Shown: one piece after another, positions 1 to 64,000 of the stretch
Layout: each line of letters opens with the position of its first letter
Numbering within the stretch: position 1 is the stretch's first letter
Assembly: GCA_965204735.1 (NCBI GenBank)
Contig: OZ242008.1
Location: forward strand, 3,744,001-3,808,000
DNA length: 64,000 bases
From: Longimicrobiales bacterium
GTDB taxonomy: Bacteria; Gemmatimonadota; Gemmatimonadetes; Longimicrobiales; Gaopeijiaceae
Direction: 5' to 3'
Made by a program: the position numbers and the translations under genes
Notes under the pieces: model-generated
Databases searched by the model: none
Seen by the model: the letters and a program-made list of their open reading frames with translations, nothing else
Told to the model about the DNA's origin: nothing

Positions 1-90
1 CGGAGGAAGATGGACAATTTGCGGAATCCTGTCTCGATCGATCCTCTGGAAGAGCTCCTCGACCGACGGAGGCGCCAACGGCAGTCTCAT
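1..90 (-). CDS. 5' end of a gene running off the window (MRLPLAPPSVEELFQRIDRDRIPQIVHLPP...), possibly Fic-family
   Basis: ATG at 90-88 with GAGGAAG upstream; frame open to the window edge; N-terminus loosely resembles some Fic proteins (weak). Confidence 0.35.
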   Translation of the reverse strand, partial: MRLPLAPPSVEELFQRIDRDRIPQIVHLPP

Positions 91-294
91 CGCTTCCTCT
101 CATGCATCGAGGATGCGCGGACAGGCGAGACGCGCGTCTCATCGTTCCCCGCCTGCCGCACGCCTCAAGGGGCGGGCAGCCTTCTTACCAATGATATACC
201 GATTCATGCGGATTTGGTAGTCCGATACCGATCATCTACCAAACCATACTGAATTCGGTAGATGCGCGCGGGCGTCGTAGATTCGCGCAGGGCG

Positions 295-1215
295 TCAGAG
301 CTTTCGCAGCCGGACCGGCCGCAGGCCCAGGTGGACCGTCCGGGCGATCGCCCACACTTCGTCGAAGGTCCGCTTGAGGAGCACGGGCGTCGCAGCGAGC
401 CAGCGGACCATCGCCCCGGCGCCGTCCAGCAGACTCGCCCCGCCGACCACGCCCTCTGCTTCGTGCAGCAGCGCGTCGGCCTGGGCGGCCGCCTCTTCAA
501 GGGAGCTTCCGGCCCCGCCCAGCACGTAGAACGAGCCCAGGTAGGGGTAGGGCTCGAACAGCCCCAGGCCCGTGGGAGTGCAGGCGCCGCCGGAGCTTTG
601 CGGACGCACGTCCATGGCGTCGGCGAGGAGCGGCGCGTCGCCGATTCGCGCGCGGAAGCGAAGGGCGACCTGCGCATACTCGAACGCCTCGCCAGACGCC
701 GCGCGCCCAGGGTAGAGCATCTCGCCGTACAGCAGCTTGGCGGTCTCGTGAAGCTTGGCGTCGACCGTCTGGCGGTAGATCGAGCCCCCGTAGGGAATGA
801 CCGGGTCGGGAACGACCTCCAGCGCCGAGCCCGCCTCCATTGCGATCGTCATCGTGGAGACCACGGGCTGGCCGAGGCTGCGGTACGCCTTGGTGGCGCC
901 CTGGGTCGTCCAGAGGACGCGGGCGTTCCTGCCCAGCGCGACGTCGGCGTGGAGGCGGTCGCCGCCGACGTGGCCGCCGGTGGGGTTGACCAGCGTCAGA
1001 TGGGCCGGGTCGCCGCCTTCGGGATAGAGCGGGCGCAGGACTTGCAGGGGAACCCTGGAGAAGGCGTCGCGAAGGATGGTTCGTTCGCCGGACCGCTCGA
1101 AGACGCACAGCGCCGTGCCGTGACGTCCGACGTGGGCGGGCTCGGGCTGCGCGAAACGGGGCGCGGCCCTGTCGGTCGGCGTCGCGGGGGCGCCCGGCGC
1201 GTTCGGCGCCGTCAC
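295..1215 (-). CDS. ureD: Urease accessory protein UreD
   Basis: C-terminal part of ORF 295..1752 has UreD motifs ([28 protein letters not shown]); GTG start overlaps the ureG stop (GTGA). Confidence 0.9.
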
Positions 1216-1820
1216 GCTTCCACGAACAGCAGCTCCGACTCGATCCAGGCGATCACGTCGTCCACGCCTTCCCCGGCCTTCAGGTTGGTGAAGAGGAAGG
1301 GCTTGTCGCCGCGCATCTTCTTGGCGTCGCGGTCCATCACGTCCAGGCTGGCGCCCACCAGCGGGGCCAAGTCCGTCTTGTTGACCAGAAGCAGCTCGGA
1401 CCGGGTGATGCCAGGACCGCCCTTGCGGGGGATCTTGTCGCCCGCCGACACGTCGATGACGTAGATCGACGCGTCCACGAGCTCGGGGCTGAAGGTCGCC
1501 GCCAGGTTGTCGCCGCCGCTTTCGACGAAGAGGATGTCCAGGGGCGCGAACCGGGCCTCCAGCTGCTCCATGGCGTCCCGGTTGAGGGAGATGTCCTCGC
1601 GGATCGCGGTGTGAGGACAGCCGCCGGTCTCGACGCCGGTGATCCGCTGGGCGGGCAAGGCGCCGCTGCGGACCAGGAACTCGGCGTCCTCCTTCGTGTA
1701 GATGTCGTTGGTGACGACGGCGATTGCGTACTTGTCGCGGAGCCGCTTGCACAGCACGTCCACCAGCGCCGTCTTGCCGGTTCCCACCGGGCCGCCGACG
1801 CCGATCTTCACGGGCTTCAT
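1212..1820 (-). CDS. ureG: Urease accessory GTPase UreG
   Basis: GPVGTGKT P-loop, ETGGCPH, ESGGDNL, NKTD. Confidence 0.98.
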
Positions 1821-1860
1821 CGTGTGCTCTCCTCTCTGCTGGTTGCGTCTCCCCGCGCGG

Positions 1861-2556
1861 TCACGTCACGAAGAGCCTCGTGTGCAGCCGCTTGTGGGCG
1901 ATGGCCCTGATCTCGTGGCCGGGTCCAGTCGAATACGCTTCTTCCACGGGCCGGGCAAGGGCGACCTCGACCGCCGTCGCCGCGGCTTCTTCCGTCTCCG
2001 CCACGACCCGCTGGCCGTCGGTCTGGCCCAGCGGCACCAAGCGCACCGCCGCGGAGACCAGCCCTGAAACGACGCCGTAGCAAAGCGACTCCAGCGCTTG
2101 GCGGACTCCGATCCCCAGCGCGTGGGCGGCCACCCCCAGCGCCAGCGGGTAGTGCCCGGGAGAGCGGCCCGCCCGGACGACCCCCTCGTAGCGGAGGAGG
2201 AAGGCGTTGTCTGCGCATCCCGCCATTGTGCGGAGAAACTGGCGCCCGACGGTGCTGCTGGCCTGCCGCAGCGACGCCACGGGCTTGGCCGCGGAGAACG
2301 CCCGGTCGAGCGCTCGCAGGCGGTCCATCTCTTCGTGCTGGGCGCAGGAGTGCGCCTCTCGCAAGTACGGTCCGTCGAGAGGGCCGGTGCTGTGCAGCAG
2401 GACGTTCTCGGCGAACTCGCGCAAGGAACGCGCATCCGTCATCGCGCCCTCGGCCACGTAGCTCTCCAGCCCCAGGGAGTGGGCGAACGAGCCCCGTGGG
2501 AAGGCCGAGTCCGAGATCTGGAGGAGCCGCCACGCAGAGGCGTCTTCAGTGGTGAT
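1861..2556 (-). CDS. ureF: Urease accessory protein UreF (probable ATC start)
   Basis: [21 protein letters not shown] lies in frame upstream of the tracked GTG (2457); C-terminal AVRLVPLGQ and RLFVT are typical; start inferred at ATC 2556 overlapping the ureE end. Confidence 0.88.
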
Positions 2557-2983
2557 GGTACGCGCCGAAGTCGTGGGTGAAGGGCTCCTTCGCGCGTTCG
2601 CAGCGGACGCCCATCTTCCGAAAGTACTCCTCGACCACGTGGTCGTAGGGGGTGAGGATGCGGTCCTCTTTCACCTGAATCGGCGCGTGGCGGTTGCCGA
2701 CCTGAAAGGCGACGCGCCCCATCTCCACCGGCGACCCGGGACGCAGCACGAGCACGTCCTCGGGGACCGTCGCCACGACCACGACCCGCTCGTCGTCTTC
2801 GTGAAGGACGTCCCCTTCGTGCATTGCCTGGCCCGTCGGAAGGCCGATTCCCAGCTCGGTGCCGTGGTCCGTGGTCGCCCGCTGCCGGCTCCGCAGGCGG
2901 TCCTCCCAGCCCATGGGCACGCGCTCGACGCGCCGGGTCTCGCCGTCGGAGAGCTTCCCGACGATCCGGTCCACGACGATCAC
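2546..2983 (-). CDS. ureE: Urease accessory nickel chaperone UreE
   Basis: C-terminal part of ORF 2546..4828: GNRHAP motif and terminal HHH; GTG start just after the ureC stop. Confidence 0.92.
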   Translation of the reverse strand: MIVVDRIVGKLSDGETRRVERVPMGWEDRLRSRQRATTDHGTELGIGLPTGQAMHEGDVLHEDDERVVVVATVPEDVLVLRPGSPVEMGRVAFQVGNRHAPIQVKEDRILTPYDHVVEEYFRKMGVRCERAKEPFTHDFGAYHHH

Positions 2984-2988
2984 GGCGG

Positions 2989-4707
2989 TCAGAAGAGGAA
3001 GTAGCGCTGGGCCATCGGCAACACTGTCGCGGGCTCGCACGCGAGCGTTTCCCCGTCGGCCTTCACGACGTAGGTCTCCGGGTCCACCTCGATGCGGGGC
3101 GCGTAGTCGTTCAGGCGCATCTCCGCCTTGCCGATCCCCCGGCAGCCGCGCACGGGCTCGACCTGCTTGCGCAGCCCCAGCCGCTCTCCGATCCCGGCCT
3201 CTGCGGCGGCGGCCGACACGAACGCGAAGCACGTCGGACCCACGGCTCCGCCCATGGCGCCGAACATCGGCCTGCCCAGGATCGGCTGGGGCGTGGGGAT
3301 CGACGCGTTGGGGTCGCCCATGGCGGCGTGGGCGATGAACCCGCCCTTGATCACGACTTCGGGCTTCACGCCGAAGAACGCCGGACTCCACAGCACCAGG
3401 TCGGCCGCCTTCCCCGGCTCCACGGAGCCCACGCAGTGCGAGATTCCATGGGCCACGGCCGGGTTGATCGTGTACTTGGCCACGTAGCGCTTGGCCCGGA
3501 AGTTGTCGTTCGACCCCGTCTCCTCCGGCAACGGCCCCCGCTGGCGCTTCATCTTGTCGGCGGTTTGCCATGTGCGCACGATCGTCTCGCCCACCCGCCC
3601 CATCGCCTGCGAGTCGGACCCCATGACGCTGAACGCCCCCAAGTCGTGCAGGATGTCCTCGGCGGCGATCGTCTCGGCCCGGATGCGCGACTCGGCGAAG
3701 GCCACGTCCTCCGGGATCTTGCTGTCCAGGTGGTGGCACACCATGAGCATGTCCAGGTGCTCGTCCACCGTGTTCACCGTGAAGGGCCGGGTCGGGTTGG
3801 TGGACGACGGCAGCACGTTGGCCTCGCCGCACACCCGGATGATGTCGGGCGCGTGGCCGCCTCCTGCGCCCTCGGTGTGGTAGGTGTGGATCGTCCGGCC
3901 CTTGAAGGCGGCAATCGACGCTTCGACGAAGCCGGACTCGTTGAGGGTGTCGGTGTGGATGCACACCTGCACGTCCATCTCGTCGGCCACGCTCAGGCAG
4001 CAATCGATCGCCGCCGGCGTGGTGCCCCAGTCCTCGTGGAGCTTCAGCCCCGCGGCTCCGGCGCGGATCTGCTCGGCCAGCGGCTCCGGGCGAGAGGCGT
4101 TGCCCTTGCCCAGGAAGCCCAGGTTCACCGGATAAGCCTCGGCGGCCTGCAGCATCCGGGCGGTGTTCCACGCGCCCGGGGTGCAGGTGGTGGCCTTGGT
4201 GCCCGTGGCGGGTCCCGTGCCGCCGCCGAACATCGTGGTGACCCCCGACGAAAGGGCCTCGTCGATCTGCTGGGGGCAGATGAAGTGGACGTGGGTGTCG
4301 ATCCCGCCCGCCGTGAGGATCAAGCCTTCGCCCGCCACGACCTCGGTGGACGCGCCCACTACCATCTCCGGGTCCACGCCCGCCATCAGGTGGGGGTTCC
4401 CCGACTTGCCGACGCCCGCGATCGATCCGTCCTTGACGCCCACGTCGGCCTTGACGACGCCCCAGTAGTCCAGGATCAGAGCGTTGGTGATCACCAGGTC
4501 GAGGGCGGCGCCGGCGCGGGTCTCGGTGGGCGACTGCCCCAAGCCGTCGCGCAGCACCTTCCCGCCGCCGAACTTGGCCTCGTCGCCGTAGACGGTCCGG
4601 TCCTCCTCCACCTCGACGAAGAGCTCGGTGTCGGCCAGCCTCACCTTGTCCCCCGTGGTGGGCCCGAACATGTCGGCGTAGGACCGCCGGTCCATGCGGA
4701 AGCTCAC
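2989..4707 (-). CDS. ureC: Urease subunit alpha
   Basis: [51 protein letters not shown]. Confidence 0.99.
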
Positions 4708-5114
4708 TGGCCGGCGCCTTCGGAGCTGGACGCGCTTGCGGACGTGTCCGCCCCCATGTAGCCCTCGGCGCAGGCCTTCTCCAGGGCGTCCTGCCGGACC
4801 TTCTCCGAAGCTGCGGGGCCGTCGGCAAGGGCGTTGAGCCCCAGGATCGTCCGGCCGCCCGCGAACTCCACCAGCACGACCTCCCGCTCGTCTCCCGGCT
4901 CGAAGCGCACCGCCGTTCCCGCCGGGATGTCGAGCCGCATTCCGAAGGCCGCGGCCCGGTCGAAGTCGAGGAAGCGGTTCACCTCGAAGAAGTGGAAGTG
5001 GGACCCGACCTGGATCGGCCGGTCGCCCCGGTTGGCCACGACCAGCGCCGTGGTGCGCCGTCCTTCGTTCAGGACGATCTCGCCTTCGCCCAGGACGTAC
5101 TCGCCGGGGATCAT
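4704..5114 (-). CDS. ureB: Urease subunit beta
   Basis: MIPGE..., [34 protein letters not shown] overlaps the ureA stop. Confidence 0.97.
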
Positions 5115-5413
5115 CGGATGGGGTCGTGAACGGTCACCAGCTTGGTGCCGTCGGGAAAGGTGCACTCGACCTGGACTTCGTGGATCATCTCGGGAACGCC
5201 CTCCATCACGTCCTTGCGGGTCAGGACTTCGGCGCCTCGGCGCATCAGCTCGGCGACCGAGCAACCGTCCCGGGCGCCTTCCAGCACGTCGGCGGTGATG
5301 AGCGCCACCGCCTCCGGGTGGTTGAGCTTGACGCCCCGGGCGAGGCGCTTCCAGGCCAGCTCGGCCGCCACGAAGATCAGCAGCTTCTCCTGCTCTCGCG
5401 GGGTCAGGCGCAT
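5111..5413 (-). CDS. ureA: Urease subunit gamma
   Basis: [32 protein letters not shown]. Confidence 0.98.
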
Positions 5414-5775
5414 CGGCGTTTCAAGTTGGGCGAGGTCCTCGAAGGCGCGGTCCGGCAACCGGGACGAAGCGCACCGTGGCGGCTCTCCAACGATGGAGCC
5501 GAGACGGGGGCCGGGCAAGGACTGGGAGCTTGCGGGGAGGCGGACGCCGCGACGCTGGAGGCGTACTGGCGACTGATCTTGAACCGGGCAAGGACGGGGC
5601 TTGTGGGGAAGCGGGTGCCAGGGGCAGCAGCGGGTGCCAGAGGGGCAGCAGCCTGGGACCGCGAAGGGACTAGACCGCCGGCTCGCCGCATGCGACCTTC
5701 AATTCGCGATGGCGATCCGTCAATTCGCCAAGATCATCCCGACCGCCCTCTTTCTGTACTCCATGGGGAAGCTAA

Positions 5776-6051
5776 ATGGTCCGCTTCGACATCCTGCCCC
5801 GCCTGCTCCCAGACCGGTACTACGATACGCTCCAAGAGGCATTGGAAGAGGTATCGTACAGGAAGATGTCGCAGGTCGCAGACGACGCGGTGACCCGGTT
5901 CGACAAGTTGCCCTATGGTAGCTATCGGGTCTACACGGTATCGCTTCGTGCGGCGATGGACGTGATCGCGGATGGAGCCGACCCCACACCGTTGTTGGGT
6001 CACTCCTCGTCGCACATCGTCCAACACAACAAGGAGACAGCACTGAGATGA
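5776..6051 (+). CDS. Small hypothetical protein or gene fragment in a lower-GC patch
   Basis: 91-aa ORF with protein-like composition; no recognisable motif. Confidence 0.3.
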   Translation: MVRFDILPRLLPDRYYDTLQEALEEVSYRKMSQVADDAVTRFDKLPYGSYRVYTVSLRAAMDVIADGADPTPLLGHSSSHIVQHNKETALR

Positions 6052-6191
6052 GCAGTGAGACCCGAATCGTGGCTTCGCCACCTCAAGACAATGAGGGCCA
6101 GCTCGAGATGTGGAAGGAAATGGTTGCTGTTGAGAGATTGGCTTTGCGGCTGTCGTAACAACGCACAGGTTGACGCAAGTCCGCCGTCGCG

Positions 6192-9100
6192 TCACTCGCT
6201 CGTCAGCGGGCTGTCCGCCGACGGGTCCACTGGCGCCAGCCCGAGCCGGTCCAGCTCCCGGTTCACGGCAGTCAAGTCCCGTTCCCACACTTCGGCCAGC
6301 CGATCAAGGTGCCGCTGAAGCTCGGCGCTCATGATCCCGAAGACCTCGTGCATTCCCTCGTTGGGCCGACCGTCGCCCCGCTCCACCATTGACAGCAAGT
6401 TGGCCAGGCGGTTGTTCACCTTGATGGGAAAGTTGAGGGGGTCCTGGTTGCTCCGGTTCCTGACTTGGTAGATCTCGCCTTCGACGGCTGAAGCGTTCTC
6501 CTCCAGCGTCCGCGCCGCGGCCGCCAGCTCTTCGTCGCCCGCCGCCTCTTCGGACGCCAAGCGGTCCTCGAGCTGCGCCTTGACCCGGCGGACCGCGATC
6601 ACCGCCCGGTTGGCCGCGTCGACCCGTTCCCAGATCCGGCGCGAGAACTCGTACTGTGCGGCCAAGTCGGCGTCGGTCGCGTCGTTGATCCAGGGGTGGC
6701 GGCGGACCTCCACCTCCGTTGTCTCCGCACGCCCGTCGGCGACGAGGCGGAGCGTGTAGCGGCCCGGCGGAACCGTGGGCGCCATCGCGCGGACGCCCCA
6801 CAGGACCATCCCCGGGAAGGTGGCGGCGGATTGGATCTTCAAGTCCCAGTGCAGATGGTTCAACCCCGCTTCGGCGGGCAGGGCCGGTCCGGCCCATCGG
6901 TCGCGGGCGGGCGGGGCGGGCCGGCTGGACTCCTGCGGGTCGCCGCCGGCGGGGGCCGGCTCGTCGCCGCCAGCCTCGTCCGCCGGGTCGTCCGGCACCA
7001 GCGCCGACGCCGCCGCCTCGGGCTCAAAAGTCCGCAGCAGCTCTCCGGAAGCGTCCAGGATCTCCAGCTTGGCGTCGTCGGGCGCTTCCGCAAACCACCA
7101 TGACAGCGCCACGCCGTTGGCGGAGCGGAACGCCGGCGGCGGGTCGAAGAGCGCGACCGACCGCTGGGGCAGGTCTCGCGTCGCCTGCCGCAGGGGGGCG
7201 GCGTTGTCCAGCACCCAGAACCCCCGCCCGTGAGTCCCGATCACCAGCTCGTTGCGCTCGGCCAGCACGTCCACCACAGGGATGACGGGCAGCCCCGGGT
7301 TGAGTTCCTGCCAGCTGCCGCCGTCGTCGTAGGAGACGTATACGCCCTGGTTGGTGCCGGCGTAGAGCAGCCCTTCCCGGTTCGGGTCCTCCGTGACGGC
7401 GTTCACGTAGGCGCCGTAGGGGATGCCGTCGTCGATCCGGGTCCACGTCCGCCCGTAGTCCGCCGACTTCCAGACGTAGGGCGCTCGGTCGTCCAGAAGC
7501 GCGCGCCGGACCGACATGTACGCCTTGGCGGCGTCGAAGGCCGACGGGTCGATCCGGCTCACCCGGCCGAAGTCGGGCATGTCCGGCGGGGTCGCGTTCG
7601 TCCAGGTGGCGCCGCCGTCGCGGGTCACGTGCACAAGGCCGTCGTCCGATCCGGTCCAGATCACGTCCTCGTCCAGCTTGCCCAGTCCCACCGAGAAGAT
7701 GGTGGCGTAGACCTCGGGGCCGTTCATGTCGCCGGTGATTGGGCCGCCGGAGCGTCCCAGCGTGGCCGGGTCGGCTCGCGTCAGGTCGTCGCTGATCCGC
7801 TCCCACGAGGCGCCGCCGTCTTCGCTGCGCCACAGCCGGTTGGACGCGGCGTAGAGCGCGGACGGGTTCAGGGGCGAGAAGACGATGGGGAAGGTCCACT
7901 GCCAGCGCTCCACCATGTCGATCGCGGGCTCGCCGGAGTAGAACCAGGGGTAGGGAACGACTTCGCGGGTGGTCCCCAGCCGCCGGTTGTACTTGTCGAT
8001 GTAGCGGCCGTTGTTGACGCCCGAGTAGAAGACGTCCAGGTCCTGCGGGTCCGGCGCGATGTAGCCCGGCTCGCCGCCTCCCGCCCGGTAGGCCACGGCC
8101 ATGGACCCCTCCGTGATGCTCTCCGGCCGGCTTCCCCGGGCCGGCGCCCCGAAGCCCATCCGGCTCGCGTTCCACGCCGACGGCAGGCACAACGTGCTGT
8201 TGTCCTGCTGCGAGCCGCAGACGTGGAAGGGGACGTGAGCCGTGGCGACGGCGTGGTAGAACTGGGCCGTGGAGAAGTCCTGCTCCGTCCAGTGTCCCCC
8301 GGTGTCGAAGCTGACCGCGCCGCCCCCGTCGTTGGCCACCACCACGTGCGACGGGTCCTCCGGGTCGATCCAGAAGTCGTGAAAGTCGCCGTGGGTTCCG
8401 TTGTTGATGACTTCGTAGCTCGCGCCGCCGTCCTCGGACCGGAAGAACGATGTGTTCTGCACGTACACCACGTCCTCGTCGTGGTGGTCCGCAAAGACGT
8501 GGGTGTAGTAGAACGCCCGCTGGCGGATGCGCCGCTCGTCGTTGACCAGCGTCCAGCTCGCCCCGGCGTCGTCGCTGCTGAAGAGGCCGCCGTCGGCGTG
8601 CTCGAAGAGGGCGTAGACCCGGTTGGAGTTGGCGCTGGAGACGGCCAGGCCGATCTTCCCCACCACGCCCTCCGCCGGCATCCCCGGGGCGCGGGTGATC
8701 TCGGTCCACGTCTCGCCGCCGTCCACGCTCTTGAACATCCCGCTCCCCGGCCCGCCCGACGACATCGTGTACTCCTTGCGGAACGCCTCCCACAGCGAGG
8801 CGTAGATCACGTCCGGGTCGTTGCGGTCGATCTCGACGTCGATCGCGCCGGTTCGCTCGTCGCGGTAGAGGATCCGCCGCCACGTCTCGCCCCCGTCGGC
8901 GCTCTTGTAGAGCCCCCGCTCCTCGCTGGGCGCGCTGTACTTCCCGAACGATGCGACGTAGACGATCTCCGGGTTCGTCGGATGGATGCGGATCTTTGAG
9001 ATCGCGTCGGCCTCCGAGAACCCCACATGCTCCCATGTGGCTCCGGCGTCCCGGCTCCGGTAGAGTCCGTCGCCCGGGAGGATGTTGCCCCGTATGCACG

Positions 9101-9530
9101 TCTCTCCGGTGCCGATGAAGACCAGGTCGGGGTCCGACTCGCTGACCGCCACCGCCCCCACCGACGCGGAGCCGATCTTGAAGTCGGTGACCGGAAACCA
9201 GTTCTCGCCGCCGTCGGTCGTCTTCCACAGCCCTCCGCCGGTGGCGCCGAAGTACGCCTCCATCGGACGGCCGACGACCCCGCTCGCGGCGATCGAGCGT
9301 CCGCCGCGGTCGGGTCCCAGGTTCCGCCAGTGGTAGCCGGCGAGGAAGGCGGAGTCGAGGAAGGGCTGCTGGGACTGCGCGTCGTCCGCCGGCTGGGGCA
9401 GGGCTTGCGCGGGCGGGACGGCGAGAGCGGCGACGACGGCTGCGACGACCGGCACCAAGCCAGCGCTGATCCGCTGACCAGCGCCCGGGGCGCCGGGGCC
9501 GCGCAGAAGGTGGTTGCGGAGGGGGTTCAC
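6192..9530 (-). CDS. Secreted VPS10/BNR-repeat (sortilin-like) glycosyl hydrolase-like protein
   Basis: WRNLGPDRGGR, many S/TxDGGxT/SW Asp-boxes, GTHGRGFW, coiled C-terminal tail; start GTG 9530 is approximate. Confidence 0.85.
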   Translation of the reverse strand: MNPLRNHLLRGPGAPGAGQRISAGLVPVVAAVVAALAVPPAQALPQPADDAQSQQPFLDSAFLAGYHWRNLGPDRGGRSIAASGVVGRPMEAYFGATGGGLWKTTDGGENWFPVTDFKIGSASVGAVAVSESDPDLVFIGTGETCIRGNILPGDGLYRSRDAGATWEHVGFSEADAISKIRIHPTNPEIVYVASFGKYSAPSEERGLYKSADGGETWRRILYRDERTGAIDVEIDRNDPDVIYASLWEAFRKEYTMSSGGPGSGMFKSVDGGETWTEITRAPGMPAEGVVGKIGLAVSSANSNRVYALFEHADGGLFSSDDAGASWTLVNDERRIRQRAFYYTHVFADHHDEDVVYVQNTSFFRSEDGGASYEVINNGTHGDFHDFWIDPEDPSHVVVANDGGGAVSFDTGGHWTEQDFSTAQFYHAVATAHVPFHVCGSQQDNSTLCLPSAWNASRMGFGAPARGSRPESITEGSMAVAYRAGGGEPGYIAPDPQDLDVFYSGVNNGRYIDKYNRRLGTTREVVPYPWFYSGEPAIDMVERWQWTFPIVFSPLNPSALYAASNRLWRSEDGGASWERISDDLTRADPATLGRSGGPITGDMNGPEVYATIFSVGLGKLDEDVIWTGSDDGLVHVTRDGGATWTNATPPDMPDFGRVSRIDPSAFDAAKAYMSVRRALLDDRAPYVWKSADYGRTWTRIDDGIPYGAYVNAVTEDPNREGLLYAGTNQGVYVSYDDGGSWQELNPGLPVIPVVDVLAERNELVIGTHGRGFWVLDNAAPLRQATRDLPQRSVALFDPPPAFRSANGVALSWWFAEAPDDAKLEILDASGELLRTFEPEAAASALVPDDPADEAGGDEPAPAGGDPQESSRPAPPARDRWAGPALPAEAGLNHLHWDLKIQSAATFPGMVLWGVRAMAPTVPPGRYTLRLVADGRAETTEVEVRRHPWINDATDADLAAQYEFSRRIWERVDAANRAVIAVRRVKAQLEDRLASEEAAGDEELAAAARTLEENASAVEGEIYQVRNRSNQDPLNFPIKVNNRLANLLSMVERGDGRPNEGMHEVFGIMSAELQRHLDRLAEVWERDLTAVNRELDRLGLAPVDPSADSPLTSE

Positions 9531-9657
9531 GGCGTCTTCTCGGGGTCGGGGAGAGTCGGAGTGCGAGTACCCGACCAAGGTACGCCGAAGGATGGGGGTT
9601 GGCACGGCGTGGCCGATTGGCCGCCTGGGGCGCTTCGTGTCGCCGCTTTCGTGGAGA

Positions 9658-9731
<74 letters not shown>

Positions 9732-9747
9732 GTTCAGGGGGGATCGA

Positions 9748-9775
9748 AAGATAGGAAGGGGTGTTCGCGAGTCAA
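9748..9775 (-). promoter_or_regulatory. Sigma70-type promoter of tRNA-Ile
   Basis: TTGACT-N16-TATCTT on the - strand, 16 nt upstream of the tRNA. Confidence 0.65.
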
Positions 9776-9881
9776 CCCCGGCCTCGTTGCCTCGCTCGTG
9801 CCGGCAGGCGATACTGCAGCTGTGTCCTGCATGGACGGGGCGGCCAAGCTCCACGGGATCACCCAGACGGAGGAACCGGCA

Positions 9882-11072
9882 GTGGCCGGAGCGCGTTCGA
9901 ACCCAGTGGACCGGTGGAGCTGGGCCTGCCCAATCGGGCGGGCGGCGACTCGATGGGCCGGATTGCTGTTGGCCGGGATGGTTGGTTGCGGTCCCGAGAC
10001 CTCAGATGTCCATTCCTTCTTTTCCGACGGATGCCGACTCGATCGTACGGTTGCCGAGCCGTGTACCTCTTGCCTCCAGCTCGACCTCGCGACGACGCTC
10101 GGTGCGGCCGACGACGCAGGCTTCTTGACGGACAGGGGCACGCTGGGCGACATCGTGCGTGACGACAGCGGCAACTACTGGGTAGGTCAGCGAGATCAGA
10201 TCAAGCTCTTTGATTCGACCGGCACCTTCATTACCGCGGTCGGCCGGGCAGGCCAAGGTCCAATGGAATTCGCCTTCGCACAGCCAATGCACACGGATTC
10301 TCTTGGACGAGTACACGTCTTCGACAACCGCAACGCGAGGGTGTCCGTAATCGGGCCCGACCTGACCTTGCGCGAAACTAGAGCTCTGCCCGCCACAGCC
10401 GTGATGGCGATGACGCCGGTAGCTGACGGCAGTCGCTATGCCATCCAGGCTTGGATGCCAGATGAGGAGCGCATCGGCCTTCCCATCCACGTCGTGGATG
10501 GCGAGAAGACCATCAAGTCCTTGGGGGCCGGCCCCGAGCTTGCTCAAGGCGCGGAGGGCCTCACGTCCTTCACGGCACAACGCCGACTCACAACTGGTCC
10601 AGATGGCTATATCTTCAGTTCCCACTACTACGACTATATTGTAGAAGCATGGTCAGAGGACGGCTTGCGGCTCGGCAGACTGTCAGGACCGGTACTGCAC
10701 GAAGGGCCACGTGTTCCCGGTCCTTGGACCTGGGAGAACCCTCCTTGGAATGAAATCCACGACATTATGGTCGATTCCAGCCATCGCCTTTGGATCGTAT
10801 TTCGCTACAGACGGCCTGACTGGAAAAACGCTATGGTTGAACTCCTTGGACCCCAAGGCCAAGTACTGCTGGCACCCGAGGACGGGAGTCTGTCTTCGTA
10901 CTACCACAGCCGCATAGATGTCGTTGACCTGCACACCTGCTCTACATTGGCAAGTCAGTGGCGTGACGGCGTCTTGATGACTTTCGTGAAAGAGGGCATG
11001 GTGTCGGAAGTTGCATATGATGACGTTGGACGAGAGGTCGTCAATATCTGGCGACTCACCTATACTCGCTAG
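9882..11072 (+). CDS. Secreted beta-propeller (6-bladed/NHL-like) lipoprotein
   Basis: GGAGG then GTG at 9882; lipobox-like LLAGMVGC; GRAGQGPMEF blade motif; lower GC. The ORF-track extension to 9027 runs through the tRNA and is spurious. Confidence 0.75.
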   Translation: MAGARSNPVDRWSWACPIGRAATRWAGLLLAGMVGCGPETSDVHSFFSDGCRLDRTVAEPCTSCLQLDLATTLGAADDAGFLTDRGTLGDIVRDDSGNYWVGQRDQIKLFDSTGTFITAVGRAGQGPMEFAFAQPMHTDSLGRVHVFDNRNARVSVIGPDLTLRETRALPATAVMAMTPVADGSRYAIQAWMPDEERIGLPIHVVDGEKTIKSLGAGPELAQGAEGLTSFTAQRRLTTGPDGYIFSSHYYDYIVEAWSEDGLRLGRLSGPVLHEGPRVPGPWTWENPPWNEIHDIMVDSSHRLWIVFRYRRPDWKNAMVELLGPQGQVLLAPEDGSLSSYYHSRIDVVDLHTCSTLASQWRDGVLMTFVKEGMVSEVAYDDVGREVVNIWRLTYTR

Positions 11073-12827
11073 CCCGGATTTCTCACAAGTGGGGGCAGGC
11101 ATCGGCCTCTCGAAGGTCGTTATGTTAGGTCGTGAAAGGGATTCCCGACCTCGACCCCGAGAGACCGATGCCGACACAGCGTACCCAGTTCCCGTTCTCG
11201 AAGCAAGCCTCGAGCGGACGCAAGGTGGTGGCCGCCTTCGACGGCGGGGCCGTCTCGTCCAACGCCGGCGCACTGCTCCTGCGCCAGGCGGCCGAGGCGG
11301 GAAAGTTCTTCGACCAGGTCGCCGCCTGCTTCCAGGACCACCGGGACCCGAGCCGCGTCGAGCACTCGGTGCGGACGCTGGTGAGCCAGCGCATCACGGG
11401 CATCGCCCTGGGACACGAGGACGTGGCCGACCACGACCAGCTGCGCCACGACCCCGTGCTGGCGCTGCTGGCCGAGAAGCGCGGACCGCGGCGCAAGGGA
11501 TGCGCCGTCCTGGCGGGCAAGGCCACGCTGAACCGGCTCGAGAACGGACAGTCGGCCGGCGCGCCGGGGCGGTACCACAAGATCACCGCCGATCTGGAGG
11601 CGCTGTCGAACCTGCTGGTGGACCGCTTCATGGAGCGGGCGACCACACGGCGCGCCAGGCGCCGCCGAGCCGCGCGTCCGCGCCGTCGGCGACTGTCGCG
11701 GCGCAAGCCGCCGAGTCGGATCGTGCTGGACATCGATCCCACCGATGTCGAGATGCACGGCGCCCAGGAGGGTCGGCGCTGGCACGGCTACTACGGCCAC
11801 CACTGCTGCCTGCCGCTGTACGTGGTCTGCGGGCGGCACACGCTGGGCGTGGCGCTGCGCGCGGGCAACGCGGGTCCCCTGGAGGGCGCCGTGGACGAGC
11901 TCGAGCGCATCGTCTCGCGGATCCGCGCACGGTGGCCGGGCACCGAGTTCGTGGTGCGGGCGGACGCCGGATACGGCAAGGACGAACTCATGAGTTGGTG
12001 CGAGGCCCGGGGCGTGCACTACATCCTCGGACTGGCCAAGAACGAGCGGCTCGTGGAGGCCGTCGGCTGGGACCTGGCCGACGCCGAGGCCGAGTGCGAG
12101 GCCAAGGGCCGGGCGGCGCGCCGATACGTGGACTTCGAGTACGCGACGCGGAAGACCTGGTCGAAGAAGCGCCGGGTCGTGGGCAAGGCCGAGTGGCTGC
12201 CGGGCAAGGCGAACCCCCGGTTCGTCGCCACTTCGCTGCCCCGCTCGATGGTCCGCGCACGGGCTCTCTACGAGCACCTCTACTGTGGGCGGGGGCGCAT
12301 GGAGAACGTGATCAAGGAGCAGCAGCTGGACCTCTTCGGCGAGCGGCTCTCCGCCTCCGCCATGGCGGCCAACCAGCTGCGGCTCATCTTCTCCGCGCTG
12401 GCCGGCGCGCTGATCGAGCAGCTGCGCGAAGCGCTGCACAACACGCGCCTCGCCCGCGCCACGGCCGCCACGCTGCGGGCGCAGTTGCTCAAGATCGGAG
12501 CGCGCGTGCTGGTCTCGGTCCGGCGCGTCAAGGTCGCCATGGACTCGAACCACCCTCGCCACCACGAGTTCGCCCTGGCCTACACCCGGCTCCAGACCTA
12601 GCCGCCGCGGCACGGTCTCCCGCCGATACCCGGCCCGGGCCGCTTCGTGCACGGAGTGCCTGCGCCGCCCGAAAATGGGGCCCTCGGACTCCGCCCACGC
12701 GCACCCCACGGGCGTCCCTGCGCCCCTCTTCTCGCCCCGCGACCTGCAAATCCTCCCATCTCAGCCTTCCCTTGCCCTTCTCATGGCCACCCAAGCCGGC
12801 GTTCCAACGAGTTGTGAGAAATGCGGG
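11073..12827 (+). mobile_element. IS1380-family insertion sequence
   Basis: Terminal inverted repeats CCCGGATTTCTCACAA / CCCGCATTTCTCACAA (1 mismatch); CTAG duplication at 11069-11072 and 12828-12831; single transposase. Confidence 0.92.
11132..12601 (+). CDS. IS1380-family DDE transposase
   Basis: FDGGAVSSNAG, LDIDPTD..HGAQEG, VRADAG, YCGRGRMENVIKE, ANQLRL; start 11132 or 11168. Confidence 0.93.
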   Translation: MKGIPDLDPERPMPTQRTQFPFSKQASSGRKVVAAFDGGAVSSNAGALLLRQAAEAGKFFDQVAACFQDHRDPSRVEHSVRTLVSQRITGIALGHEDVADHDQLRHDPVLALLAEKRGPRRKGCAVLAGKATLNRLENGQSAGAPGRYHKITADLEALSNLLVDRFMERATTRRARRRRAARPRRRRLSRRKPPSRIVLDIDPTDVEMHGAQEGRRWHGYYGHHCCLPLYVVCGRHTLGVALRAGNAGPLEGAVDELERIVSRIRARWPGTEFVVRADAGYGKDELMSWCEARGVHYILGLAKNERLVEAVGWDLADAEAECEAKGRAARRYVDFEYATRKTWSKKRRVVGKAEWLPGKANPRFVATSLPRSMVRARALYEHLYCGRGRMENVIKEQQLDLFGERLSASAMAANQLRLIFSALAGALIEQLREALHNTRLARATAATLRAQLLKIGARVLVSVRRVKVAMDSNHPRHHEFALAYTRLQT

Positions 12828-13028
12828 CTAGCTAGGGCCGGCGGCTGCGACGACCGGCGCAAGGACAGCACCGATCCGGCTGCCGCTCGGAGCACCGGGG
12901 CCGCGAAGAAGGCGATTGCGGAGTTGCCGGTCGCCCGGTTGCGGCTCGCCGACGGGCTGCCGCATTCGCGAGTCAACCCCGCCCTCGCTCGCGAGCTTGG
13001 CGAAAGCGGTTCCTGTCGGTTGCTCGAT

Positions 13029-13838
13029 TCAGGGTCTGATCGCGATCGGCCGGCTGGCGTGCTGGGCCGATCCCACCATCCCGAAGCCGCCTTCCACGTT
13101 CTGGACCGGGGGCACCTTGAAGAGCTGTCCGGCATGTCCCGTCGTCAGGTAGGCGTGGTAGTGCCGGTCCACCGCGGACACGACCAGCGTGGGGACTGGA
13201 CCAGCGCTGTCGATCGCCTCCCGAGGGATCGCGGCGTTGAAGCTTGTGCCGGGCAAGTCTGCGGACCACCCGGGCGAACAACACCAGTTCGTGTCCCAGT
13301 ACACTACCCCCATCAAGTAGCGGTGAGCGGCGAGGCTCGGAGTCCACGAGGCCGAGAGCACGTTCCCCGACAGCTCCGTCCTGTCGATTTCGAAGTTGCC
13401 GACTACGCGGGTCGTGCCGCTGGCCGTCGGGTGCCCGTCGGCAGTCGCCTCGATCTTGTACGTTGCGCCCGGCTCCACGACGACCGGCAGCGCTAGGCAG
13501 TACTGCCAGTGGGAGATGGCCTTGTCGGAGAAGCATGGGTAGTTGTTCTCGAACAACTCCTGCGCACGCGGGAAAGTGTCCGTGGCTTCGGCGACGAAGG
13601 CCCAGTCCGATCCTGCCGAATCGGGCGCCCGCTTGTGCATGCGGACAGTCACGCCCGACAGAGCAGGGTCGACTTGGTCCGTGGACGCCACCGCGACCGC
13701 CTGCCTGGTGGAGTCGGGGTTGAGGATGGCGAAGAGGACGAGCTGTCCACCGAGCCCGGGCCGAGGCTCCGGATGGACGACGTCGCAGGAAGCGGCCACC
13801 GTCGTGGCGATGAGAAGTGGGACGAACGCGGGGCGCAT
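13029..13838 (-). CDS. Lipoprotein, DUF4249-like partner of the TonB-dependent receptor
   Basis: Lipobox VAASC; PGATYKIEA and NVEGGFGMVGS motifs; directly downstream of the receptor gene. Confidence 0.7.
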   Translation of the reverse strand: MRPAFVPLLIATTVAASCDVVHPEPRPGLGGQLVLFAILNPDSTRQAVAVASTDQVDPALSGVTVRMHKRAPDSAGSDWAFVAEATDTFPRAQELFENNYPCFSDKAISHWQYCLALPVVVEPGATYKIEATADGHPTASGTTRVVGNFEIDRTELSGNVLSASWTPSLAAHRYLMGVVYWDTNWCCSPGWSADLPGTSFNAAIPREAIDSAGPVPTLVVSAVDRHYHAYLTTGHAGQLFKVPPVQNVEGGFGMVGSAQHASRPIAIRP

Positions 13839-13840
13839 GG

Positions 13841-16165
13841 CTAGCCTCCTTCTGGGACTCGGGGTTGGAAGCGGAAGTCGATGCCGATGAAGGGGATTCG
13901 ACGCAGCTGGTCGAGCGAAGTGTATATGGGTCGTCCGGCGAGTCCTTCGCCGAAACTGTCGTAGAGCAGGACGTTTTTCCTGTCGGCCAAGTTGACGACC
14001 GATGCGAAGGGAACGATCTCCCATGCGCCCCAGCCCACTTTGTAGCGCACGGTCGCGTCGTACCGGGCGTACAGCGGTACTCGGCCTTGAACTTGCGACC
14101 ACAAGGGGATGCCTCCCGAGGCCCCTGTGTAGTGATTGCGTCTCTCGACGCTGGCCGCCGCGGGAAAGTACGGATCGTACACCGAAGTCACGTATCTCCC
14201 ACTGGGGAGCCAGAAGGGGGTGCCCGTTCCGACGACGGCGCGCAGCGAGGCCTCGATCCCGCTCGACAGCGTCAGCGACATCGTGCCGTCCACCTCGTGT
14301 CTGCGGTCCCATTGGGGGTAGTAGTCGGCGCCTTCGACGTCGGCGAAGGCCACGCGCGCCCACTGGTAGGTGATCCAGCCGCGAACTTGGCCGGAGTGCC
14401 GTTGCACAGTTGCCTCGAAGCCCCGGGCGGATCCGTCATTGAACTCCAGCTCGCCGAAGTCGCGGGACGTGTCTGCTCGCCAGTGCGGAACGTCCCGGAA
14501 CCGACGGGCCCACCCGGCCAATGATGCGGTCCAGGCGTCGCCACGCCACAGGTCGAGCGCCAAGCTTGCCCCGTCGGCCACCGACGCCGGTCGGCTCGAA
14601 TCGTGCACGAACCACATCGGGGCGCCGGGCAGGGTGTACAGGGCGTCGCGGAGCACGGAGAGGAACTGGTACGTCCTGTCCAGGGTGGCGCTCACCGCGA
14701 AGCTCTCTTGCCGATAGCGCGCGGCGAGCCGGGGTTCGAGGAAGACTCGCGACGCCTTGTTCTCGACGCCGGCCCTGACGCCCGACGTCAGCCGGAACGG
14801 GCCAATCCATCGCTCGACCTCGGCGAACGCGGAACCGTGCAGGTACGACCCGGAGGCGTCTCCCGTCATGTACGCGCCCAGCTCGGAGCCGATCAACTCC
14901 ACGGGACCTCCCTCGACGGCAACGCCGGCCCGAAGCCCCGTGAGTTCGCCCCGCACCGAGATGCTCGACCGCAGGCCCGTGGCTTCAATGCCGCTGGTCG
15001 TGGCCGGCGAAGAAGACGAACCTCCCAGCGCCAAGCGGCCGCCGTAGCGGCTGTGGTAGCCAGTGACGTCGACCGCAAGGCGGTTGCCGCGAACCCATGA
15101 CCAGCCGAGCGAGCCGGCAAAGTTCTTCCATCTGGAGTTTAGGGTGGCCGACTCCCTGTTTTCGCCGAACAGCCACCTGTAGTCGTCGTCGGACGCAAAG
15201 ACGGACAGTCGCAGGCGGTGCGCCGCGCCCGGATGCGCCTGGAGAGTGAAGTTCAGGTCGTGGAACGAGTAGGGAATGCCGATCTTGGCCACGTCCACGG
15301 TTGCCTTGCGTCCCGCCGCCATCCACCGAAGATCGCCCCACGGCACCGAGCCGTCGGCGACGATGCGGAGGCCGACCACGCTGAGCCCGCCGCTGACGCG
15401 GATTCGGTCGGAGCCGCCGGAACGCTGGCGTGCCGAGACGACGCCGGAGAGGGAGCCGCCGTGGCGGGCGGGCAGGGAGCCCTTGTAGAACTCGGTCGTC
15501 TCAATGGCGTCGGCGTTGAAGGCACCGAACATGCCGAACATGTGGTACGGCGCGAAGACGGGCGCGCCGTCCACCAGCACGGACACCTGGCCACCGTCGC
15601 CGCCGCGCACGAAGAGCTGTCCGCCCAGGTCGCTGACGCTGGTGACGCCCGCTGCAGCCTGCAGGCTTCGGAAGACGTCGGGCTCGCCGACCGTCGGCAC
15701 GGCCTTGATCTCGGCCTGCGTCATGCCCACCGCGCCCACGACCACTTCTCGGTCGAACATCGTCCTGTGCAGCTCGCGGGACGTCATCCTGCGCTCGGCG
15801 GCCACGGTAAGCGGCGGGAGGGCCACGGCGGCGCGCTCGAGCCTGAACTCGACGACGGAGCCGTCCTGGGGAACCTGCACAAGGGTGTCCAAGTCGGCGT
15901 AGCCCAGCCGGGTGGCCAGGACGCGCACCGTTCCGACCGCCTCCGGCGCGGAGGTCAGCCCACGGTCGTTGGTGATGCGGGTTGCGTTGTGGTCGGGGAA
16001 GGCGAGCAGCACGCTGCCCACCGACTTCCCCGACGTGCGATCGACGGTGCGGACCACCCAGGCCCCCGGAGGGGGGACCTGGGCGCGGCTCGAGTCGGCC
16101 TGTGCCGCGACGGCCGACCCGAGCCAGACCGCGACCGCCGCTACGAAGGTTGCGTTGGTCGTCAT
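13841..16165 (-). CDS. TonB-dependent receptor with N-terminal carboxypeptidase-regulatory-like domain
   Basis: Signal peptide; plug motifs GEPDVFRSLQ, FVRGG, FNADAI, ARHGGSLSGV; beta-barrel-like C-terminus. Confidence 0.88.
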   Translation of the reverse strand: MTTNATFVAAVAVWLGSAVAAQADSSRAQVPPPGAWVVRTVDRTSGKSVGSVLLAFPDHNATRITNDRGLTSAPEAVGTVRVLATRLGYADLDTLVQVPQDGSVVEFRLERAAVALPPLTVAAERRMTSRELHRTMFDREVVVGAVGMTQAEIKAVPTVGEPDVFRSLQAAAGVTSVSDLGGQLFVRGGDGGQVSVLVDGAPVFAPYHMFGMFGAFNADAIETTEFYKGSLPARHGGSLSGVVSARQRSGGSDRIRVSGGLSVVGLRIVADGSVPWGDLRWMAAGRKATVDVAKIGIPYSFHDLNFTLQAHPGAAHRLRLSVFASDDDYRWLFGENRESATLNSRWKNFAGSLGWSWVRGNRLAVDVTGYHSRYGGRLALGGSSSSPATTSGIEATGLRSSISVRGELTGLRAGVAVEGGPVELIGSELGAYMTGDASGSYLHGSAFAEVERWIGPFRLTSGVRAGVENKASRVFLEPRLAARYRQESFAVSATLDRTYQFLSVLRDALYTLPGAPMWFVHDSSRPASVADGASLALDLWRGDAWTASLAGWARRFRDVPHWRADTSRDFGELEFNDGSARGFEATVQRHSGQVRGWITYQWARVAFADVEGADYYPQWDRRHEVDGTMSLTLSSGIEASLRAVVGTGTPFWLPSGRYVTSVYDPYFPAAASVERRNHYTGASGGIPLWSQVQGRVPLYARYDATVRYKVGWGAWEIVPFASVVNLADRKNVLLYDSFGEGLAGRPIYTSLDQLRRIPFIGIDFRFQPRVPEGG

Positions 16166-16177
16166 GATGTCTGTCCT

Positions 16178-17326
16178 CTACCAGCGGAGGTCCACGGTGA
16201 TGCGCCGCAGGTTGATCATGCGTCCCCCGGGCGCGTAGCTGAACACCTCTCGGCCAAGGTTCTGGTCCGGACCCCAGTCGGTCTCGACGGCGGCGACGGC
16301 GAAGTTCACGCCGCCGAGCTTCGGCGACACCGGCAGGATGTTGGGCCGAATCCTGTAGGGGCTGTGCGTCGCGTAGTGCCATTTGTTCTTCTCTACGCCC
16401 GATTCCCAAATCGATCCTCGAATCCGGGTTCCGTGGACGTTGGTATAGGCAAGCGTGGTCTTGACTTCAGCAGTGCCGACCGCGTCGCCACGAATCAGCA
16501 GCCTGAAGTCGTGGAGGACGGAAGGCGAGTGCGTGACGCTAGGGTCGCGAACACCAGCGGGGAGCGCTGCGACCTCCGAGGCCGCGACCGACAACCCAAG
16601 CGTCTCGGCCACGGCCTTCGCCACTTCGCCTTCCGAGTCGTAGCGCCCGTAGTCCACCGAGACGGGCGGGCGGTCTCCGACCTGGTGCGTCCAGACGATC
16701 GCCGTCTCCCCGTCGTCCGGGTCCTGGATCACGACTCCCGGCCCGTCGGCTTGGCGGCCGATGCGTGTTCCCCAACTCTCTCGGGGGTGCACGTAGAAGA
16801 AGGCGTCGTATCCCTCGACTTGACTCATCTTCGTGGCCTCCTTTCTGCGTCCTGCGGGCTCGTGGACCGCGAAGTCGAGCGCGTCCGGGTCCCACGAGCC
16901 CGCGACTCCGATGTGGGGGGTACCCCTCCACGCCAGCCGGTGTTCCCGGAGGGGGACCGAGATGACCAGCTCGGCGACTTCGTCGAGTCGAGCGACCTGA
17001 GCGAGAAGCTCGGCTTCCTCCATGCCCAACGCCGCGGCGCTGCCAGCCAGCAGTCCGGCGCCTTCGGGGCTGCGGAGGTAGTCGCCGAGGATCAGCTGGT
17101 GCTCGACTTGGGTGGAGGCTCTCATGGCGGCCAGGATGCTCAGCCGGGCATCGGCAGACGCCAAGCTGCGGGCCAGGGCGCCAGCCGCCCAGGAGATCGG
17201 GGGCTCCGCGTCCAGCGAGGACGGGACGGCGGGGTCGCCGGCCGGCGTCGGGGCAGGGCGCGTGGTGGTGTCGCAGGCCGCCGCAGAGACGGCGAGCGCG
17301 ACGAGGAAGAACTTGGTGCTTTTCAT
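16178..17326 (-). CDS. Uncharacterised secreted lipoprotein
   Basis: AAAGGA RBS; MKSTKFFLVALAVSAAAC lipobox; first gene of the receptor operon. Confidence 0.75.
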   Translation of the reverse strand: MKSTKFFLVALAVSAAACDTTTRPAPTPAGDPAVPSSLDAEPPISWAAGALARSLASADARLSILAAMRASTQVEHQLILGDYLRSPEGAGLLAGSAAALGMEEAELLAQVARLDEVAELVISVPLREHRLAWRGTPHIGVAGSWDPDALDFAVHEPAGRRKEATKMSQVEGYDAFFYVHPRESWGTRIGRQADGPGVVIQDPDDGETAIVWTHQVGDRPPVSVDYGRYDSEGEVAKAVAETLGLSVAASEVAALPAGVRDPSVTHSPSVLHDFRLLIRGDAVGTAEVKTTLAYTNVHGTRIRGSIWESGVEKNKWHYATHSPYRIRPNILPVSPKLGGVNFAVAAVETDWGPDQNLGREVFSYAPGGRMINLRRITVDLRW

Positions 17327-17423
17327 CGGATTTCCTTTGGTTGGGGAGCCGGTGGGTATCCGGCCTTTGTTGGCGCCGTCCAGAATCAGGCCGAGTGCCG
17401 GACCGGAAGCGCTGTGACAGGTA

Positions 17424-17450
17424 ATACCCCGGTTTCCCGAAAGGTTCCCT
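17424..17450 (-). promoter_or_regulatory. Putative ECF sigma promoter AGGGAACC-N14-GGTAT
   Basis: AGGGAACCTTTCGGGAAACCGGGGTAT on the - strand, about 98 nt upstream of 17326; first 16 bp identical to the site before the ECF sigma gene. Confidence 0.6.
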
Positions 17451-17513
17451 CGGGTGCGCGCCGTCGTTCCTCCCGACCACGGCACCGCCCTGCCGAATGG
17501 GAGAGACGACGGA

Positions 17514-17543
17514 TTGACTACTACGGTTTTTGTTCGGTATCTT
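17514..17543 (+). promoter_or_regulatory. Sigma70-type promoter of imuA-imuB-dnaE2 (probably leaderless)
   Basis: TTGACT-N18-TATCTT ending 8 nt before ATG 17552; same hexamers as the tRNA promoter. Confidence 0.55.
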
Positions 17544-17551
17544 GCCAGGCC

Positions 17552-18295
17552 ATGCTTGCCCGATCCACATCTCCATCGGCGTCCGTGCCGGTGTCCGCGT
17601 CCGTGCCAGCGTCCGCGTCTCGGCGGCCCGTACCGGAGGCCCTTCGTCGCGCGCTCCATCGTCTGGAGAACGGGGGAGCGACCCGGCATCCGCCGTTGCC
17701 GCTGGGCATCCGCGAGATCGACGCGGCTCTTCCCGAAGGCGGGCTTCGGCGGGGGTGCGTCCACGAGGTGGGCGGCGACGAGGCCGCCACCGGCTTCTGC
17801 GCCGCCCTGCTGGCTCGGGCGGGCGCCGGTGGCGGGACGCTGCTGTGGCTGGCGCGAGGCTGGGACCTGTACCCGCCGGGCTTGGTCCGCTATGGGATCG
17901 CCCCGGGCCGGCTGGTGGTGGTCTCCGGGCTGGGCCGGCCGGACGACGTGGCGTGGGCGATGGAGGAGGTGCTGCGCAGCGGGGCGGCAAGAGGGGTCGT
18001 GGCGGAAAGCGGGTCGGTCGGAGTTGCGGCTTCGAGGCGCTTGATGCTTGCCGCCGAAGGGTCCGACGTGGTGGGGCTGGCGCTGACGGCTTCGTCGGCG
18101 AGGAGCGTGGCGGCGACAAGGCCGGGCGCGGGCGGAGCGGGCGTTCCGACGGCGGCCAGCCGCTGGCGGGTCACCGCGGTTCCAGGCGCCGGGGCGGCGA
18201 GATGGCGCATCGAGCTTCTCCGTTGCCGGGGAGGACGGTCGGCGGAGACGGTCGCGAGCTGGGGCGGCGACGGCTGGGGCGGTCGCGACCGATGA
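17552..18295 (+). CDS. imuA: ImuA family RecA-like mutagenesis protein
   Basis: IDAALPEGGLRRGCVHE, LYPPGL, WAMEEVLRS, SRRLMLAAE, WRIELLRCRGG; first gene of the cassette. Confidence 0.88.
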   Translation: MLARSTSPSASVPVSASVPASASRRPVPEALRRALHRLENGGATRHPPLPLGIREIDAALPEGGLRRGCVHEVGGDEAATGFCAALLARAGAGGGTLLWLARGWDLYPPGLVRYGIAPGRLVVVSGLGRPDDVAWAMEEVLRSGAARGVVAESGSVGVAASRRLMLAAEGSDVVGLALTASSARSVAATRPGAGGAGVPTAASRWRVTAVPGAGAARWRIELLRCRGGRSAETVASWGGDGWGGRDR

Positions 18296-20001
18296 GCGCC
18301 TGCACCGCCTCGCGCGTCTCGTCGCGACGCATCTTGGCGGCGTGGCTGCCCTGGTGGCCCACCGAGAGGCTGGCGCGACGGCTCCCGGAGGCGCGGGAGC
18401 GGTGCTTCGCCACCGTCACCGAAGCCAGGGGCAGGATGGTGGTCGGGGCGGTCAACCTCCGCGCCCGGCGGGCCGGGGTGGTCGGGGGAATGCCCCTGGC
18501 GGACGCCCGGGCCGTCGTTCCCGACTTGGTCGTCCGTCCCGCCGACCCAGCGGGCGACGCGAGCACGCTGGAGTCGCTGGCCCGATGGGCGGTTCGCTTC
18601 ACGCCCCGCGTCGCCGTTGCCGGGCCGGACGCCTTCTTTCTCGACATCGGCGGATGCGCTCACCTCTTCGACGGCGAGCGAGTGCTGGCGGAGTTGCTGC
18701 GGGAGGGGCTCGCCCGTCTCGGCCTGACTTCGCGGGCGGCGCTGGCCGACACGCCGGGGGCCGCCTGGGCCCTGGCCCGCTACGGCAAGGAGGAGCTTGC
18801 CGTGGCGCCCGCGGCCGCCGGGCCGGAGGGGATGAGGGACGTGCTGGCCGAGCTTCCCGTCGCCGCCCTGCGCCTGGACCCGGTTGTCGTCGAAGCCATG
18901 TCGTCCTTCGGCCTGGAGAAGATCCACGCACTGTTCGACCTGGAGTCCGTCGACCTGGGCCGCCGCTTCGGCTTCGACCTTCCCCGACGGATCGACCAAG
19001 CCATCGGCCTGCGGGAAGAGCCCATCGTCCCCCTTCGGCCCACTCTGCCCCGAGAGGTTCGCCGGGCCTTCGCCGAGCCGGTTGCCAGAGCGGAAGACGT
19101 CTGGGCGGCGACGGAGCAGCTTCTGGGCGACTTGTGCCAGCTGCTGCGAAGAACGGGGGAAGGCGCTCGACGGCTGCGGCTCGTCTGCTGCCGGGTGGAC
19201 GGGAGGCCCCAAAGCCTGGTCGTCGGGACCAGCCGCCCCACGCGGCGGCAGGATCGCCTCATGAACCTGTTCGCCGAGAAGCTGGGCGAAGTGGAGCCCG
19301 GCTTCGGGATCGAGGAGATGGCGCTCTCCGCAGAAGTGGCGGAGCCCGTCGGAGAGGGGCAGACCGACTGCTGGGCGGGCGGAGGCCTGCCGGACCGGGA
19401 AGGCGGCATGGGCGGCATGGGCGACCATGACGGCAAGCTCTCCGGCCTCTTGGACCGCCTGGGGAACCGCTTCGGCTTCGACCGAGTGACGCGACCGGCG
19501 CCCCGCAGCAGCTGGCTGCCCGAAAGGGCGGTCGGAAAGAGCGCGCTCCTCGTCTCGTCCACGGCGTCGCTGGCGGCAGCGGTCGCTGGATGGCCCAAGG
19601 GACGGTGGCGCAGCGGCAAAGACCGGCCGGTCGCTGGGCGAGGCGCCGCCGTCGCCGGCTGGCCCGAGGGACGGCGTCGTCCGCTTCGCCTCTTGTCGCC
19701 GCCGGAGCGGGTGGAGGTGCCCGCCGAGCCCGGTCCCGGCCGGCCCCCGGCCCGCTTCCGTCGCGGGGGACGGATGCACCGCACGCGGTTTGCCGAAGGT
19801 CCCGAGCGGATCGAGTGCGAGTGGTGGCGAGAAGCGGCTCCGTCCCGGGACTACTACTTGGTGGAAGACGAAAGCGGCCGGCGCTGGTGGCTGTTTCGAG
19901 AGGCGGCGCGGCCTGCGAGCGACGGCACGAGTCGGAACGACGCTCCCGGCGACCGCTCCGACGACGCGCCCCGCTGGTTCCTCCACGGAGTCTTCGCGTG
20001 A
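18292..20001 (+). CDS. imuB: ImuB, Y-family polymerase-like protein
   Basis: GMPLADARA, LDIGGCAHLFDGE, RRPLRLL, GPERIECEWW, RDYY, WFLHGVFA; ATGA coupling to imuA. Confidence 0.92.
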   Translation: MSACTASRVSSRRILAAWLPWWPTERLARRLPEARERCFATVTEARGRMVVGAVNLRARRAGVVGGMPLADARAVVPDLVVRPADPAGDASTLESLARWAVRFTPRVAVAGPDAFFLDIGGCAHLFDGERVLAELLREGLARLGLTSRAALADTPGAAWALARYGKEELAVAPAAAGPEGMRDVLAELPVAALRLDPVVVEAMSSFGLEKIHALFDLESVDLGRRFGFDLPRRIDQAIGLREEPIVPLRPTLPREVRRAFAEPVARAEDVWAATEQLLGDLCQLLRRTGEGARRLRLVCCRVDGRPQSLVVGTSRPTRRQDRLMNLFAEKLGEVEPGFGIEEMALSAEVAEPVGEGQTDCWAGGGLPDREGGMGGMGDHDGKLSGLLDRLGNRFGFDRVTRPAPRSSWLPERAVGKSALLVSSTASLAAAVAGWPKGRWRSGKDRPVAGRGAAVAGWPEGRRRPLRLLSPPERVEVPAEPGPGRPPARFRRGGRMHRTRFAEGPERIECEWWREAAPSRDYYLVEDESGRRWWLFREAARPASDGTSRNDAPGDRSDDAPRWFLHGVFA

Positions 20002-23000
20002 GCCTCGACGCCGGCGACGCACCCGACTTCGCCCCTGCCGCCACCGTCCCGGTCCCCCGCAGCTCTGCGTCCGTCGCCGACGCGTCGGTCCCCAAGGACT
20101 CTGCGCCTTCCGCCGCCGACCCGACCCCCGCCTACGCCGAGCTTCAAGTCACCAGCAACTTCTCCTTCTTGCGGGGAGCTTCCCACCCCGAGGAACTGAT
20201 CGAGCGGGCCTGCGCAATGGGCTTTCGGGCCGTCGCGCTGACGGACCGGAACACGCTGGCGGGGGTCGTCCGGGCCTACCACGCGGCCAAGCAGACGAAG
20301 GCCAAGGAAGCCGGACTTCGCTTCATCGCCGGCGCCCGCCTCGATCTGGAGGACGGGCCGAGCCTGCTCTGCCTGCCGACGACCCGAGCGGGCTACGGAC
20401 GGCTGGCCCGCCTGATCACCGACGGACGGCGACGGGCGCCCAAGGGGGAGTGCCGGCTGTGGCGGGCGGACGTGGTCTGCGCGGCCCGAGAACGCCGAAC
20501 GGCCCAGGAAAGCACCGGGAACCGACAGGAGTGCGAGGAGGCCGGAAACCGACAGAAGTGCGAGGCCGCCGGAAGTCGAACGGAAAGCGGTGAACGCTGG
20601 CCAGCCCCCGACCAAGTCTTCGTTGTCGTGCCGCCGGAGGAGCCCGGTCCCGACTTCCCCGAGCAGCTCGCTTGGTACCGAGAACGGCTGGACGCGCCGC
20701 TCTACCTGGCCGCGACCCACTACCGCCGGGGCGACGACGACCGCCGCCTGGCCCGCCTCGCCGCCCTTGCCGACGCGCAAGGCGTCCCCCTCGTCGCCAC
20801 CGGAGACGTGGAGATGCACGACCCTGCGCGCCGTCGCCTTCACGACGTGCTGGCCTGCGTCCGGGAGCGCTGCACGATCGACGCGGCAGGCCGACGGCTG
20901 GCGCCCAACGCGGACCGCCACCTCAAGACGCCGGCGGAGATGACGCGGCTCTTCCGCAACCACCCGCAGGCGCTGGCCAACGCCGTGGAGATCGCCGAGC
21001 GCTGCCGCTTCTCGTTGGGCGAGCTTCGCTACGAGTACCCCGACGAAGTGTCCGACGACGGTCGTCCGCCGCAGGAAAAGCTGGAGGCGCTGGCGTGGGA
21101 AGGGGCGGCCCGCCGCTGGCCGGACGGCGTTCCTTCCAAGGTCCGCGCCGCCGTCGAGCAGGAGCTGGCGCTCATCGGCCGGCTGGGGTACGCGCCCTAC
21201 TTCTTGACCGTGGACGACATCGTCCGCACGGCCCGCGGCTTGGGCATCCTCTGCCAGGGACGGGGGTCGGCGGCGAACTCGGCGGTGTGCTACTGCCTGG
21301 GCATCACCTCCGTCGACCCCACCCGCATCGACTTGCTCTTCGAGCGCTTCATCTCGGCGGAGCGGGACGAGCCGCCCGACATCGACGTGGACTTCGAGCA
21401 CGAGCGGCGTGAAGAAGTCGTCCAGTACATCTACCGGAAGTACGGACGGGAACGGGCGGGGCTGACGGCGACGGTGATCACCTACCGGACCCGCAGCGCG
21501 CTTCGGGACGTGGGCAAGGCGATGGGGCTGAGCAAGGACGTGATCGACCGCCTCCTCTCCCAGACGTCGAGCTGGTCCGGGCCGGTGGACGAAGCGAGGG
21601 CCAAGGAGGAGGGACTCGACCCGTCGGAACACCGGCTCGCCCTGACGCTGGCGCTCGCCGACGAGTTGCGCGGATTTCCCCGCCACCTGTCCCAGCACAC
21701 GGGGGGCTTCGTCGTTTCGCGGGGACCGCTGTGCGAGATCGTGCCGATCCAGAACGCCGCCATGGCGGACCGCACGGTGATCGAGTGGAACAAGGACGAC
21801 CTGGAAGCGCTGGGCCTCGTCAAGGTCGACGTGCTGGGCCTGGGAATGCTGTCGTGCATACGCCGCTCCTTCGAGCTGCTGGAGGCGCATCACGGCGTCC
21901 GCCACACGCTGGCCAGCGTTCCGCAAGAAGACCCGGCGGTGTACGAGATGATCCAGCGCGCCGACACGGTGGGCGTCTTTCAGATCGAAAGCCGCGCCCA
22001 GATGGCGATGCTGCCCCGCTTGAAGCCGGCGACCTTCTACGACTTGGTGATCGAAATCGCGATCGTGCGCCCTGGGCCGATCCAGGGCGACATGGTGCAT
22101 CCGTACCTGCGCAGACGCAAAGGCGTGGAGCCGGTGCGCTACCCTTCCGACGAGCTGCGCCAAGTGCTGGAGAAGACCTTGGGCGTTCCGCTCTTTCAGG
22201 AACAGGCGATGAAGGTGGCGATCGTCGCGGCGGGCTTCGCTCCGGCGGAGGCCGACCAGCTGCGGCGGGCGATGGCCAGCTTCCGCAACTACGGGACGGT
22301 GCACCGCTTCAGGGACAAGTTCGTGGAAGGGATGACCGGCCGAGGGTACGACCAAGCCTTCGCCGAGCGCTGCTTCCGGCAGATCGAAGGCTTCGGCGAC
22401 TACGGATTCCCCGAAAGCCACGCGGCCAGCTTTGCGCTCTTGGCCTACGTCTCGTCGTGGCTGAAGCGCCACTACCCGGAAGTCTTTGCATGCGCGCTGC
22501 TGAACAGCCAGCCCATGGGCTTCTACGCCCCGGCCCAGATCGTGCGCGACGCCCGCGACCACGGCGTGGAGGTGCGCCCCGCCGACGTCAACCACTCGGC
22601 GTGGGAGTGCGTCCTGGAGCCGATGGAACCGGCGGCACCGGCGGAGTCGGCGGAGTCGAGGACCGGCGAGCAGGCCGGCAACCGTCGTCGCGGGCCGGGT
22701 CGCCCCTTCGCGCTGCGTCTGGGGCTGCGGCAGATCAAGGGGCTGCGGAAGGAAGAGGCGACGTTGGTGGCGGCGGCGCGGGGAGACGGCTACTGGTCGC
22801 CGGAGGAGTTGTGGCGACGGTCGGGGGTTTCCCGAGGCACGCTCGTGCGCTTGGCCAACGCCGACGCCCTCGTCTCGATGGGAATGGACCGTCGGCAGGC
22901 CGCGTGGGCCGCAGGAGACGTGCAAAGGGAAGGCTCGTTGCCGCTCTTCGACTCGGCTCGACCGGAAGCCCGCCCGGACCAGCGGCCCCGGCCGAGTCGA

Positions 23001-23561
23001 CAGTCCCGGCCAAGCCGGCGAGCCGACTACGGCCGGCAGCCCCGGCCCGTCCAGCTCGAACCGGCACTGCCCGCCATGTCGGCGGGAGAGCACGTGGCGG
23101 CCGACTACCGGGCGACGGGCCTCTCCCTCAAGCGCCACCCGGTCGCGTTTCTGCGGGAACGCCTGGCGCGACGGGGGGTGCGTCCGACGGAAGAGTTGGC
23201 CCAGCTGCCGAACGGGGCGCGGGTCGCGGTGGCGGGGATCGTGCTTGTGCGCCAGCGCCCCGGGACTGCCCGCGAGGTGGTGTTCGTCACGCTGGAAGAC
23301 GAGACGGGGACGGCCAACTTGGTCGTCTTCCCGTCCGTGCGGGAGCGGTGGCGCCGCGACTTGCTGACCGCGCGGCTGATGGTCTGTCGCGGCAAGGTGC
23401 AGGCCGAGGACGGCGTGATCCACGTGATCGCGGAGAAGATCGAGGCCCTGAACGGGTGGCTGGAAAACGTGGGGCGGGCGGAGGGAGACAGCGGCGGCAA
23501 GGGCTGCGACGGCGCCGCCGGAAGGAGCGCCTTTGTGGAGAGAGGGCGGTTCTTTCACTGA
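19998..23561 (+). CDS. dnaE2: Error-prone DNA polymerase DnaE2 (ImuC)
   Basis: SNFSFLRGASHPEEL, CQGRGSAANS, PDIDVDFEH, YGFPESHAASF, RQRPGTA, C-terminal RFFH. Confidence 0.96.
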   Translation: MSLDAGDAPDFAPAATVPVPRSSASVADASVPKDSAPSAADPTPAYAELQVTSNFSFLRGASHPEELIERACAMGFRAVALTDRNTLAGVVRAYHAAKQTKAKEAGLRFIAGARLDLEDGPSLLCLPTTRAGYGRLARLITDGRRRAPKGECRLWRADVVCAARERRTAQESTGNRQECEEAGNRQKCEAAGSRTESGERWPAPDQVFVVVPPEEPGPDFPEQLAWYRERLDAPLYLAATHYRRGDDDRRLARLAALADAQGVPLVATGDVEMHDPARRRLHDVLACVRERCTIDAAGRRLAPNADRHLKTPAEMTRLFRNHPQALANAVEIAERCRFSLGELRYEYPDEVSDDGRPPQEKLEALAWEGAARRWPDGVPSKVRAAVEQELALIGRLGYAPYFLTVDDIVRTARGLGILCQGRGSAANSAVCYCLGITSVDPTRIDLLFERFISAERDEPPDIDVDFEHERREEVVQYIYRKYGRERAGLTATVITYRTRSALRDVGKAMGLSKDVIDRLLSQTSSWSGPVDEARAKEEGLDPSEHRLALTLALADELRGFPRHLSQHTGGFVVSRGPLCEIVPIQNAAMADRTVIEWNKDDLEALGLVKVDVLGLGMLSCIRRSFELLEAHHGVRHTLASVPQEDPAVYEMIQRADTVGVFQIESRAQMAMLPRLKPATFYDLVIEIAIVRPGPIQGDMVHPYLRRRKGVEPVRYPSDELRQVLEKTLGVPLFQEQAMKVAIVAAGFAPAEADQLRRAMASFRNYGTVHRFRDKFVEGMTGRGYDQAFAERCFRQIEGFGDYGFPESHAASFALLAYVSSWLKRHYPEVFACALLNSQPMGFYAPAQIVRDARDHGVEVRPADVNHSAWECVLEPMEPAAPAESAESRTGEQAGNRRRGPGRPFALRLGLRQIKGLRKEEATLVAAARGDGYWSPEELWRRSGVSRGTLVRLANADALVSMGMDRRQAAWAAGDVQREGSLPLFDSARPEARPDQRPRPSRQSRPSRRADYGRQPRPVQLEPALPAMSAGEHVAADYRATGLSLKRHPVAFLRERLARRGVRPTEELAQLPNGARVAVAGIVLVRQRPGTAREVVFVTLEDETGTANLVVFPSVRERWRRDLLTARLMVCRGKVQAEDGVIHVIAEKIEALNGWLENVGRAEGDSGGKGCDGAAGRSAFVERGRFFH
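20514..20594 (+). repeat. Three degenerate 27-bp in-frame tandem units inside dnaE2
   Basis: ACCGGGAACCGACAGGAGTGCGAGGAG / GCCGGAAACCGACAGAAGTGCGAGGCC / GCCGGAAGTCGAACGGAAAGCGGTGAA. Confidence 0.75.
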
Positions 23562-23578
23562 AGCGGTTAGATTTGGAG

Positions 23579-25324
23579 ATGGCCGCGACCACCATCTCGG
23601 GATCGAACTTGAAGCACCTCCTGCGCGAGATCGCTTGGCCCCGGCGGTGGCTCCTTCTGCTGGGAGTCCTGCTGATTCTGGTCACCCAGCTTGCGAGGCT
23701 CGTGCTGCCCGTTTCGTCGAAGTACTTGTTCGACGGGGTGATCGCCAACGGCGACACCGGGCTGCTCTTCCTGCTGGCCGGGGTGGTCGGAGGAGCCGTG
23801 GCGGTTCAAGCGGCATCGTCCTACGCATTGACGATTCTGTTGGACATCGAAGGACACAAGATCGTCGCCGGGCTCCGTTCGGAGGTGCAGAAGCACGTGA
23901 TCGAGCTTCCAGTGCGCTTCTTCGACCACGCCAAGTCGGGAAACCTCGTGTCTCGGGTCATGCACGACGTCGAAGGAGTTCCGACCATCGTCGGCGCAGG
24001 TCTTGTGCAGCTTGTCGGCGGAGCGGTCACCACCGTCGTCGCCTTGGTCTTTCTTGTGCAAATCGACCCGGTCATGACTTTGCTTGCGGTCGTCCCTCTT
24101 GTGAGCTTTGCGTGGATTTCCAGGAGCGCGCTGAAGAGGATGCGCCCCGCGTTCCGGGAGCGGCGCAAGATCGAGTCCCAAGTCACCGGCCGTCTGAACG
24201 AAGCCCTGGGAGGCATACGCATCATCAAGGGCTTCAACGCGACCAAGCTGGAAGGCAATGCTTTTCGCGCGGGCGCCATGAAGATCTTCGCCAAGACGGC
24301 AACGACGCTGAAGGTGTCGAGCATCGTGGCCTGCGGCAGCGCCTTCTTCACGGGGATAGCCGGAGTTCTCGTCTTGATCTACGGCGGACAGCTTGTCGTT
24401 TCCGGCGAGGTCACGACCGGAGAGCTCGTTTCCTTCACTGCCGTCTTGGCGATGCTGGTGGCGCCCGTGTCGCAAATGACCGGAGTGGGCGTCCAACTCA
24501 CCGACGTGCTGGCTGGACTGGACCGAACGGTCGAGCTGTTGTCGCAGCCGCAGGAAGGCGACGATCGGCGCCGCGTCGTGACGATGCCGCCGATCCGGGG
24601 ACGCCTGACGTTCGAGGACGTGCACTTTCGCTACGACGCGGACAAGCCCGTTCTGAAGGGAGTCGGCTTCGAGGCAATGCCTGGGATGGTCGTGGCCCTG
24701 GTGGGCAGTTCGGGGTCCGGCAAGTCGACTGTCGCATCCCTGGCCGCGTCGTTTCGGACGCCGGACGCCGGACGGGTGCTCGTGGACGGAATCGACTTGC
24801 GGGAAGTGAAGCTGGCGTCCTACCGCAGACAGCTCGGCCTAGTGCTCCAGGACGACTTCCTCTTCGACGGCACGATCCGGGAGAACATGCGCCTTGCCCG
24901 ACCGTCGGCGTCCGACGCCGAAGTCGAGCAGGCGGCGGAGCAAGGTTGCGTGAACGAGTTCAGCGATCTCTTCCCCGAAGGACTGGACACGGTGATCGGC
25001 GAACGGGGCGTCAAGCTGTCGGGCGGACAGCGGCAGCGGGTGACGATCGGCCGCGCGGTGCTGGCGGACCCGCGCATCCTGATCCTGGACGAAGCCACCT
25101 CCAGCCTGGACACCCAGAGCGAGGCGCTGATCCAGAAGAGCTTGGCGGATCTGACCAGGGGCCGCACGACGCTGGTGATCGCTCACCGGCTGTCGACGAT
25201 TCGACGCGCCGACCTCATCCTCGTCATGGACGACGGCCGGATCGTCGAGCGGGGCGGTCACGACGAGCTGATGGCTCGGGGCGAACGCTACTACGAGCTG
25301 TACACCGTGCAGGCGAGAATATGA
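23579..25324 (+). CDS. ABC exporter, fused permease/ATP-binding (MsbA-like)
   Basis: GGAG RBS; N-terminal TM domain; GSSGSGKS, LSGGQRQ, ILILDEATS, AHRLST. Confidence 0.93.
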   Translation: MAATTISGSNLKHLLREIAWPRRWLLLLGVLLILVTQLARLVLPVSSKYLFDGVIANGDTGLLFLLAGVVGGAVAVQAASSYALTILLDIEGHKIVAGLRSEVQKHVIELPVRFFDHAKSGNLVSRVMHDVEGVPTIVGAGLVQLVGGAVTTVVALVFLVQIDPVMTLLAVVPLVSFAWISRSALKRMRPAFRERRKIESQVTGRLNEALGGIRIIKGFNATKLEGNAFRAGAMKIFAKTATTLKVSSIVACGSAFFTGIAGVLVLIYGGQLVVSGEVTTGELVSFTAVLAMLVAPVSQMTGVGVQLTDVLAGLDRTVELLSQPQEGDDRRRVVTMPPIRGRLTFEDVHFRYDADKPVLKGVGFEAMPGMVVALVGSSGSGKSTVASLAASFRTPDAGRVLVDGIDLREVKLASYRRQLGLVLQDDFLFDGTIRENMRLARPSASDAEVEQAAEQGCVNEFSDLFPEGLDTVIGERGVKLSGGQRQRVTIGRAVLADPRILILDEATSSLDTQSEALIQKSLADLTRGRTTLVIAHRLSTIRRADLILVMDDGRIVERGGHDELMARGERYYELYTVQARI

Positions 25325-25399
25325 TCGTGGACAACGAGAACACGGGTCGTGGAAGGCGGGGCGACGCCTCGGCGTGAACCGACACAAAGTCCCCCCGGC

Positions 25400-25705
25400 T
25401 CACTCCGGCAGTCGGCGCGCCGGCAGAGGCGGAACCGGATGGACGCCCAGGACGACGTGCCAGTAGACCCACGAACGCGCATCGAATATCCCTGGATGCG
25501 CCAGCCGAAGCACCTCGCGCAGGTGGTCGTCGGAGAAGTGGTCGCGGGTTGCCGCCACGTCGGCGACCGTGCCGAAGGTCATGACGTGACAAAGAAGGAG
25601 CACGGGGTCGCGCAAGCTCTCTTCCGGCTCCTTGAACCACACCATGCGCTTCGCGACGCGCAGGAGTTCTTGCGTGACCCGCAATGGGAAGCTTGGAGGC
25701 GTCAC
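25400..25705 (-). CDS. Small partner (putative antitoxin) of the AbiEii-like nucleotidyltransferase
   Basis: About 100 aa, VWFKEP...GIFDARSWVYWH; GTGA overlap with the upstream gene stop (alternative ATG 25714). Confidence 0.65.
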   Translation of the reverse strand: MTPPSFPLRVTQELLRVAKRMVWFKEPEESLRDPVLLLCHVMTFGTVADVAATRDHFSDDHLREVLRLAHPGIFDARSWVYWHVVLGVHPVPPLPARRLPE

Positions 25706-26400
25706 CGGTCGCATCCTTGCGGGACGAGGCCCGTTCGCGGAGACGCGGCTTGGGGTCGCCTCGGGGGCCTCGGGGTTGCGCCCTTCACGGCCGCGGCCAG
25801 GCGTCGGCGGACGTCTTCGGGCACCGTCGCCAAGTCGCCGTCGCCGAAGTAGACCAGGGCCTTCAGGGTCGGGAGCGGGTTGAAGGCGGGGCCGTGAACC
25901 GCTCCGGCGGCTGCCAGTGCTTCCTCCAACGACACGCCTCCCTGGGCGATCGCGGCGTCCAGGTCGATGTAGTCCTTGACGCTGGCGCGTCTCTGCACCA
26001 GCTCCGCCTTGGCGGCCGCGAGGTCGATCAGGGAAGCCACCTTGACGCCGGCGCCCTTGGCGATCTGGGGGTCGTTCGCCCGGTCGAGGCGGAGTCCGCC
26101 GAAGTACGAGACGCGGACCAGCCCGTTGCGGTCCAGCAAGCAGGTCAGGGTGTCGGCGGCTTGCCGCAGGACTTCCGCGCCGCAGAGGTACGGGACACGG
26201 GCCCGCAGGTGGACGGGGTCGAACGGCTCGGCCGAGAAGAAGTCGAAGTCCTCGGACGTTCGGTGGCCCAGTCGAAGCGCCAGGGCCGTGCCGCCGTAGA
26301 GGACGAACTCCGCCGGGGTTTGCCCGAGTTCGCCCCACAGGCGGCGCTGGGGCGGCGGGAGCGTCTCGAGCCGGGGGACGAACTCTAGCAGGTCAGGCAA
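25702..26400 (-). CDS. AbiEii/AbiGii-family nucleotidyltransferase toxin
   Basis: FVLYGGTALALRLGHRTSEDFDFFS and KDYIDL motifs; TTG start inferred, overlapping the ankyrin gene end. Confidence 0.85.
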   Translation of the reverse strand: MPDLLEFVPRLETLPPPQRRLWGELGQTPAEFVLYGGTALALRLGHRTSEDFDFFSAEPFDPVHLRARVPYLCGAEVLRQAADTLTCLLDRNGLVRVSYFGGLRLDRANDPQIAKGAGVKVASLIDLAAAKAELVQRRASVKDYIDLDAAIAQGGVSLEEALAAAGAVHGPAFNPLPTLKALVYFGDGDLATVPEDVRRRLAAAVKGATPRPPRRPQAASPRTGLVPQGCDR

Positions 26401-28406
26401 CGATGGCTGTTGTACGACCCCAGCTTCTCCAGGAGCGCGACCGTGGCGGGAAGCGGCGACACGCGCTGGACGGGACCGTTGGCCATGTCGGCGACGGTCT
26501 GTCCGCGTCGGCTGACCGCCTTCACGTCGATCCCCTTCGCCACGAGGTAGACGATCAGCTCGTGGTCGCCTCGGGCGGCAGCGTGGTGGAGGGCGTTGTA
26601 GCCGTTGTGGTCCCGCGCGTCGACGTCGGCGCCCAGCTCCTCGACCAGGTAGCGCACCGCAGGGAGCCAGCCGCCGGGAACGTGACGGTGGGCGTTGCCG
26701 GCGAACCCCTCGCCGTAGCCGACCCCGGACGCCGCGTGAATCGGCCACACGCCGGGGCCTCCCACCTCCGCCGGGGGCAAGCCCGACGGGTCCGGCTCCA
26801 GGGCTCGCAGGGAGTCCGCCAGCTCCGACGCCGCCACCAAGTCGGCGCGCAGGTCGTCGCTGGGCGCGGCCAAGAGGTCGTCGGCGAAGTCGGCCCGCAT
26901 CGTCGCGGGAAGGTCGTCCCGCACGGAGCGCAGGAGGGCCGACCGGGCGGAGTCGCCGAGGGCGGCGTAGGTGGTGTCGGAGGCCAGGCGAGTGCGGTTC
27001 TGCTGGCGGAGGAACTCGTCGGGCGACAAGCGGTTGCGGCGGGGAGGCGCCTTGGTCGGGAGTTCAGGGTCCGCGCCGTGGGCGATCAGCAGCCGCATCG
27101 CCTCCACGTCGGTGGCGTAGGCGGCGCGCCAGAAGGCGGTGGCGCCGTTCGTGTCCACGAGGCCGCAGTTCCGGTTCCCGCATCCACTGTACTCCATGTA
27201 CCAGGGGTGCATGGTCAAGCGGGCGTCGGGGTCGGCGCCGGCCTCCAGCAGGGCGGCCGTCACGTCGAGGTAGGTGGCCGACTGGAGGTTCATCTCCTGG
27301 GGCTGGGGGTACCGGGTGCGGGGCTGCCACCGGGCGTTCACCGCCGCCCACAGGGGCGTGGCGCCGTTGAGGGACGAGGCGGCGTCGGGATCGGCGCCCT
27401 GCTCGATCAGCATGAGCGCCACGTCGAACTGGCCGTTGATCACGGCCATGAGGAGGGGGCTGGTGCCGTCGCCCGCGCTGGGCTGGTCGATCTCGGCGCC
27501 TCCGGCCAGCAACGCCGTCGCGGCCTCCCGATGCCCCTGGCGGACCGCGTGCAGCAGTGCGGTGAGGCCGCCCTTGGTGGTGATCCGCCGAGGGCGAAAG
27601 GGGTCCTCTTCCTCTTCTTCGCCGTCCTCGTCGTCTTCCGGAAGACCTTCGGCGTAGACGGACCGGGAGGCTCGCACGGCGGTCTGGAACTCGCCCGGCG
27701 TCGGGGCCCGGTTGCCGCCGGTGAACGCTTCCACCACCTCGGCCCGACGCTCCCCCGCCAGCCGGTCCAGCGCCGCCATGACCTGCAGGTCCTCCACCTC
27801 GCTGGCGAGGGAGGGGTCCGCCCCGGCGCGCAGGAGCGCCCGAACGGCGTCGGCGCGGTTCAGGGAAGCCGCGAAGATCAGCGGCGTCTGCCCCCACCTG
27901 CCCTCCCGAGCATCGGGGTCGGCGCCGCGCTCCAGCAGAAGGGCCACGAGATCGGGGTCGCCTGCCGCCGCCGCCAAGTGGAGCGGGGCGGCCCCGGTGC
28001 TCCGGGCGGCCGCCGACGGATCGGCCCCGGCGTCCAGAAGGGTCGCCGTCACCTCCGCGCTGCCGCTCCGCGCCGCCAAGTGGACGGGCGCGTAGCCGCC
28101 GACCCGCGTCGTGGGGCCGACGGCCGCTCCCGCGCGGAGGAGCATCCGCGCCATCTCCGCATCGGCCCGCTCGGCAGCCCAGTGAAGCGCGGTCATTCCG
28201 TCGCCCTGGGCCGCGTTCACGTCGGCGCCGCCCGCAAGGAGCTCCCGCACGGCATCTCCGTCCCCCCGCATTGCCGCGTCCGCCACCGGCGAATCGGGAC
28301 CGAGCGCCCCCGCCGCCAAGCAGAAGGCGACGGCAACCAGGGCCCCCGTCGATCGCGCGCCCCGCGACCGCCCCGCGACCCGGCCAGCCCGCGCAACCCG
28401 CGCCAT
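26385..28406 (-). CDS. Secreted ankyrin-repeat protein
   Basis: Multiple ankyrin repeats (GMTALHWAA, GQTPLIFAA, GYNALHHAA); signal peptide; C-terminal CLTC; start 28406 or 28457. Confidence 0.88.
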   Translation of the reverse strand: MARVARAGRVAGRSRGARSTGALVAVAFCLAAGALGPDSPVADAAMRGDGDAVRELLAGGADVNAAQGDGMTALHWAAERADAEMARMLLRAGAAVGPTTRVGGYAPVHLAARSGSAEVTATLLDAGADPSAAARSTGAAPLHLAAAAGDPDLVALLLERGADPDAREGRWGQTPLIFAASLNRADAVRALLRAGADPSLASEVEDLQVMAALDRLAGERRAEVVEAFTGGNRAPTPGEFQTAVRASRSVYAEGLPEDDEDGEEEEEDPFRPRRITTKGGLTALLHAVRQGHREAATALLAGGAEIDQPSAGDGTSPLLMAVINGQFDVALMLIEQGADPDAASSLNGATPLWAAVNARWQPRTRYPQPQEMNLQSATYLDVTAALLEAGADPDARLTMHPWYMEYSGCGNRNCGLVDTNGATAFWRAAYATDVEAMRLLIAHGADPELPTKAPPRRNRLSPDEFLRQQNRTRLASDTTYAALGDSARSALLRSVRDDLPATMRADFADDLLAAPSDDLRADLVAASELADSLRALEPDPSGLPPAEVGGPGVWPIHAASGVGYGEGFAGNAHRHVPGGWLPAVRYLVEELGADVDARDHNGYNALHHAAARGDHELIVYLVAKGIDVKAVSRRGQTVADMANGPVQRVSPLPATVALLEKLGSYNSHRCLTC

Positions 28407-28467
28407 CCGCGCGCCCCGCGACCAGCCCCTTCGGGTCCTCCGGCGTTCCTTCGCCACTTCGCGCGCC

Positions 28468-29880
28468 CTACCCCTCCGAGACCCCTGCCGACGGCGAGCG
28501 CAGGGAGAACTCGCCGTTGCTGTCGCCGAAGCTCTCCATCTCCATCCCCAGGTCGTTGAGGGCGGCAAGCATGGCGTTGGCCATGGGCGTGCCGTCGTCG
28601 GCCTTCAGGTGCAGGTTGCCCTGCAGGCGGCCGTCGGCGCCCCCCAGGAAGATCAGCGGGCAGCGGCGGTGGTTGTGGAGGTTGGCGTCGGCCATCGGCG
28701 AGCCCCACATGACCATGGTCTTCTCCAGCAGGCTGGCGTCGCCGTCCATCGTGTCCCGGAGCTTCTCCAGGAAGTACGGGAGCTGGCCCACTCGGTAGCG
28801 GCAGATCTTGTTGAACTCCAGAATCGCGTCGTGCCGTCCGCCATGGTGGGAGGCGGGGTGGAAGGGACGGCTCGAGCCGCTCTCGGGGAAGACGCGGTTG
28901 TCGGCGTCGCGTCCCGTCTTGAAGGAGACGATGCGAGTCATGTTCGTCTCCAGCGCCAGGACCTGAAGGTCGAACATCAGCCGCATGTGCTCCGAGAACG
29001 AGTCGGGAACGCCCGCCGGCGCCTCGGGGAGCTCCCGCTCCTCGCCGCCGGTGTTGCGGGACTCGATCGCCGCGATCCGCCGTTCGATCTCCCGGACGTT
29101 CTCCAAGTAGCGGTCCATCCGCTCCCGGTCCACGGCGCCCAGCTCCCGCTGCAAGGTCGCGACCTCGCCGGCGATCCAGTCCAGTATGCTGCGCCGGGAC
29201 GCCCGTCGCGCCGCCCGCGCCTCGGGCGTGCCGCCTGCTCCGAAGAGCATGTCGAAGGCGACCCTGGGATCGCGGATCATCGGCAGGGGCTCGTTGGGAG
29301 AGGCCCAGCTGATCGTGTCCGTGTAGGCGCAGGAGTAGTTGTAGGTGCAGCCCCCGGCCTGGTCCAGGTTCTCGATGCAGAACTGCATCGACGGCAGGGG
29401 CGTGTCCTGGCCGAAGCGCTGGGCGTAGAGTTGGTCCAGCGACGTGCCCACGTAGATGTCGGAGCCCTGGGTCTGCTTCGGGTGCGACTGGGTGAGGAAG
29501 ACGGCGCTGGACCGGAAGTGGTCGCCCCCGATCTCCGGCGCCGAGAACGCCTCGGCCATGCGCGCGTCGGTGTTGCTGACGACGGTGAGGTGCTCCTGGA
29601 AGGGCTCGAGGGGGCTCAGCGCGCTCTCCGGGAGGATGTCGAAGTCCTTCCCCGTGGTTGCCGGCGCGAAGAGGTGCTGGGTGGCGCCCCACTCGTTGCA
29701 CCCGGCCAGACCGTGGACCTCCTCGATGCACACGAGGCGCGTGGGAGCCGCGGGAACGCCGCCGGTGGAGCCTCGAAGCCCGGCGGGAACCATGGCGTCG
29801 AGGAAGGGAAGCGCCGCCGAAGCGCCGATGCCCCGCAGGAAGGTGCGTCGCGGGATGTGCTTGCCGGTGATGAAGTGCAT
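28468..29880 (-). CDS. DUF1552 family protein (Tat-like signal)
   Basis: PRRTFLRG, ALPFLDAMVP, PRVAFDMLFG, HPASHH. Confidence 0.87.
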   Translation of the reverse strand: MHFITGKHIPRRTFLRGIGASAALPFLDAMVPAGLRGSTGGVPAAPTRLVCIEEVHGLAGCNEWGATQHLFAPATTGKDFDILPESALSPLEPFQEHLTVVSNTDARMAEAFSAPEIGGDHFRSSAVFLTQSHPKQTQGSDIYVGTSLDQLYAQRFGQDTPLPSMQFCIENLDQAGGCTYNYSCAYTDTISWASPNEPLPMIRDPRVAFDMLFGAGGTPEARAARRASRRSILDWIAGEVATLQRELGAVDRERMDRYLENVREIERRIAAIESRNTGGEERELPEAPAGVPDSFSEHMRLMFDLQVLALETNMTRIVSFKTGRDADNRVFPESGSSRPFHPASHHGGRHDAILEFNKICRYRVGQLPYFLEKLRDTMDGDASLLEKTMVMWGSPMADANLHNHRRCPLIFLGGADGRLQGNLHLKADDGTPMANAMLAALNDLGMEMESFGDSNGEFSLRSPSAGVSEG

Positions 29881-29919
29881 CGTCCTCGGAACCTCCTGGG
29901 TTTTCGCGTGGGGGAAGCG

Positions 29920-32442
29920 CTACGCGGGGGGCGCGCCTCGCGGCGGTCGGGCGCCTTGGGCAGGCGACGGGCTTGCGGGCGACGGGAGTCCCTGGGCTTC
30001 CTCCGCGACGGCGGCCGCAGGCGCCCGCTTCTTGCGGAAGGCGTCGCTCTTCACCACTCCCAGCACGAGGGTCGAGACCTTGTAGCCGTCGGCTTCGGCC
30101 CGACGCGCGATCTCTCGGACGGCGGGCTGGTCGTAGTGCTCGACCCGCCTGCCCAGGGCGTAGGCCATCAGGTTTTCGGTGAAGGTGCGGACCAGGGGAA
30201 GAGGGCGCCGGAGGAGAGCCTGGGCCAGCTCGTCGGGCGTGGCGACGGGCGTGCCGTCGTAGAAGTCGCCCCGGGTGTCCAGGGGCGCGCCGTGCTCCAG
30301 GGAGCGCCACTTGCCGGTGACGTCGAAGTTGTCCAGCGCCAAGCCGATGGGGTCCATGAAGCGGTGGCACGAGTTGCACGCCGGGTTCTCCCGGTGCAGC
30401 TCCATCCGCTCCCGGGTGGTGAGCATCCGGCCTCCCTCGGAGGCGACGGTCTCCTCCAGGTCCGGGATCCCCGGCGGCGGCGGAGGCGGCGGCGTGCCCA
30501 GCAGGACCTCCATGACCCACTTGCCCCGCAGCACCGGCGACGTGCGGTTGGCCAGCGAGGTCAGCACCAGGATGCTCCCGTGGCCCAGAAGGCCGGAGCG
30601 GGGCCCGGCGTCGGGGTAGTCGACCTTGCGGAAGCGGGCGCCGGGCGCCGGCGGGAAGCCGTAGTGGTTGGCCAGCCGCTCGTTGACGAAGGTGTGGCGG
30701 GCGCGGAAGAGGTCCAGCACGCTCCGGTCCTCTTGGACGAGGCTGTTGAAGAACAGCTCCGTCTCCCGGCGCATGTCGCCGGCCAGGTTGTCGTCGAAGT
30801 TGGGGTAGAAGTTGGGGTCCGGGTGGACCTTGGACAGGTCCTGCAGCCGAAGCCACTGGGCGGCGAAGCGGCTGCCCAGGGCCTGGGCGCGGGGGTCGCG
30901 CATCATGCGGACGGCTTGCCGTGCAAGCTCGCTTTCGTCGTGGAGGCCGCCTTGGGCCGCGACTTGCAGAAGCGTCTCGTCGGGCGGCGCGCCCCACAGG
31001 AAGAACGAGAGGCGCGAGGCCAGGTCCTCTCCCGAGAGGAGGTAGTCGGTCCCGGGCGCCACGCCGTCGGGCTGCTTCTCAAGCCGGAAGAGGAAGCGGG
31101 GGCTGGCGAGGAGCGCCTCCAGCGCCGTCCGCACGCCCTCCTCGAAGCCGTGGACGCCGGCGCCAGCCTCGTAGAACGTCATGAGGCCGTCCACGTCGCG
31201 GGCGGCGGCGGGACGGCGGTAGGCCCGGCCGGCGAGTCGCTCGACGATCCGCCGGGCGCAGGGCTCCTCCTCTTCCGGGCTGGTGGGCCGGCAGACGAAG
31301 ACGCGCTTTCGGCTGGGGGACTCGGAGAGGCCGGTGACCGTCAGCGGACCCCCGACGACCAGCTCTCGGAGGTGGGGCAGGGTGGTGATGCCGCTTCCCC
31401 CGGAGCCGCCCCCGGCCATCGACCAGTCGTGGGGCCGGACAAGGTCCTCGTAGGGACCGTCGAAGCGACGCACGAAGGCGGCCGACACCCGCTTCTGCCC
31501 CGCCCGCACGAAGACGGGTTCGGTGCTGATCGGCGCCGCCCCGCGACCGTCCGCGCCTCCGCCCGTGCGCGCGTAGTGAAGCAGTGCGACCCGCTCCCCG
31601 TCCACCGACACGTCCACGTCCTCGAAGCGGGAGTTGGCGCCGGAGGCGAACCCCAGCTTGAAGACGTACTCGCCGTCCGCCGGAAAGACGTGCTCCACCA
31701 CGATGCCGCCCCGCGTTCCGTAGGGCGCTCCCTCGATCCGGTCCCACGAGTGCTGGGACGTGTAGTCCGAGCTCTTGTACGCCCAGTCCACCGAAGGGGC
31801 CGCGCGGTCTCCCACGGCCCGGCGGCTGATCTCGGCGGCGGCGTTCAGGTACGCCTCCACGAGCGTGGGCGACAACGACTGGACGTCGGCGATGTTGTCG
31901 AAGTTGGCGCTCATCTGGTCGGCCGGCAGCCACTCGCCCGCGTCGACCGAGAGGCCCAGCAGATCCTGGATTGCCCGTTCGTACTCGGGGCGGTTCAGGC
32001 GCTGGAAGGTGCGAACGCCCGGGTTGGGACGCTCGGCGGCGGCCGCGTCGAGCACTTCTTCAAGGGTCTCGACCAAGTTCAGCAACGTGTCCCCGGCAGG
32101 TCGGCGGACGCCCGGCGGCGGCATCATCCCGGCGCGGAGCTTCCGCACCATCCGCTCGGCGACCTCGGGCGCCTGGTCGGCGGCGGCCACGTCGAAGTCC
32201 TCCAGAGACAGGTTGCCCACCAGTCGGCGGTCGTTGTGGCAGCGGGCGCACACCCGCTGGACGACCTCGGTTCCCTCGGCGGCCGGGTCGGAGCGGGCGC
32301 CTTCGGGATCGGCGGGCGCGGCGGACCGGTTCCACGCACGATCGGAACGCACGCGCTCGGAAGCCGTGTCCTGTCCCGCGTCCTGTCCCATGGCGACGAG
32401 AAGCACGCCCAGCGCCGCCGCCGGTACAACGAGTTGTTTCAT
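29920..32442 (-). CDS. DUF1587/1592/1588/1585/1595 multidomain protein with CxxCH haem-c motifs
   Basis: CARCH, MMPPPG, RLNRPEY, LASRLSFFLW, TSPVLRGKWV, CNSCH, ALDNFD. Confidence 0.9.
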   Translation of the reverse strand: MKQLVVPAAALGVLLVAMGQDAGQDTASERVRSDRAWNRSAAPADPEGARSDPAAEGTEVVQRVCARCHNDRRLVGNLSLEDFDVAAADQAPEVAERMVRKLRAGMMPPPGVRRPAGDTLLNLVETLEEVLDAAAAERPNPGVRTFQRLNRPEYERAIQDLLGLSVDAGEWLPADQMSANFDNIADVQSLSPTLVEAYLNAAAEISRRAVGDRAAPSVDWAYKSSDYTSQHSWDRIEGAPYGTRGGIVVEHVFPADGEYVFKLGFASGANSRFEDVDVSVDGERVALLHYARTGGGADGRGAAPISTEPVFVRAGQKRVSAAFVRRFDGPYEDLVRPHDWSMAGGGSGGSGITTLPHLRELVVGGPLTVTGLSESPSRKRVFVCRPTSPEEEEPCARRIVERLAGRAYRRPAAARDVDGLMTFYEAGAGVHGFEEGVRTALEALLASPRFLFRLEKQPDGVAPGTDYLLSGEDLASRLSFFLWGAPPDETLLQVAAQGGLHDESELARQAVRMMRDPRAQALGSRFAAQWLRLQDLSKVHPDPNFYPNFDDNLAGDMRRETELFFNSLVQEDRSVLDLFRARHTFVNERLANHYGFPPAPGARFRKVDYPDAGPRSGLLGHGSILVLTSLANRTSPVLRGKWVMEVLLGTPPPPPPPGIPDLEETVASEGGRMLTTRERMELHRENPACNSCHRFMDPIGLALDNFDVTGKWRSLEHGAPLDTRGDFYDGTPVATPDELAQALLRRPLPLVRTFTENLMAYALGRRVEHYDQPAVREIARRAEADGYKVSTLVLGVVKSDAFRKKRAPAAAVAEEAQGLPSPASPSPAQGARPPRGAPPA

Positions 32443-32541
32443 GAAGCGCCCTGCCGACTGTGGCCAAGTCGATCCACAATAGCCGCCGGAAGCCGGGCCG
32501 GGCAAGAAAGCCTTTCCAGCGGAAGGTCCGCCCCTTCTCTG

Positions 32542-33669
32542 CTAGCGAACGATCCGGCGCACCTGAACGACTTCCTCGTCAAGCTCCGTCTCGACCACGA
32601 CGACGGCCAGGGTGTCGCTGCCCCCGAGCAGGTGCGCGTCCCCGTCGATGGAGGCGGTGGCTCGCACGCTGCCGCGGGACGGATCGATCACGACCCACTC
32701 CGTGTCCCCGGTCTCATCTCCGTCCCCGAATTTCTGAAGCCACACGTCGCCTCCGACATGCACCAAGCGCCGAACTGGCGGGGCCGCTGCGGGCAGCTCG
32801 CCAGGCAAGTTGTCGAAGACCAGGCGAATCCTGCTGGCGGCGGGGCCGCTGGCGACCGAAAGCCACTCCTCCCTGCGTTCCTGCAGGAACTCCCGCCGAT
32901 AGCGCTCGAGGCGCCAGGGCAACGACACGACGGAAGTCGTCGCGCCCGCCGCATCCGCCAGACCTCCCAGCAAGAGGACCGGATCGTCGATGGGAACCAA
33001 AAGCCAACGGGAACGGGTCGCGGAAACGTGCGCTTTGCCCAGGAAGCTCATGTCGTAGCCCGTTGCCCCGTTCTCCTGCTGGACGAGGTAGCTGTACCCG
33101 ACATGTCGGCGATCCAGCTTGGTCAGATGTCGGGTGTCGACGTCGAACGCCAAGATGTCCTGCCACACTGCGCGCAGCGACGTTGGATCGGTGAAGCCCG
33201 TTCCGCCCCAGGTGGACAGAACCCAGGTCTTGGCCGACGCGACGCCGGCCAGGGTCGTCCCGACGTCGCCGGGCTTCGGCAAGGCCGCGACCTCGGGCTC
33301 GGCTTCGCCCACCCAAGTCGTGACTCGGTTGAGGAAGGAATCGAATGCCAACACGGTGTCGCCCAGGGAGAACACTCGCCCGATCCCGATGAACTCGCCC
33401 GGACCGTTGCCTTTTCTGCCCCTCGACTCGACGACGTCCCCGGTTGCGGAAACCCGGAGGATGCGGGGCTCCGAGTTGTCGGCGATCCAGAGGCTGCCGT
33501 CGGGCGCGAAGGAGGCGTCTCGGACGTTGTGGAGCCACACGCCGTCGTCCCTTCCCGTCTCGAAGACCGGGCCGTCCGCCAAGCGCCACTGGGCGGCGGT
33601 CGCCGCGCTGGCCTGACCTGCTGCCAAGTGCACGGCAACCGCCGCCGCGACGAACAGCTTGCTCCGCAT
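32542..33669 (-). CDS. Secreted beta-propeller (6-bladed-like) protein
   Basis: Signal peptide; GRKGNGPGEF blade motif; beta-rich. Confidence 0.75.
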   Translation of the reverse strand: MRSKLFVAAAVAVHLAAGQASAATAAQWRLADGPVFETGRDDGVWLHNVRDASFAPDGSLWIADNSEPRILRVSATGDVVESRGRKGNGPGEFIGIGRVFSLGDTVLAFDSFLNRVTTWVGEAEPEVAALPKPGDVGTTLAGVASAKTWVLSTWGGTGFTDPTSLRAVWQDILAFDVDTRHLTKLDRRHVGYSYLVQQENGATGYDMSFLGKAHVSATRSRWLLVPIDDPVLLLGGLADAAGATTSVVSLPWRLERYRREFLQERREEWLSVASGPAASRIRLVFDNLPGELPAAAPPVRRLVHVGGDVWLQKFGDGDETGDTEWVVIDPSRGSVRATASIDGDAHLLGGSDTLAVVVVETELDEEVVQVRRIVR

Positions 33670-33696
33670 CGAGCGTCCTCCCGGTACTGTCGCTAG

Positions 33697-34335
33697 CTAG
33701 GCTGGCGCGTTACAGTAGCACTTGGGTCCCGTCCAGCCGCAACTGCAGCATGCCATGGCTCCGTTGGAGCAGCCGACCGAGCACCCGCGGTCGCCACAGT
33801 CCACCGAGCACTTGTCGGCCCATTGGCCGCCGCTGTCGCAACTGCCGCTCGACGAGGCGCTGGACACCCCCAGCGTCGAATACCATTCTAGCGTAGGCCT
33901 CTCCGGGATGTCCACGCGCCATGCCATGTTGCTCAAGCCGTACCCGAGAATATCCCGGGAGTTCGGAACCCCTGCTTGTTCTTCTAGGGCGAGCGTCATC
34001 TCCTCCGAAGCGGTCTTGATCTCGACGGCTCCGCGCCGCCACTCCACGCTAGCGCCGTCCAGACGCCAGCTGCTGAACTGGCCGGGGTTCTTTTCGGTCG
34101 TCTGGAGCCTGAAGACACGGTCGGCTTGGCCGTTCGTGATGCCCGTTTCGTTCGCCAGGTCGAGGAACGCGAGGTAGTCGGTCCCGGCGCCGTCGTCTGT
34201 GGACGCCGCGATCACGACGACATCTCCCTCTGCGGATCCAGTGGGGGATTCCGGCGGGCAGGTGCGAGACGTCGACGGTCCCAGGAACGCTGTCGTGCCG
34301 GCGACGAGCCATGCGAGGTACTTCGTCCCGATCAT
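33697..34335 (-). CDS. Secreted protein with 10-Cys C-terminal domain
   Basis: GGAGA RBS; hydrophobic N-terminus; tail CDSGGQWADKCSVDCGDRGCSVGCSNGAMACCSCGWTGPKCYC. Confidence 0.72.
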   Translation of the reverse strand: MIGTKYLAWLVAGTTAFLGPSTSRTCPPESPTGSAEGDVVVIAASTDDGAGTDYLAFLDLANETGITNGQADRVFRLQTTEKNPGQFSSWRLDGASVEWRRGAVEIKTASEEMTLALEEQAGVPNSRDILGYGLSNMAWRVDIPERPTLEWYSTLGVSSASSSGSCDSGGQWADKCSVDCGDRGCSVGCSNGAMACCSCGWTGPKCYCNAPA

Positions 34336-34395
34336 AATGATTTCTCCGAATGTGGGAGCGGTCCCGCTCGCTTGTTCGGCGAGACTCCTATCCTG

Positions 34396-34423
34396 ATACC
34401 CGCGATCGACGGCTTGGTTCCCT
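34396..34423 (-). promoter_or_regulatory. Putative ECF sigma promoter AGGGAACC-N15-GGTAT
   Basis: AGGGAACCAAGCCGTCGATCGCGGGTAT on the - strand, 60 nt upstream of ATG 34335. Confidence 0.55.
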
Positions 34424-34558
34424 CCGCCCCGTCTTGGCGCGGCCACAGGAGGCGAATCGCTGGGTTCAGAGCCCAGCCAGTTGCGCCGCGGCCCGCCTCG
34501 CTGTCTAATAAGTGGAACCATGCGGGTGGATCGGACGGAACGCCTTCGGAGGTCGAAG

Positions 34559-35713
34559 ATGAGCAGCAAGCACGCGGTATCGCGACGGAAGTTCATGGGC
34601 GGAGCGGCAACCGCCGTCGGAGCGCTGGGGTTCGCTCCAGGGGGTCTGCAGGGGATGCTGGCCCGCTACGCCCCCGAATCCCGCATCGGACGGCAGGAGG
34701 GCGGCTACGACGCCCTGGCCAAGCTGTCGTCCAACGAGAACCCCTACGGACCGTCGCCGGCGGCCATGAAGGCGATGGAAGCGGCGTGGAAGTACTCCAA
34801 CCGCTACGGCTACCCCGACGGCGACGTGCAGGAAGTCGTCGCCGACCACCTGGGCGTGCCTCGGGACCACGTGCTTCTGACGGCCGGGTCCGAGGAGGTC
34901 CTCAAGGCCGTGGGAATCGCCCTGCTGGGCGCGGACAAGAAGGTGGTGGGCGTGGAGCCGTCGTACGGGTCCGTCTACAACTACGCGACGGGGATCGACG
35001 CGGACGCGATCAAGCTTCCCCTGCTGGACGACCACTCCCAGAACGTCCCGGCGATGATCAAGGCCACCCGCCGGCACCACCGGGAGATCGGCTTCGTCTA
35101 CCTCTGCAACCCCAACAACCCCACGGGCAACGTGGTTCCGGCCAGCGAGGTCCGGTCGCTGCTGGACGCGATACCCGACGACGTGCCCGTGCTGGTGGAC
35201 GAAGCGTACCACCACTTCGTGGAGGACCCCCGCTACGAGAGCGCGGTACCCTACGTGAAAGAGGGGCGGAACGTGATCGTCGCCCGCACCTTCTCCAAGA
35301 TCTACGGGATGGCGGGGATGCGGCTCGGCTTCGCCGTGGCGGCGCCTCCGATGCTCCAGCGGCTGCGCACCTACGCCACGGGCACGATCAACGCCCTGGT
35401 GAAGTGGGGCGGGGCGGCGTCGATCAAGGACGTCGAGACCGAGGCCAAGGTCAGGACGGAGACGCTGCGGCTGCGCAACCGCGCCACGAAGCAGATGACC
35501 GAGTGGGGGTTCGAGGTGATTCCCTCCGAGACCAACTTCTTCATGGTGCGGACCGGGCGTCCCGTGCAGGAAGTTCGCGCCGCGTTCCGCGAGGAGACGG
35601 TGGCCGTGGGCCGGCCCTTCCCGCCGATGCTGGACTGGCTCCGGGTCTCGGTGGGGACCGAAGACGAGATGGACCGCTTCGACGCCGCGTTCAGGAAGAT
35701 CTTCTCGGTCTGA
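34559..35713 (+). CDS. HisC-like class I/II PLP aminotransferase with Tat signal
   Basis: GGAGG RBS; SRRKFMGG twin-arginine; LSSNENPYGP, CNPNNPTG, DEAY, RTFSKIYGMAGMRLG. Confidence 0.9.
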   Translation: MSSKHAVSRRKFMGGAATAVGALGFAPGGLQGMLARYAPESRIGRQEGGYDALAKLSSNENPYGPSPAAMKAMEAAWKYSNRYGYPDGDVQEVVADHLGVPRDHVLLTAGSEEVLKAVGIALLGADKKVVGVEPSYGSVYNYATGIDADAIKLPLLDDHSQNVPAMIKATRRHHREIGFVYLCNPNNPTGNVVPASEVRSLLDAIPDDVPVLVDEAYHHFVEDPRYESAVPYVKEGRNVIVARTFSKIYGMAGMRLGFAVAAPPMLQRLRTYATGTINALVKWGGAASIKDVETEAKVRTETLRLRNRATKQMTEWGFEVIPSETNFFMVRTGRPVQEVRAAFREETVAVGRPFPPMLDWLRVSVGTEDEMDRFDAAFRKIFSV

Positions 35714-35761
35714 CGGCTTCCCCGCGCCGGCGGGGACAGCTAAGACGGCGAGGGCGCCCAC

Positions 35762-38700
35762 GTGGCTGACGGCGCCCAGGCCGTGGACGGCGCCCAGGCC
35801 GCCGAGGCTGCCCAAGCGGCTGACATTGCTCGGGTCGCCGACGTTGCCCAGGCCACGGACGTCGCCCGTCGCCTCTTCGGGATCGAAGGCGAAGCAAAGG
35901 CCCTGCCGGGCGAGTTCGACCGCAACTTCGTGGTGGCCGGGCGGGACGGCCCGGTCGTCCTCAAGCTGAGCCCGGCGTCGCGGCGGCCGATCTTGGAGCT
36001 TGCGGCGGCGTGCCTGGTCCACTTGGCCGGGCCGAGGCTCTCTGCGAAGGTTCCGGGCTTGGCGTCTGGTCGCGGCGCGGCGGCCGACACCGGCGCGGCG
36101 GCCAGCACCGGAGCGGTTCGCGAGGTGGAGCTCGACGGCGCCCCGCACGTCGCTTCCGTCGTCACGTTCGTCGAGGGCGTTCCGCTGGCGACCGTCCGCC
36201 CCAAGAGCATGGCCGTTCTGGAAGCGCTGGGGACGTTGCTGGCGGAGGTCGGACGGGCACTGTCCGATTTCGACCACCCCGGGCTGGACCGGGCGTTCCC
36301 GTGGCGCATGGAGTCGGCCCGGGAGGTGGTTCGCGACCATGCCGCCATGTTGGCGCCCGGTCGGTCGGCGCTGGCGCTGGCGACTCTCGACCGGGCTTGG
36401 CAGCGCCTCGATCCGGTGAAGGACAGCCTTCCCACCGGCCCAATCCACAACGACGCCAACGACTACAACGTCTTGGTGGCGCCGTCGCTGAAGGGCGTCC
36501 GGCTGGCCGGCTTGATCGACTTCGGCGACGTGGCCCGGGGGTGGCGGGTGGCGGACCCTGCCGTGGCAGCGGCCTACACGATGATGGACTTGCCCGACCC
36601 TTTGGAAGCGGCGTGCGCGCTGGCCAAGGGCTACTCGACGGTCGCGCCGCTCGGGGAGAGCGAGTGCCGGGCGCTGCTCCCCATGGCGGCGCTTCGGCTC
36701 TGCCTGTCGGTGTGCATTCAGGCCCGGCAGATGAAGGAGCAGCCCGACAACGAGTACTTGGCGGTCAGCCAGAAGCCGGCGTGGCGGCTGCTGGAGACCT
36801 TGGCAGCGACCGACTGGCGACTCGGCGAGTTCAGGGTGCGCCATGCCTGCGGCTTCGAGCCCAACCCGCGGCGCCAGGCGGTGGCGGCGCGCCTGGGGCG
36901 GCTCGGAGCGGCCTCGAAGCGAGTCGAGGCGGGCCGGCCGGGGCAGCTCGGAGCGCTTGGACCGGGGCGGCTCGGAACGACGCCGCCGACGGAGCCGGTC
37001 GGCCCAGGGTCGCTCTCGTCGGAAGCGTCTCGCCGCGAGCTTCCATTCCCGGTGATGCCACTGGCCGTCCTGGAGCGGCCCCACGTTCTCGATCTGTCGG
37101 TGGAAAGCTTGGAGCTGCCCCACCCCGACGACTTGGCCGCCCCCGGCGCCTTCGAGGCTTGGGTGGAGAAGGAGCTTGCGGCAGCCGGAGCGACCGTCGG
37201 CGTGGGTCGCTACTGCGAGGCTCGCATCCCCTGCGACGCCCCCGGCGAGTCCAGGACGATCCACCTGGGGCTGGACCTCTTCGCCCCCGCCGGCACGCCC
37301 GTAAGCGCGCCCTTGCCGGGAACCGTCGTCTCGGTGGCCGACAACGCTCTTCCGCTCGACTGCGGTCCCACGGTGGTCCTCCGCCACGGCCCCAGCGACG
37401 ACGACTCCGCCGCCGGCAACCCCGACGACGGCTTCCACACCCTGTACGGCCACTTGGACAGGGCCACGCTGGACCACTTGACGCCCGGAGACCAGGTGGC
37501 TGCCGGCGACGTGATCGGCCGGCTTGGCAACGCCCGGGTCAACGGGGGCCGGCCCCCCCACCTTCACCTCCAGGCGATCGCCCTGGACCCGCTTTGCGAC
37601 CCGGACGCGCCGACCGCGCCCGGCAACTTCCCCGGCGTGGCCCTTCCCCGCCTTCGCAAGGTCTGGCAGTCCATCGCGCCCGACCCGTCGGCGCTGGCCG
37701 GCTTCCCCGGGGCCAGGACGCCCGCCGCCGGTCCGACCGCCGACCGCGCCCCGCTGGACGCCCGGCGCGCCTCGGCCGTCCCGGGCGGTGGAGCCGGCAG
37801 CCGCGAAGCCGGCAGGACCGCCGATCCCGAAGCAGCCGCGCAGCGCATCCAGCGGCTCCGCCGGAGGCACCTGCCGCCTTCGCTGAGCCTGTCGTACCGG
37901 CAACCGATCCACGCCGTCCGCGGCCTGGGCTCGTACCTCTTCGACGCAGAAGGACGCCGCTTCCTCGACACCGTCAACAACGTCCCGCACGTGGGGCACT
38001 CCAACCGGCGCGTCGCCGCCGCCGTCGCTCGCCAAGCCCGCGTGCTGGCGACCAACACGCGGTACCTCCACGGCGAGATCGTCGCGCTGGCGGAAGAGCT
38101 GGCGGCCCACTTCCCGGCGCCGCTGGACGTGGTCTTCCTGGTCTGCTCCGGCAGCGAGGCCAACGAGCTGGCCCTGCGCTTGGCCCGCCGCCACACCGGC
38201 GCCGACGGCGTGATCGTCCTCGAGGGCGGGTACCACGGGAACACCGGCGGGCTGGTCGAGATCAGCCCGTACAAGTTCGACGGACCAGGCGGCGACGGTC
38301 GAAGCGAGCGCGTGGCCGTGGCGCCGATGCCCGACCCGTATCGGGGGCGGTTCAGACGGAAACCGGACGCGACCCCGAGCCCAAGCGAGCCCTCGAGTCC
38401 AGCCCGGACTGCCCACGCAGAGGCCGACCGGGAGCTCGGCGAGCGCTACGCCGCGGAAGTGAAGGCGGCGGCCCGGCGGCTGGGACGCCACGGCGTCGCG
38501 GCGTTCGTCGCCGAGCCGATCCTGGGCTGCGGAGGGCAGATCGAGCCTCCCCCCGGCTACTTGGCCGCTGCCTACGAGCACGTCCGCCAAGCCGGGGGCG
38601 TGTGCGTGGCCGACGAAGTGCAGACCGGCTTCGGACGGGTCGGCGACGCCTTCTGGGCCTTCGAGCTGCAGGGAGTCGTGCCCGACGTCGTGACCCTGGG

Positions 38701-39187
38701 CAAGCCGATGGGGAACGGTCACCCCGTCGCCGCGGTGGTCACCACCAAGGAGATCGCCGATTCCTTCGCCAACGGCATGGAGTACTTCAACACCTTCGGC
38801 GGCAACCCGGTGTCTTGCGCCGCCGCCCGCGCGGTCCTGGCCGAGGTTCGCGACCGGGGCTTGCAGGAGTGCGCCCGCAGCACCGGCGACCGGCTCCTGG
38901 GCGAGCTGCGACGACTGGCCGCTCGCTGGCCGGTGGTCGGCGACGCGCGGGGCCGGGGACTCTTCCTGGGCGTGGAGTTCGTTTGCGATCCGGCGACCCG
39001 CGAACCCTTCCCCGAAGCATGCGCCTACGTGGTGAACCGGGCCCGCGAGATGGGGGTTCTCGCCAGCGCCGACGGCCCCGACCGCAACGTCCTCAAGATC
39101 AAGCCCCCGCTGGTCTTCGGCGAAGCGGAAGCGGACCGGCTGGCGGAGACCCTGGAGACGGTGCTGGGGGAGTCGGCGCTGGGCTGA
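35762..39187 (+). CDS. APH-like kinase + M23 peptidase-like + class III aminotransferase fusion
   Basis: IHNDANDYN and IDFGD; HLGLD and HLH; ADEVQTGFGR and TLGKPMGNG. Confidence 0.9.
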   Translation: MADGAQAVDGAQAAEAAQAADIARVADVAQATDVARRLFGIEGEAKALPGEFDRNFVVAGRDGPVVLKLSPASRRPILELAAACLVHLAGPRLSAKVPGLASGRGAAADTGAAASTGAVREVELDGAPHVASVVTFVEGVPLATVRPKSMAVLEALGTLLAEVGRALSDFDHPGLDRAFPWRMESAREVVRDHAAMLAPGRSALALATLDRAWQRLDPVKDSLPTGPIHNDANDYNVLVAPSLKGVRLAGLIDFGDVARGWRVADPAVAAAYTMMDLPDPLEAACALAKGYSTVAPLGESECRALLPMAALRLCLSVCIQARQMKEQPDNEYLAVSQKPAWRLLETLAATDWRLGEFRVRHACGFEPNPRRQAVAARLGRLGAASKRVEAGRPGQLGALGPGRLGTTPPTEPVGPGSLSSEASRRELPFPVMPLAVLERPHVLDLSVESLELPHPDDLAAPGAFEAWVEKELAAAGATVGVGRYCEARIPCDAPGESRTIHLGLDLFAPAGTPVSAPLPGTVVSVADNALPLDCGPTVVLRHGPSDDDSAAGNPDDGFHTLYGHLDRATLDHLTPGDQVAAGDVIGRLGNARVNGGRPPHLHLQAIALDPLCDPDAPTAPGNFPGVALPRLRKVWQSIAPDPSALAGFPGARTPAAGPTADRAPLDARRASAVPGGGAGSREAGRTADPEAAAQRIQRLRRRHLPPSLSLSYRQPIHAVRGLGSYLFDAEGRRFLDTVNNVPHVGHSNRRVAAAVARQARVLATNTRYLHGEIVALAEELAAHFPAPLDVVFLVCSGSEANELALRLARRHTGADGVIVLEGGYHGNTGGLVEISPYKFDGPGGDGRSERVAVAPMPDPYRGRFRRKPDATPSPSEPSSPARTAHAEADRELGERYAAEVKAAARRLGRHGVAAFVAEPILGCGGQIEPPPGYLAAAYEHVRQAGGVCVADEVQTGFGRVGDAFWAFELQGVVPDVVTLGKPMGNGHPVAAVVTTKEIADSFANGMEYFNTFGGNPVSCAAARAVLAEVRDRGLQECARSTGDRLLGELRRLAARWPVVGDARGRGLFLGVEFVCDPATREPFPEACAYVVNRAREMGVLASADGPDRNVLKIKPPLVFGEAEADRLAETLETVLGESALG

Positions 39188-39277
39188 CGCCGCCGCGGGC
39201 ACGGGGCGCTTGCCGCCAGCGTGGGCGACGATGCAGGCCGTCGTCGAGCAGCGAGGCTGGGCCGAGGCGCCGCCCGG

Positions 39278-41887
39278 TCAGTCGCGCAGCGCGGGATCCG
39301 GAATTCGGGCGATCACCAGCCGCGTCTGGGGCGGCAGCTCCACCCGGAACACGGCGGCGGCCCCTGCGGCTTCGGCTCGGAAGTCGTGGACCCTGAGACC
39401 GCTCTCGCCCATGTGGCCCCGAAACGTCGCCGATTGAGCCAAGGGCGCCGCCAGCACGGCGGAGTCGTCGTCTTCGCCGTTCGTAGTCACGGGCCAGGGA
39501 TAAATGCCCGGGGGATCGGGGTACGAAAGAAAGATCTCGGTCGCCGTCGGGAAGTCGACGGTGGTGAATCGCGGGGTGTCGTCGCTCGTCAGCGACGCCT
39601 CCGCCCCTGCCACGGTCATCGCCACGGCATGCGCCGCAAGTATCTCCGAGATCGGTTCTCCCACGACCCTCTCGATGCCCGCCGCGCCGGAGTGCGCCAT
39701 GGAGTCGTTCAAGGCCGTCACGAACGCTTGGTCGTCGGCGAACGACGATCCGGCGCCGGCGAACCAATCCCGCAGGAAGCGGTGGAAGTGCCAGCCGCTT
39801 CCGTACACGTGACCGTCGTCCCATGGCTCGAAGGTGACGGCGTTGGGGTCCGCCGAGAACGCCAACACGGTCTGGGCCATCAATTCGAAGATGCCGAAAT
39901 GCTCCGCATACGCTTCCTCCCGACCCGTCCGGAACATCTCTCCAGTGAGTCGGGCGTCGGCCGGCGGTCCGCCCACGCTCTCCCAAGCCAGCCGCGAACT
40001 CATTTCCGTGGCGATCTCGGCGGTCCCTTCCTCTACCCAGACCGGGTGCCAAACCGGTTCGACTCGTGTCCGATACCAGCTCCTCATCCGCTTGTAAAAC
40101 GAACTCACGTGCTTGACCTCGTGCACCATGCCCGCAAGCGCCCAGTACCCGCCGTCGTCGAACTGAGCGAAGGCCCCAGCGCTCATGTGCACGAGCTCCA
40201 TCTCGTTGGACGCTGCGCAATCGGCCTGGGACTTGAGCATGTCGTTGGAAATGACGTAGGCCAGGACGCCGTCCAGGAGCGGATCGACGACGACCACCAC
40301 TCTCCCGTCGCCGTTCACGTCGCTGACGCCGCCGAACCAGCGCTCGATCACTTCGGCGCCGTGGTCGGCGTAGTAGTCGAGGATGCGGTTGACGTTGGCG
40401 ACGGAAACGGGATCGGCGGCGGCCTCGTCCTCGTAGACCGCCAAGTGTTCGTTCTCGGCGACCAGCCTGGCCGACACTGTCCGGTCCACTTCGCAGCGGT
40501 TCCAGTCCCACCCGCCTTCCCCTAGGACCTGGGCCAATCGGAAGGTGCGCCGCTCCGGACTGCTCTGGTTCAGGACTCGCTTTGCGGAGGCCGGTCGAGC
40601 CGCCCACCGCCCCGCCGGCCCTCGGTCCAGCACCTCCTTCAACCGACCTTCGGCGGCCAGCTGCCGGTACATCTCCGCCTCCCACCGCCGAATGCTGCGG
40701 GAAAGGGCGTCGTTGGCACGCTGGATCTCCAGCAGCTCTTGCCACTCGGGCGAGAGGACGGGCGGACGGACGCGCACCCGCCGGGCCGCCTGACGCGGAC
40801 CCTCTCCCGCCGACACCGCCTCCACCGCAAGTTCGACGGGCAGAACTCTGCCTTCCCCCGGCGACACTCCGGCTACGGCGACCCGATAGTACGCACCGGC
40901 TTCCGGGGCCCGGACGAACAAGCCGCAGGGCTCCGTTTCGCTTCCAGTCTTCAGCTGCACGTCGCCCGTCTCCAACCCGAGGGGGCCGTCGCACACCCTC
41001 AACGAAAGAGCCTGAGACGCGGAGGCGCCCTCCGAATCCGCGACCCGCACCTCGAACTCGGAGACCCCGGTCTCGGTGGGAACGCCGACGATCTCGCCGT
41101 CCGCTTCCAGCGCCAGTCCCCGGGGCAGGCGTGCTCCCTCGGCCAAGCTCCAGGCGTAGCCCTCTTGGCTCCCGCCAACCGCGACCAGCGTTTGGGCGTA
41201 CGAGACGGTGAGGCGGCCCTGCTTCAAGGAGTCGGTGACGACGGCCAGGCGACGGGGCGCGGCCGTGGCCCGAAAGGTCGTGGCAAAGCCGCCGGCCGAG
41301 GCAGAAAGAGCCTGCGCCGAGTCGGCGCCCAGGGTCCACTTGGTTCGGGCAAGGCCGTCGGCGCCCGTGAGGGCGGAGCTGGGCGACACCGAGCCGCCCC
41401 CGGCAGCGACCTCGAACTCGACGGCAACGTCTCTCGCCGGGTGTCCGTTGGCGTCCGAGACCAAGACCGAGGGGGAAACCGACAGCGCCTCTCCCGCGAA
41501 GCCATGCTGTTCGTCGCCCTCGGCCTTCTCGATCGCGCCCGCGACCTGGTGCACGGTGGCGGTGGCCCTGCCGGCGATTGATCCGGCCCGGGCGCTGATC
41601 AGGGCGGTTCCCGCCCCTGCCGCGGTGGCCAGCCCGGTTGCCGGGTCGACCGCGACGACGCTCGGGGCGGCGCTGACCCACGCGACCGGCGTCCCGGTCA
41701 GCACGTTTCCGTTCTGGTCGGCGACCCGGGCTGTGAACTGCACGGTCTCGTCGATCGCCGTCAGGGTCGCCTCGGCGGGCGAAACGACAATGGTGGCGGG
41801 AACGGGGGGCGGCGTGGGCGCGCCGTCGCCGCAAGCGGCAGAGACCAGCACCGGCGCAAGCCAAGCGGCCCAACGGTGGTTCTTCAT
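39278..41887 (-). CDS. Lipoprotein with Ig-like domains and HExxH metallopeptidase domain
   Basis: GGAGG RBS; VSAAC lipobox; Big_2/He_PIG-like repeats; HEVKH...WVEEGTAE. Confidence 0.8.
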   Translation of the reverse strand: MKNHRWAAWLAPVLVSAACGDGAPTPPPVPATIVVSPAEATLTAIDETVQFTARVADQNGNVLTGTPVAWVSAAPSVVAVDPATGLATAAGAGTALISARAGSIAGRATATVHQVAGAIEKAEGDEQHGFAGEALSVSPSVLVSDANGHPARDVAVEFEVAAGGGSVSPSSALTGADGLARTKWTLGADSAQALSASAGGFATTFRATAAPRRLAVVTDSLKQGRLTVSYAQTLVAVGGSQEGYAWSLAEGARLPRGLALEADGEIVGVPTETGVSEFEVRVADSEGASASQALSLRVCDGPLGLETGDVQLKTGSETEPCGLFVRAPEAGAYYRVAVAGVSPGEGRVLPVELAVEAVSAGEGPRQAARRVRVRPPVLSPEWQELLEIQRANDALSRSIRRWEAEMYRQLAAEGRLKEVLDRGPAGRWAARPASAKRVLNQSSPERRTFRLAQVLGEGGWDWNRCEVDRTVSARLVAENEHLAVYEDEAAADPVSVANVNRILDYYADHGAEVIERWFGGVSDVNGDGRVVVVVDPLLDGVLAYVISNDMLKSQADCAASNEMELVHMSAGAFAQFDDGGYWALAGMVHEVKHVSSFYKRMRSWYRTRVEPVWHPVWVEEGTAEIATEMSSRLAWESVGGPPADARLTGEMFRTGREEAYAEHFGIFELMAQTVLAFSADPNAVTFEPWDDGHVYGSGWHFHRFLRDWFAGAGSSFADDQAFVTALNDSMAHSGAAGIERVVGEPISEILAAHAVAMTVAGAEASLTSDDTPRFTTVDFPTATEIFLSYPDPPGIYPWPVTTNGEDDDSAVLAAPLAQSATFRGHMGESGLRVHDFRAEAAGAAAVFRVELPPQTRLVIARIPDPALRD

Positions 41888-42124
41888 GGACTCCTCCGTG
41901 CTCGCGAGGGTCATAGTCTCGGCTCGCGAGCGCCACAGTCGATCCCAGACCTTGAGCCGGCCCGGGGCACCTCAACCCAGAGACAGGATAGCCAACTTGA
42001 GCCGCTTCCGCCAACTTCCGGGAGTTCCGCTGGTGCAATTCGGTGGAGAACTGGACTTCCATCGACTTCCTCCGTAGCTTCGGCCAGAAGCAGCACCAAC
42101 CCTCCTCTGGACCGATCGAACACA

Positions 42125-43297
42125 GTGATCCAAGACAAGTATCGACGAGTGGAAGTAGGTGCCGACGGGAGACCCGGTGAATCCCTAGACCACGCCATTG
42201 CCGTACTCAATGGTCACTTTGACCCAGAGGACTTCTTCGTCACGCGAGCCGACAACGCGCTGCACGTATGGCTGCGACAGGTAGACATCGCGGCCTTGGA
42301 CAATGTCGTCCAGTCCGTTCTGGCCATACATGCCGACGCTGATCCCTTGCCAAGGATTGTTTCTGCGGTTCATGACATCGGAACCTACGGACTCAATGGC
42401 AAGAAGCGTCTATATGTAGGGTACAATCGCGAACGCAAGGTCGTGGGTCGCAAAGCAAAGGAGGGTCGTCGTGGAAAACACTACTACGCGCACGCAGACG
42501 ATTTCAGCAACCAGAATAGCCATCTTCCTGTCGGCATCGCAGACTCGATTATGTGCGGCGACAGTGAAGTGCTGCTGAAAGGATTGCCGGACAACTGCGT
42601 CGACCTTGTTTTTACCTCGCCTCCATACAATTTTGGTCTAGGGTACTCCGACGCTAGCGTCGAGGATGGGGATGCTGTCGACTGGGAATCGTATTTTGAC
42701 AAATTGTTTGCGGTATTGGACGAGTGCGTGCGCGTGCTCAAATTCGGAGGCCGCCTCGTGATAAATGTCCAGCCGTTGTTTTCTGACTACATCCCAAGTC
42801 ACCATATCATATCCGGTCACTTGATGAAGAGAAAAATGATATGGAAGGGAGAAATCCTGTGGGAGAAGAACAACTACAACTGCAAGTACACGGCCTGGGG
42901 CAGTTGGAAGAGCCCGTCCAGCCCGTACTTGAAGTACACATGGGAATTTGTTGAAGTCTTCTGCAAGGGCGACCTCAGGAAGACCGGACGGTCGGAGGAT
43001 GCGGACATTGACGCCGATTCCTTTAAGGATTGGGTCGTAGCCAAGTGGTCCATTGCCCCGGAGCGCCGAATGAGAGAGTATGGTCACCCGGCTATGTTTC
43101 CTGAAGAATTGGCGCGCAGAGTGCTGTTGCTGTTCAGTTTTCGCGGCGACACGATCCTGGACCCGTTTTGCGGCGTGGGAACTACGTGCGTTGCGGCTCG
43201 AAGGAGTGGCCGAAGATTCGTGGGCATGGATGTGTCGGACACCTATTGCATGACGGCGACAAAGAGATTGTCAGACGTGCCAATGTCGCTCTTGTAG
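42125..43297 (+). CDS. Beta-class N4-cytosine/N6-adenine DNA methyltransferase
   Basis: TSPPY precedes HPAMFP and DPFCGVGTT; low GC; GTG start inferred. Confidence 0.92.
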   Translation: MIQDKYRRVEVGADGRPGESLDHAIAVLNGHFDPEDFFVTRADNALHVWLRQVDIAALDNVVQSVLAIHADADPLPRIVSAVHDIGTYGLNGKKRLYVGYNRERKVVGRKAKEGRRGKHYYAHADDFSNQNSHLPVGIADSIMCGDSEVLLKGLPDNCVDLVFTSPPYNFGLGYSDASVEDGDAVDWESYFDKLFAVLDECVRVLKFGGRLVINVQPLFSDYIPSHHIISGHLMKRKMIWKGEILWEKNNYNCKYTAWGSWKSPSSPYLKYTWEFVEVFCKGDLRKTGRSEDADIDADSFKDWVVAKWSIAPERRMREYGHPAMFPEELARRVLLLFSFRGDTILDPFCGVGTTCVAARRSGRRFVGMDVSDTYCMTATKRLSDVPMSLL

Positions 43298-43298
43298 C

Positions 43299-44012
43299 AT
43301 GAGGGAAAAGCCACTGACTCGTGCAGACTTGATCGCCCTGTACGACAAGGTAGTGGGCAACATCGACGCCGAGGCGTCCGACGGTAACGAGAGGACGTAT
43401 GGTGGAGTAGTTCGCGCCGGCAAAGGGAAGTTGGTTGAAACGATGGCTGAGCATATTGTAATGCTGGCATGGCACGACGTTGGCGGACTGGCACAACGCT
43501 TGTCTTTCCACGATGTCAAGAAGTATCAGATCCATGTCTCGGACGATTATGTCGAAACGTTGTCGCCGGAAATCGCGCGGCATATAGGTATCAGCAAGAA
43601 CCAGCACAGCTATGGGGCGCACGTTGACAAACATGTATTTGTGGATGGCAGGATCGTATTGGGTGTTGAATGCAAGGCGTATACCGAAAACGCTATGCTC
43701 AAGCGAATTCTTGTGGACTTTCGTCTTCTCAAGTCACTGCATCCAAGGCTACATTGTTGCCTTCTTCAGCTGGAAAGCATGCTTGGCGGAGACTATGCGT
43801 ACCCATTGGCGTCGTTTCGATTTGGAAGTCCCAGTTCTCACGTCCTGATGTCTTTCTTCCCAGAGGTGAAGTTGAACATTGTTACGTTGTTGGAGGGCGA
43901 GCGAAACGTAAAGAAGCCAATCCACGACAGTAGATTCTTCAAGCCGCTGAAACCAGCGTCTCTAGATCGCGCCATCGAACAATTTGGCACGCTACTGGAA
44001 CCGTGGGTATAA
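43299..44012 (+). CDS. Putative type II restriction endonuclease (PD-(D/E)xK)
   Basis: VDKHVF...VECKAY motif; starts 1 nt after the MTase stop; low GC. Confidence 0.75.
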   Translation: MREKPLTRADLIALYDKVVGNIDAEASDGNERTYGGVVRAGKGKLVETMAEHIVMLAWHDVGGLAQRLSFHDVKKYQIHVSDDYVETLSPEIARHIGISKNQHSYGAHVDKHVFVDGRIVLGVECKAYTENAMLKRILVDFRLLKSLHPRLHCCLLQLESMLGGDYAYPLASFRFGSPSSHVLMSFFPEVKLNIVTLLEGERNVKKPIHDSRFFKPLKPASLDRAIEQFGTLLEPWV

Positions 44013-44198
44013 GATGGGCATCTCTCGCTGCTTCAAGTGGGAAGCCATCAAGCTTTCCGCAGATGAGTTCCACCACCCATCCCAGCACGCTGTCCCTCAC
44101 TCAAGGGACTTCCGCACCGGCGACGGCGGGTTGCGAGACCGAGTCGGTTGCGGAAGCTAGCCCGGGGGCCGCTCAGGTCGTCGGCGTCGGGCGGGCGG

Positions 44199-44565
44199 CT
44201 ACTTCTTGTCGTCGGCTCCGGCGGCGTTAGCGGCCCGTTCGAAGGCGGCTTGTCGGCGGTAGCTCTCGCCTTCAATGGTGAGGTTGTGGGCGTGGTGGAC
44301 GAGACGATCGACGGCGGCGATTCGTCATGTGGCCTTGTCGGCGAAGATGCGGTCCCCAGGTGCTGAACGGCTGGTTGGTGGTGACCATGAGCGAACGGTA
44401 GCACCTGCCGACGAACTCGAAGGGCACGCCGGTCTCGTTGCGTTCCTTGTCGACGTAGGCGATGTCGCTCGACCGCGTGACCCGCACCCCGCGTCTCGCG
44501 GCACTTCTGCTCCCGCTCGCGTGGCAGCGGTCGCAGTGCCTTGCCTTCCTTCTCGACCCGCTCCG
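44199..44565 (-). pseudogene. IS21 relic: istA fragment joined to a frameshifted istB C-terminus
   Basis: ERVEKEGKALRPLP and DIAYVDKERNET match the adjacent IS21; also TNQPFSTW, AAVDRLVHHA, IEGESYRR. Confidence 0.8.
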
Positions 44566-44809
44566 CGCTCGCCCCGGCCCCGCTGACGGGAGGGCTTGTA
44601 GAGCGACAATCAGGATAAGACCCCGGCGACAATCAGGATGAGACGTCCAGGATCGTGACAGGAACGATGGCAGCGGAGGTGGAACGGGTCAAGACGAGGG
44701 GGTTGGGCATGGGGCAAGCGAGGCCGCGGAGCAGGCGCCCATCCGGCCCAAGCGCTTGATCGCGGAGAGTTGGCCGGTCTTGTCGGAATTCGAGGCCGCT
44801 GCTGGCCGT

Positions 44810-45463
44810 CTAACGCGAGATCTCGAACGGACGCGACCTGGGATACCCCTGAATTCGGGTTGTTTCATAGCGCGTGCCGACGAGCTCGAAGAGCGCGCTG
44901 GTCTCGTTGCGGTCCTTGTCGACGTAGGCGATGTCGTCGAGGATGACGAGGTGGAACTTGTGAAGCCGCCGGATCGCCGCTTCGAGGGCCAGGTCGCGGC
45001 GCGCCGCCTGGAGCTTCTGCACCAAGTCGGTGGCTCGGGCGTAGAGGACGCGGTAGCCGCGCTCGACGAGGGCGAGGCCGATCCCGGCGGCGAGATGGCT
45101 CTTGCCGGTGCCGGGCGGGCCGAGGACGACGATGTTGTGGCCGTCGTCGATCCAGTCGCCTCCCTTGGCGAGGACGCGGACGAGCGGTTCGGACAGTCCG
45201 GGCAGGCGGTCGAAGTCGAAGTTGTCGAGCGTCTTGCCGAGCGGCAGCTTGGCCTCGGCGCGGTGGCGCTCGAAGCGTCGGCGCGCCCGGTCGGCGAGTT
45301 CCTGCTCGGCCAGCTGTGCGAGGTACCGGTCGTGGGACCAGCCTTCGCGCTGTGCCCGGTCGGCGAACGGTCGCCACATGTCCTTCATGGTGGGCATGCG
45401 CAGTTCCTTGAGCATGCGGTCCACCTCGGCGTCGTCCACGACGAAGGGCTGCTTGGGGCTCAT
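44810..45463 (-). pseudogene. istB: IS21 helper ATPase IstB, C-terminally truncated
   Basis: GPPGTGKSHLA and LVILDD; similarity ends after LFELVGTRYE. Confidence 0.85.
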
Positions 45464-46830
45464 CGAGCGTCTCCTTCCGGATGGCGGGCGGCCCCGTCGG
45501 GGGCCGGTCCTTCGGCGGGGCCGTCGCCGTTGCGGGCGCCGAAGAGGCCGTCGTAGCGGTCCAGCGAACCTTCGCGCACGGCAGGCACGATGTCGAGGAC
45601 GCCGGGCTCGGGCTCGGCGAACTCGGTTGCGAGCGCCTTCGGGTCGGGGATGCCGCCGGCGTCGAGAACGTCGTCGATGCGCTCGGCCAGCGCTCGCTCG
45701 CAGCCCTGTTCGTGGGCGAGCGCGAGCAGGGCGACGGCGACGCGGCACGCCCTGCGGTCGCCGTGCTTGGCCACGACCTCGTCGTAGGCTCTGCGGTAGG
45801 CGTCCGCGGGGGAAGAGCTGGTCGCAGCACCTTGCAGCACCCAGTCCTTCAACGCCATCGTCTTGCGCTGGAGCGACCGGATCACGTGGCGGTAGTCGAC
45901 GCCGCGCGGCAGCGGCCGCAGCGCCTTGCCTTCCTTCTCGACCCGCTCCGTGCTCCGGCGGGCGTTGCGGCGAGCGACCACGCCGGCCACGAAGGCGCGG
46001 TACGCCTCGACCGACTCGAACTCGCGCGAGCCCTTCAGCATCAGCGCGTCGACGAGCACCCGCTTGAAGTGGCCGTGGCTGCTCTCGACCACGCCGTTCT
46101 CGTGTGCCCGGCCCCGGTTGTTGCGCGTCGGCGTCATCCGGTAGTGGGCGCACAGCGCCTCGTAGCGCCTGGTCTGGTCCTCCGCCGCTTCCTGCGACAG
46201 GTTCCTGAACGCCGCCGACAGGCTGTCCGTCCGATGCTCTGCCGGCGCCCCGCCCAGCGTCCACAGCGCCTCCTGCAGCCCCTCGGCCAGCGCCGTCCAA
46301 CTCTCGCCGCCCAGCACGACGCGAGCGTGCTCGAAGCCCGAGTACGGCAGCCGGAAGCGGTACAGCATGTGCCGCAGCGGCTCGCCGGCGACCGTCACCC
46401 CCAGCTTCGCCATGGCGGTGAAGTCCGAGTAGCCCCGACGACCCGGACGGTGCTTCTGCACGAACACCACCTCCCGCTCCGGACCGTGCAGCGCCTTCCA
46501 CTCCCGCACCCGCCGCTCGACCGTCCGCCGCGTGCTCGCCGGCAGCTCGGGATGCAGCCTGCGCAGCTCCTCGAAGACCGCCACCGCCCGCAGCTTCGGG
46601 TTCCGCTCGAGCAGTGGCGCCGCCACCCGCTCGAACAACCCGCCCAGCGGGTCCGGCCGCCTGCTCCCGCGCGGCTTCCGCTTCTCCGACGGCAAGCGAC
46701 GGTCCGCCTCCAGCCTGTACCCCGTCGCCCTGCTGAACCCCGCCTTCGCCGCCGTCTCGACGGCAAGCCCGTCCTTCCGGTGCCTCATGTACTGCCTCGC
46801 CTGGCCATCGTTCACGTGCAGGTCCGCCAT
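45460..46830 (-). CDS. istA: IS21 transposase IstA, with probable internal deletion and compensating frameshifts
   Basis: RRPDPL, SDFT, HRTDSLSAA, HENGVVESSHG; jumps from LRPLPRG directly to VDYRHVI. Confidence 0.85.
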   Translation of the reverse strand: MADLHVNDGQARQYMRHRKDGLAVETAAKAGFSRATGYRLEADRRLPSEKRKPRGSRRPDPLGGLFERVAAPLLERNPKLRAVAVFEELRRLHPELPASTRRTVERRVREWKALHGPEREVVFVQKHRPGRRGYSDFTAMAKLGVTVAGEPLRHMLYRFRLPYSGFEHARVVLGGESWTALAEGLQEALWTLGGAPAEHRTDSLSAAFRNLSQEAAEDQTRRYEALCAHYRMTPTRNNRGRAHENGVVESSHGHFKRVLVDALMLKGSREFESVEAYRAFVAGVVARRNARRSTERVEKEGKALRPLPRGVDYRHVIRSLQRKTMALKDWVLQGAATSSSPADAYRRAYDEVVAKHGDRRACRVAVALLALAHEQGCERALAERIDDVLDAGGIPDPKALATEFAEPEPGVLDIVPAVREGSLDRYDGLFGARNGDGPAEGPAPDGAARHPEGDAR

Positions 46831-47094
46831 CAGCGCTCCTCCTCGTTGGGGAAGGCACTGATGTAGTTGGACCTCGTTCCACGATCACCGACGGCCGGCC
46901 TCCGAACGACAGGACCGAACCCGCGTCCGAATCCCTCGACCTCAGATCACGGCCGCCTCCGGCAGTCTCATCTTGGTTGTCGCTACCGTCTCATCTTGGT
47001 TGTCGCTCGACAGGTTGATCATGGGGCCAGAGCGGCCGGGTCTCGAGACGCCGTAGCCCTTCGGGGTCCCCAACCCGGTACCCTCGGCGGCGGA

Positions 47095-47122
47095 AGGGAA
47101 CCTTTCGGGATCCACTTGGTAT
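47095..47122 (+). promoter_or_regulatory. Putative ECF sigma promoter AGGGAACC-N15-GGTAT (autoregulatory, possibly leaderless)
   Basis: AGGGAACCTTTCGGGATCCACTTGGTAT ends 8 nt before ATG 47131. Confidence 0.62.
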
Positions 47123-47130
47123 ACGCCTAC

Positions 47131-47748
47131 ATGGATACGCATCCTCCCATGAAGGGGCCGGCTCCGGTCCTGGTCCCGTTCGGGTCCATCGCACCCGGCC
47201 TCAAGTTCGACCTTCGCCTCTTTCACGAGTGCGACGACGCATTCTTCGCTGAGGCGGACCGGCGGTTGCGGCCTTGCCTCGAGGCTGTCACTTGGCGGTG
47301 GGCCCGGGACCCGGACCACGCCGACCACCTGGAGCAGTTGACCATGATCCGCGTCTACGAAAAGCGAGCGACCTACTCTGGAAAGGGTTCGCTGCTGGCG
47401 TGGACTTGGAGCATCTGCGCGAACGTCTGCAGGGAGGAGGCTCGGAAATCGGGCGGCGCGAAGACGGTGGCCCTGGAGAACTTCGAGGACCTTGCGGACA
47501 CTACCCTCGGTCCGGCCGAAGCGTTTGAGCGTCGCGCACGGGCCGCGATAGTCCACAAGGCGTTGGCGAAGCTCGGCGAGCGAGAGCGGGAGGCAGTTTG
47601 GGCCCGGTACGGGGAGGGGCAGAGCCTGAAGGAGGTCGCCCAGTCCATGGGGATCAACGTTCGCACAGCCGCCGTGCTGGCCCGGCGCGGCCTGGATCAG
47701 TTGGCCGGCATGGACGAACTCGCCGAAACCGTTCTGGCCGACGCATGA
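47131..47748 (+). CDS. ECF sigma-70 family RNA polymerase sigma factor
   Basis: Region 2 (ADHLEQLTMIRVY...LLAWTWSICANVC) and region 4 (LGEREREAV...SLKEVAQSMGI). Confidence 0.82.
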   Translation: MDTHPPMKGPAPVLVPFGSIAPGLKFDLRLFHECDDAFFAEADRRLRPCLEAVTWRWARDPDHADHLEQLTMIRVYEKRATYSGKGSLLAWTWSICANVCREEARKSGGAKTVALENFEDLADTTLGPAEAFERRARAAIVHKALAKLGEREREAVWARYGEGQSLKEVAQSMGINVRTAAVLARRGLDQLAGMDELAETVLADA

Positions 47749-48695
47749 GCGTCCATAGTTCGCTGGCACGGGCACCGGTAGCATCGCGGCCGCCGGCGCT
47801 GGTTCTGGGGCGCAGTCCAAAGTTGCGAGCCCGTGTCGGCATGGGGCTACGGACCGGCGGTGCCCGCCGGGTCCTGGGCGGGGCGCGAGTCGCCTCCGAT
47901 TGGGGCCACCTCCGCGAGATGTCTCTACAGTTCCCCGGTTCACCAGCCTTCGTCGATCCTACGGTGCCGTCGGGCGATTTGTCTCCTGACCCCGCAGCTT
48001 GGTTCCGGAGGGCGTGCCCGGCGTGTCCCGTGCTCGGCTATGCCGCTGCAACCAACGCGGAAGTTCGCATGTTCGCAGCGCCGAAGTACGCGTTCGCGAC
48101 ATGGTTGCGACCCGGCGTCGACGACCGGCTCACCACCATAGGTTCGGTCGCGCTACGGCATGCGGGTGCCGCCGAGGTCCGCGCCGTTGTCAACCGGGTC
48201 GTTGCGGTAGCGCCTTCTCCGGCCCGTGATCTCGTGGAGCGCGCGGTCGGCAAGACGATCTTCCCCTGTTCGGTCGAGGCCTTCGCCCGTGATCTAGTCA
48301 CAAATGTGCGTACGCTACGCTGGCGCTGCTCGGCGTGGGGTCTGCCACCGCCTAAGCGGCTTCTGTCTCTGGGACGAGCCTACCATGTGCACCGGCTGGC
48401 TCGATGGAGCGGCGCACCCCCCTCCGTCGTCGCGGCTGCACTCGGCTTCCGTGACCCCTCGAACTACCGGCGGCTGGTGCGGACGGTCCTGGGCTTGCCG
48501 CCTTCAGAAGTGGTCGAACGCGGCGGCCCGGACTACGTGGCCTCGGTATTCGTCGAGGCGGTGACTTCGGGGCTGCCCATTCGTCGTGCCCATCGGCCGT
48601 TGCCGATTCCGACACCCCCAAGGGGAGAGCGTTCTGCATCTACCCATCACACTGCTGGTACGCGCCACGGGCCGCCAGCACCCACCACACCGTAG
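47745..48695 (+). CDS. AraC-like HTH regulator with degenerate receiver-like N-terminus
   Basis: RTLRWRC...GLPPPKRLL...VAAALGFRDPSNYRRLVR; ATGA coupling to the sigma gene. Confidence 0.75.
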   Translation: MSVHSSLARAPVASRPPALVLGRSPKLRARVGMGLRTGGARRVLGGARVASDWGHLREMSLQFPGSPAFVDPTVPSGDLSPDPAAWFRRACPACPVLGYAAATNAEVRMFAAPKYAFATWLRPGVDDRLTTIGSVALRHAGAAEVRAVVNRVVAVAPSPARDLVERAVGKTIFPCSVEAFARDLVTNVRTLRWRCSAWGLPPPKRLLSLGRAYHVHRLARWSGAPPSVVAAALGFRDPSNYRRLVRTVLGLPPSEVVERGGPDYVASVFVEAVTSGLPIRRAHRPLPIPTPPRGERSASTHHTAGTRHGPPAPTTP

Positions 48696-48714
48696 TCGAG
48701 GAAAGGCACTCAAG

Positions 48715-50415
48715 ATGACCGCCAACACTCCAAGGCGCCATGCGCTCACCGCGTGGCTGCTCGCCGCCGCCCTGTCGGCCGCGTGCTCCGACAACCTGCC
48801 CACGGTCGCTCCCTCGGCGATGCCGCCCGACGCGGGCACGCTCATGGACGACAAACCGGCCGAATTCGCGTCGCACGCAGGCGACGTCATCGACAACTTC
48901 ACGCCCCGACTCGACCTGACGATCCGGGTTGTGGGAGCCTTGGCCCCGAACTCCCTGGTAGTCCTCGAACTTGAGGCCACGGCCAACGAGGCCATCTCCG
49001 CCGGGACCATCGACCTCGTCTTGCCTACCATGGCAGGACTGGCGTACAATGGTCCAGACAGGCATCCGCGTTTTCCTCCTTCGAACAAGATGCCAACGAT
49101 CGGATCATGGACTCTCTCGCAGCTCGCTAGGGGTGCCCATTGGAAGCAGAACGTGTCGATCCGCCTTCCTGACAAAGGCTACTACCAAGTCGCCGTAGAC
49201 GTTCGGACGACCGGGCCCGATCCATTGGGCATGGGTCCGTACTTGATCGACGACACTCACGAACAGGCCTGGATGCTCGTTGTCGAAAGCGGAGGGTCTC
49301 TTACCCGCCAATTTGAGGATTCAGTCTTTCCCGACCGGATCGCTCCACAGCCCGGTCCGTTTCGTGTCCGCCCAGGCAGTCAATCCCGTGCGCAGCCCGA
49401 GGCCCGCTCAGCCAGATCATCGCCGAGCCACACTTGGTTGGAATTCGTGTACTACGACGGTAGCCGGTACGTGCCAGCCGAAGGAACTTACGCGAGTGGC
49501 AAGCTGTACGGCCAGGCGGACAGCACTCGTCGCACCACTAGTTGGAGAGTGCCGAGGAACGGGACCATTAGATTACCTTGTGCGCCCCCGTTTCAGTATT
49601 GGCGAGGCAGTGCCGCCTTGCCGGGCTCGACGTATGCGCGAGGAACCGTGGCCACGTACTACTGGGACGCCGAACCCCATGAGTGTGGAGACACGATTCA
49701 GGTCAACGTTCCACGGGCGCTGTACCTGAGTTGGAGCTACCTAAACGAAGTGATTCCACGAATCAACAGTCACTTCGGCTTTAGCAGGCCAGCGGTCGCT
49801 TGGCAAGTCAACCTGACACAGCGTGGATCACACTTTAGTCCCCAATCCGACGCAATCATGCTCGGACGGTCATACATCGACAAGTGGGTTGTTGCGCACG
49901 AATACGGGCACGCGCTGCAGCACCTGTCGCTAGGAGGACTGTGGAATGCACATAACTGCCGAGACCACTTCATTTTCGTGCCCTCGTCGTATACTTGCGC
50001 TTTTCTGGAAGGATTGGCCGACTACGCGGGCAGCATTGGCGCCCCACGGGAGAGTGCCGAATGGGGAGGTAGTTACGAGAACGTACGCGCATCTCCTAGA
50101 CCGGCCGAGACCGAAGGAAACGTTGCTGCCTTGCTAAGAGACTTGATTGACACAACAAACGAGTACGGTGATAGGACAACCTATTCTGCTCGGTACGTCT
50201 TCGAGGTTTTCAAGACATGTGTATCCGGCGGGGCAGCTCGCAACGACGTAACCGACTTCGTTTGGTGCCTGGAAAACCGGGTGGACGCTACGGTGCACCG
50301 GACCAACTTTCCAACGCGCCACGTCCCCTCGTCGGTGGCCGAAAGGGCAAGCGAGCCATTGTCTTGGAACGCGGACCACATTCGGTCGACCTGGCTCAAG
50401 AATGTCGGCCGCTAG
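48715..50415 (+). CDS. Secreted lipoprotein with HExxH zinc-metallopeptidase motif
   Basis: LSAAC lipobox; AHEYGHALQH...FLEGLADY; lower GC. Confidence 0.78.
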   Translation: MTANTPRRHALTAWLLAAALSAACSDNLPTVAPSAMPPDAGTLMDDKPAEFASHAGDVIDNFTPRLDLTIRVVGALAPNSLVVLELEATANEAISAGTIDLVLPTMAGLAYNGPDRHPRFPPSNKMPTIGSWTLSQLARGAHWKQNVSIRLPDKGYYQVAVDVRTTGPDPLGMGPYLIDDTHEQAWMLVVESGGSLTRQFEDSVFPDRIAPQPGPFRVRPGSQSRAQPEARSARSSPSHTWLEFVYYDGSRYVPAEGTYASGKLYGQADSTRRTTSWRVPRNGTIRLPCAPPFQYWRGSAALPGSTYARGTVATYYWDAEPHECGDTIQVNVPRALYLSWSYLNEVIPRINSHFGFSRPAVAWQVNLTQRGSHFSPQSDAIMLGRSYIDKWVVAHEYGHALQHLSLGGLWNAHNCRDHFIFVPSSYTCAFLEGLADYAGSIGAPRESAEWGGSYENVRASPRPAETEGNVAALLRDLIDTTNEYGDRTTYSARYVFEVFKTCVSGGAARNDVTDFVWCLENRVDATVHRTNFPTRHVPSSVAERASEPLSWNADHIRSTWLKNVGR

Positions 50416-50422
50416 CGCGCAC

Positions 50423-50998
50423 ATGGCAGGTGCGCGGCACCTCGTCGCACGCTTTGACGCCGCGCACTTGCGGACGCTTCGGGCCGTCGGCTTGCTGGTC
50501 GTCGGCTTGGCTAGCGGGTGCAACGATGGTTGTTGTTGGCTTCAGATGAGTCCGGGACACTGGTACAGTCCGGTCCCAGGTGAGAGCTGGAACAGCCTTC
50601 TCGAAGACACGGTCGGACTCGCGGGCTTGCAGATCGACGTACGTGGTCGGACTTTCGTCGCAAAGAACTTCTTGGACGCGCGGGACAACGAGGTGCGCGT
50701 GAAGGTGGGGAGGGCTGGGCGCGTTAGCGTTGCTGCCAAGCTGGTGCACGGAGACTCGGTCGTTGCAGACGGCGTGGCGTCTTGGTTGCTCGAACCCGAA
50801 ACGTTTTGGAGCCTGAGGATCATGCGCGGACCCGGATCCGTCGGGTGTCCAGGCCGGTGCGACGAATACGTAGTGATTCCGATAGCGGAGGCGGCCGTCC
50901 GCTACCCCGGAGAGGCACTTTGGCTCTCCTGGACAGCTTGGCCGCACGACCCCGACCCCAACATCATCTACAGGAACGTGGCCAACGCCGCCTCATGA
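50423..50998 (+). CDS. Hypothetical lipoprotein
   Basis: LASGC lipobox; starts 7 nt after the peptidase gene stop. Confidence 0.6.
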   Translation: MAGARHLVARFDAAHLRTLRAVGLLVVGLASGCNDGCCWLQMSPGHWYSPVPGESWNSLLEDTVGLAGLQIDVRGRTFVAKNFLDARDNEVRVKVGRAGRVSVAAKLVHGDSVVADGVASWLLEPETFWSLRIMRGPGSVGCPGRCDEYVVIPIAEAAVRYPGEALWLSWTAWPHDPDPNIIYRNVANAAS

Positions 50999-51155
50999 CG
51001 TCGAGAAAACATGTCCACTGGCTGGGCCCTGGACCGGGGCGCCCGCTGCCGCGTGTTCCGCATTCAGCCGACGACGGGACGGTTGACGGCCCAGTCGGGC
51101 ACGCGCCATGTTCAGCGCAACGTCATTCACTCACCTGCCATAAGGCGAACAGAAG

Positions 51156-51707
51156 ATGACCAACAAGAACGCAAGACTCGTGCTGGCGGGGACGGCAGCC
51201 GCCTTGGTCGCGTGCGGCCCTTCCGGTGACGGCGACGACGCGCACGGCTCCGAAGCTCGCGAGGCCGAGGTCGCGGCGACGCCCGCGGACGGCGAGGAGT
51301 CGGCCGAGCAGCTGGCCAAGGACCAGACCTACGACCACGAGCGGATGGGCTCGCGCCTGGTGCTCGCGTACGACGAACAGGCCCGCTCGTTCGCCGGGAC
51401 CGTGGAGAACGTCGGCGCCGAGCCGCTGACCCGGGTGCGGGTGGAAGTCCATCTGTCCAACGGCGTCGAACTCGGGCCGACGACCCCGGTCGACCTGGCT
51501 CCCGGCGAGAGCCGCTCCGTGTCCTTGGAGGCTTCCGAGGCGCCCTTCGAGACGTGGAGCGCCCATGCAGAGGTCGGCGGTGCGGAAGGCGAGCACGAAC
51601 ACGAGGGCGAGGAAAGCGAGCACGGGGAAAGGGAGTCGGGCGAGCACGAGGGCTCTGAGAAGTCGGCCGAAGGCAAGGAGTCCCGCGAACACGGCAGCAG
51701 AAGCTGA
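51156..51707 (+). CDS. Lipoprotein with FxLYD-like domain and His/Glu-rich tail
   Basis: LVAC lipobox; GTVENV...VRVEVHL...LAPGE; EHEHEGEESEHG tail. Confidence 0.75.
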   Translation: MTNKNARLVLAGTAAALVACGPSGDGDDAHGSEAREAEVAATPADGEESAEQLAKDQTYDHERMGSRLVLAYDEQARSFAGTVENVGAEPLTRVRVEVHLSNGVELGPTTPVDLAPGESRSVSLEASEAPFETWSAHAEVGGAEGEHEHEGEESEHGERESGEHEGSEKSAEGKESREHGSRS

Positions 51708-51858
51708 CGGACGGCCTCCTCGGCCCGACCACGACAGCCGACGTCCCGCCGGGCAGACGATCGACATCCAACCGGGTTGCCGGTCCTTCAAGACGGGGAG
51801 CACCCACGCCGAAGTGGCCCAGCGGCGACGACCGTCCGGACCCCGAGGAGCCCTACTA

Positions 51859-54786
51859 CTACCTCAGTGCTGCCAGCGCCGCCTTGTTGTTGCCGTGCAC
51901 CGAGGGCTCGCGGCACCAAAGGCTCCGCAGTTCCGCTACGACCTTCTCCGCCCACATCGGCAGCGCGAGCATCTGCACGACCGCGCCGTCGATCTCTTGA
52001 CGGACTGAGTCCCTGTGGGCTTGGCATAGGGGCAGGAGCGGCTTGTCCTTGAGGCGGTCGAAAGCGGCAGCGGCGGCGGCAAGCGCCGGGGCGCCCAGAC
52101 GGTCCAGGAGCGGCACAGGCATCTGCCTTAGGGCGCCGATTTGCGTCGTGGCGCGCCCGGTCTGGGTGCGCTGGCCCCGCGACCAGTGGAGCAGGCTGCC
52201 CAAGGTGGAGTTGGCCCAGAGCGAGAACGCCTTGAGAACGTGAGGGTCGGCGTGCTCGAGCGCCGTCCATGCGCGCCCGCCCATCACCGGCTTGCTCGTA
52301 GTCGCCGCAAGGAGCGATTGCGACGTCCATCTCAAGTTGCGCGCGTAGAACAGCGTGCTTGATCGCTTTCGCATGCGGTCCTGATCCCGCTCCTCGAGCG
52401 ACCTGGACACGTAGCCCTTGTGCGTCGGCAGGACTTCCAACTGCCGCTGCGTCTTCGCGTCGGCCCTCCACAAGGCGTTGTCTCCGACGATGGCGGCGCC
52501 GGGCCGCAAGGGGTGGAACTCGAAGGCGCCTCGCGGGTCGCCCCCGACCGGATGGCCGATCAGGTCGTGGGTCGGCCCCACGGCGAAGAGGTCTTCGATG
52601 CGACCGAAGGCTACGCTTGCCGCCGCCGACCGGAGACCGGCCAAGTCGCGGAACTGGCCGGACGCGCCGAATGCGCCCGCAAAAGCGCCCAGCGCCGGCG
52701 AGGCTGCGCCCAGCGGGCTCCAAGGCCGGCCCGAGCCGTCGGTCTCGAAGGCGACCGCATGGCCGATTTCGTCGTCGCCGGCGCGGACCGGAAAGTGGCC
52801 GCTGCCCATCTCGCGGATCGCGCGCGCAACGCTCCGCGCCGTCTCGCGGGCGAAAGCGGCGTCCACCAACGGCTCGTACAGGGTCACGCACCGGACCGCT
52901 TCGGCGCCGCCCTTGCCGTTCGCCCGCTTCGTGGCCACCAGCATCATCTCCTCCATGCCCGTGTCGGCCGAGATCGCGTCCTTGCCAAGAGCCTTCCCAC
53001 CCAGGACCGCAACCGCCACGACGTGCTCGTATCCCGTCTCCAGGAGCCGCCGCGTCTGCGTCCAGGTGTCGGCAAAGGCGGCAGTCAATGGGAGCACGAA
53101 GCCGAGCCGACCGCCGGGGCGCAGCTTCTGGTCGGCCAAGGCCAGGAACGAGGCGGCCATGCCGGCTTGGTTGCTGGCGGCCTTGTGCCGCGTGAGTTCG
53201 CGCCAACGCCGTTGGCAAGCCTTGCGTTCGGCGTCCGTCAGGCCGGCCACGTCGAAGGCGCTCTGGCCGCCTCGCGTGCGGGAGTACGGCGGGTTCATCA
53301 GCACCCACAACAGAGAGCCGTCGCCGACGTGGACCGAACCGTCGGCCTCTTCCTCGATGCCCGTCGAGCGTCCGCCCGCCGTTCCGAACAAGTCGTCCAC
53401 CTGGTCGGCCTGGAAGTACTCCAGAGCGCCCGTCTTCGGCGGCGTTCCGCCCACCCTGATCCAGCCCACGTGATCGGCGCGGTACGGGTCGCCGCTCCCC
53501 ATGGCCGCCAAGGACGAAGACGTGAGATGGGACGCAATCGGACTGATGTCGGTTCCGTACAAGCCCGCCTCCATGGCCGTCTTGTGCAGCCGCGCCGTGG
53601 ACGCGACGGACGCAGCGCCCGACGCCTCGTGCAAAGCCGCGACGCGACGGTACCCCGCGCGCAGAAGCGTACCCGTTCCGCAAGCCATGTCGGCGAGACG
53701 GGCGTGCCTCCAGAGCGCGGGGTCGCCCCACGAGGTCTCGGGCGGCAGCGACTCCTCGGTGATCGTCAAGGTCGCCAAGAACTCGGCGGCCGCCGGTTGG
53801 GTATAGAAGGCGGCGGCTTCCTTGCGGTCGTCGCTGAGCTTGGGAAAGAGTTCCGCGCCAACGTTGAGGTGCGCTCCCAGCCGTCTGGCCCTGATCGCAT
53901 GGACCGCCTTCAGCAGACAGCGAAGCGCGCTGGACGTCCCATGCCCGCAGATTGCTCCGGCCTTGTCCATGGTACTCTGGGCCGGCCCGAAGATGGGTCG
54001 CCAGTTCTTCTCCAGAATCGCTCGCCACGCCGTGGCAAGGTCCTCGGGGATCGGGCAGCCTGCCGAGTCGCGACACGATGCCGGGGAAGGGACCCACTCG
54101 TGCCGTTCGTGAAGCGCCGCCTGGGTCAGCAGCGCATTGAGCCAGAGCACCATCGTGGTCGTGAGCCCCTTCAACCCCGTGCGCTGCTGCACGTGAGCGG
54201 CGATGCGTTCCTGCTGGTGGGCAGTCGTGGCGCCTTGGAGCCTGTCGGCGGCCCACTGCACTTGCTGCGCAACGTAGGTCGCCGTTTGGTCGACGGCTTC
54301 TCTGGGCAGCGCCGCGAGCGGCAGCATCGCCGCAAGATCAAACACCGTGCCCACGACGAATCCCCGCTCGGGCCAACGTCGCGGCGCGCCTTCGCCCGCG
54401 CGCTGGTGGAAGGAGTAAGTCAGCTCGGAGCCGGCCAGGAGTTCTTGCTCGATCTGCTCCCGCGCATGTTGTCGGTAGTCCGCCGGCACGTGGACCGCAA
54501 CGGCACTTTCGATGGGCAATCCCTTTGTCGCCGTCTCGAGTCCCAGACGACCCACCGCGTCCCGGTCCGCGTCCCTGGCATCGAAAGACGCCTCGATCGC
54601 CACGGGCCAAGCGTCGCCGTCCGCAACGAGGATGTCGGGATGCTTGCCGGGCGCGTCGGCAATGGTCCGCGTCCGCTCCACCTGCACGGCGTCCGGCGAT
54701 TGCCGCCACTTGGCGACCGCTTGCCGCAACGCCGCCCCCAGCGCCTCGTTGAAGGACGGCTCCGTCGTCGGTCCACGTCGAGACAC
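51859..54786 (-). CDS. Type IIG-like fused restriction-modification protein (N6-adenine MTase)
   Basis: AAGGAG RBS then GTG; N-terminal PD...IEA; AAFYT, DMACGTGTLL, MNPPY; C-terminal TRD-like region. Confidence 0.85.
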   Translation of the reverse strand: MSRRGPTTEPSFNEALGAALRQAVAKWRQSPDAVQVERTRTIADAPGKHPDILVADGDAWPVAIEASFDARDADRDAVGRLGLETATKGLPIESAVAVHVPADYRQHAREQIEQELLAGSELTYSFHQRAGEGAPRRWPERGFVVGTVFDLAAMLPLAALPREAVDQTATYVAQQVQWAADRLQGATTAHQQERIAAHVQQRTGLKGLTTTMVLWLNALLTQAALHERHEWVPSPASCRDSAGCPIPEDLATAWRAILEKNWRPIFGPAQSTMDKAGAICGHGTSSALRCLLKAVHAIRARRLGAHLNVGAELFPKLSDDRKEAAAFYTQPAAAEFLATLTITEESLPPETSWGDPALWRHARLADMACGTGTLLRAGYRRVAALHEASGAASVASTARLHKTAMEAGLYGTDISPIASHLTSSSLAAMGSGDPYRADHVGWIRVGGTPPKTGALEYFQADQVDDLFGTAGGRSTGIEEEADGSVHVGDGSLLWVLMNPPYSRTRGGQSAFDVAGLTDAERKACQRRWRELTRHKAASNQAGMAASFLALADQKLRPGGRLGFVLPLTAAFADTWTQTRRLLETGYEHVVAVAVLGGKALGKDAISADTGMEEMMLVATKRANGKGGAEAVRCVTLYEPLVDAAFARETARSVARAIREMGSGHFPVRAGDDEIGHAVAFETDGSGRPWSPLGAASPALGAFAGAFGASGQFRDLAGLRSAAASVAFGRIEDLFAVGPTHDLIGHPVGGDPRGAFEFHPLRPGAAIVGDNALWRADAKTQRQLEVLPTHKGYVSRSLEERDQDRMRKRSSTLFYARNLRWTSQSLLAATTSKPVMGGRAWTALEHADPHVLKAFSLWANSTLGSLLHWSRGQRTQTGRATTQIGALRQMPVPLLDRLGAPALAAAAAAFDRLKDKPLLPLCQAHRDSVRQEIDGAVVQMLALPMWAEKVVAELRSLWCREPSVHGNNKAALAALR

Positions 54787-54958
54787 GATCTGCTCCTTGT
54801 CGTTCAGTCGGTCGGCCGCGCGGTCCGGCAACATGGTCCGGCGACGACGGGCGGCGCAGAACAGTCGCCTGCGGCGGATTTCCAGCACCTGAAATGTCCC
54901 GGCCAATGTCCCACTTTTTGGGCTGTCGATGTCCCGAAAGCGGTCTTGCCCCGTCTGC

Positions 54959-55591
54959 TCACGGGCTCAGCCGTCGCCGCCGCCATTCCCCCGTAGCCGG
55001 GTCGCGTTCGTACGCGAAGCGGTCGTGGAGGCGAAAGGGGCCTTCCTGCCAGAACTCCACGGCCTCGGGGACGATCCGAAACCCGGACCAGTGGGGCGGA
55101 CGGGGGACGGCTCCATCCCGGAAGCGCCGCTCGCACGCCGCCACTCGCTCCTCCAGCGCCCGGCGGCTTTCGACCTCGCGGCTCTGGTCCGAAGCCCAAG
55201 CGCCGATGCTGCTGCCTCGGGGGCGGGCGGCGAAGTAGGCGTCGGCCTCGGCGGCGGACACGGGCTCGACCGGCCCCCGCAAGCGGACCTGCCGGCCCCT
55301 TCCGTTCGGCGGCTGCCAGTGGAAGGTCATCCCCGCCCAGGGGTGCTCGTGCAGGGCGCGAGCCTTGTTGGACTCCAGGTTGGTGTAGAAGACGAAGCCG
55401 CGAGCGCCGAACTCCTTCATCAGGACCATCCGTCCCTCGGGCGTGCGGTTCGGGCCCAGCGTGGAGAGGCAGGCTGCCTCCGCCAACACCACTCCCGGGT
55501 CCTCCCGAGCCTGCTCGAACCAGCGCCGGAACTGCTCGACGGGATCGGACGAGAGATCGGTCGCCGACAAAGCCTTCCAAGACGGGTCCAT
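54959..55591 (-). CDS. pdxH: Pyridoxine/pyridoxamine 5'-phosphate oxidase
   Basis: RMVLMK, FYTNLESNK, RPRGSSIGAWASDQS, EFWQ...RLHDRF, RLSP. Confidence 0.95.
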   Translation of the reverse strand: MDPSWKALSATDLSSDPVEQFRRWFEQAREDPGVVLAEAACLSTLGPNRTPEGRMVLMKEFGARGFVFYTNLESNKARALHEHPWAGMTFHWQPPNGRGRQVRLRGPVEPVSAAEADAYFAARPRGSSIGAWASDQSREVESRRALEERVAACERRFRDGAVPRPPHWSGFRIVPEAVEFWQEGPFRLHDRFAYERDPATGEWRRRRLSP

Positions 55592-55597
55592 GGCGCG

Positions 55598-57001
55598 CTA
55601 CCTGGAGTCGTCGCCGGCGCCGGCCGGGGCGACAGCCCTTCCCAGCTGGAACGCAAGCGATTCCTCGAGCCCCGGGTAGGCGAACTCGAAGCCTTCGCGG
55701 ATGGCGGCTTCGGGAAGAACGCGGGCGCCGTCGAGCAGCAGGGCCTTGCCCATTTCGCCGAAGATCGCCCGGATCGCCAACGACGGCGCCGGCGCCACCG
55801 TCGGTCGCTTCAGGACCCGTCCCAGAACCGTCGTGAAGGTGGCGTTGGACACGGGATGAGGGGCCGTGGCGTTCACCGGTCCCCGCATCGATTTCGTGGC
55901 GAGCGCATGGAAGATCAGCGCCACCAGGTCGTCGTGGTCGATCCAGCTGACGTACTGCCGGCCCGTCCCCAACCGTCCTCCTGCTCCCAGCTTGAAGGGC
56001 AGGAGCATCGTTCCCAGCGCTCCGCCGGCGGGGCTCAGCACGACTCCGGTGCGCAGGTTGACGACCCGGATGCCCGAGCGGCGCGCTTGGTTCGCCTCCG
56101 CTTCCCACTCCTGGCACACCTCGGCAAGGAAGCCCCTTCCCGCCTTGCCGTCCTCCGCGAGCCGCTCGGCGCCTCGCGCGCCGTACCAGCCGACCGCCGA
56201 CGACGAGACCAGAACCGCCGGGGGCCGGCGCAAGCTGTTCAATGCCGCCACGAGCGCCCTCGTGCCCACGACGCGGCTCTTCCGGATCGCCTCCTTCTTC
56301 GCGGGAGTCCAGCGGCTTCCCGAGATGCTCTCGCCGGCCAAGTGCACGACCGCGTCCACGCCCTCCAGACGCTCGGCCTCGATCCGGTTCTCCATCGGGT
56401 CCCACTGGATCTCGCCCCTGGAACGGTCGGGCTTGCGCCGCACGATCGGTCGGACGTCGTGGCCGCCGGTCGTCAGGAAGTGGCGAAGGGACGAGCCGAC
56501 GAAGCCGCCGGCCCCGGTGACCGCCACGATCATGGGGGAACCTCGGTACGCGGAGTGGCGCCCCAGGTCGTGGGTCAGCCGCTTCTGTCGGAAGGCGAAG
56601 TGGCGGCGGAGCTGCTCGTCCACGACGCCCCGGGCAAGAGACGTCGCTCCGGGGCCCAGCGGGGGCTCCCACTCGATGCGGTCCCGAAGCAAGGCGCCGC
56701 CGTCGGCGGGCTTGAACTCGTGGGTGTGGCGCCAGCGGGCGAGGGGGCCGGACTCCTGTTCGTCCCGGAAGAGCCGGCCGTGCTCGAACTCCGTGTGGCG
56801 CAGCTTCCAGTCGATCTTGAAGGGGCCGCGCCGCAACTTCAGATGAACGAGGCCGCCGTCGTCGATTCCGCCTTCGCGAGCGACCACCCGGACGTTCTCC
56901 CACGGCGGGAGAAGGCGCTCCAGCGCGCCGGGCCGCATGTGCCAGTCGAAGACGGCGTCGACCGGAAACGGAAGCCGGGCTTCGTGACGGAACTCAGGCA
57001 T
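55598..57001 (-). CDS. TIGR01777 family oxidoreductase with N-terminal SRPBCC domain
   Basis: WHMRPGALERLLPPW; TGAGGFVG, HLAGESI, SWIDHDD, GPVNATAP. Confidence 0.9.
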   Translation of the reverse strand: MPEFRHEARLPFPVDAVFDWHMRPGALERLLPPWENVRVVAREGGIDDGGLVHLKLRRGPFKIDWKLRHTEFEHGRLFRDEQESGPLARWRHTHEFKPADGGALLRDRIEWEPPLGPGATSLARGVVDEQLRRHFAFRQKRLTHDLGRHSAYRGSPMIVAVTGAGGFVGSSLRHFLTTGGHDVRPIVRRKPDRSRGEIQWDPMENRIEAERLEGVDAVVHLAGESISGSRWTPAKKEAIRKSRVVGTRALVAALNSLRRPPAVLVSSSAVGWYGARGAERLAEDGKAGRGFLAEVCQEWEAEANQARRSGIRVVNLRTGVVLSPAGGALGTMLLPFKLGAGGRLGTGRQYVSWIDHDDLVALIFHALATKSMRGPVNATAPHPVSNATFTTVLGRVLKRPTVAPAPSLAIRAIFGEMGKALLLDGARVLPEAAIREGFEFAYPGLEESLAFQLGRAVAPAGAGDDSR

Positions 57002-57236
57002 GAGCGGCGGGACGGGGGATGGTCAAGGGGGGCTCCTCCGGGGGCTTCCGTCGACTCCTCGCGGGAGTCGCGCCCGCTGGTTGCGCAGCCGTTTGCCGCC
57101 GCACGTGGTTCGCCCACGTTCGAGCATCATGATAGAATGGTTGCAGCACCGGGCAAAGAATGCGTCGCGGCCGAGCCTGGACCGGCGCCCTGGCCTGCGG
57201 CAACCCGTCTCGAACAACTCCTCAAAGGATCGCCCG

Positions 57237-59060
57237 ATGAAGACGAGCCCCCGGTCCTCCAAAGCCGCCCTTCCGCAGGTCTTCGGGCTGGCGTTCGCGT
57301 TGGCGGTTCCGAGCGCGCTGGCGCTGGCCGGCCTCCCGACGCTTGCGGGAGCCCAGTCGCTGGCCGTCGTGGGCGTTCGCGTCTTCGACGGCGAGGAGGT
57401 GATCGAGCGCGCAACCGTGCTGGTCGAGGACGGCGTGATCGCCGTGGTCGGCCCCGACGCGCCCGTCCCCGCCGGCGTCGAGACGATCGACGGCGCCGGG
57501 CGGACGCTGCTGCCGGGCTTCATCGACGGGCACGGCCACTCCCAGGGCGACGCGCTGCGCCGGGCCGCCGTCTTCGGGACCACCACCGTGGCGGACATGT
57601 TCACCGAGGCCGCGTGGGCAGCCGAACAGCGCGCGCAGCAGGCGGCGGGAGAGGCCAACGACCGGGCAGACCTCTTCTCCTCGGGCACCCTCGCCACCCC
57701 TCCGGGCGGTCACGGCACCCAGTACGGAATCCCCATCCCCACGCTCTCGACGCCCGAAGAGGCCGACGCGTGGGTGGCGGACCGGATCGAGGAAGGCTCC
57801 GACTACATCAAGATCGTGATCGAGGACGGCACGGTGATCGACCTCGAGACGCCCACCCTGGACCTGCCCACCGTGCAGGCGCTGGTCCAGGCTGCCCGGA
57901 GCCGGGGGAAGCTGGCCGTCGCCCACGCCACGACGGTGGAGGCCGCGCGCACGGCCCTGGCCGCCGACGTGGACGGCTTGGTCCACATCTTCGGCGACGA
58001 GCCGCCGCCGGAGGACTTCGCCCCCGCAGCCGCCGAGGCCGGCATCTTCGTCGTGCCCACGCTGACCGTGCTGGAGAGCCTGACGACCGGGGCGTCCGGC
58101 GCCCCCTTGGCCGACGATCCCCACATCGGCCCCGTCGCGACTTCGCAGGAACGGGCGCAGCTCGCTTCCACCTACCCCAGGAGCGCGGCGGAGGGATACG
58201 CCCTGCAGCACGCCGTCGACGCCGTGGCCGCCCTCCACGCCGCGGGCGTGCCGGTCCTTGCGGGCACCGACTACCCCAACCCGGGAACGTCGCCCGGAAT
58301 CAGCATGCACCGGGAGTTCGAGCTGCTCGCTTCGGCCGGCTTCTCGCCCGCGGAAGCGCTGGCCGCAGCCACGTCGCGACCCGCCGACGCCTTCGGCTTG
58401 GACGACCGGGGACGGATCGCTCCCGGCAAGCGGGCCGACTTGGTGCTGGTGGAGGGGAACCCGCTGGAGGACGTGACGGCGGCGCGGCAGATCGTCGGCG
58501 TGTGGAAGGGCGGCGTCGCCATCGACCGGACGAAGCCGGAGGAAGTGGCGGCGGCGGCGGCCCAGCCGGGACCGGTCGCCGACTTTGACGGCGGCGAAGC
58601 GACCACGGCCTACGGGAGCGGCTGGATGGACTCCACCGACGACATCGTGGGAGGCAACTCCACCGTGAGCGCCGAGATCGGCGACGGGGGCGCGGAGGGG
58701 AGCGCCCACTACCTGGCGGTCTCCGGCGAGATCGGCGACGGCTTCGGCTTTCCCTGGGCGGGAGAGATGTTCTATCCCGGGGCGACGCCGATGGCGCCCG
58801 TGGACCTCTCCGCGGCCGCGGAGCTCGTCTTCTGGGCCCGCGGCGAACCGGGCACGTATCGGGTGATGATGTTCTGCCAAGCCCTCGGTCCGATGCCCAC
58901 CATGCAGACCTTCGACGTAGGGAGCGAGTGGCGGCAGGTGGTCCTTCGCTTCAACGCCTTCCCCGGCCTGGACGCATCGGGCCTCACGGGCGTCCTCTGG
59001 ACGGGGGGACCCGCCACGGGACCGTTCCAATTCGACATCGACCAGATCGAAGTTCGCTAG
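57237..59060 (+). CDS. Secreted amidohydrolase with C-terminal CIA30-like domain
   Basis: Signal peptide; LLPGFIDGHGH, LAGTD, GRIAPGKRADLVLV. Confidence 0.88.
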   Translation: MKTSPRSSKAALPQVFGLAFALAVPSALALAGLPTLAGAQSLAVVGVRVFDGEEVIERATVLVEDGVIAVVGPDAPVPAGVETIDGAGRTLLPGFIDGHGHSQGDALRRAAVFGTTTVADMFTEAAWAAEQRAQQAAGEANDRADLFSSGTLATPPGGHGTQYGIPIPTLSTPEEADAWVADRIEEGSDYIKIVIEDGTVIDLETPTLDLPTVQALVQAARSRGKLAVAHATTVEAARTALAADVDGLVHIFGDEPPPEDFAPAAAEAGIFVVPTLTVLESLTTGASGAPLADDPHIGPVATSQERAQLASTYPRSAAEGYALQHAVDAVAALHAAGVPVLAGTDYPNPGTSPGISMHREFELLASAGFSPAEALAAATSRPADAFGLDDRGRIAPGKRADLVLVEGNPLEDVTAARQIVGVWKGGVAIDRTKPEEVAAAAAQPGPVADFDGGEATTAYGSGWMDSTDDIVGGNSTVSAEIGDGGAEGSAHYLAVSGEIGDGFGFPWAGEMFYPGATPMAPVDLSAAAELVFWARGEPGTYRVMMFCQALGPMPTMQTFDVGSEWRQVVLRFNAFPGLDASGLTGVLWTGGPATGPFQFDIDQIEVR

Positions 59061-59103
59061 CAAGCAGATTCGCAGGCGACGAACAGCAAAGCGAGGTTGA
59101 GAC

Positions 59104-61632
59104 GTGACGAAGAACTCCGCTGGACAGCCGGCCCGGTACCGGCCGCTCGCCCGTTCCGCCCCCCCGCGCCGCTCCGAACCCCGTCTCTTCCGTGGAGTTG
59201 GCGCGCGGCTGCCCGTGCTCGCCTTCGGGCTTCTGTGCGCGCTGCCGGCGCTTCCGGGCGCCTTCGCCCCGGTCGCCGCCCAAGGCTACGGCGCTTCCGC
59301 CGCGGCCGGCGACGGGGAAGCATTCGTGGGCGAGGCCCTCAACGAGCGCACGCCCGGCTACGTCTACGTGTACCGCAACGGTGGCGACGGTTGGACCGAG
59401 GTCCAGCGGCTGGCCGCCTCCGACGCCGCCCCCGGCGACCGCTTCGGCAGGACCCTCGCCTTGGTCGGAGGCGACCTGCTGGTGGGCGCCACCGTCGCCG
59501 ACGAGTCCATGGGCGCGCTCTACGTCTTCCGAAAGGACGGTTCGGGGGCGTGGCAGGAAGCATTCAAGATCCACGCTTCCGACGGGACCGCCGGCGACGC
59601 CTTCGGCAGGACGATGGCCACCGACGGCGCCCGGGCGCTGGTCTCCTCGCTCGCCCACAACGGCAGTCGCGGCGCCGTGTACGTCCTGCACCGCAACGAG
59701 GCCGGGGAGTGGTCCGAAGAAGGCAAGCTGACGGCCGACGACGGCGCCGCCGGCGACTTCTTCGGGCTCGGCTTGGCATTGGACGGAGACCGGGCCGTGG
59801 TGGGCGCGCCCAACGTCGACGGGCAGCACGGCGCCGCGTACGCGTTCCGTCGCGACGACGGCGGGTGGGTCCAGACGGCGAAGCTGGACATGCGCTTCGA
59901 GGAGATGGACGAGATCGCCGCGCAGGTGGGGAACGACGAGCTGGGAAGCCCCCGCTTCCCGCCCGGATTCGGAACCGCCGTGGGGCTCGCGGGCGGCCTC
60001 GCCTTCGTCGGCGCGCCAAGGGGCGGGGAGCTCCTCGACGGCGCCGTCTACTCCTTCCGCCTGGACGACTCGTCCCCCGACCTGCGTCCCGTCGCCGTCC
60101 ACCGCTCGTTCGAAGGCCGTCCGGGCGACGGCTTCGGGAGCGCGATCCACGGCTCGGGCTCCGACCTCTGGATCGGGGCGCCGGGCGCGCCGGGCGGCGG
60201 CCGCTTCTACGTGCTCTCGTGGGACGAGGAGGCCGCCGAGGCGGGCGTCTTGGCCAAGTTCGCGGTGGACGACCTGGAGGACGGCGACGGCATGGGCGGC
60301 GTCGTTGCGCTGGCCGACGGGATCGGCGTCGTCGGCCTTGGACAGGACGACTTCGGGCTGGGCACGGCGGCGATCGTCGAAGCCGACGGCGACGCGTGGG
60401 CGACCGCGGTCCGGGTGGCGAGCGAGGCGACGGCGCTCGATCCGATCACCGGCGACGACGTGGCCTGCCGGGACGGCCAAGCGGGCGAGTTCACCTGCGC
60501 CGACGTCGACATCGTGTCCTTCCTGCCCGTGCAGGAGATCGGCGGCGCCCGCGGCGTCGAGGTCAACGACCTCTGGGGCTGGACGGACCCGGAGACGGGA
60601 ACGGAGTGGGCGCTGGTGGGACGCTACGACGGCACGTCGTTCATCGACCTGAGCGACCCCAGCAACCCCGTGTACGCAGGCGACCTGCCCCTGACCGAAG
60701 GCGCGAACCCCAACGTCTGGCGCGACGTGAAGGTGTACCGGGACCACGCCTTCATCGTCTCGGACGGAGCCGGCGAGCATGGAATGCAGGTGTTCGACCT
60801 GACCCAGCTGCGCGAGCCCCGGGACGGTCCCGAGACGTTCGAGGAAACGGCCCACTACGACCGCATACACAGCGCCCACAACATCGTGATCAACGAAGAG
60901 ACGGGCTTCGCCTACGCCGTCGGCGCCAGCGGCGGCGGCGACACCTGCGGCGGCGGCCTGCACATGATCGACATCCGCGATCCGGTGAACCCGACCTTCG
61001 CGGGGTGCTTCGCCGACGCCGCCACCGGACGCAGAGGCACGGGGTACAGCCACGACGCCCAGTGCGTGGTCTACGAGGGACCCGACGAGGAGCACAGAGG
61101 CAAGGAGCTCTGCTTCGGTTCCAACGAAACGGCGCTGAGCATCGCCGACGTCACGGACAAGGACGCTCCCGTCGCCTTGGCGATGGAGGACTACCCCAGC
61201 TACGGCTACTCGCACCAAGGCTGGCTCGACGAGGCCCAGGAGTACTTCTACATGAACGACGAGCTGGACGAACTCCAGGGGAAGGCGTCCAGCACCCGGA
61301 CCCTGGTGTGGGACGTGAAGGACGTGGACGAGCCGATCCTGGTCAAGGAGCACTTCTCGGACGTGACCTCGTCCGACCACAACCTCTACATCCGGGGCGA
61401 CCTCATGTACCAGTCCAACTACGTGAGCGGCTTGCGGATACTGGACATCTCGGATCGGGAGAACCCCCGCGAGGTCGCGTTCTTCGACACGGTGCCCTGG
61501 ACCGAGGACGCCCCCGGCTTCGACGGTTCGTGGAGCAACTACCCGTACTTCGACAGCGGGATCATCGTGGTGACTTCCGGCAAGGAAGGCGTGTTCGTCC
61601 TGCGCGACGCCCGGCGCAACCTGATCCCGTAG
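59104..61632 (+). CDS. Choice-of-anchor B family protein with FG-GAP repeats
   Basis: FG...VGAP repeats; NDLWGWTDP, WRDVKVY, HDAQCV, HQGW, DHNLY, WSNYPYF. Confidence 0.88.
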   Translation: MTKNSAGQPARYRPLARSAPPRRSEPRLFRGVGARLPVLAFGLLCALPALPGAFAPVAAQGYGASAAAGDGEAFVGEALNERTPGYVYVYRNGGDGWTEVQRLAASDAAPGDRFGRTLALVGGDLLVGATVADESMGALYVFRKDGSGAWQEAFKIHASDGTAGDAFGRTMATDGARALVSSLAHNGSRGAVYVLHRNEAGEWSEEGKLTADDGAAGDFFGLGLALDGDRAVVGAPNVDGQHGAAYAFRRDDGGWVQTAKLDMRFEEMDEIAAQVGNDELGSPRFPPGFGTAVGLAGGLAFVGAPRGGELLDGAVYSFRLDDSSPDLRPVAVHRSFEGRPGDGFGSAIHGSGSDLWIGAPGAPGGGRFYVLSWDEEAAEAGVLAKFAVDDLEDGDGMGGVVALADGIGVVGLGQDDFGLGTAAIVEADGDAWATAVRVASEATALDPITGDDVACRDGQAGEFTCADVDIVSFLPVQEIGGARGVEVNDLWGWTDPETGTEWALVGRYDGTSFIDLSDPSNPVYAGDLPLTEGANPNVWRDVKVYRDHAFIVSDGAGEHGMQVFDLTQLREPRDGPETFEETAHYDRIHSAHNIVINEETGFAYAVGASGGGDTCGGGLHMIDIRDPVNPTFAGCFADAATGRRGTGYSHDAQCVVYEGPDEEHRGKELCFGSNETALSIADVTDKDAPVALAMEDYPSYGYSHQGWLDEAQEYFYMNDELDELQGKASSTRTLVWDVKDVDEPILVKEHFSDVTSSDHNLYIRGDLMYQSNYVSGLRILDISDRENPREVAFFDTVPWTEDAPGFDGSWSNYPYFDSGIIVVTSGKEGVFVLRDARRNLIP

Positions 61633-61708
61633 GCGAGGCGGGCGAGCCGTCGGCAATCCCGTGCAACCCAGGACCAGACAATCGACCATGTTCCAAGGAA
61701 GTCCAACC

Positions 61709-64000
61709 ATGTTCCAAGCAAGTCGTCGTCCCCTCCGTCGGCTGTTGCCGCTCGCGGGCGCCCTCTGCATCTCCGTCGCCCCGGGCGTGGACGGCCAGAG
61801 CGCTCCCCGCGCCAACCCGACGCTCTCGGCCACGGTCGCGCTCCGCTCGGCGACGTCGCTTCCGGCCCTTCTCCCCGCTCCCGTTGGGCTCTCGGCCTTT
61901 GGCGCCAGCGTCGCCGTGGTCGACGGCGAAGTCTTCGTGGGCAGGCCCGGCGACGTGGCCCTCTTCCCCATGCCGGCCAACCGCCCGGGCGGGGTTCACG
62001 TCTTCGGCAAGGACGGCGACTCGTGGTCCGAGACGGCCGCCGTCGGTCCGGCCGGAGACGACGTTGGCACGGGCTACGGCGAGAGCATGGACATTGCCGG
62101 CGAAGTGATGGTCGTCGGCGCGCCTCGGGAAGGACCGGGCGCCGTCTACGTCTACCGAAGGACCGGCGGAGAGTGGGTCAGCGAGCAGCGTCTGACGCCG
62201 GACGCCGCGGAGGCGGGCGCGCGCTTCGGCGCGGCGGTGGCCACGAACGGCGACGAGATCGTGGTGGGCGCCCCCGGCGCTTCCGACCACGGCGGAGCCT
62301 TCTTCTACGAGCTGGGCGCGTCCGGGTGGGAGGAGTCGTCGTCGTGGTTCTCGGCGGGCGAAGGGGGCAGCGCCTTCGGCGCCGCGCTGGACATGGAGGG
62401 AGAGACGGCCGCCATCGGCGCGCCGGGCGCCGACCCCTCGCTGCTGCCCGGCGGCGGTCCTCCCAGCTTCGTCCCGGGCTACGTGCAGGTCATGAGGAAG
62501 GAGGGCGGCAGCTGGAGCGTCGCCGGGCGTTTGGCGAACGCGCCGGGGGGGCTGGGCCGCGCCGTCGCCGTCTCCGACGGGACGGTGTTTGCGGGCGCCC
62601 CGTGGGCCGAAAGGGGCACGGGCGCGGTCTACCACTTCGTCGAGGCCGAGGGCGAGTGGACGGCGGCGCACACGATCCAGCCCGAGATGCCCGGGCCCGG
62701 GTCGGGCTTCGGCATGGCGCTGGACGCCGACGGGGGCGACTTGGTGGTGGGCGCCCCGCTGGCCGGGGGAGTCGGCGCCGGCTTCGCCTTTCGTCGCAAC
62801 GAGACGGGGGATTGGGACCAGGTGGCGGCGTTCGGGCCGGGCGGCCCCTTCAGCTTCTACGGCATGGCGGTGGCCGTGGGCGGAGACGTGGCGGTGGCGG
62901 GCGCGCCGGGCGCGGACCTGCTCGAGGGCATGGGGTTCATCTTCCTTCGCAGCGCGGACGGCTGGGAGCCCGACGGGTCCTTAGTCGACGAGACCGAAGG
63001 GCCGGCGCCGATCACCGGAGGCGAACGGGAGTGCGAAGAGGGCTCGGTCGCGGGCTTCTCCTGCAGCGAGGTGGACTTGGTGGCCTACCTGCCGGTCGAC
63101 GCGATGGGCGGCGGCCGGGGCGTCATCGCCAACGACCTCTGGGGCTGGACGGATTCCGACACCGGGCGCGAGTACGTCATCTTGGGCCGGAACGACGGGA
63201 CGGCCTTCGTAGACATCTCGGACCCGGCAAACCCGGTGTTCCTGGGCGACCTGCCCCTGACCGAGGGCGCCGTCTCCAACATGTGGCGCGACGTGAAGGT
63301 GTTCGCCGACCACGCCTTCATCGTGGCGGACAACGCCGGCCCGCACGGCATGCAGGTGTTCGACCTCACCCGGTTGCGGGACGTCTCGTCGCCGCCCGTC
63401 GCATTCGACGCCGACGCCCACTACGACGGCATCGCCTCCGCCCACAACATCGTCCTCAACGAGGGAACCGGCTTCGCCTACGCGGTCGGCGCCTCCGGGG
63501 GCGGCGAGACCTGCGGCGGCGGCCTCCACATGATCGACGTGCGCGACCCCACGAACCCGACCTTCGCCGGCTGCTTCTCGGACCCGGAGACGGGCCACTC
63601 GGGCACGGGGTACAGCCACGACGCCCAGTGCATCCGCTACCACGGCCCGGACCCGGACTATCAGGACCGGGAAATCTGCCTGGGCGCCAACGAGAACGCC
63701 CTCTCGATCGCGGACGTCACCGACAAGGAGGCGACCGTCGTGCTGGCCTCCGCTTCCTACCCCAACACGGCGTACCTGCACCAGGGGTGGGTCACGGACG
63801 ACCACCGCTACTTCTTCATGAACGACGAGCTGGACGAGCTGTCGGGGAACGTCTCCAGGACGCGGACCCTCGTCTGGGACATCTCGGACTTGGAAGAGCC
63901 CGTGCTGGTGAAGGAGCACTTCGGAGTCACGGGCTCCTCGGACCACAACCTCTACGTCCGCGGCGACTTCATGTACCAAGCCAACTACGTCAGCGGACTG
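61709..64000 (+). CDS. Second choice-of-anchor B protein (partial, runs off the window)
   Basis: Open frame MFQASRRPLRRLLP... to the window end with the same motifs; absent from the ORF track because no stop is reached; alternative ATG 61688. Confidence 0.88.
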   Translation, partial: MFQASRRPLRRLLPLAGALCISVAPGVDGQSAPRANPTLSATVALRSATSLPALLPAPVGLSAFGASVAVVDGEVFVGRPGDVALFPMPANRPGGVHVFGKDGDSWSETAAVGPAGDDVGTGYGESMDIAGEVMVVGAPREGPGAVYVYRRTGGEWVSEQRLTPDAAEAGARFGAAVATNGDEIVVGAPGASDHGGAFFYELGASGWEESSSWFSAGEGGSAFGAALDMEGETAAIGAPGADPSLLPGGGPPSFVPGYVQVMRKEGGSWSVAGRLANAPGGLGRAVAVSDGTVFAGAPWAERGTGAVYHFVEAEGEWTAAHTIQPEMPGPGSGFGMALDADGGDLVVGAPLAGGVGAGFAFRRNETGDWDQVAAFGPGGPFSFYGMAVAVGGDVAVAGAPGADLLEGMGFIFLRSADGWEPDGSLVDETEGPAPITGGERECEEGSVAGFSCSEVDLVAYLPVDAMGGGRGVIANDLWGWTDSDTGREYVILGRNDGTAFVDISDPANPVFLGDLPLTEGAVSNMWRDVKVFADHAFIVADNAGPHGMQVFDLTRLRDVSSPPVAFDADAHYDGIASAHNIVLNEGTGFAYAVGASGGGETCGGGLHMIDVRDPTNPTFAGCFSDPETGHSGTGYSHDAQCIRYHGPDPDYQDREICLGANENALSIADVTDKEATVVLASASYPNTAYLHQGWVTDDHRYFFMNDELDELSGNVSRTRTLVWDISDLEEPVLVKEHFGVTGSSDHNLYVRGDFMYQANYVSGL

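Follow-up and report, generated by a model that had tools for sequence, protein, structure and literature searches.

A core ECF sigma factor as the likely reader of promoter motifs ahead of secreted-protein operons and an accessory ECF gene in a Longimicrobiales genome

The window analysed here, a 64,000-nucleotide stretch of a Longimicrobiales genome, carries three copies of AGGGAACC-N14/15-GGTAT at 17450-17424 (-), 34423-34396 (-) and 47095-47122 (+), and the question is which sigma factor reads them. The original prediction assigned them to the ECF sigma encoded next to the third copy, which would autoregulate and co-control dispersed secreted-protein operons. Pattern search has confirmed all three sites, each non-coding (intergenic) and directed toward the following gene, the 16 identical bases common to two of them and the 8 nt separating GGTAT of the third site from the ATG at 47131. 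No match was obtained in 100 dinucleotide shuffles, a control which is too favourable because the pattern was derived from the same sites. A fourth exact copy was found elsewhere in the genome, and the motif, although real, had been drawn too long; the true motif, GGAAC-N17/18-GTA, is shorter and more widespread. In the genome-wide enrichment scan GTA was present at N17 in 21 of 495 upstream-sense GGAAC boxes as compared to 1 of 313 antisense ones and to 3.3 on average for the other spacer lengths, and GGAAC-N17-GTA ranked first among 768 combinations. Two boxes, a -35 of AAC type and a -10 of GT type, at fixed spacing and enriched on the sense strand upstream of genes, characterise an ECF-dependent promoter. 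The motif precedes 27 genes of the source genome, among which lipoproteins are enriched, and the lean of its targets to secreted proteins and lipoproteins bears out the predicted placement of an ECF-type promoter upstream of secreted genes.

At the third site the motif proper occupies 47097..47121 (+) and its GTA lies 9 nt from the ATG at 47131, so that a leaderless transcript is predicted for the accessory ECF gene. The identical 9-nt distance is seen at the ortholog in genome G002 and at three other sites of the source genome. The gene (47131..47748, +) encodes a sigma factor of 205 aa with Pfam region 2 and region 4 matches and a divergent recognition helix (Ala171, Val172, Leu173 and Arg175 in RpoE numbering), and is a likely target of the motif. 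Its stop is overlapped by the start of a gene (47745..48695, +) for an atypical receiver with an AraC HTH (HTH_18); the lack of an adjacent anti-sigma and the coupling to an AraC-like gene are both as predicted. Further downstream are a 566-aa putative lipoprotein with a HEYGH zincin-type motif and no Pfam or NCBIfam family (48715..50415, +) and a 198-aa ORF (50402..50998, +), whose counterpart in G002 likewise follows the orthologous ECF module. A low-GC (53%) methyltransferase and putative endonuclease region (41876..44012, +) marks the island context of the module, and an IS21-family element with istA, istB and terminal repeats (44597..47012, -) ends 83 nt before the promoter. An IS-derived promoter at 47097 was considered and rejected, the motif being outside the element and kept in G002 without the IS. 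Sigma70 promoter scanning of 46900-51900 gave matches at chance level, and the Rfam search at the sites returned no structured RNA match.

The second site (34397..34421, -) precedes the gene of a 212-aa protein with a hydrophobic N-terminus and a Cys-rich C-terminus (33697..34335, -), for which Pfam and NCBIfam gave no family and the Atlas no usable match. Accompanying it is a secreted protein of 375 aa (32542..33669, -), a member of an expanded family, whose naming as a beta-propeller is weakly supported by an NHL-type match (E 2.6e-4) far below the cut-off, with none in Pfam. The other predicted gene labels, i.e. ECF sigma, AraC, TonB receptor, DUF4249 (Pfam) and Cys-rich protein, were upheld. 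The first site (17425..17448, -) stands before a 382-aa lipoprotein with four genome copies and unnamed clusters as Atlas look-alikes (16178..17326, -), a TonB-dependent receptor with a Pfam TonB plug and several paralogs in the genome (13841..16165, -) and a DUF4249 lipoprotein recognised by Pfam and present in seven copies (13029..13838, -). Its 16-nt spacer is off consensus, being 1 nt shorter than in the homologous N17 promoters of the paralogous lipoprotein-TonB-DUF4249 operons, and no spacer of this length was found among 75 sigma/anti-sigma intergenic regions.

It is quite probable, as judged from sequence comparison, that the three sites are copies of the genome-wide motif, that this is a promoter of a core sigma factor, and that its targets include the window ECF together with the two secreted-protein operons. 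The core Longimicrobiales ECF (C1:3909010-3909666) is encoded 118 kb beyond the window and is present in 41/41 genomes. The motif lies between the core sigma gene and a zinc-finger anti-sigma gene in 74 of the 75 loci having both genes (the remaining one has GTT), and at the same place in 19/26 and 25/26 cases of further, partly overlapping genome sets; conservation in relatives, which had been proposed as a check, is thus order-wide. The GGAAC box before the anti-sigma gene is invariant (75/75 loci), and the core sigma helix LGTVKSRLNRAR is found in 80/80 loci. Upstream of the core sigma itself the motif was seen in 0/80 loci; the shuffle mean was 0.5. With a relaxed pattern, a sigma54-type TGGC-N8-TGC is located there in 50 of 78 loci, including 4/4 in the genus, as compared to 2 matches on the opposite strand, whereas a stricter pattern was matched in 1/80 and 0/78 loci; rpoN is present in the source genome. 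The SigW-like pair of the source genome (sigma at C1:2525107) is laid out alike, with its own GAAAC-N17-CGTA ahead of the anti-sigma gene, which also favours the core-sigma reading. The motif is also placed ahead of a core GT2-DUF3108 gene in 14/30 orthologs from three families, G001 included. The anti-sigma of the source genome (C1:3909905-3910219) carries the HxxxCxxC zinc motif of ZAS class I (HLASCPSC) and gave weak NCBIfam anti-sigma matches under the cut-off. At this locus the source genome's own anti-sigma promoter reads GTT instead of GTA, and the accessory sites carry a T-tract and, two positions ahead of GTA, a G, both rare in order-wide sites; these observations count against the core-sigma reading.

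The recognition residues point in the same direction as the conservation. Core sigma has Lys171, Ser172, Asn84 (RpoE numbering) and a SigW-type loop, which are compatible with the motif, whereas Ala171, Val172 and Arg175 of the window sigma conflict with it and vary across its subclade. In published swaps, given as normalised preferences on other ECF scaffolds (PMC7776599 Dataset S3), Lys171 favours C(-31) at 0.98 and Ser172 G(-34) at 0.83, as against 0.15 for C with Ala171 and 0.17 for G with Val172. Arg175 is reported to require T(-32), a position occupied by A in the motif, and Glu84 of the window sigma, at 0.35 for CA and 0.33 for CG with large errors in the swap data, favours neither. Region 2 of core sigma is best matched by SigW and an RpoE/SigW-loop chimera, and region 4 by RpoE; CGTA is read by SigW (PMC5758882) and GGAACTT is bound by RpoE. 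That the swap data come from other ECF scaffolds, and that T-tracts can broaden the range of sigmas reading a promoter (PMC5758882), is to be counted on the other side.

The window ECF or its subclade reading the motif, autoregulating and driving the secreted modules is considered very unlikely. The motif was found upstream of 7/7 subclade genes and 0/7 genes of the sister subclades (quick-mode tree, two short rows dropped), autoregulation is frequent among ECFs, and the 7/7 motifs would also be expected under autoregulation, which counts against the core-sigma reading. Moreover, the strict pattern GGAACC-N14-GDGTA is commonest in genomes carrying the subclade (23, 19 and 8 copies); G001 has 5, and the other genomes have 0-6. 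This co-occurrence first favoured the window ECF and was overturned by the order-wide conservation of the motif, which predates the subclade, and by motif-less outside relatives. Outside the genus 0/6 family loci carry it (quick-mode tree), among them the G066 sister with its receiver-AraC partner and the G008 fused form, and the closest outside relative of the window sigma is without it. In G001, a smaller genome at 92% completeness, 10 sigmas passed the cut-off and the receiver-AraC query gave no match, and the motif is still conserved. Positions 171-176 of the helix differ in every subclade member while GGAAC is constant, and unrelated accessory ECFs are also preceded by the motif. The assignment of the sites to the window sigma is therefore not supported, and of the predicted autoregulation the upstream motif stands whereas the residues, the order-wide motif and the outside loci speak against it. 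The window sigma is likely a target of the motif and not a master switch, and the reservation attached to the original prediction, namely that a different ECF could be the reader, likely applies.

A somewhat less remote alternative, still improbable, is a shared one, where core sigma defines the motif and the T-tract copies are also read by other sigmas, either the SigW-like core ECF or those accessory ECFs whose helix is near-canonical, giving several inputs. Besides the broadening by T-tracts, this is favoured by GAAAC in place of GGAAC at one core target in G001 and by Arg171 with Ser/Thr172 retained in some subclade members. On the other hand, GGAAC before the anti-sigma never varies, and the SigW-like pair of the source genome, identical in layout, has its own GAAAC-N17-CGTA before its anti-sigma, a separate enrichment peak (9 vs 1.2 expected). 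The least probable reading, with hardly any weight, regards many copies as relics of operon duplication out of use, chiefly the 16-nt-spacer site at 17450. Of the 27 genes preceded by the motif, 9 belong to three paralog groups and a further two are remotely homologous; about 3 chance sites are expected per spacer length, and among the motif-preceded ECF genes one carries a frameshift and another survives as a remnant. Against decay, both boxes and their spacing are retained across non-homologous genes and species despite drift of the spacer sequence, and the 9-nt GTA-to-ATG distance recurs.

For the core-sigma reading, the following sequence of events is proposed. Sigma54 would switch on core sigma, which has no upstream promoter of its own type, and core sigma would transcribe the GT2-DUF3108 gene and, in a negative feedback loop, the gene of its membrane-anchored zinc-finger anti-sigma; these steps, predicted from sequence, are well supported by conservation. 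The later steps are weaker. In the genus the feedback may have decayed, with GTA changed to GTT or lost before the anti-sigma gene and the anchor lost thereafter, uncoupling the sigma from envelope signals. Duplicated or island-borne surface-protein operons and one ECF-receiver-AraC subclade would then have gained T-tract promoters, resulting in a two-tier cascade. The membrane anchor is gone in 3/4 genus genomes, which have 13-16 T-tract sites in comparison to 1-5 in six others; this link concerns four related genomes and a pattern picked after the sites were seen, and it is blurred by a broader pattern with counts over control of 33/15, 15/8, 20/16 and 34/20 for G000-G003. The source-genome anti-sigma is 104 aa long with a top hydropathy of 0.32, i.e. 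devoid of a membrane helix and periplasmic tail, whereas a membrane helix is found in 70 of 71 complete anti-sigma orthologs, none of them below 130 aa; the G001 form measures 245 aa. An assembly error as the cause of the short form was found to be unlikely, since a contig of another study spans the region without differences, where X1 and X2 are possibly the source itself and X4 covers the region only piecewise. Since the N-terminal part of an anti-sigma can remain inhibitory in soluble form, as in RskA (PMC7509140), the feedback decay may act in either direction. Tentatively, and with rather doubtful odds, an order-wide, sigma54-driven envelope ECF would have lost the link to its membrane sensor repeatedly within a single genus, by three different anti-sigma truncations, and would have become the master switch for newly gained surface-protein islands, with undescribed ECF-pseudo-receiver-AraC regulators, split or fused, as the second tier.

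A canonical receiver phosphorylation site consists of an acidic pair, Asp, Thr/Ser and Lys. In the protein of 47745-48695 the receiver fold is supported (model pLDDT 94.8; DivK Z 14.3, rmsd 2.5 over 117 aligned residues, tied with many receivers), and Asp71 is kept, whereas the acidic residues after strand 1 are lost and Arg-Pro replaces Lys-Pro, leaving the site incomplete. The protein is fused to the ECF in paralog C1:222230 and other copies, and in the model of the fused form (pTM 0.56, 13 rows) the domains are visible and their packing is not. PhyR joins a sigma-type domain to a receiver domain. Such an arrangement, and C-terminal extensions as a known regulatory mode of ECFs, are the nearest likeness; the present architecture differs in combining a complete ECF with an atypical receiver and a DNA-binding domain of AraC type, in split or fused form. 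The 2021 ECF classification does not use the term AraC in its main text or in the available portion of its supplement.

An internal promoter of rseA serves as a feedback promoter before the anti-sigma gene. RpoE/AlgU (ECF02) with RseA/MucA are the best solved relatives of core sigma (E 4e-28) and share the GGAAC -35, the T-tract and this feedback arrangement; on the other hand, core sigma has a GTA -10 with a SigW-type loop, a zinc-finger anti-sigma and no self-promoter, and lies below the RpoE cut-off (TIGR02939, 129/236 bits). It also falls below that of SigW (TIGR02948, 109/243 bits). SigW/RsiW of Bacillus subtilis has a nearly identical loop L3, a -10 ending in GTA and an HxxxCxxC anti-sigma with one membrane helix, whereas here the -35 is GGAAC instead of TGAAAC, no fixed C precedes GTA and a distinct pair with closer likeness to SigW exists in the genome. 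ECF25 (SigG/SapG), whose subgroup s4 holds Gemmatimonadetes, resembles core sigma in the GGAAC -35 and a single-pass zinc-binding anti-sigma at +1; compared by description only, its -10 is GTC in s1 and s2 and no s4 motif is given. ECF204, likewise compared by description, has a predicted promoter GGAACC / CGGTGTA near that of the genus accessory sites and is described as exclusively actinobacterial. HrpL (ECF32) is also sigma54-driven, not autoregulated and drives secreted-protein genes from a GGAAC -35, whereas its -10 is CCAC, and here an adjacent anti-sigma gene is present and no type III system takes part. In SigK/RskA, of a different family, natural anti-sigma mutations and truncations alter regulon expression (PMC7509140), and the truncations seen here could inhibit or activate.

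A literature search, with subscription papers mostly outside its reach, retrieved no paper on a regulon of the phylum Gemmatimonadota. For a sigma present throughout an almost uncultured order, our study provides a candidate sigma-promoter pair along with its predicted upstream control and predicted feedback gene. If anti-sigma decay drives the expansion, the genus would offer a natural example of how a stress sigma is recruited to express horizontally gained and duplicated surface genes. It also cautions that a motif ahead of an ECF gene is not necessarily that ECF's own. Among the individual targets, the large PD40/peptidase gene C1:2394921 was rejected as an order-wide one, GGAAC-N17/18-GTA being present in 1/26 non-genus genomes; it is a predicted genus-level target, with the motif in four genus members, in one of them as GAAAC.

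A pattern search of the window returned three matches, all at the positions of the original prediction (17450-17424 and 34423-34396 on the - strand, 47095-47122 on the + strand), and 0 matches were found in 100 shuffles of the window. Each site was found to be non-coding and oriented toward the next gene; the 16 identical bases common to two of the sites and the 8 nt spacing to the ATG at 47131 were likewise borne out. The site at 17450 has an N16 spacer and is homologous to the N17 promoters of paralogous operons. The window corresponds to C1:3744001-3808000 of the source genome (G000; 4.14 Mb, 69% GC), one of whose core genes has named orthologs in Longimicrobiales (Gemmatimonadota). The predicted enrichment upstream of genes was also observed in this genome, where GGAAC-N17-GTA ranked first among 768 combinations of spacer and trimer in non-coding DNA upstream of genes: GTA at N17 follows 21 of 495 upstream GGAAC, whereas other spacers average 3.3 and the antisense strand gives 1/313. 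Of the 1534 genes whose upstream space is 60 nt or longer, 27 are preceded by GGAAC-N17/18-GTA (the motif), the chance expectation being ~3 genes per spacer length; gene calls came from our own hexamer model, which missed some genes, including those at 47745 and 48715 in the window. A lean toward secreted proteins was seen as well, by crude rules and with inflation by paralogs, in hydrophobic N-termini (15/27 motif genes versus 376/1507, P 0.001) and lipoboxes (7/27 versus 82/1507, P 0.0006). GTA followed by 9 nt and ATG was found at the window ECF, at its ortholog in G002 and at all three other sites having an ATG 7-10 nt away; leaderless starts would fit this distance, and a leaderless transcript is predicted for the window ECF.

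The window's own ECF sigma (47131..47748, +) had been proposed to read the motif. The source genome has 18 sigma genes above the TIGR02937 cut-off and five loci that pair an ECF with an AraC-like gene, this one included. Among the 69 sigmas of a tree built from the four genomes of the genus (G000-G003), the motif was present upstream of 7/7 members of the window sigma's subclade and 0/7 in the sister subclades. The strict pattern GGAACC-N14-GDGTA, counted alongside a shifted control, had 23, 19 and 8 matches in the three subclade-carrying genomes, as against 5 in G001 and 0-6 in each of 37 further genomes. These two results first suggested the window ECF as the reader, a candidate which was dropped after the core-locus, core-gene and outside-relative results. 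The motif also lies upstream of 3/8 members of an unrelated accessory ECF clade and of C1:69617. Outside the genus, the accessory family carried the motif at 0/6 loci, including a sister sequence with partner gene in G066 and a fused form in G008. Moreover, the motif occurs in G001, where a search for the accessory family found none (this genome is 92% complete), and the assignment to the window sigma was not supported. The predicted ECF promoter motif is real, but was probably assigned to the wrong sigma.

The core-locus results concern another ECF, the core sigma at C1:3909010-3909666, which is present in 41/41 genomes. The motif was found directly 3' of it, before the zinc-finger anti-sigma gene, in 19/26 loci; among 80 further loci the anti-sigma was present in 75, with the motif between both genes in 74 (shuffle mean 0.5) and a GTT variant in one, and a third set had the motif at 25/26, the three sets partly overlapping and the genomes being kin. 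Upstream of the core sigma the motif was found at 0/80 loci. A core GT2-DUF3108 gene is preceded by the motif in 14/30 orthologs from three families, G001 included. The SigW-like sigma/anti-sigma pair of the source genome has the same layout with its own distinct motif.

The recognition residues also favour the core sigma as the likely reader of the motif. The core sigma carries Lys171, Ser172 and Asn84 (RpoE numbering), and its recognition helix is identical in 80/80 orthologs. In the residue swaps of PMC7776599 (Dataset S3), C(-31) scored 0.98 with Lys171 and G(-34) 0.83 with Ser172, as against 0.15 with Ala171 and 0.17 with Val172. The window sigma has Ala171, Val172 and Arg175; Arg175 is said there to require T(-32), whereas the motif base at -32 is A, and these specificity residues vary from member to member within its subclade. 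The -10 base is described as set by the loop of ECF region 2 (PMC8103513), SigW is reported to read CGTA (PMC5758882), and region 2 of the core sigma is closest to SigW and to an RpoE/SigW-loop chimera. Since its region 4 is RpoE-type and its loop SigW-type, we infer GGAAC...GTA as its predicted motif, the scaffolds of the source data being other ECFs.

The anti-sigma varies within the genus. In G001 it is 245 aa long and has a membrane helix; in G000 it is 104 aa long and lacks the helix, following an in-frame loss of ~435 bp, and a contig from a different study carries the same short form. The proteins of G003 (85 aa) and G002 (94 aa, both counted from the match start) have different ends and no helix. 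Elsewhere the helix is present in 70/71 complete orthologs, none below 130 aa, and in 26/26 of the third locus set, one with an early stop after the helix. GTT stands in the anti-sigma promoter of three genus members (G000, G001 and G003); in G002 the search found no anti-sigma promoter. T-tract sites (GGAACYTT-N14/15-GTA, a pattern picked after sites were seen) numbered 15, 16 and 13 in the three truncated-anti-sigma genomes, as compared with 3 in G001, 5 in an early-stop genome and 1-4 in each of four genomes from other genera whose anti-sigma is intact. Two other patterns count against a link of truncation with expansion, with sites/control of 33/15, 15/8, 20/16 and 34/20 in G000-G003 for a broader one, and 35/20 (G002), 25/24 (G003) and 12/15 (G001) for another. 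Decay of anti-sigma feedback through loss of the membrane anchor is a weaker proposal, and its link with more T-tract sites is pattern-dependent. The effect of the truncations could be inhibiting or activating, because for RskA an N-terminal fragment can inhibit and some truncations activate, as described in PMC7509140. The early-stop genome, which belongs to another genus (L330, G167), likewise combines a GTT promoter with the early stop in its anti-sigma, and its 5 T-tract sites compare with a control of 0. In G003 (L194 and L222), ~2.9 kb with an ABC-transporter-like ORF separates the core sigma from the truncated anti-sigma.

Of 78 loci, 50 have a sigma54-type TGGC-N8-TGC upstream of the core sigma, compared with 2 in the opposite orientation; each of the four genus members has one, and rpoN is present in the source genome. 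In the proposed cascade, sigma54 would activate the core ECF, which would in turn activate both surface genes and a second tier of ECFs, the anti-sigma anchor having been lost in particular lineages.

The window ECF stop overlaps the start of its 316-aa partner (47745..48695, +), which is modelled as a receiver domain, with an incomplete phosphorylation site, followed by AraC helices. Both parts form a single gene at C1:222230 and in three related clusters; 9/9 tested matches of 454-525 aa were fused, with region 2 and HTH_18 in all and region 4 in 8. The module adjoins IS21 and a low-GC methyltransferase pair, and occupies a different chromosomal place in G002. As a guess, its AraC part or sigma would tune adjacent lipoprotein genes. 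Three ECF remnants were seen in G000: a subclade paralog (C1:3441419-3442040, L040) frameshifted between regions 2 and 4 with promoter intact, C1:159720-160060 with GGAAC-N17-GTA kept upstream, and C1:3349021-3349513.

Elsewhere in the window, an imuA-imuB-dnaE2 mutagenesis cassette (17696-23561, +), with a sigma70-like TTGACT...TATCTT site near 17513-17542, is divergent from the lipoprotein operon. On the - strand lie a urease operon (295-5413), which holds a + strand Rfam 5_ureB_sRNA match (4257-4554), a tRNA (9658-9731), an AbiEii-type nucleotidyltransferase with a small neighbour, possibly a type IV toxin-antitoxin pair (25400-26400), a cluster of ankyrin-repeat, DUF1552 and DUF1592/cytochrome-c (PSD) genes (26385-32406), and an Ig-domain lipoprotein of 878 aa that has an HEVKH motif and one full-length paralog (39278-41914). 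A DDE_Tnp_1_4 transposase is at 11225-12601 (+).

Among other promoter classes, a distinct one in G000, TGAAAC-N17-CGTA, is seen at C1:2525733 (L036), where it separates the SigW-like sigma from its anti-sigma gene. A further 12 GAAAC-N18-GTA sites lie in non-coding DNA of G000, and the whole class is likely a second small regulon. The core ECFs C1:18792 and C1:2724707 have RpoE-type loops and upstream (C/G)(A/C)AAC-N17-CGTC, conserved in G000, G001 and G002 and, for C1:2724707, also in G003; both are likely autoregulatory. The TIGR02937 search also returned short RpoD-like sigmas (~270-300 aa) at C1:149370, 185574 and 1891298, and in G002 the motif precedes the gene orthologous to C1:185574. 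Very large ORFs of G000 (13027, 4496 and 3638 aa by our own gene calls; C1:20786 onward, C1:2593033-2606523 and the C1:2888894 region) are probably surface proteins, and a GAAAC-N18-GTA site lies upstream of the 4496-aa ORF.
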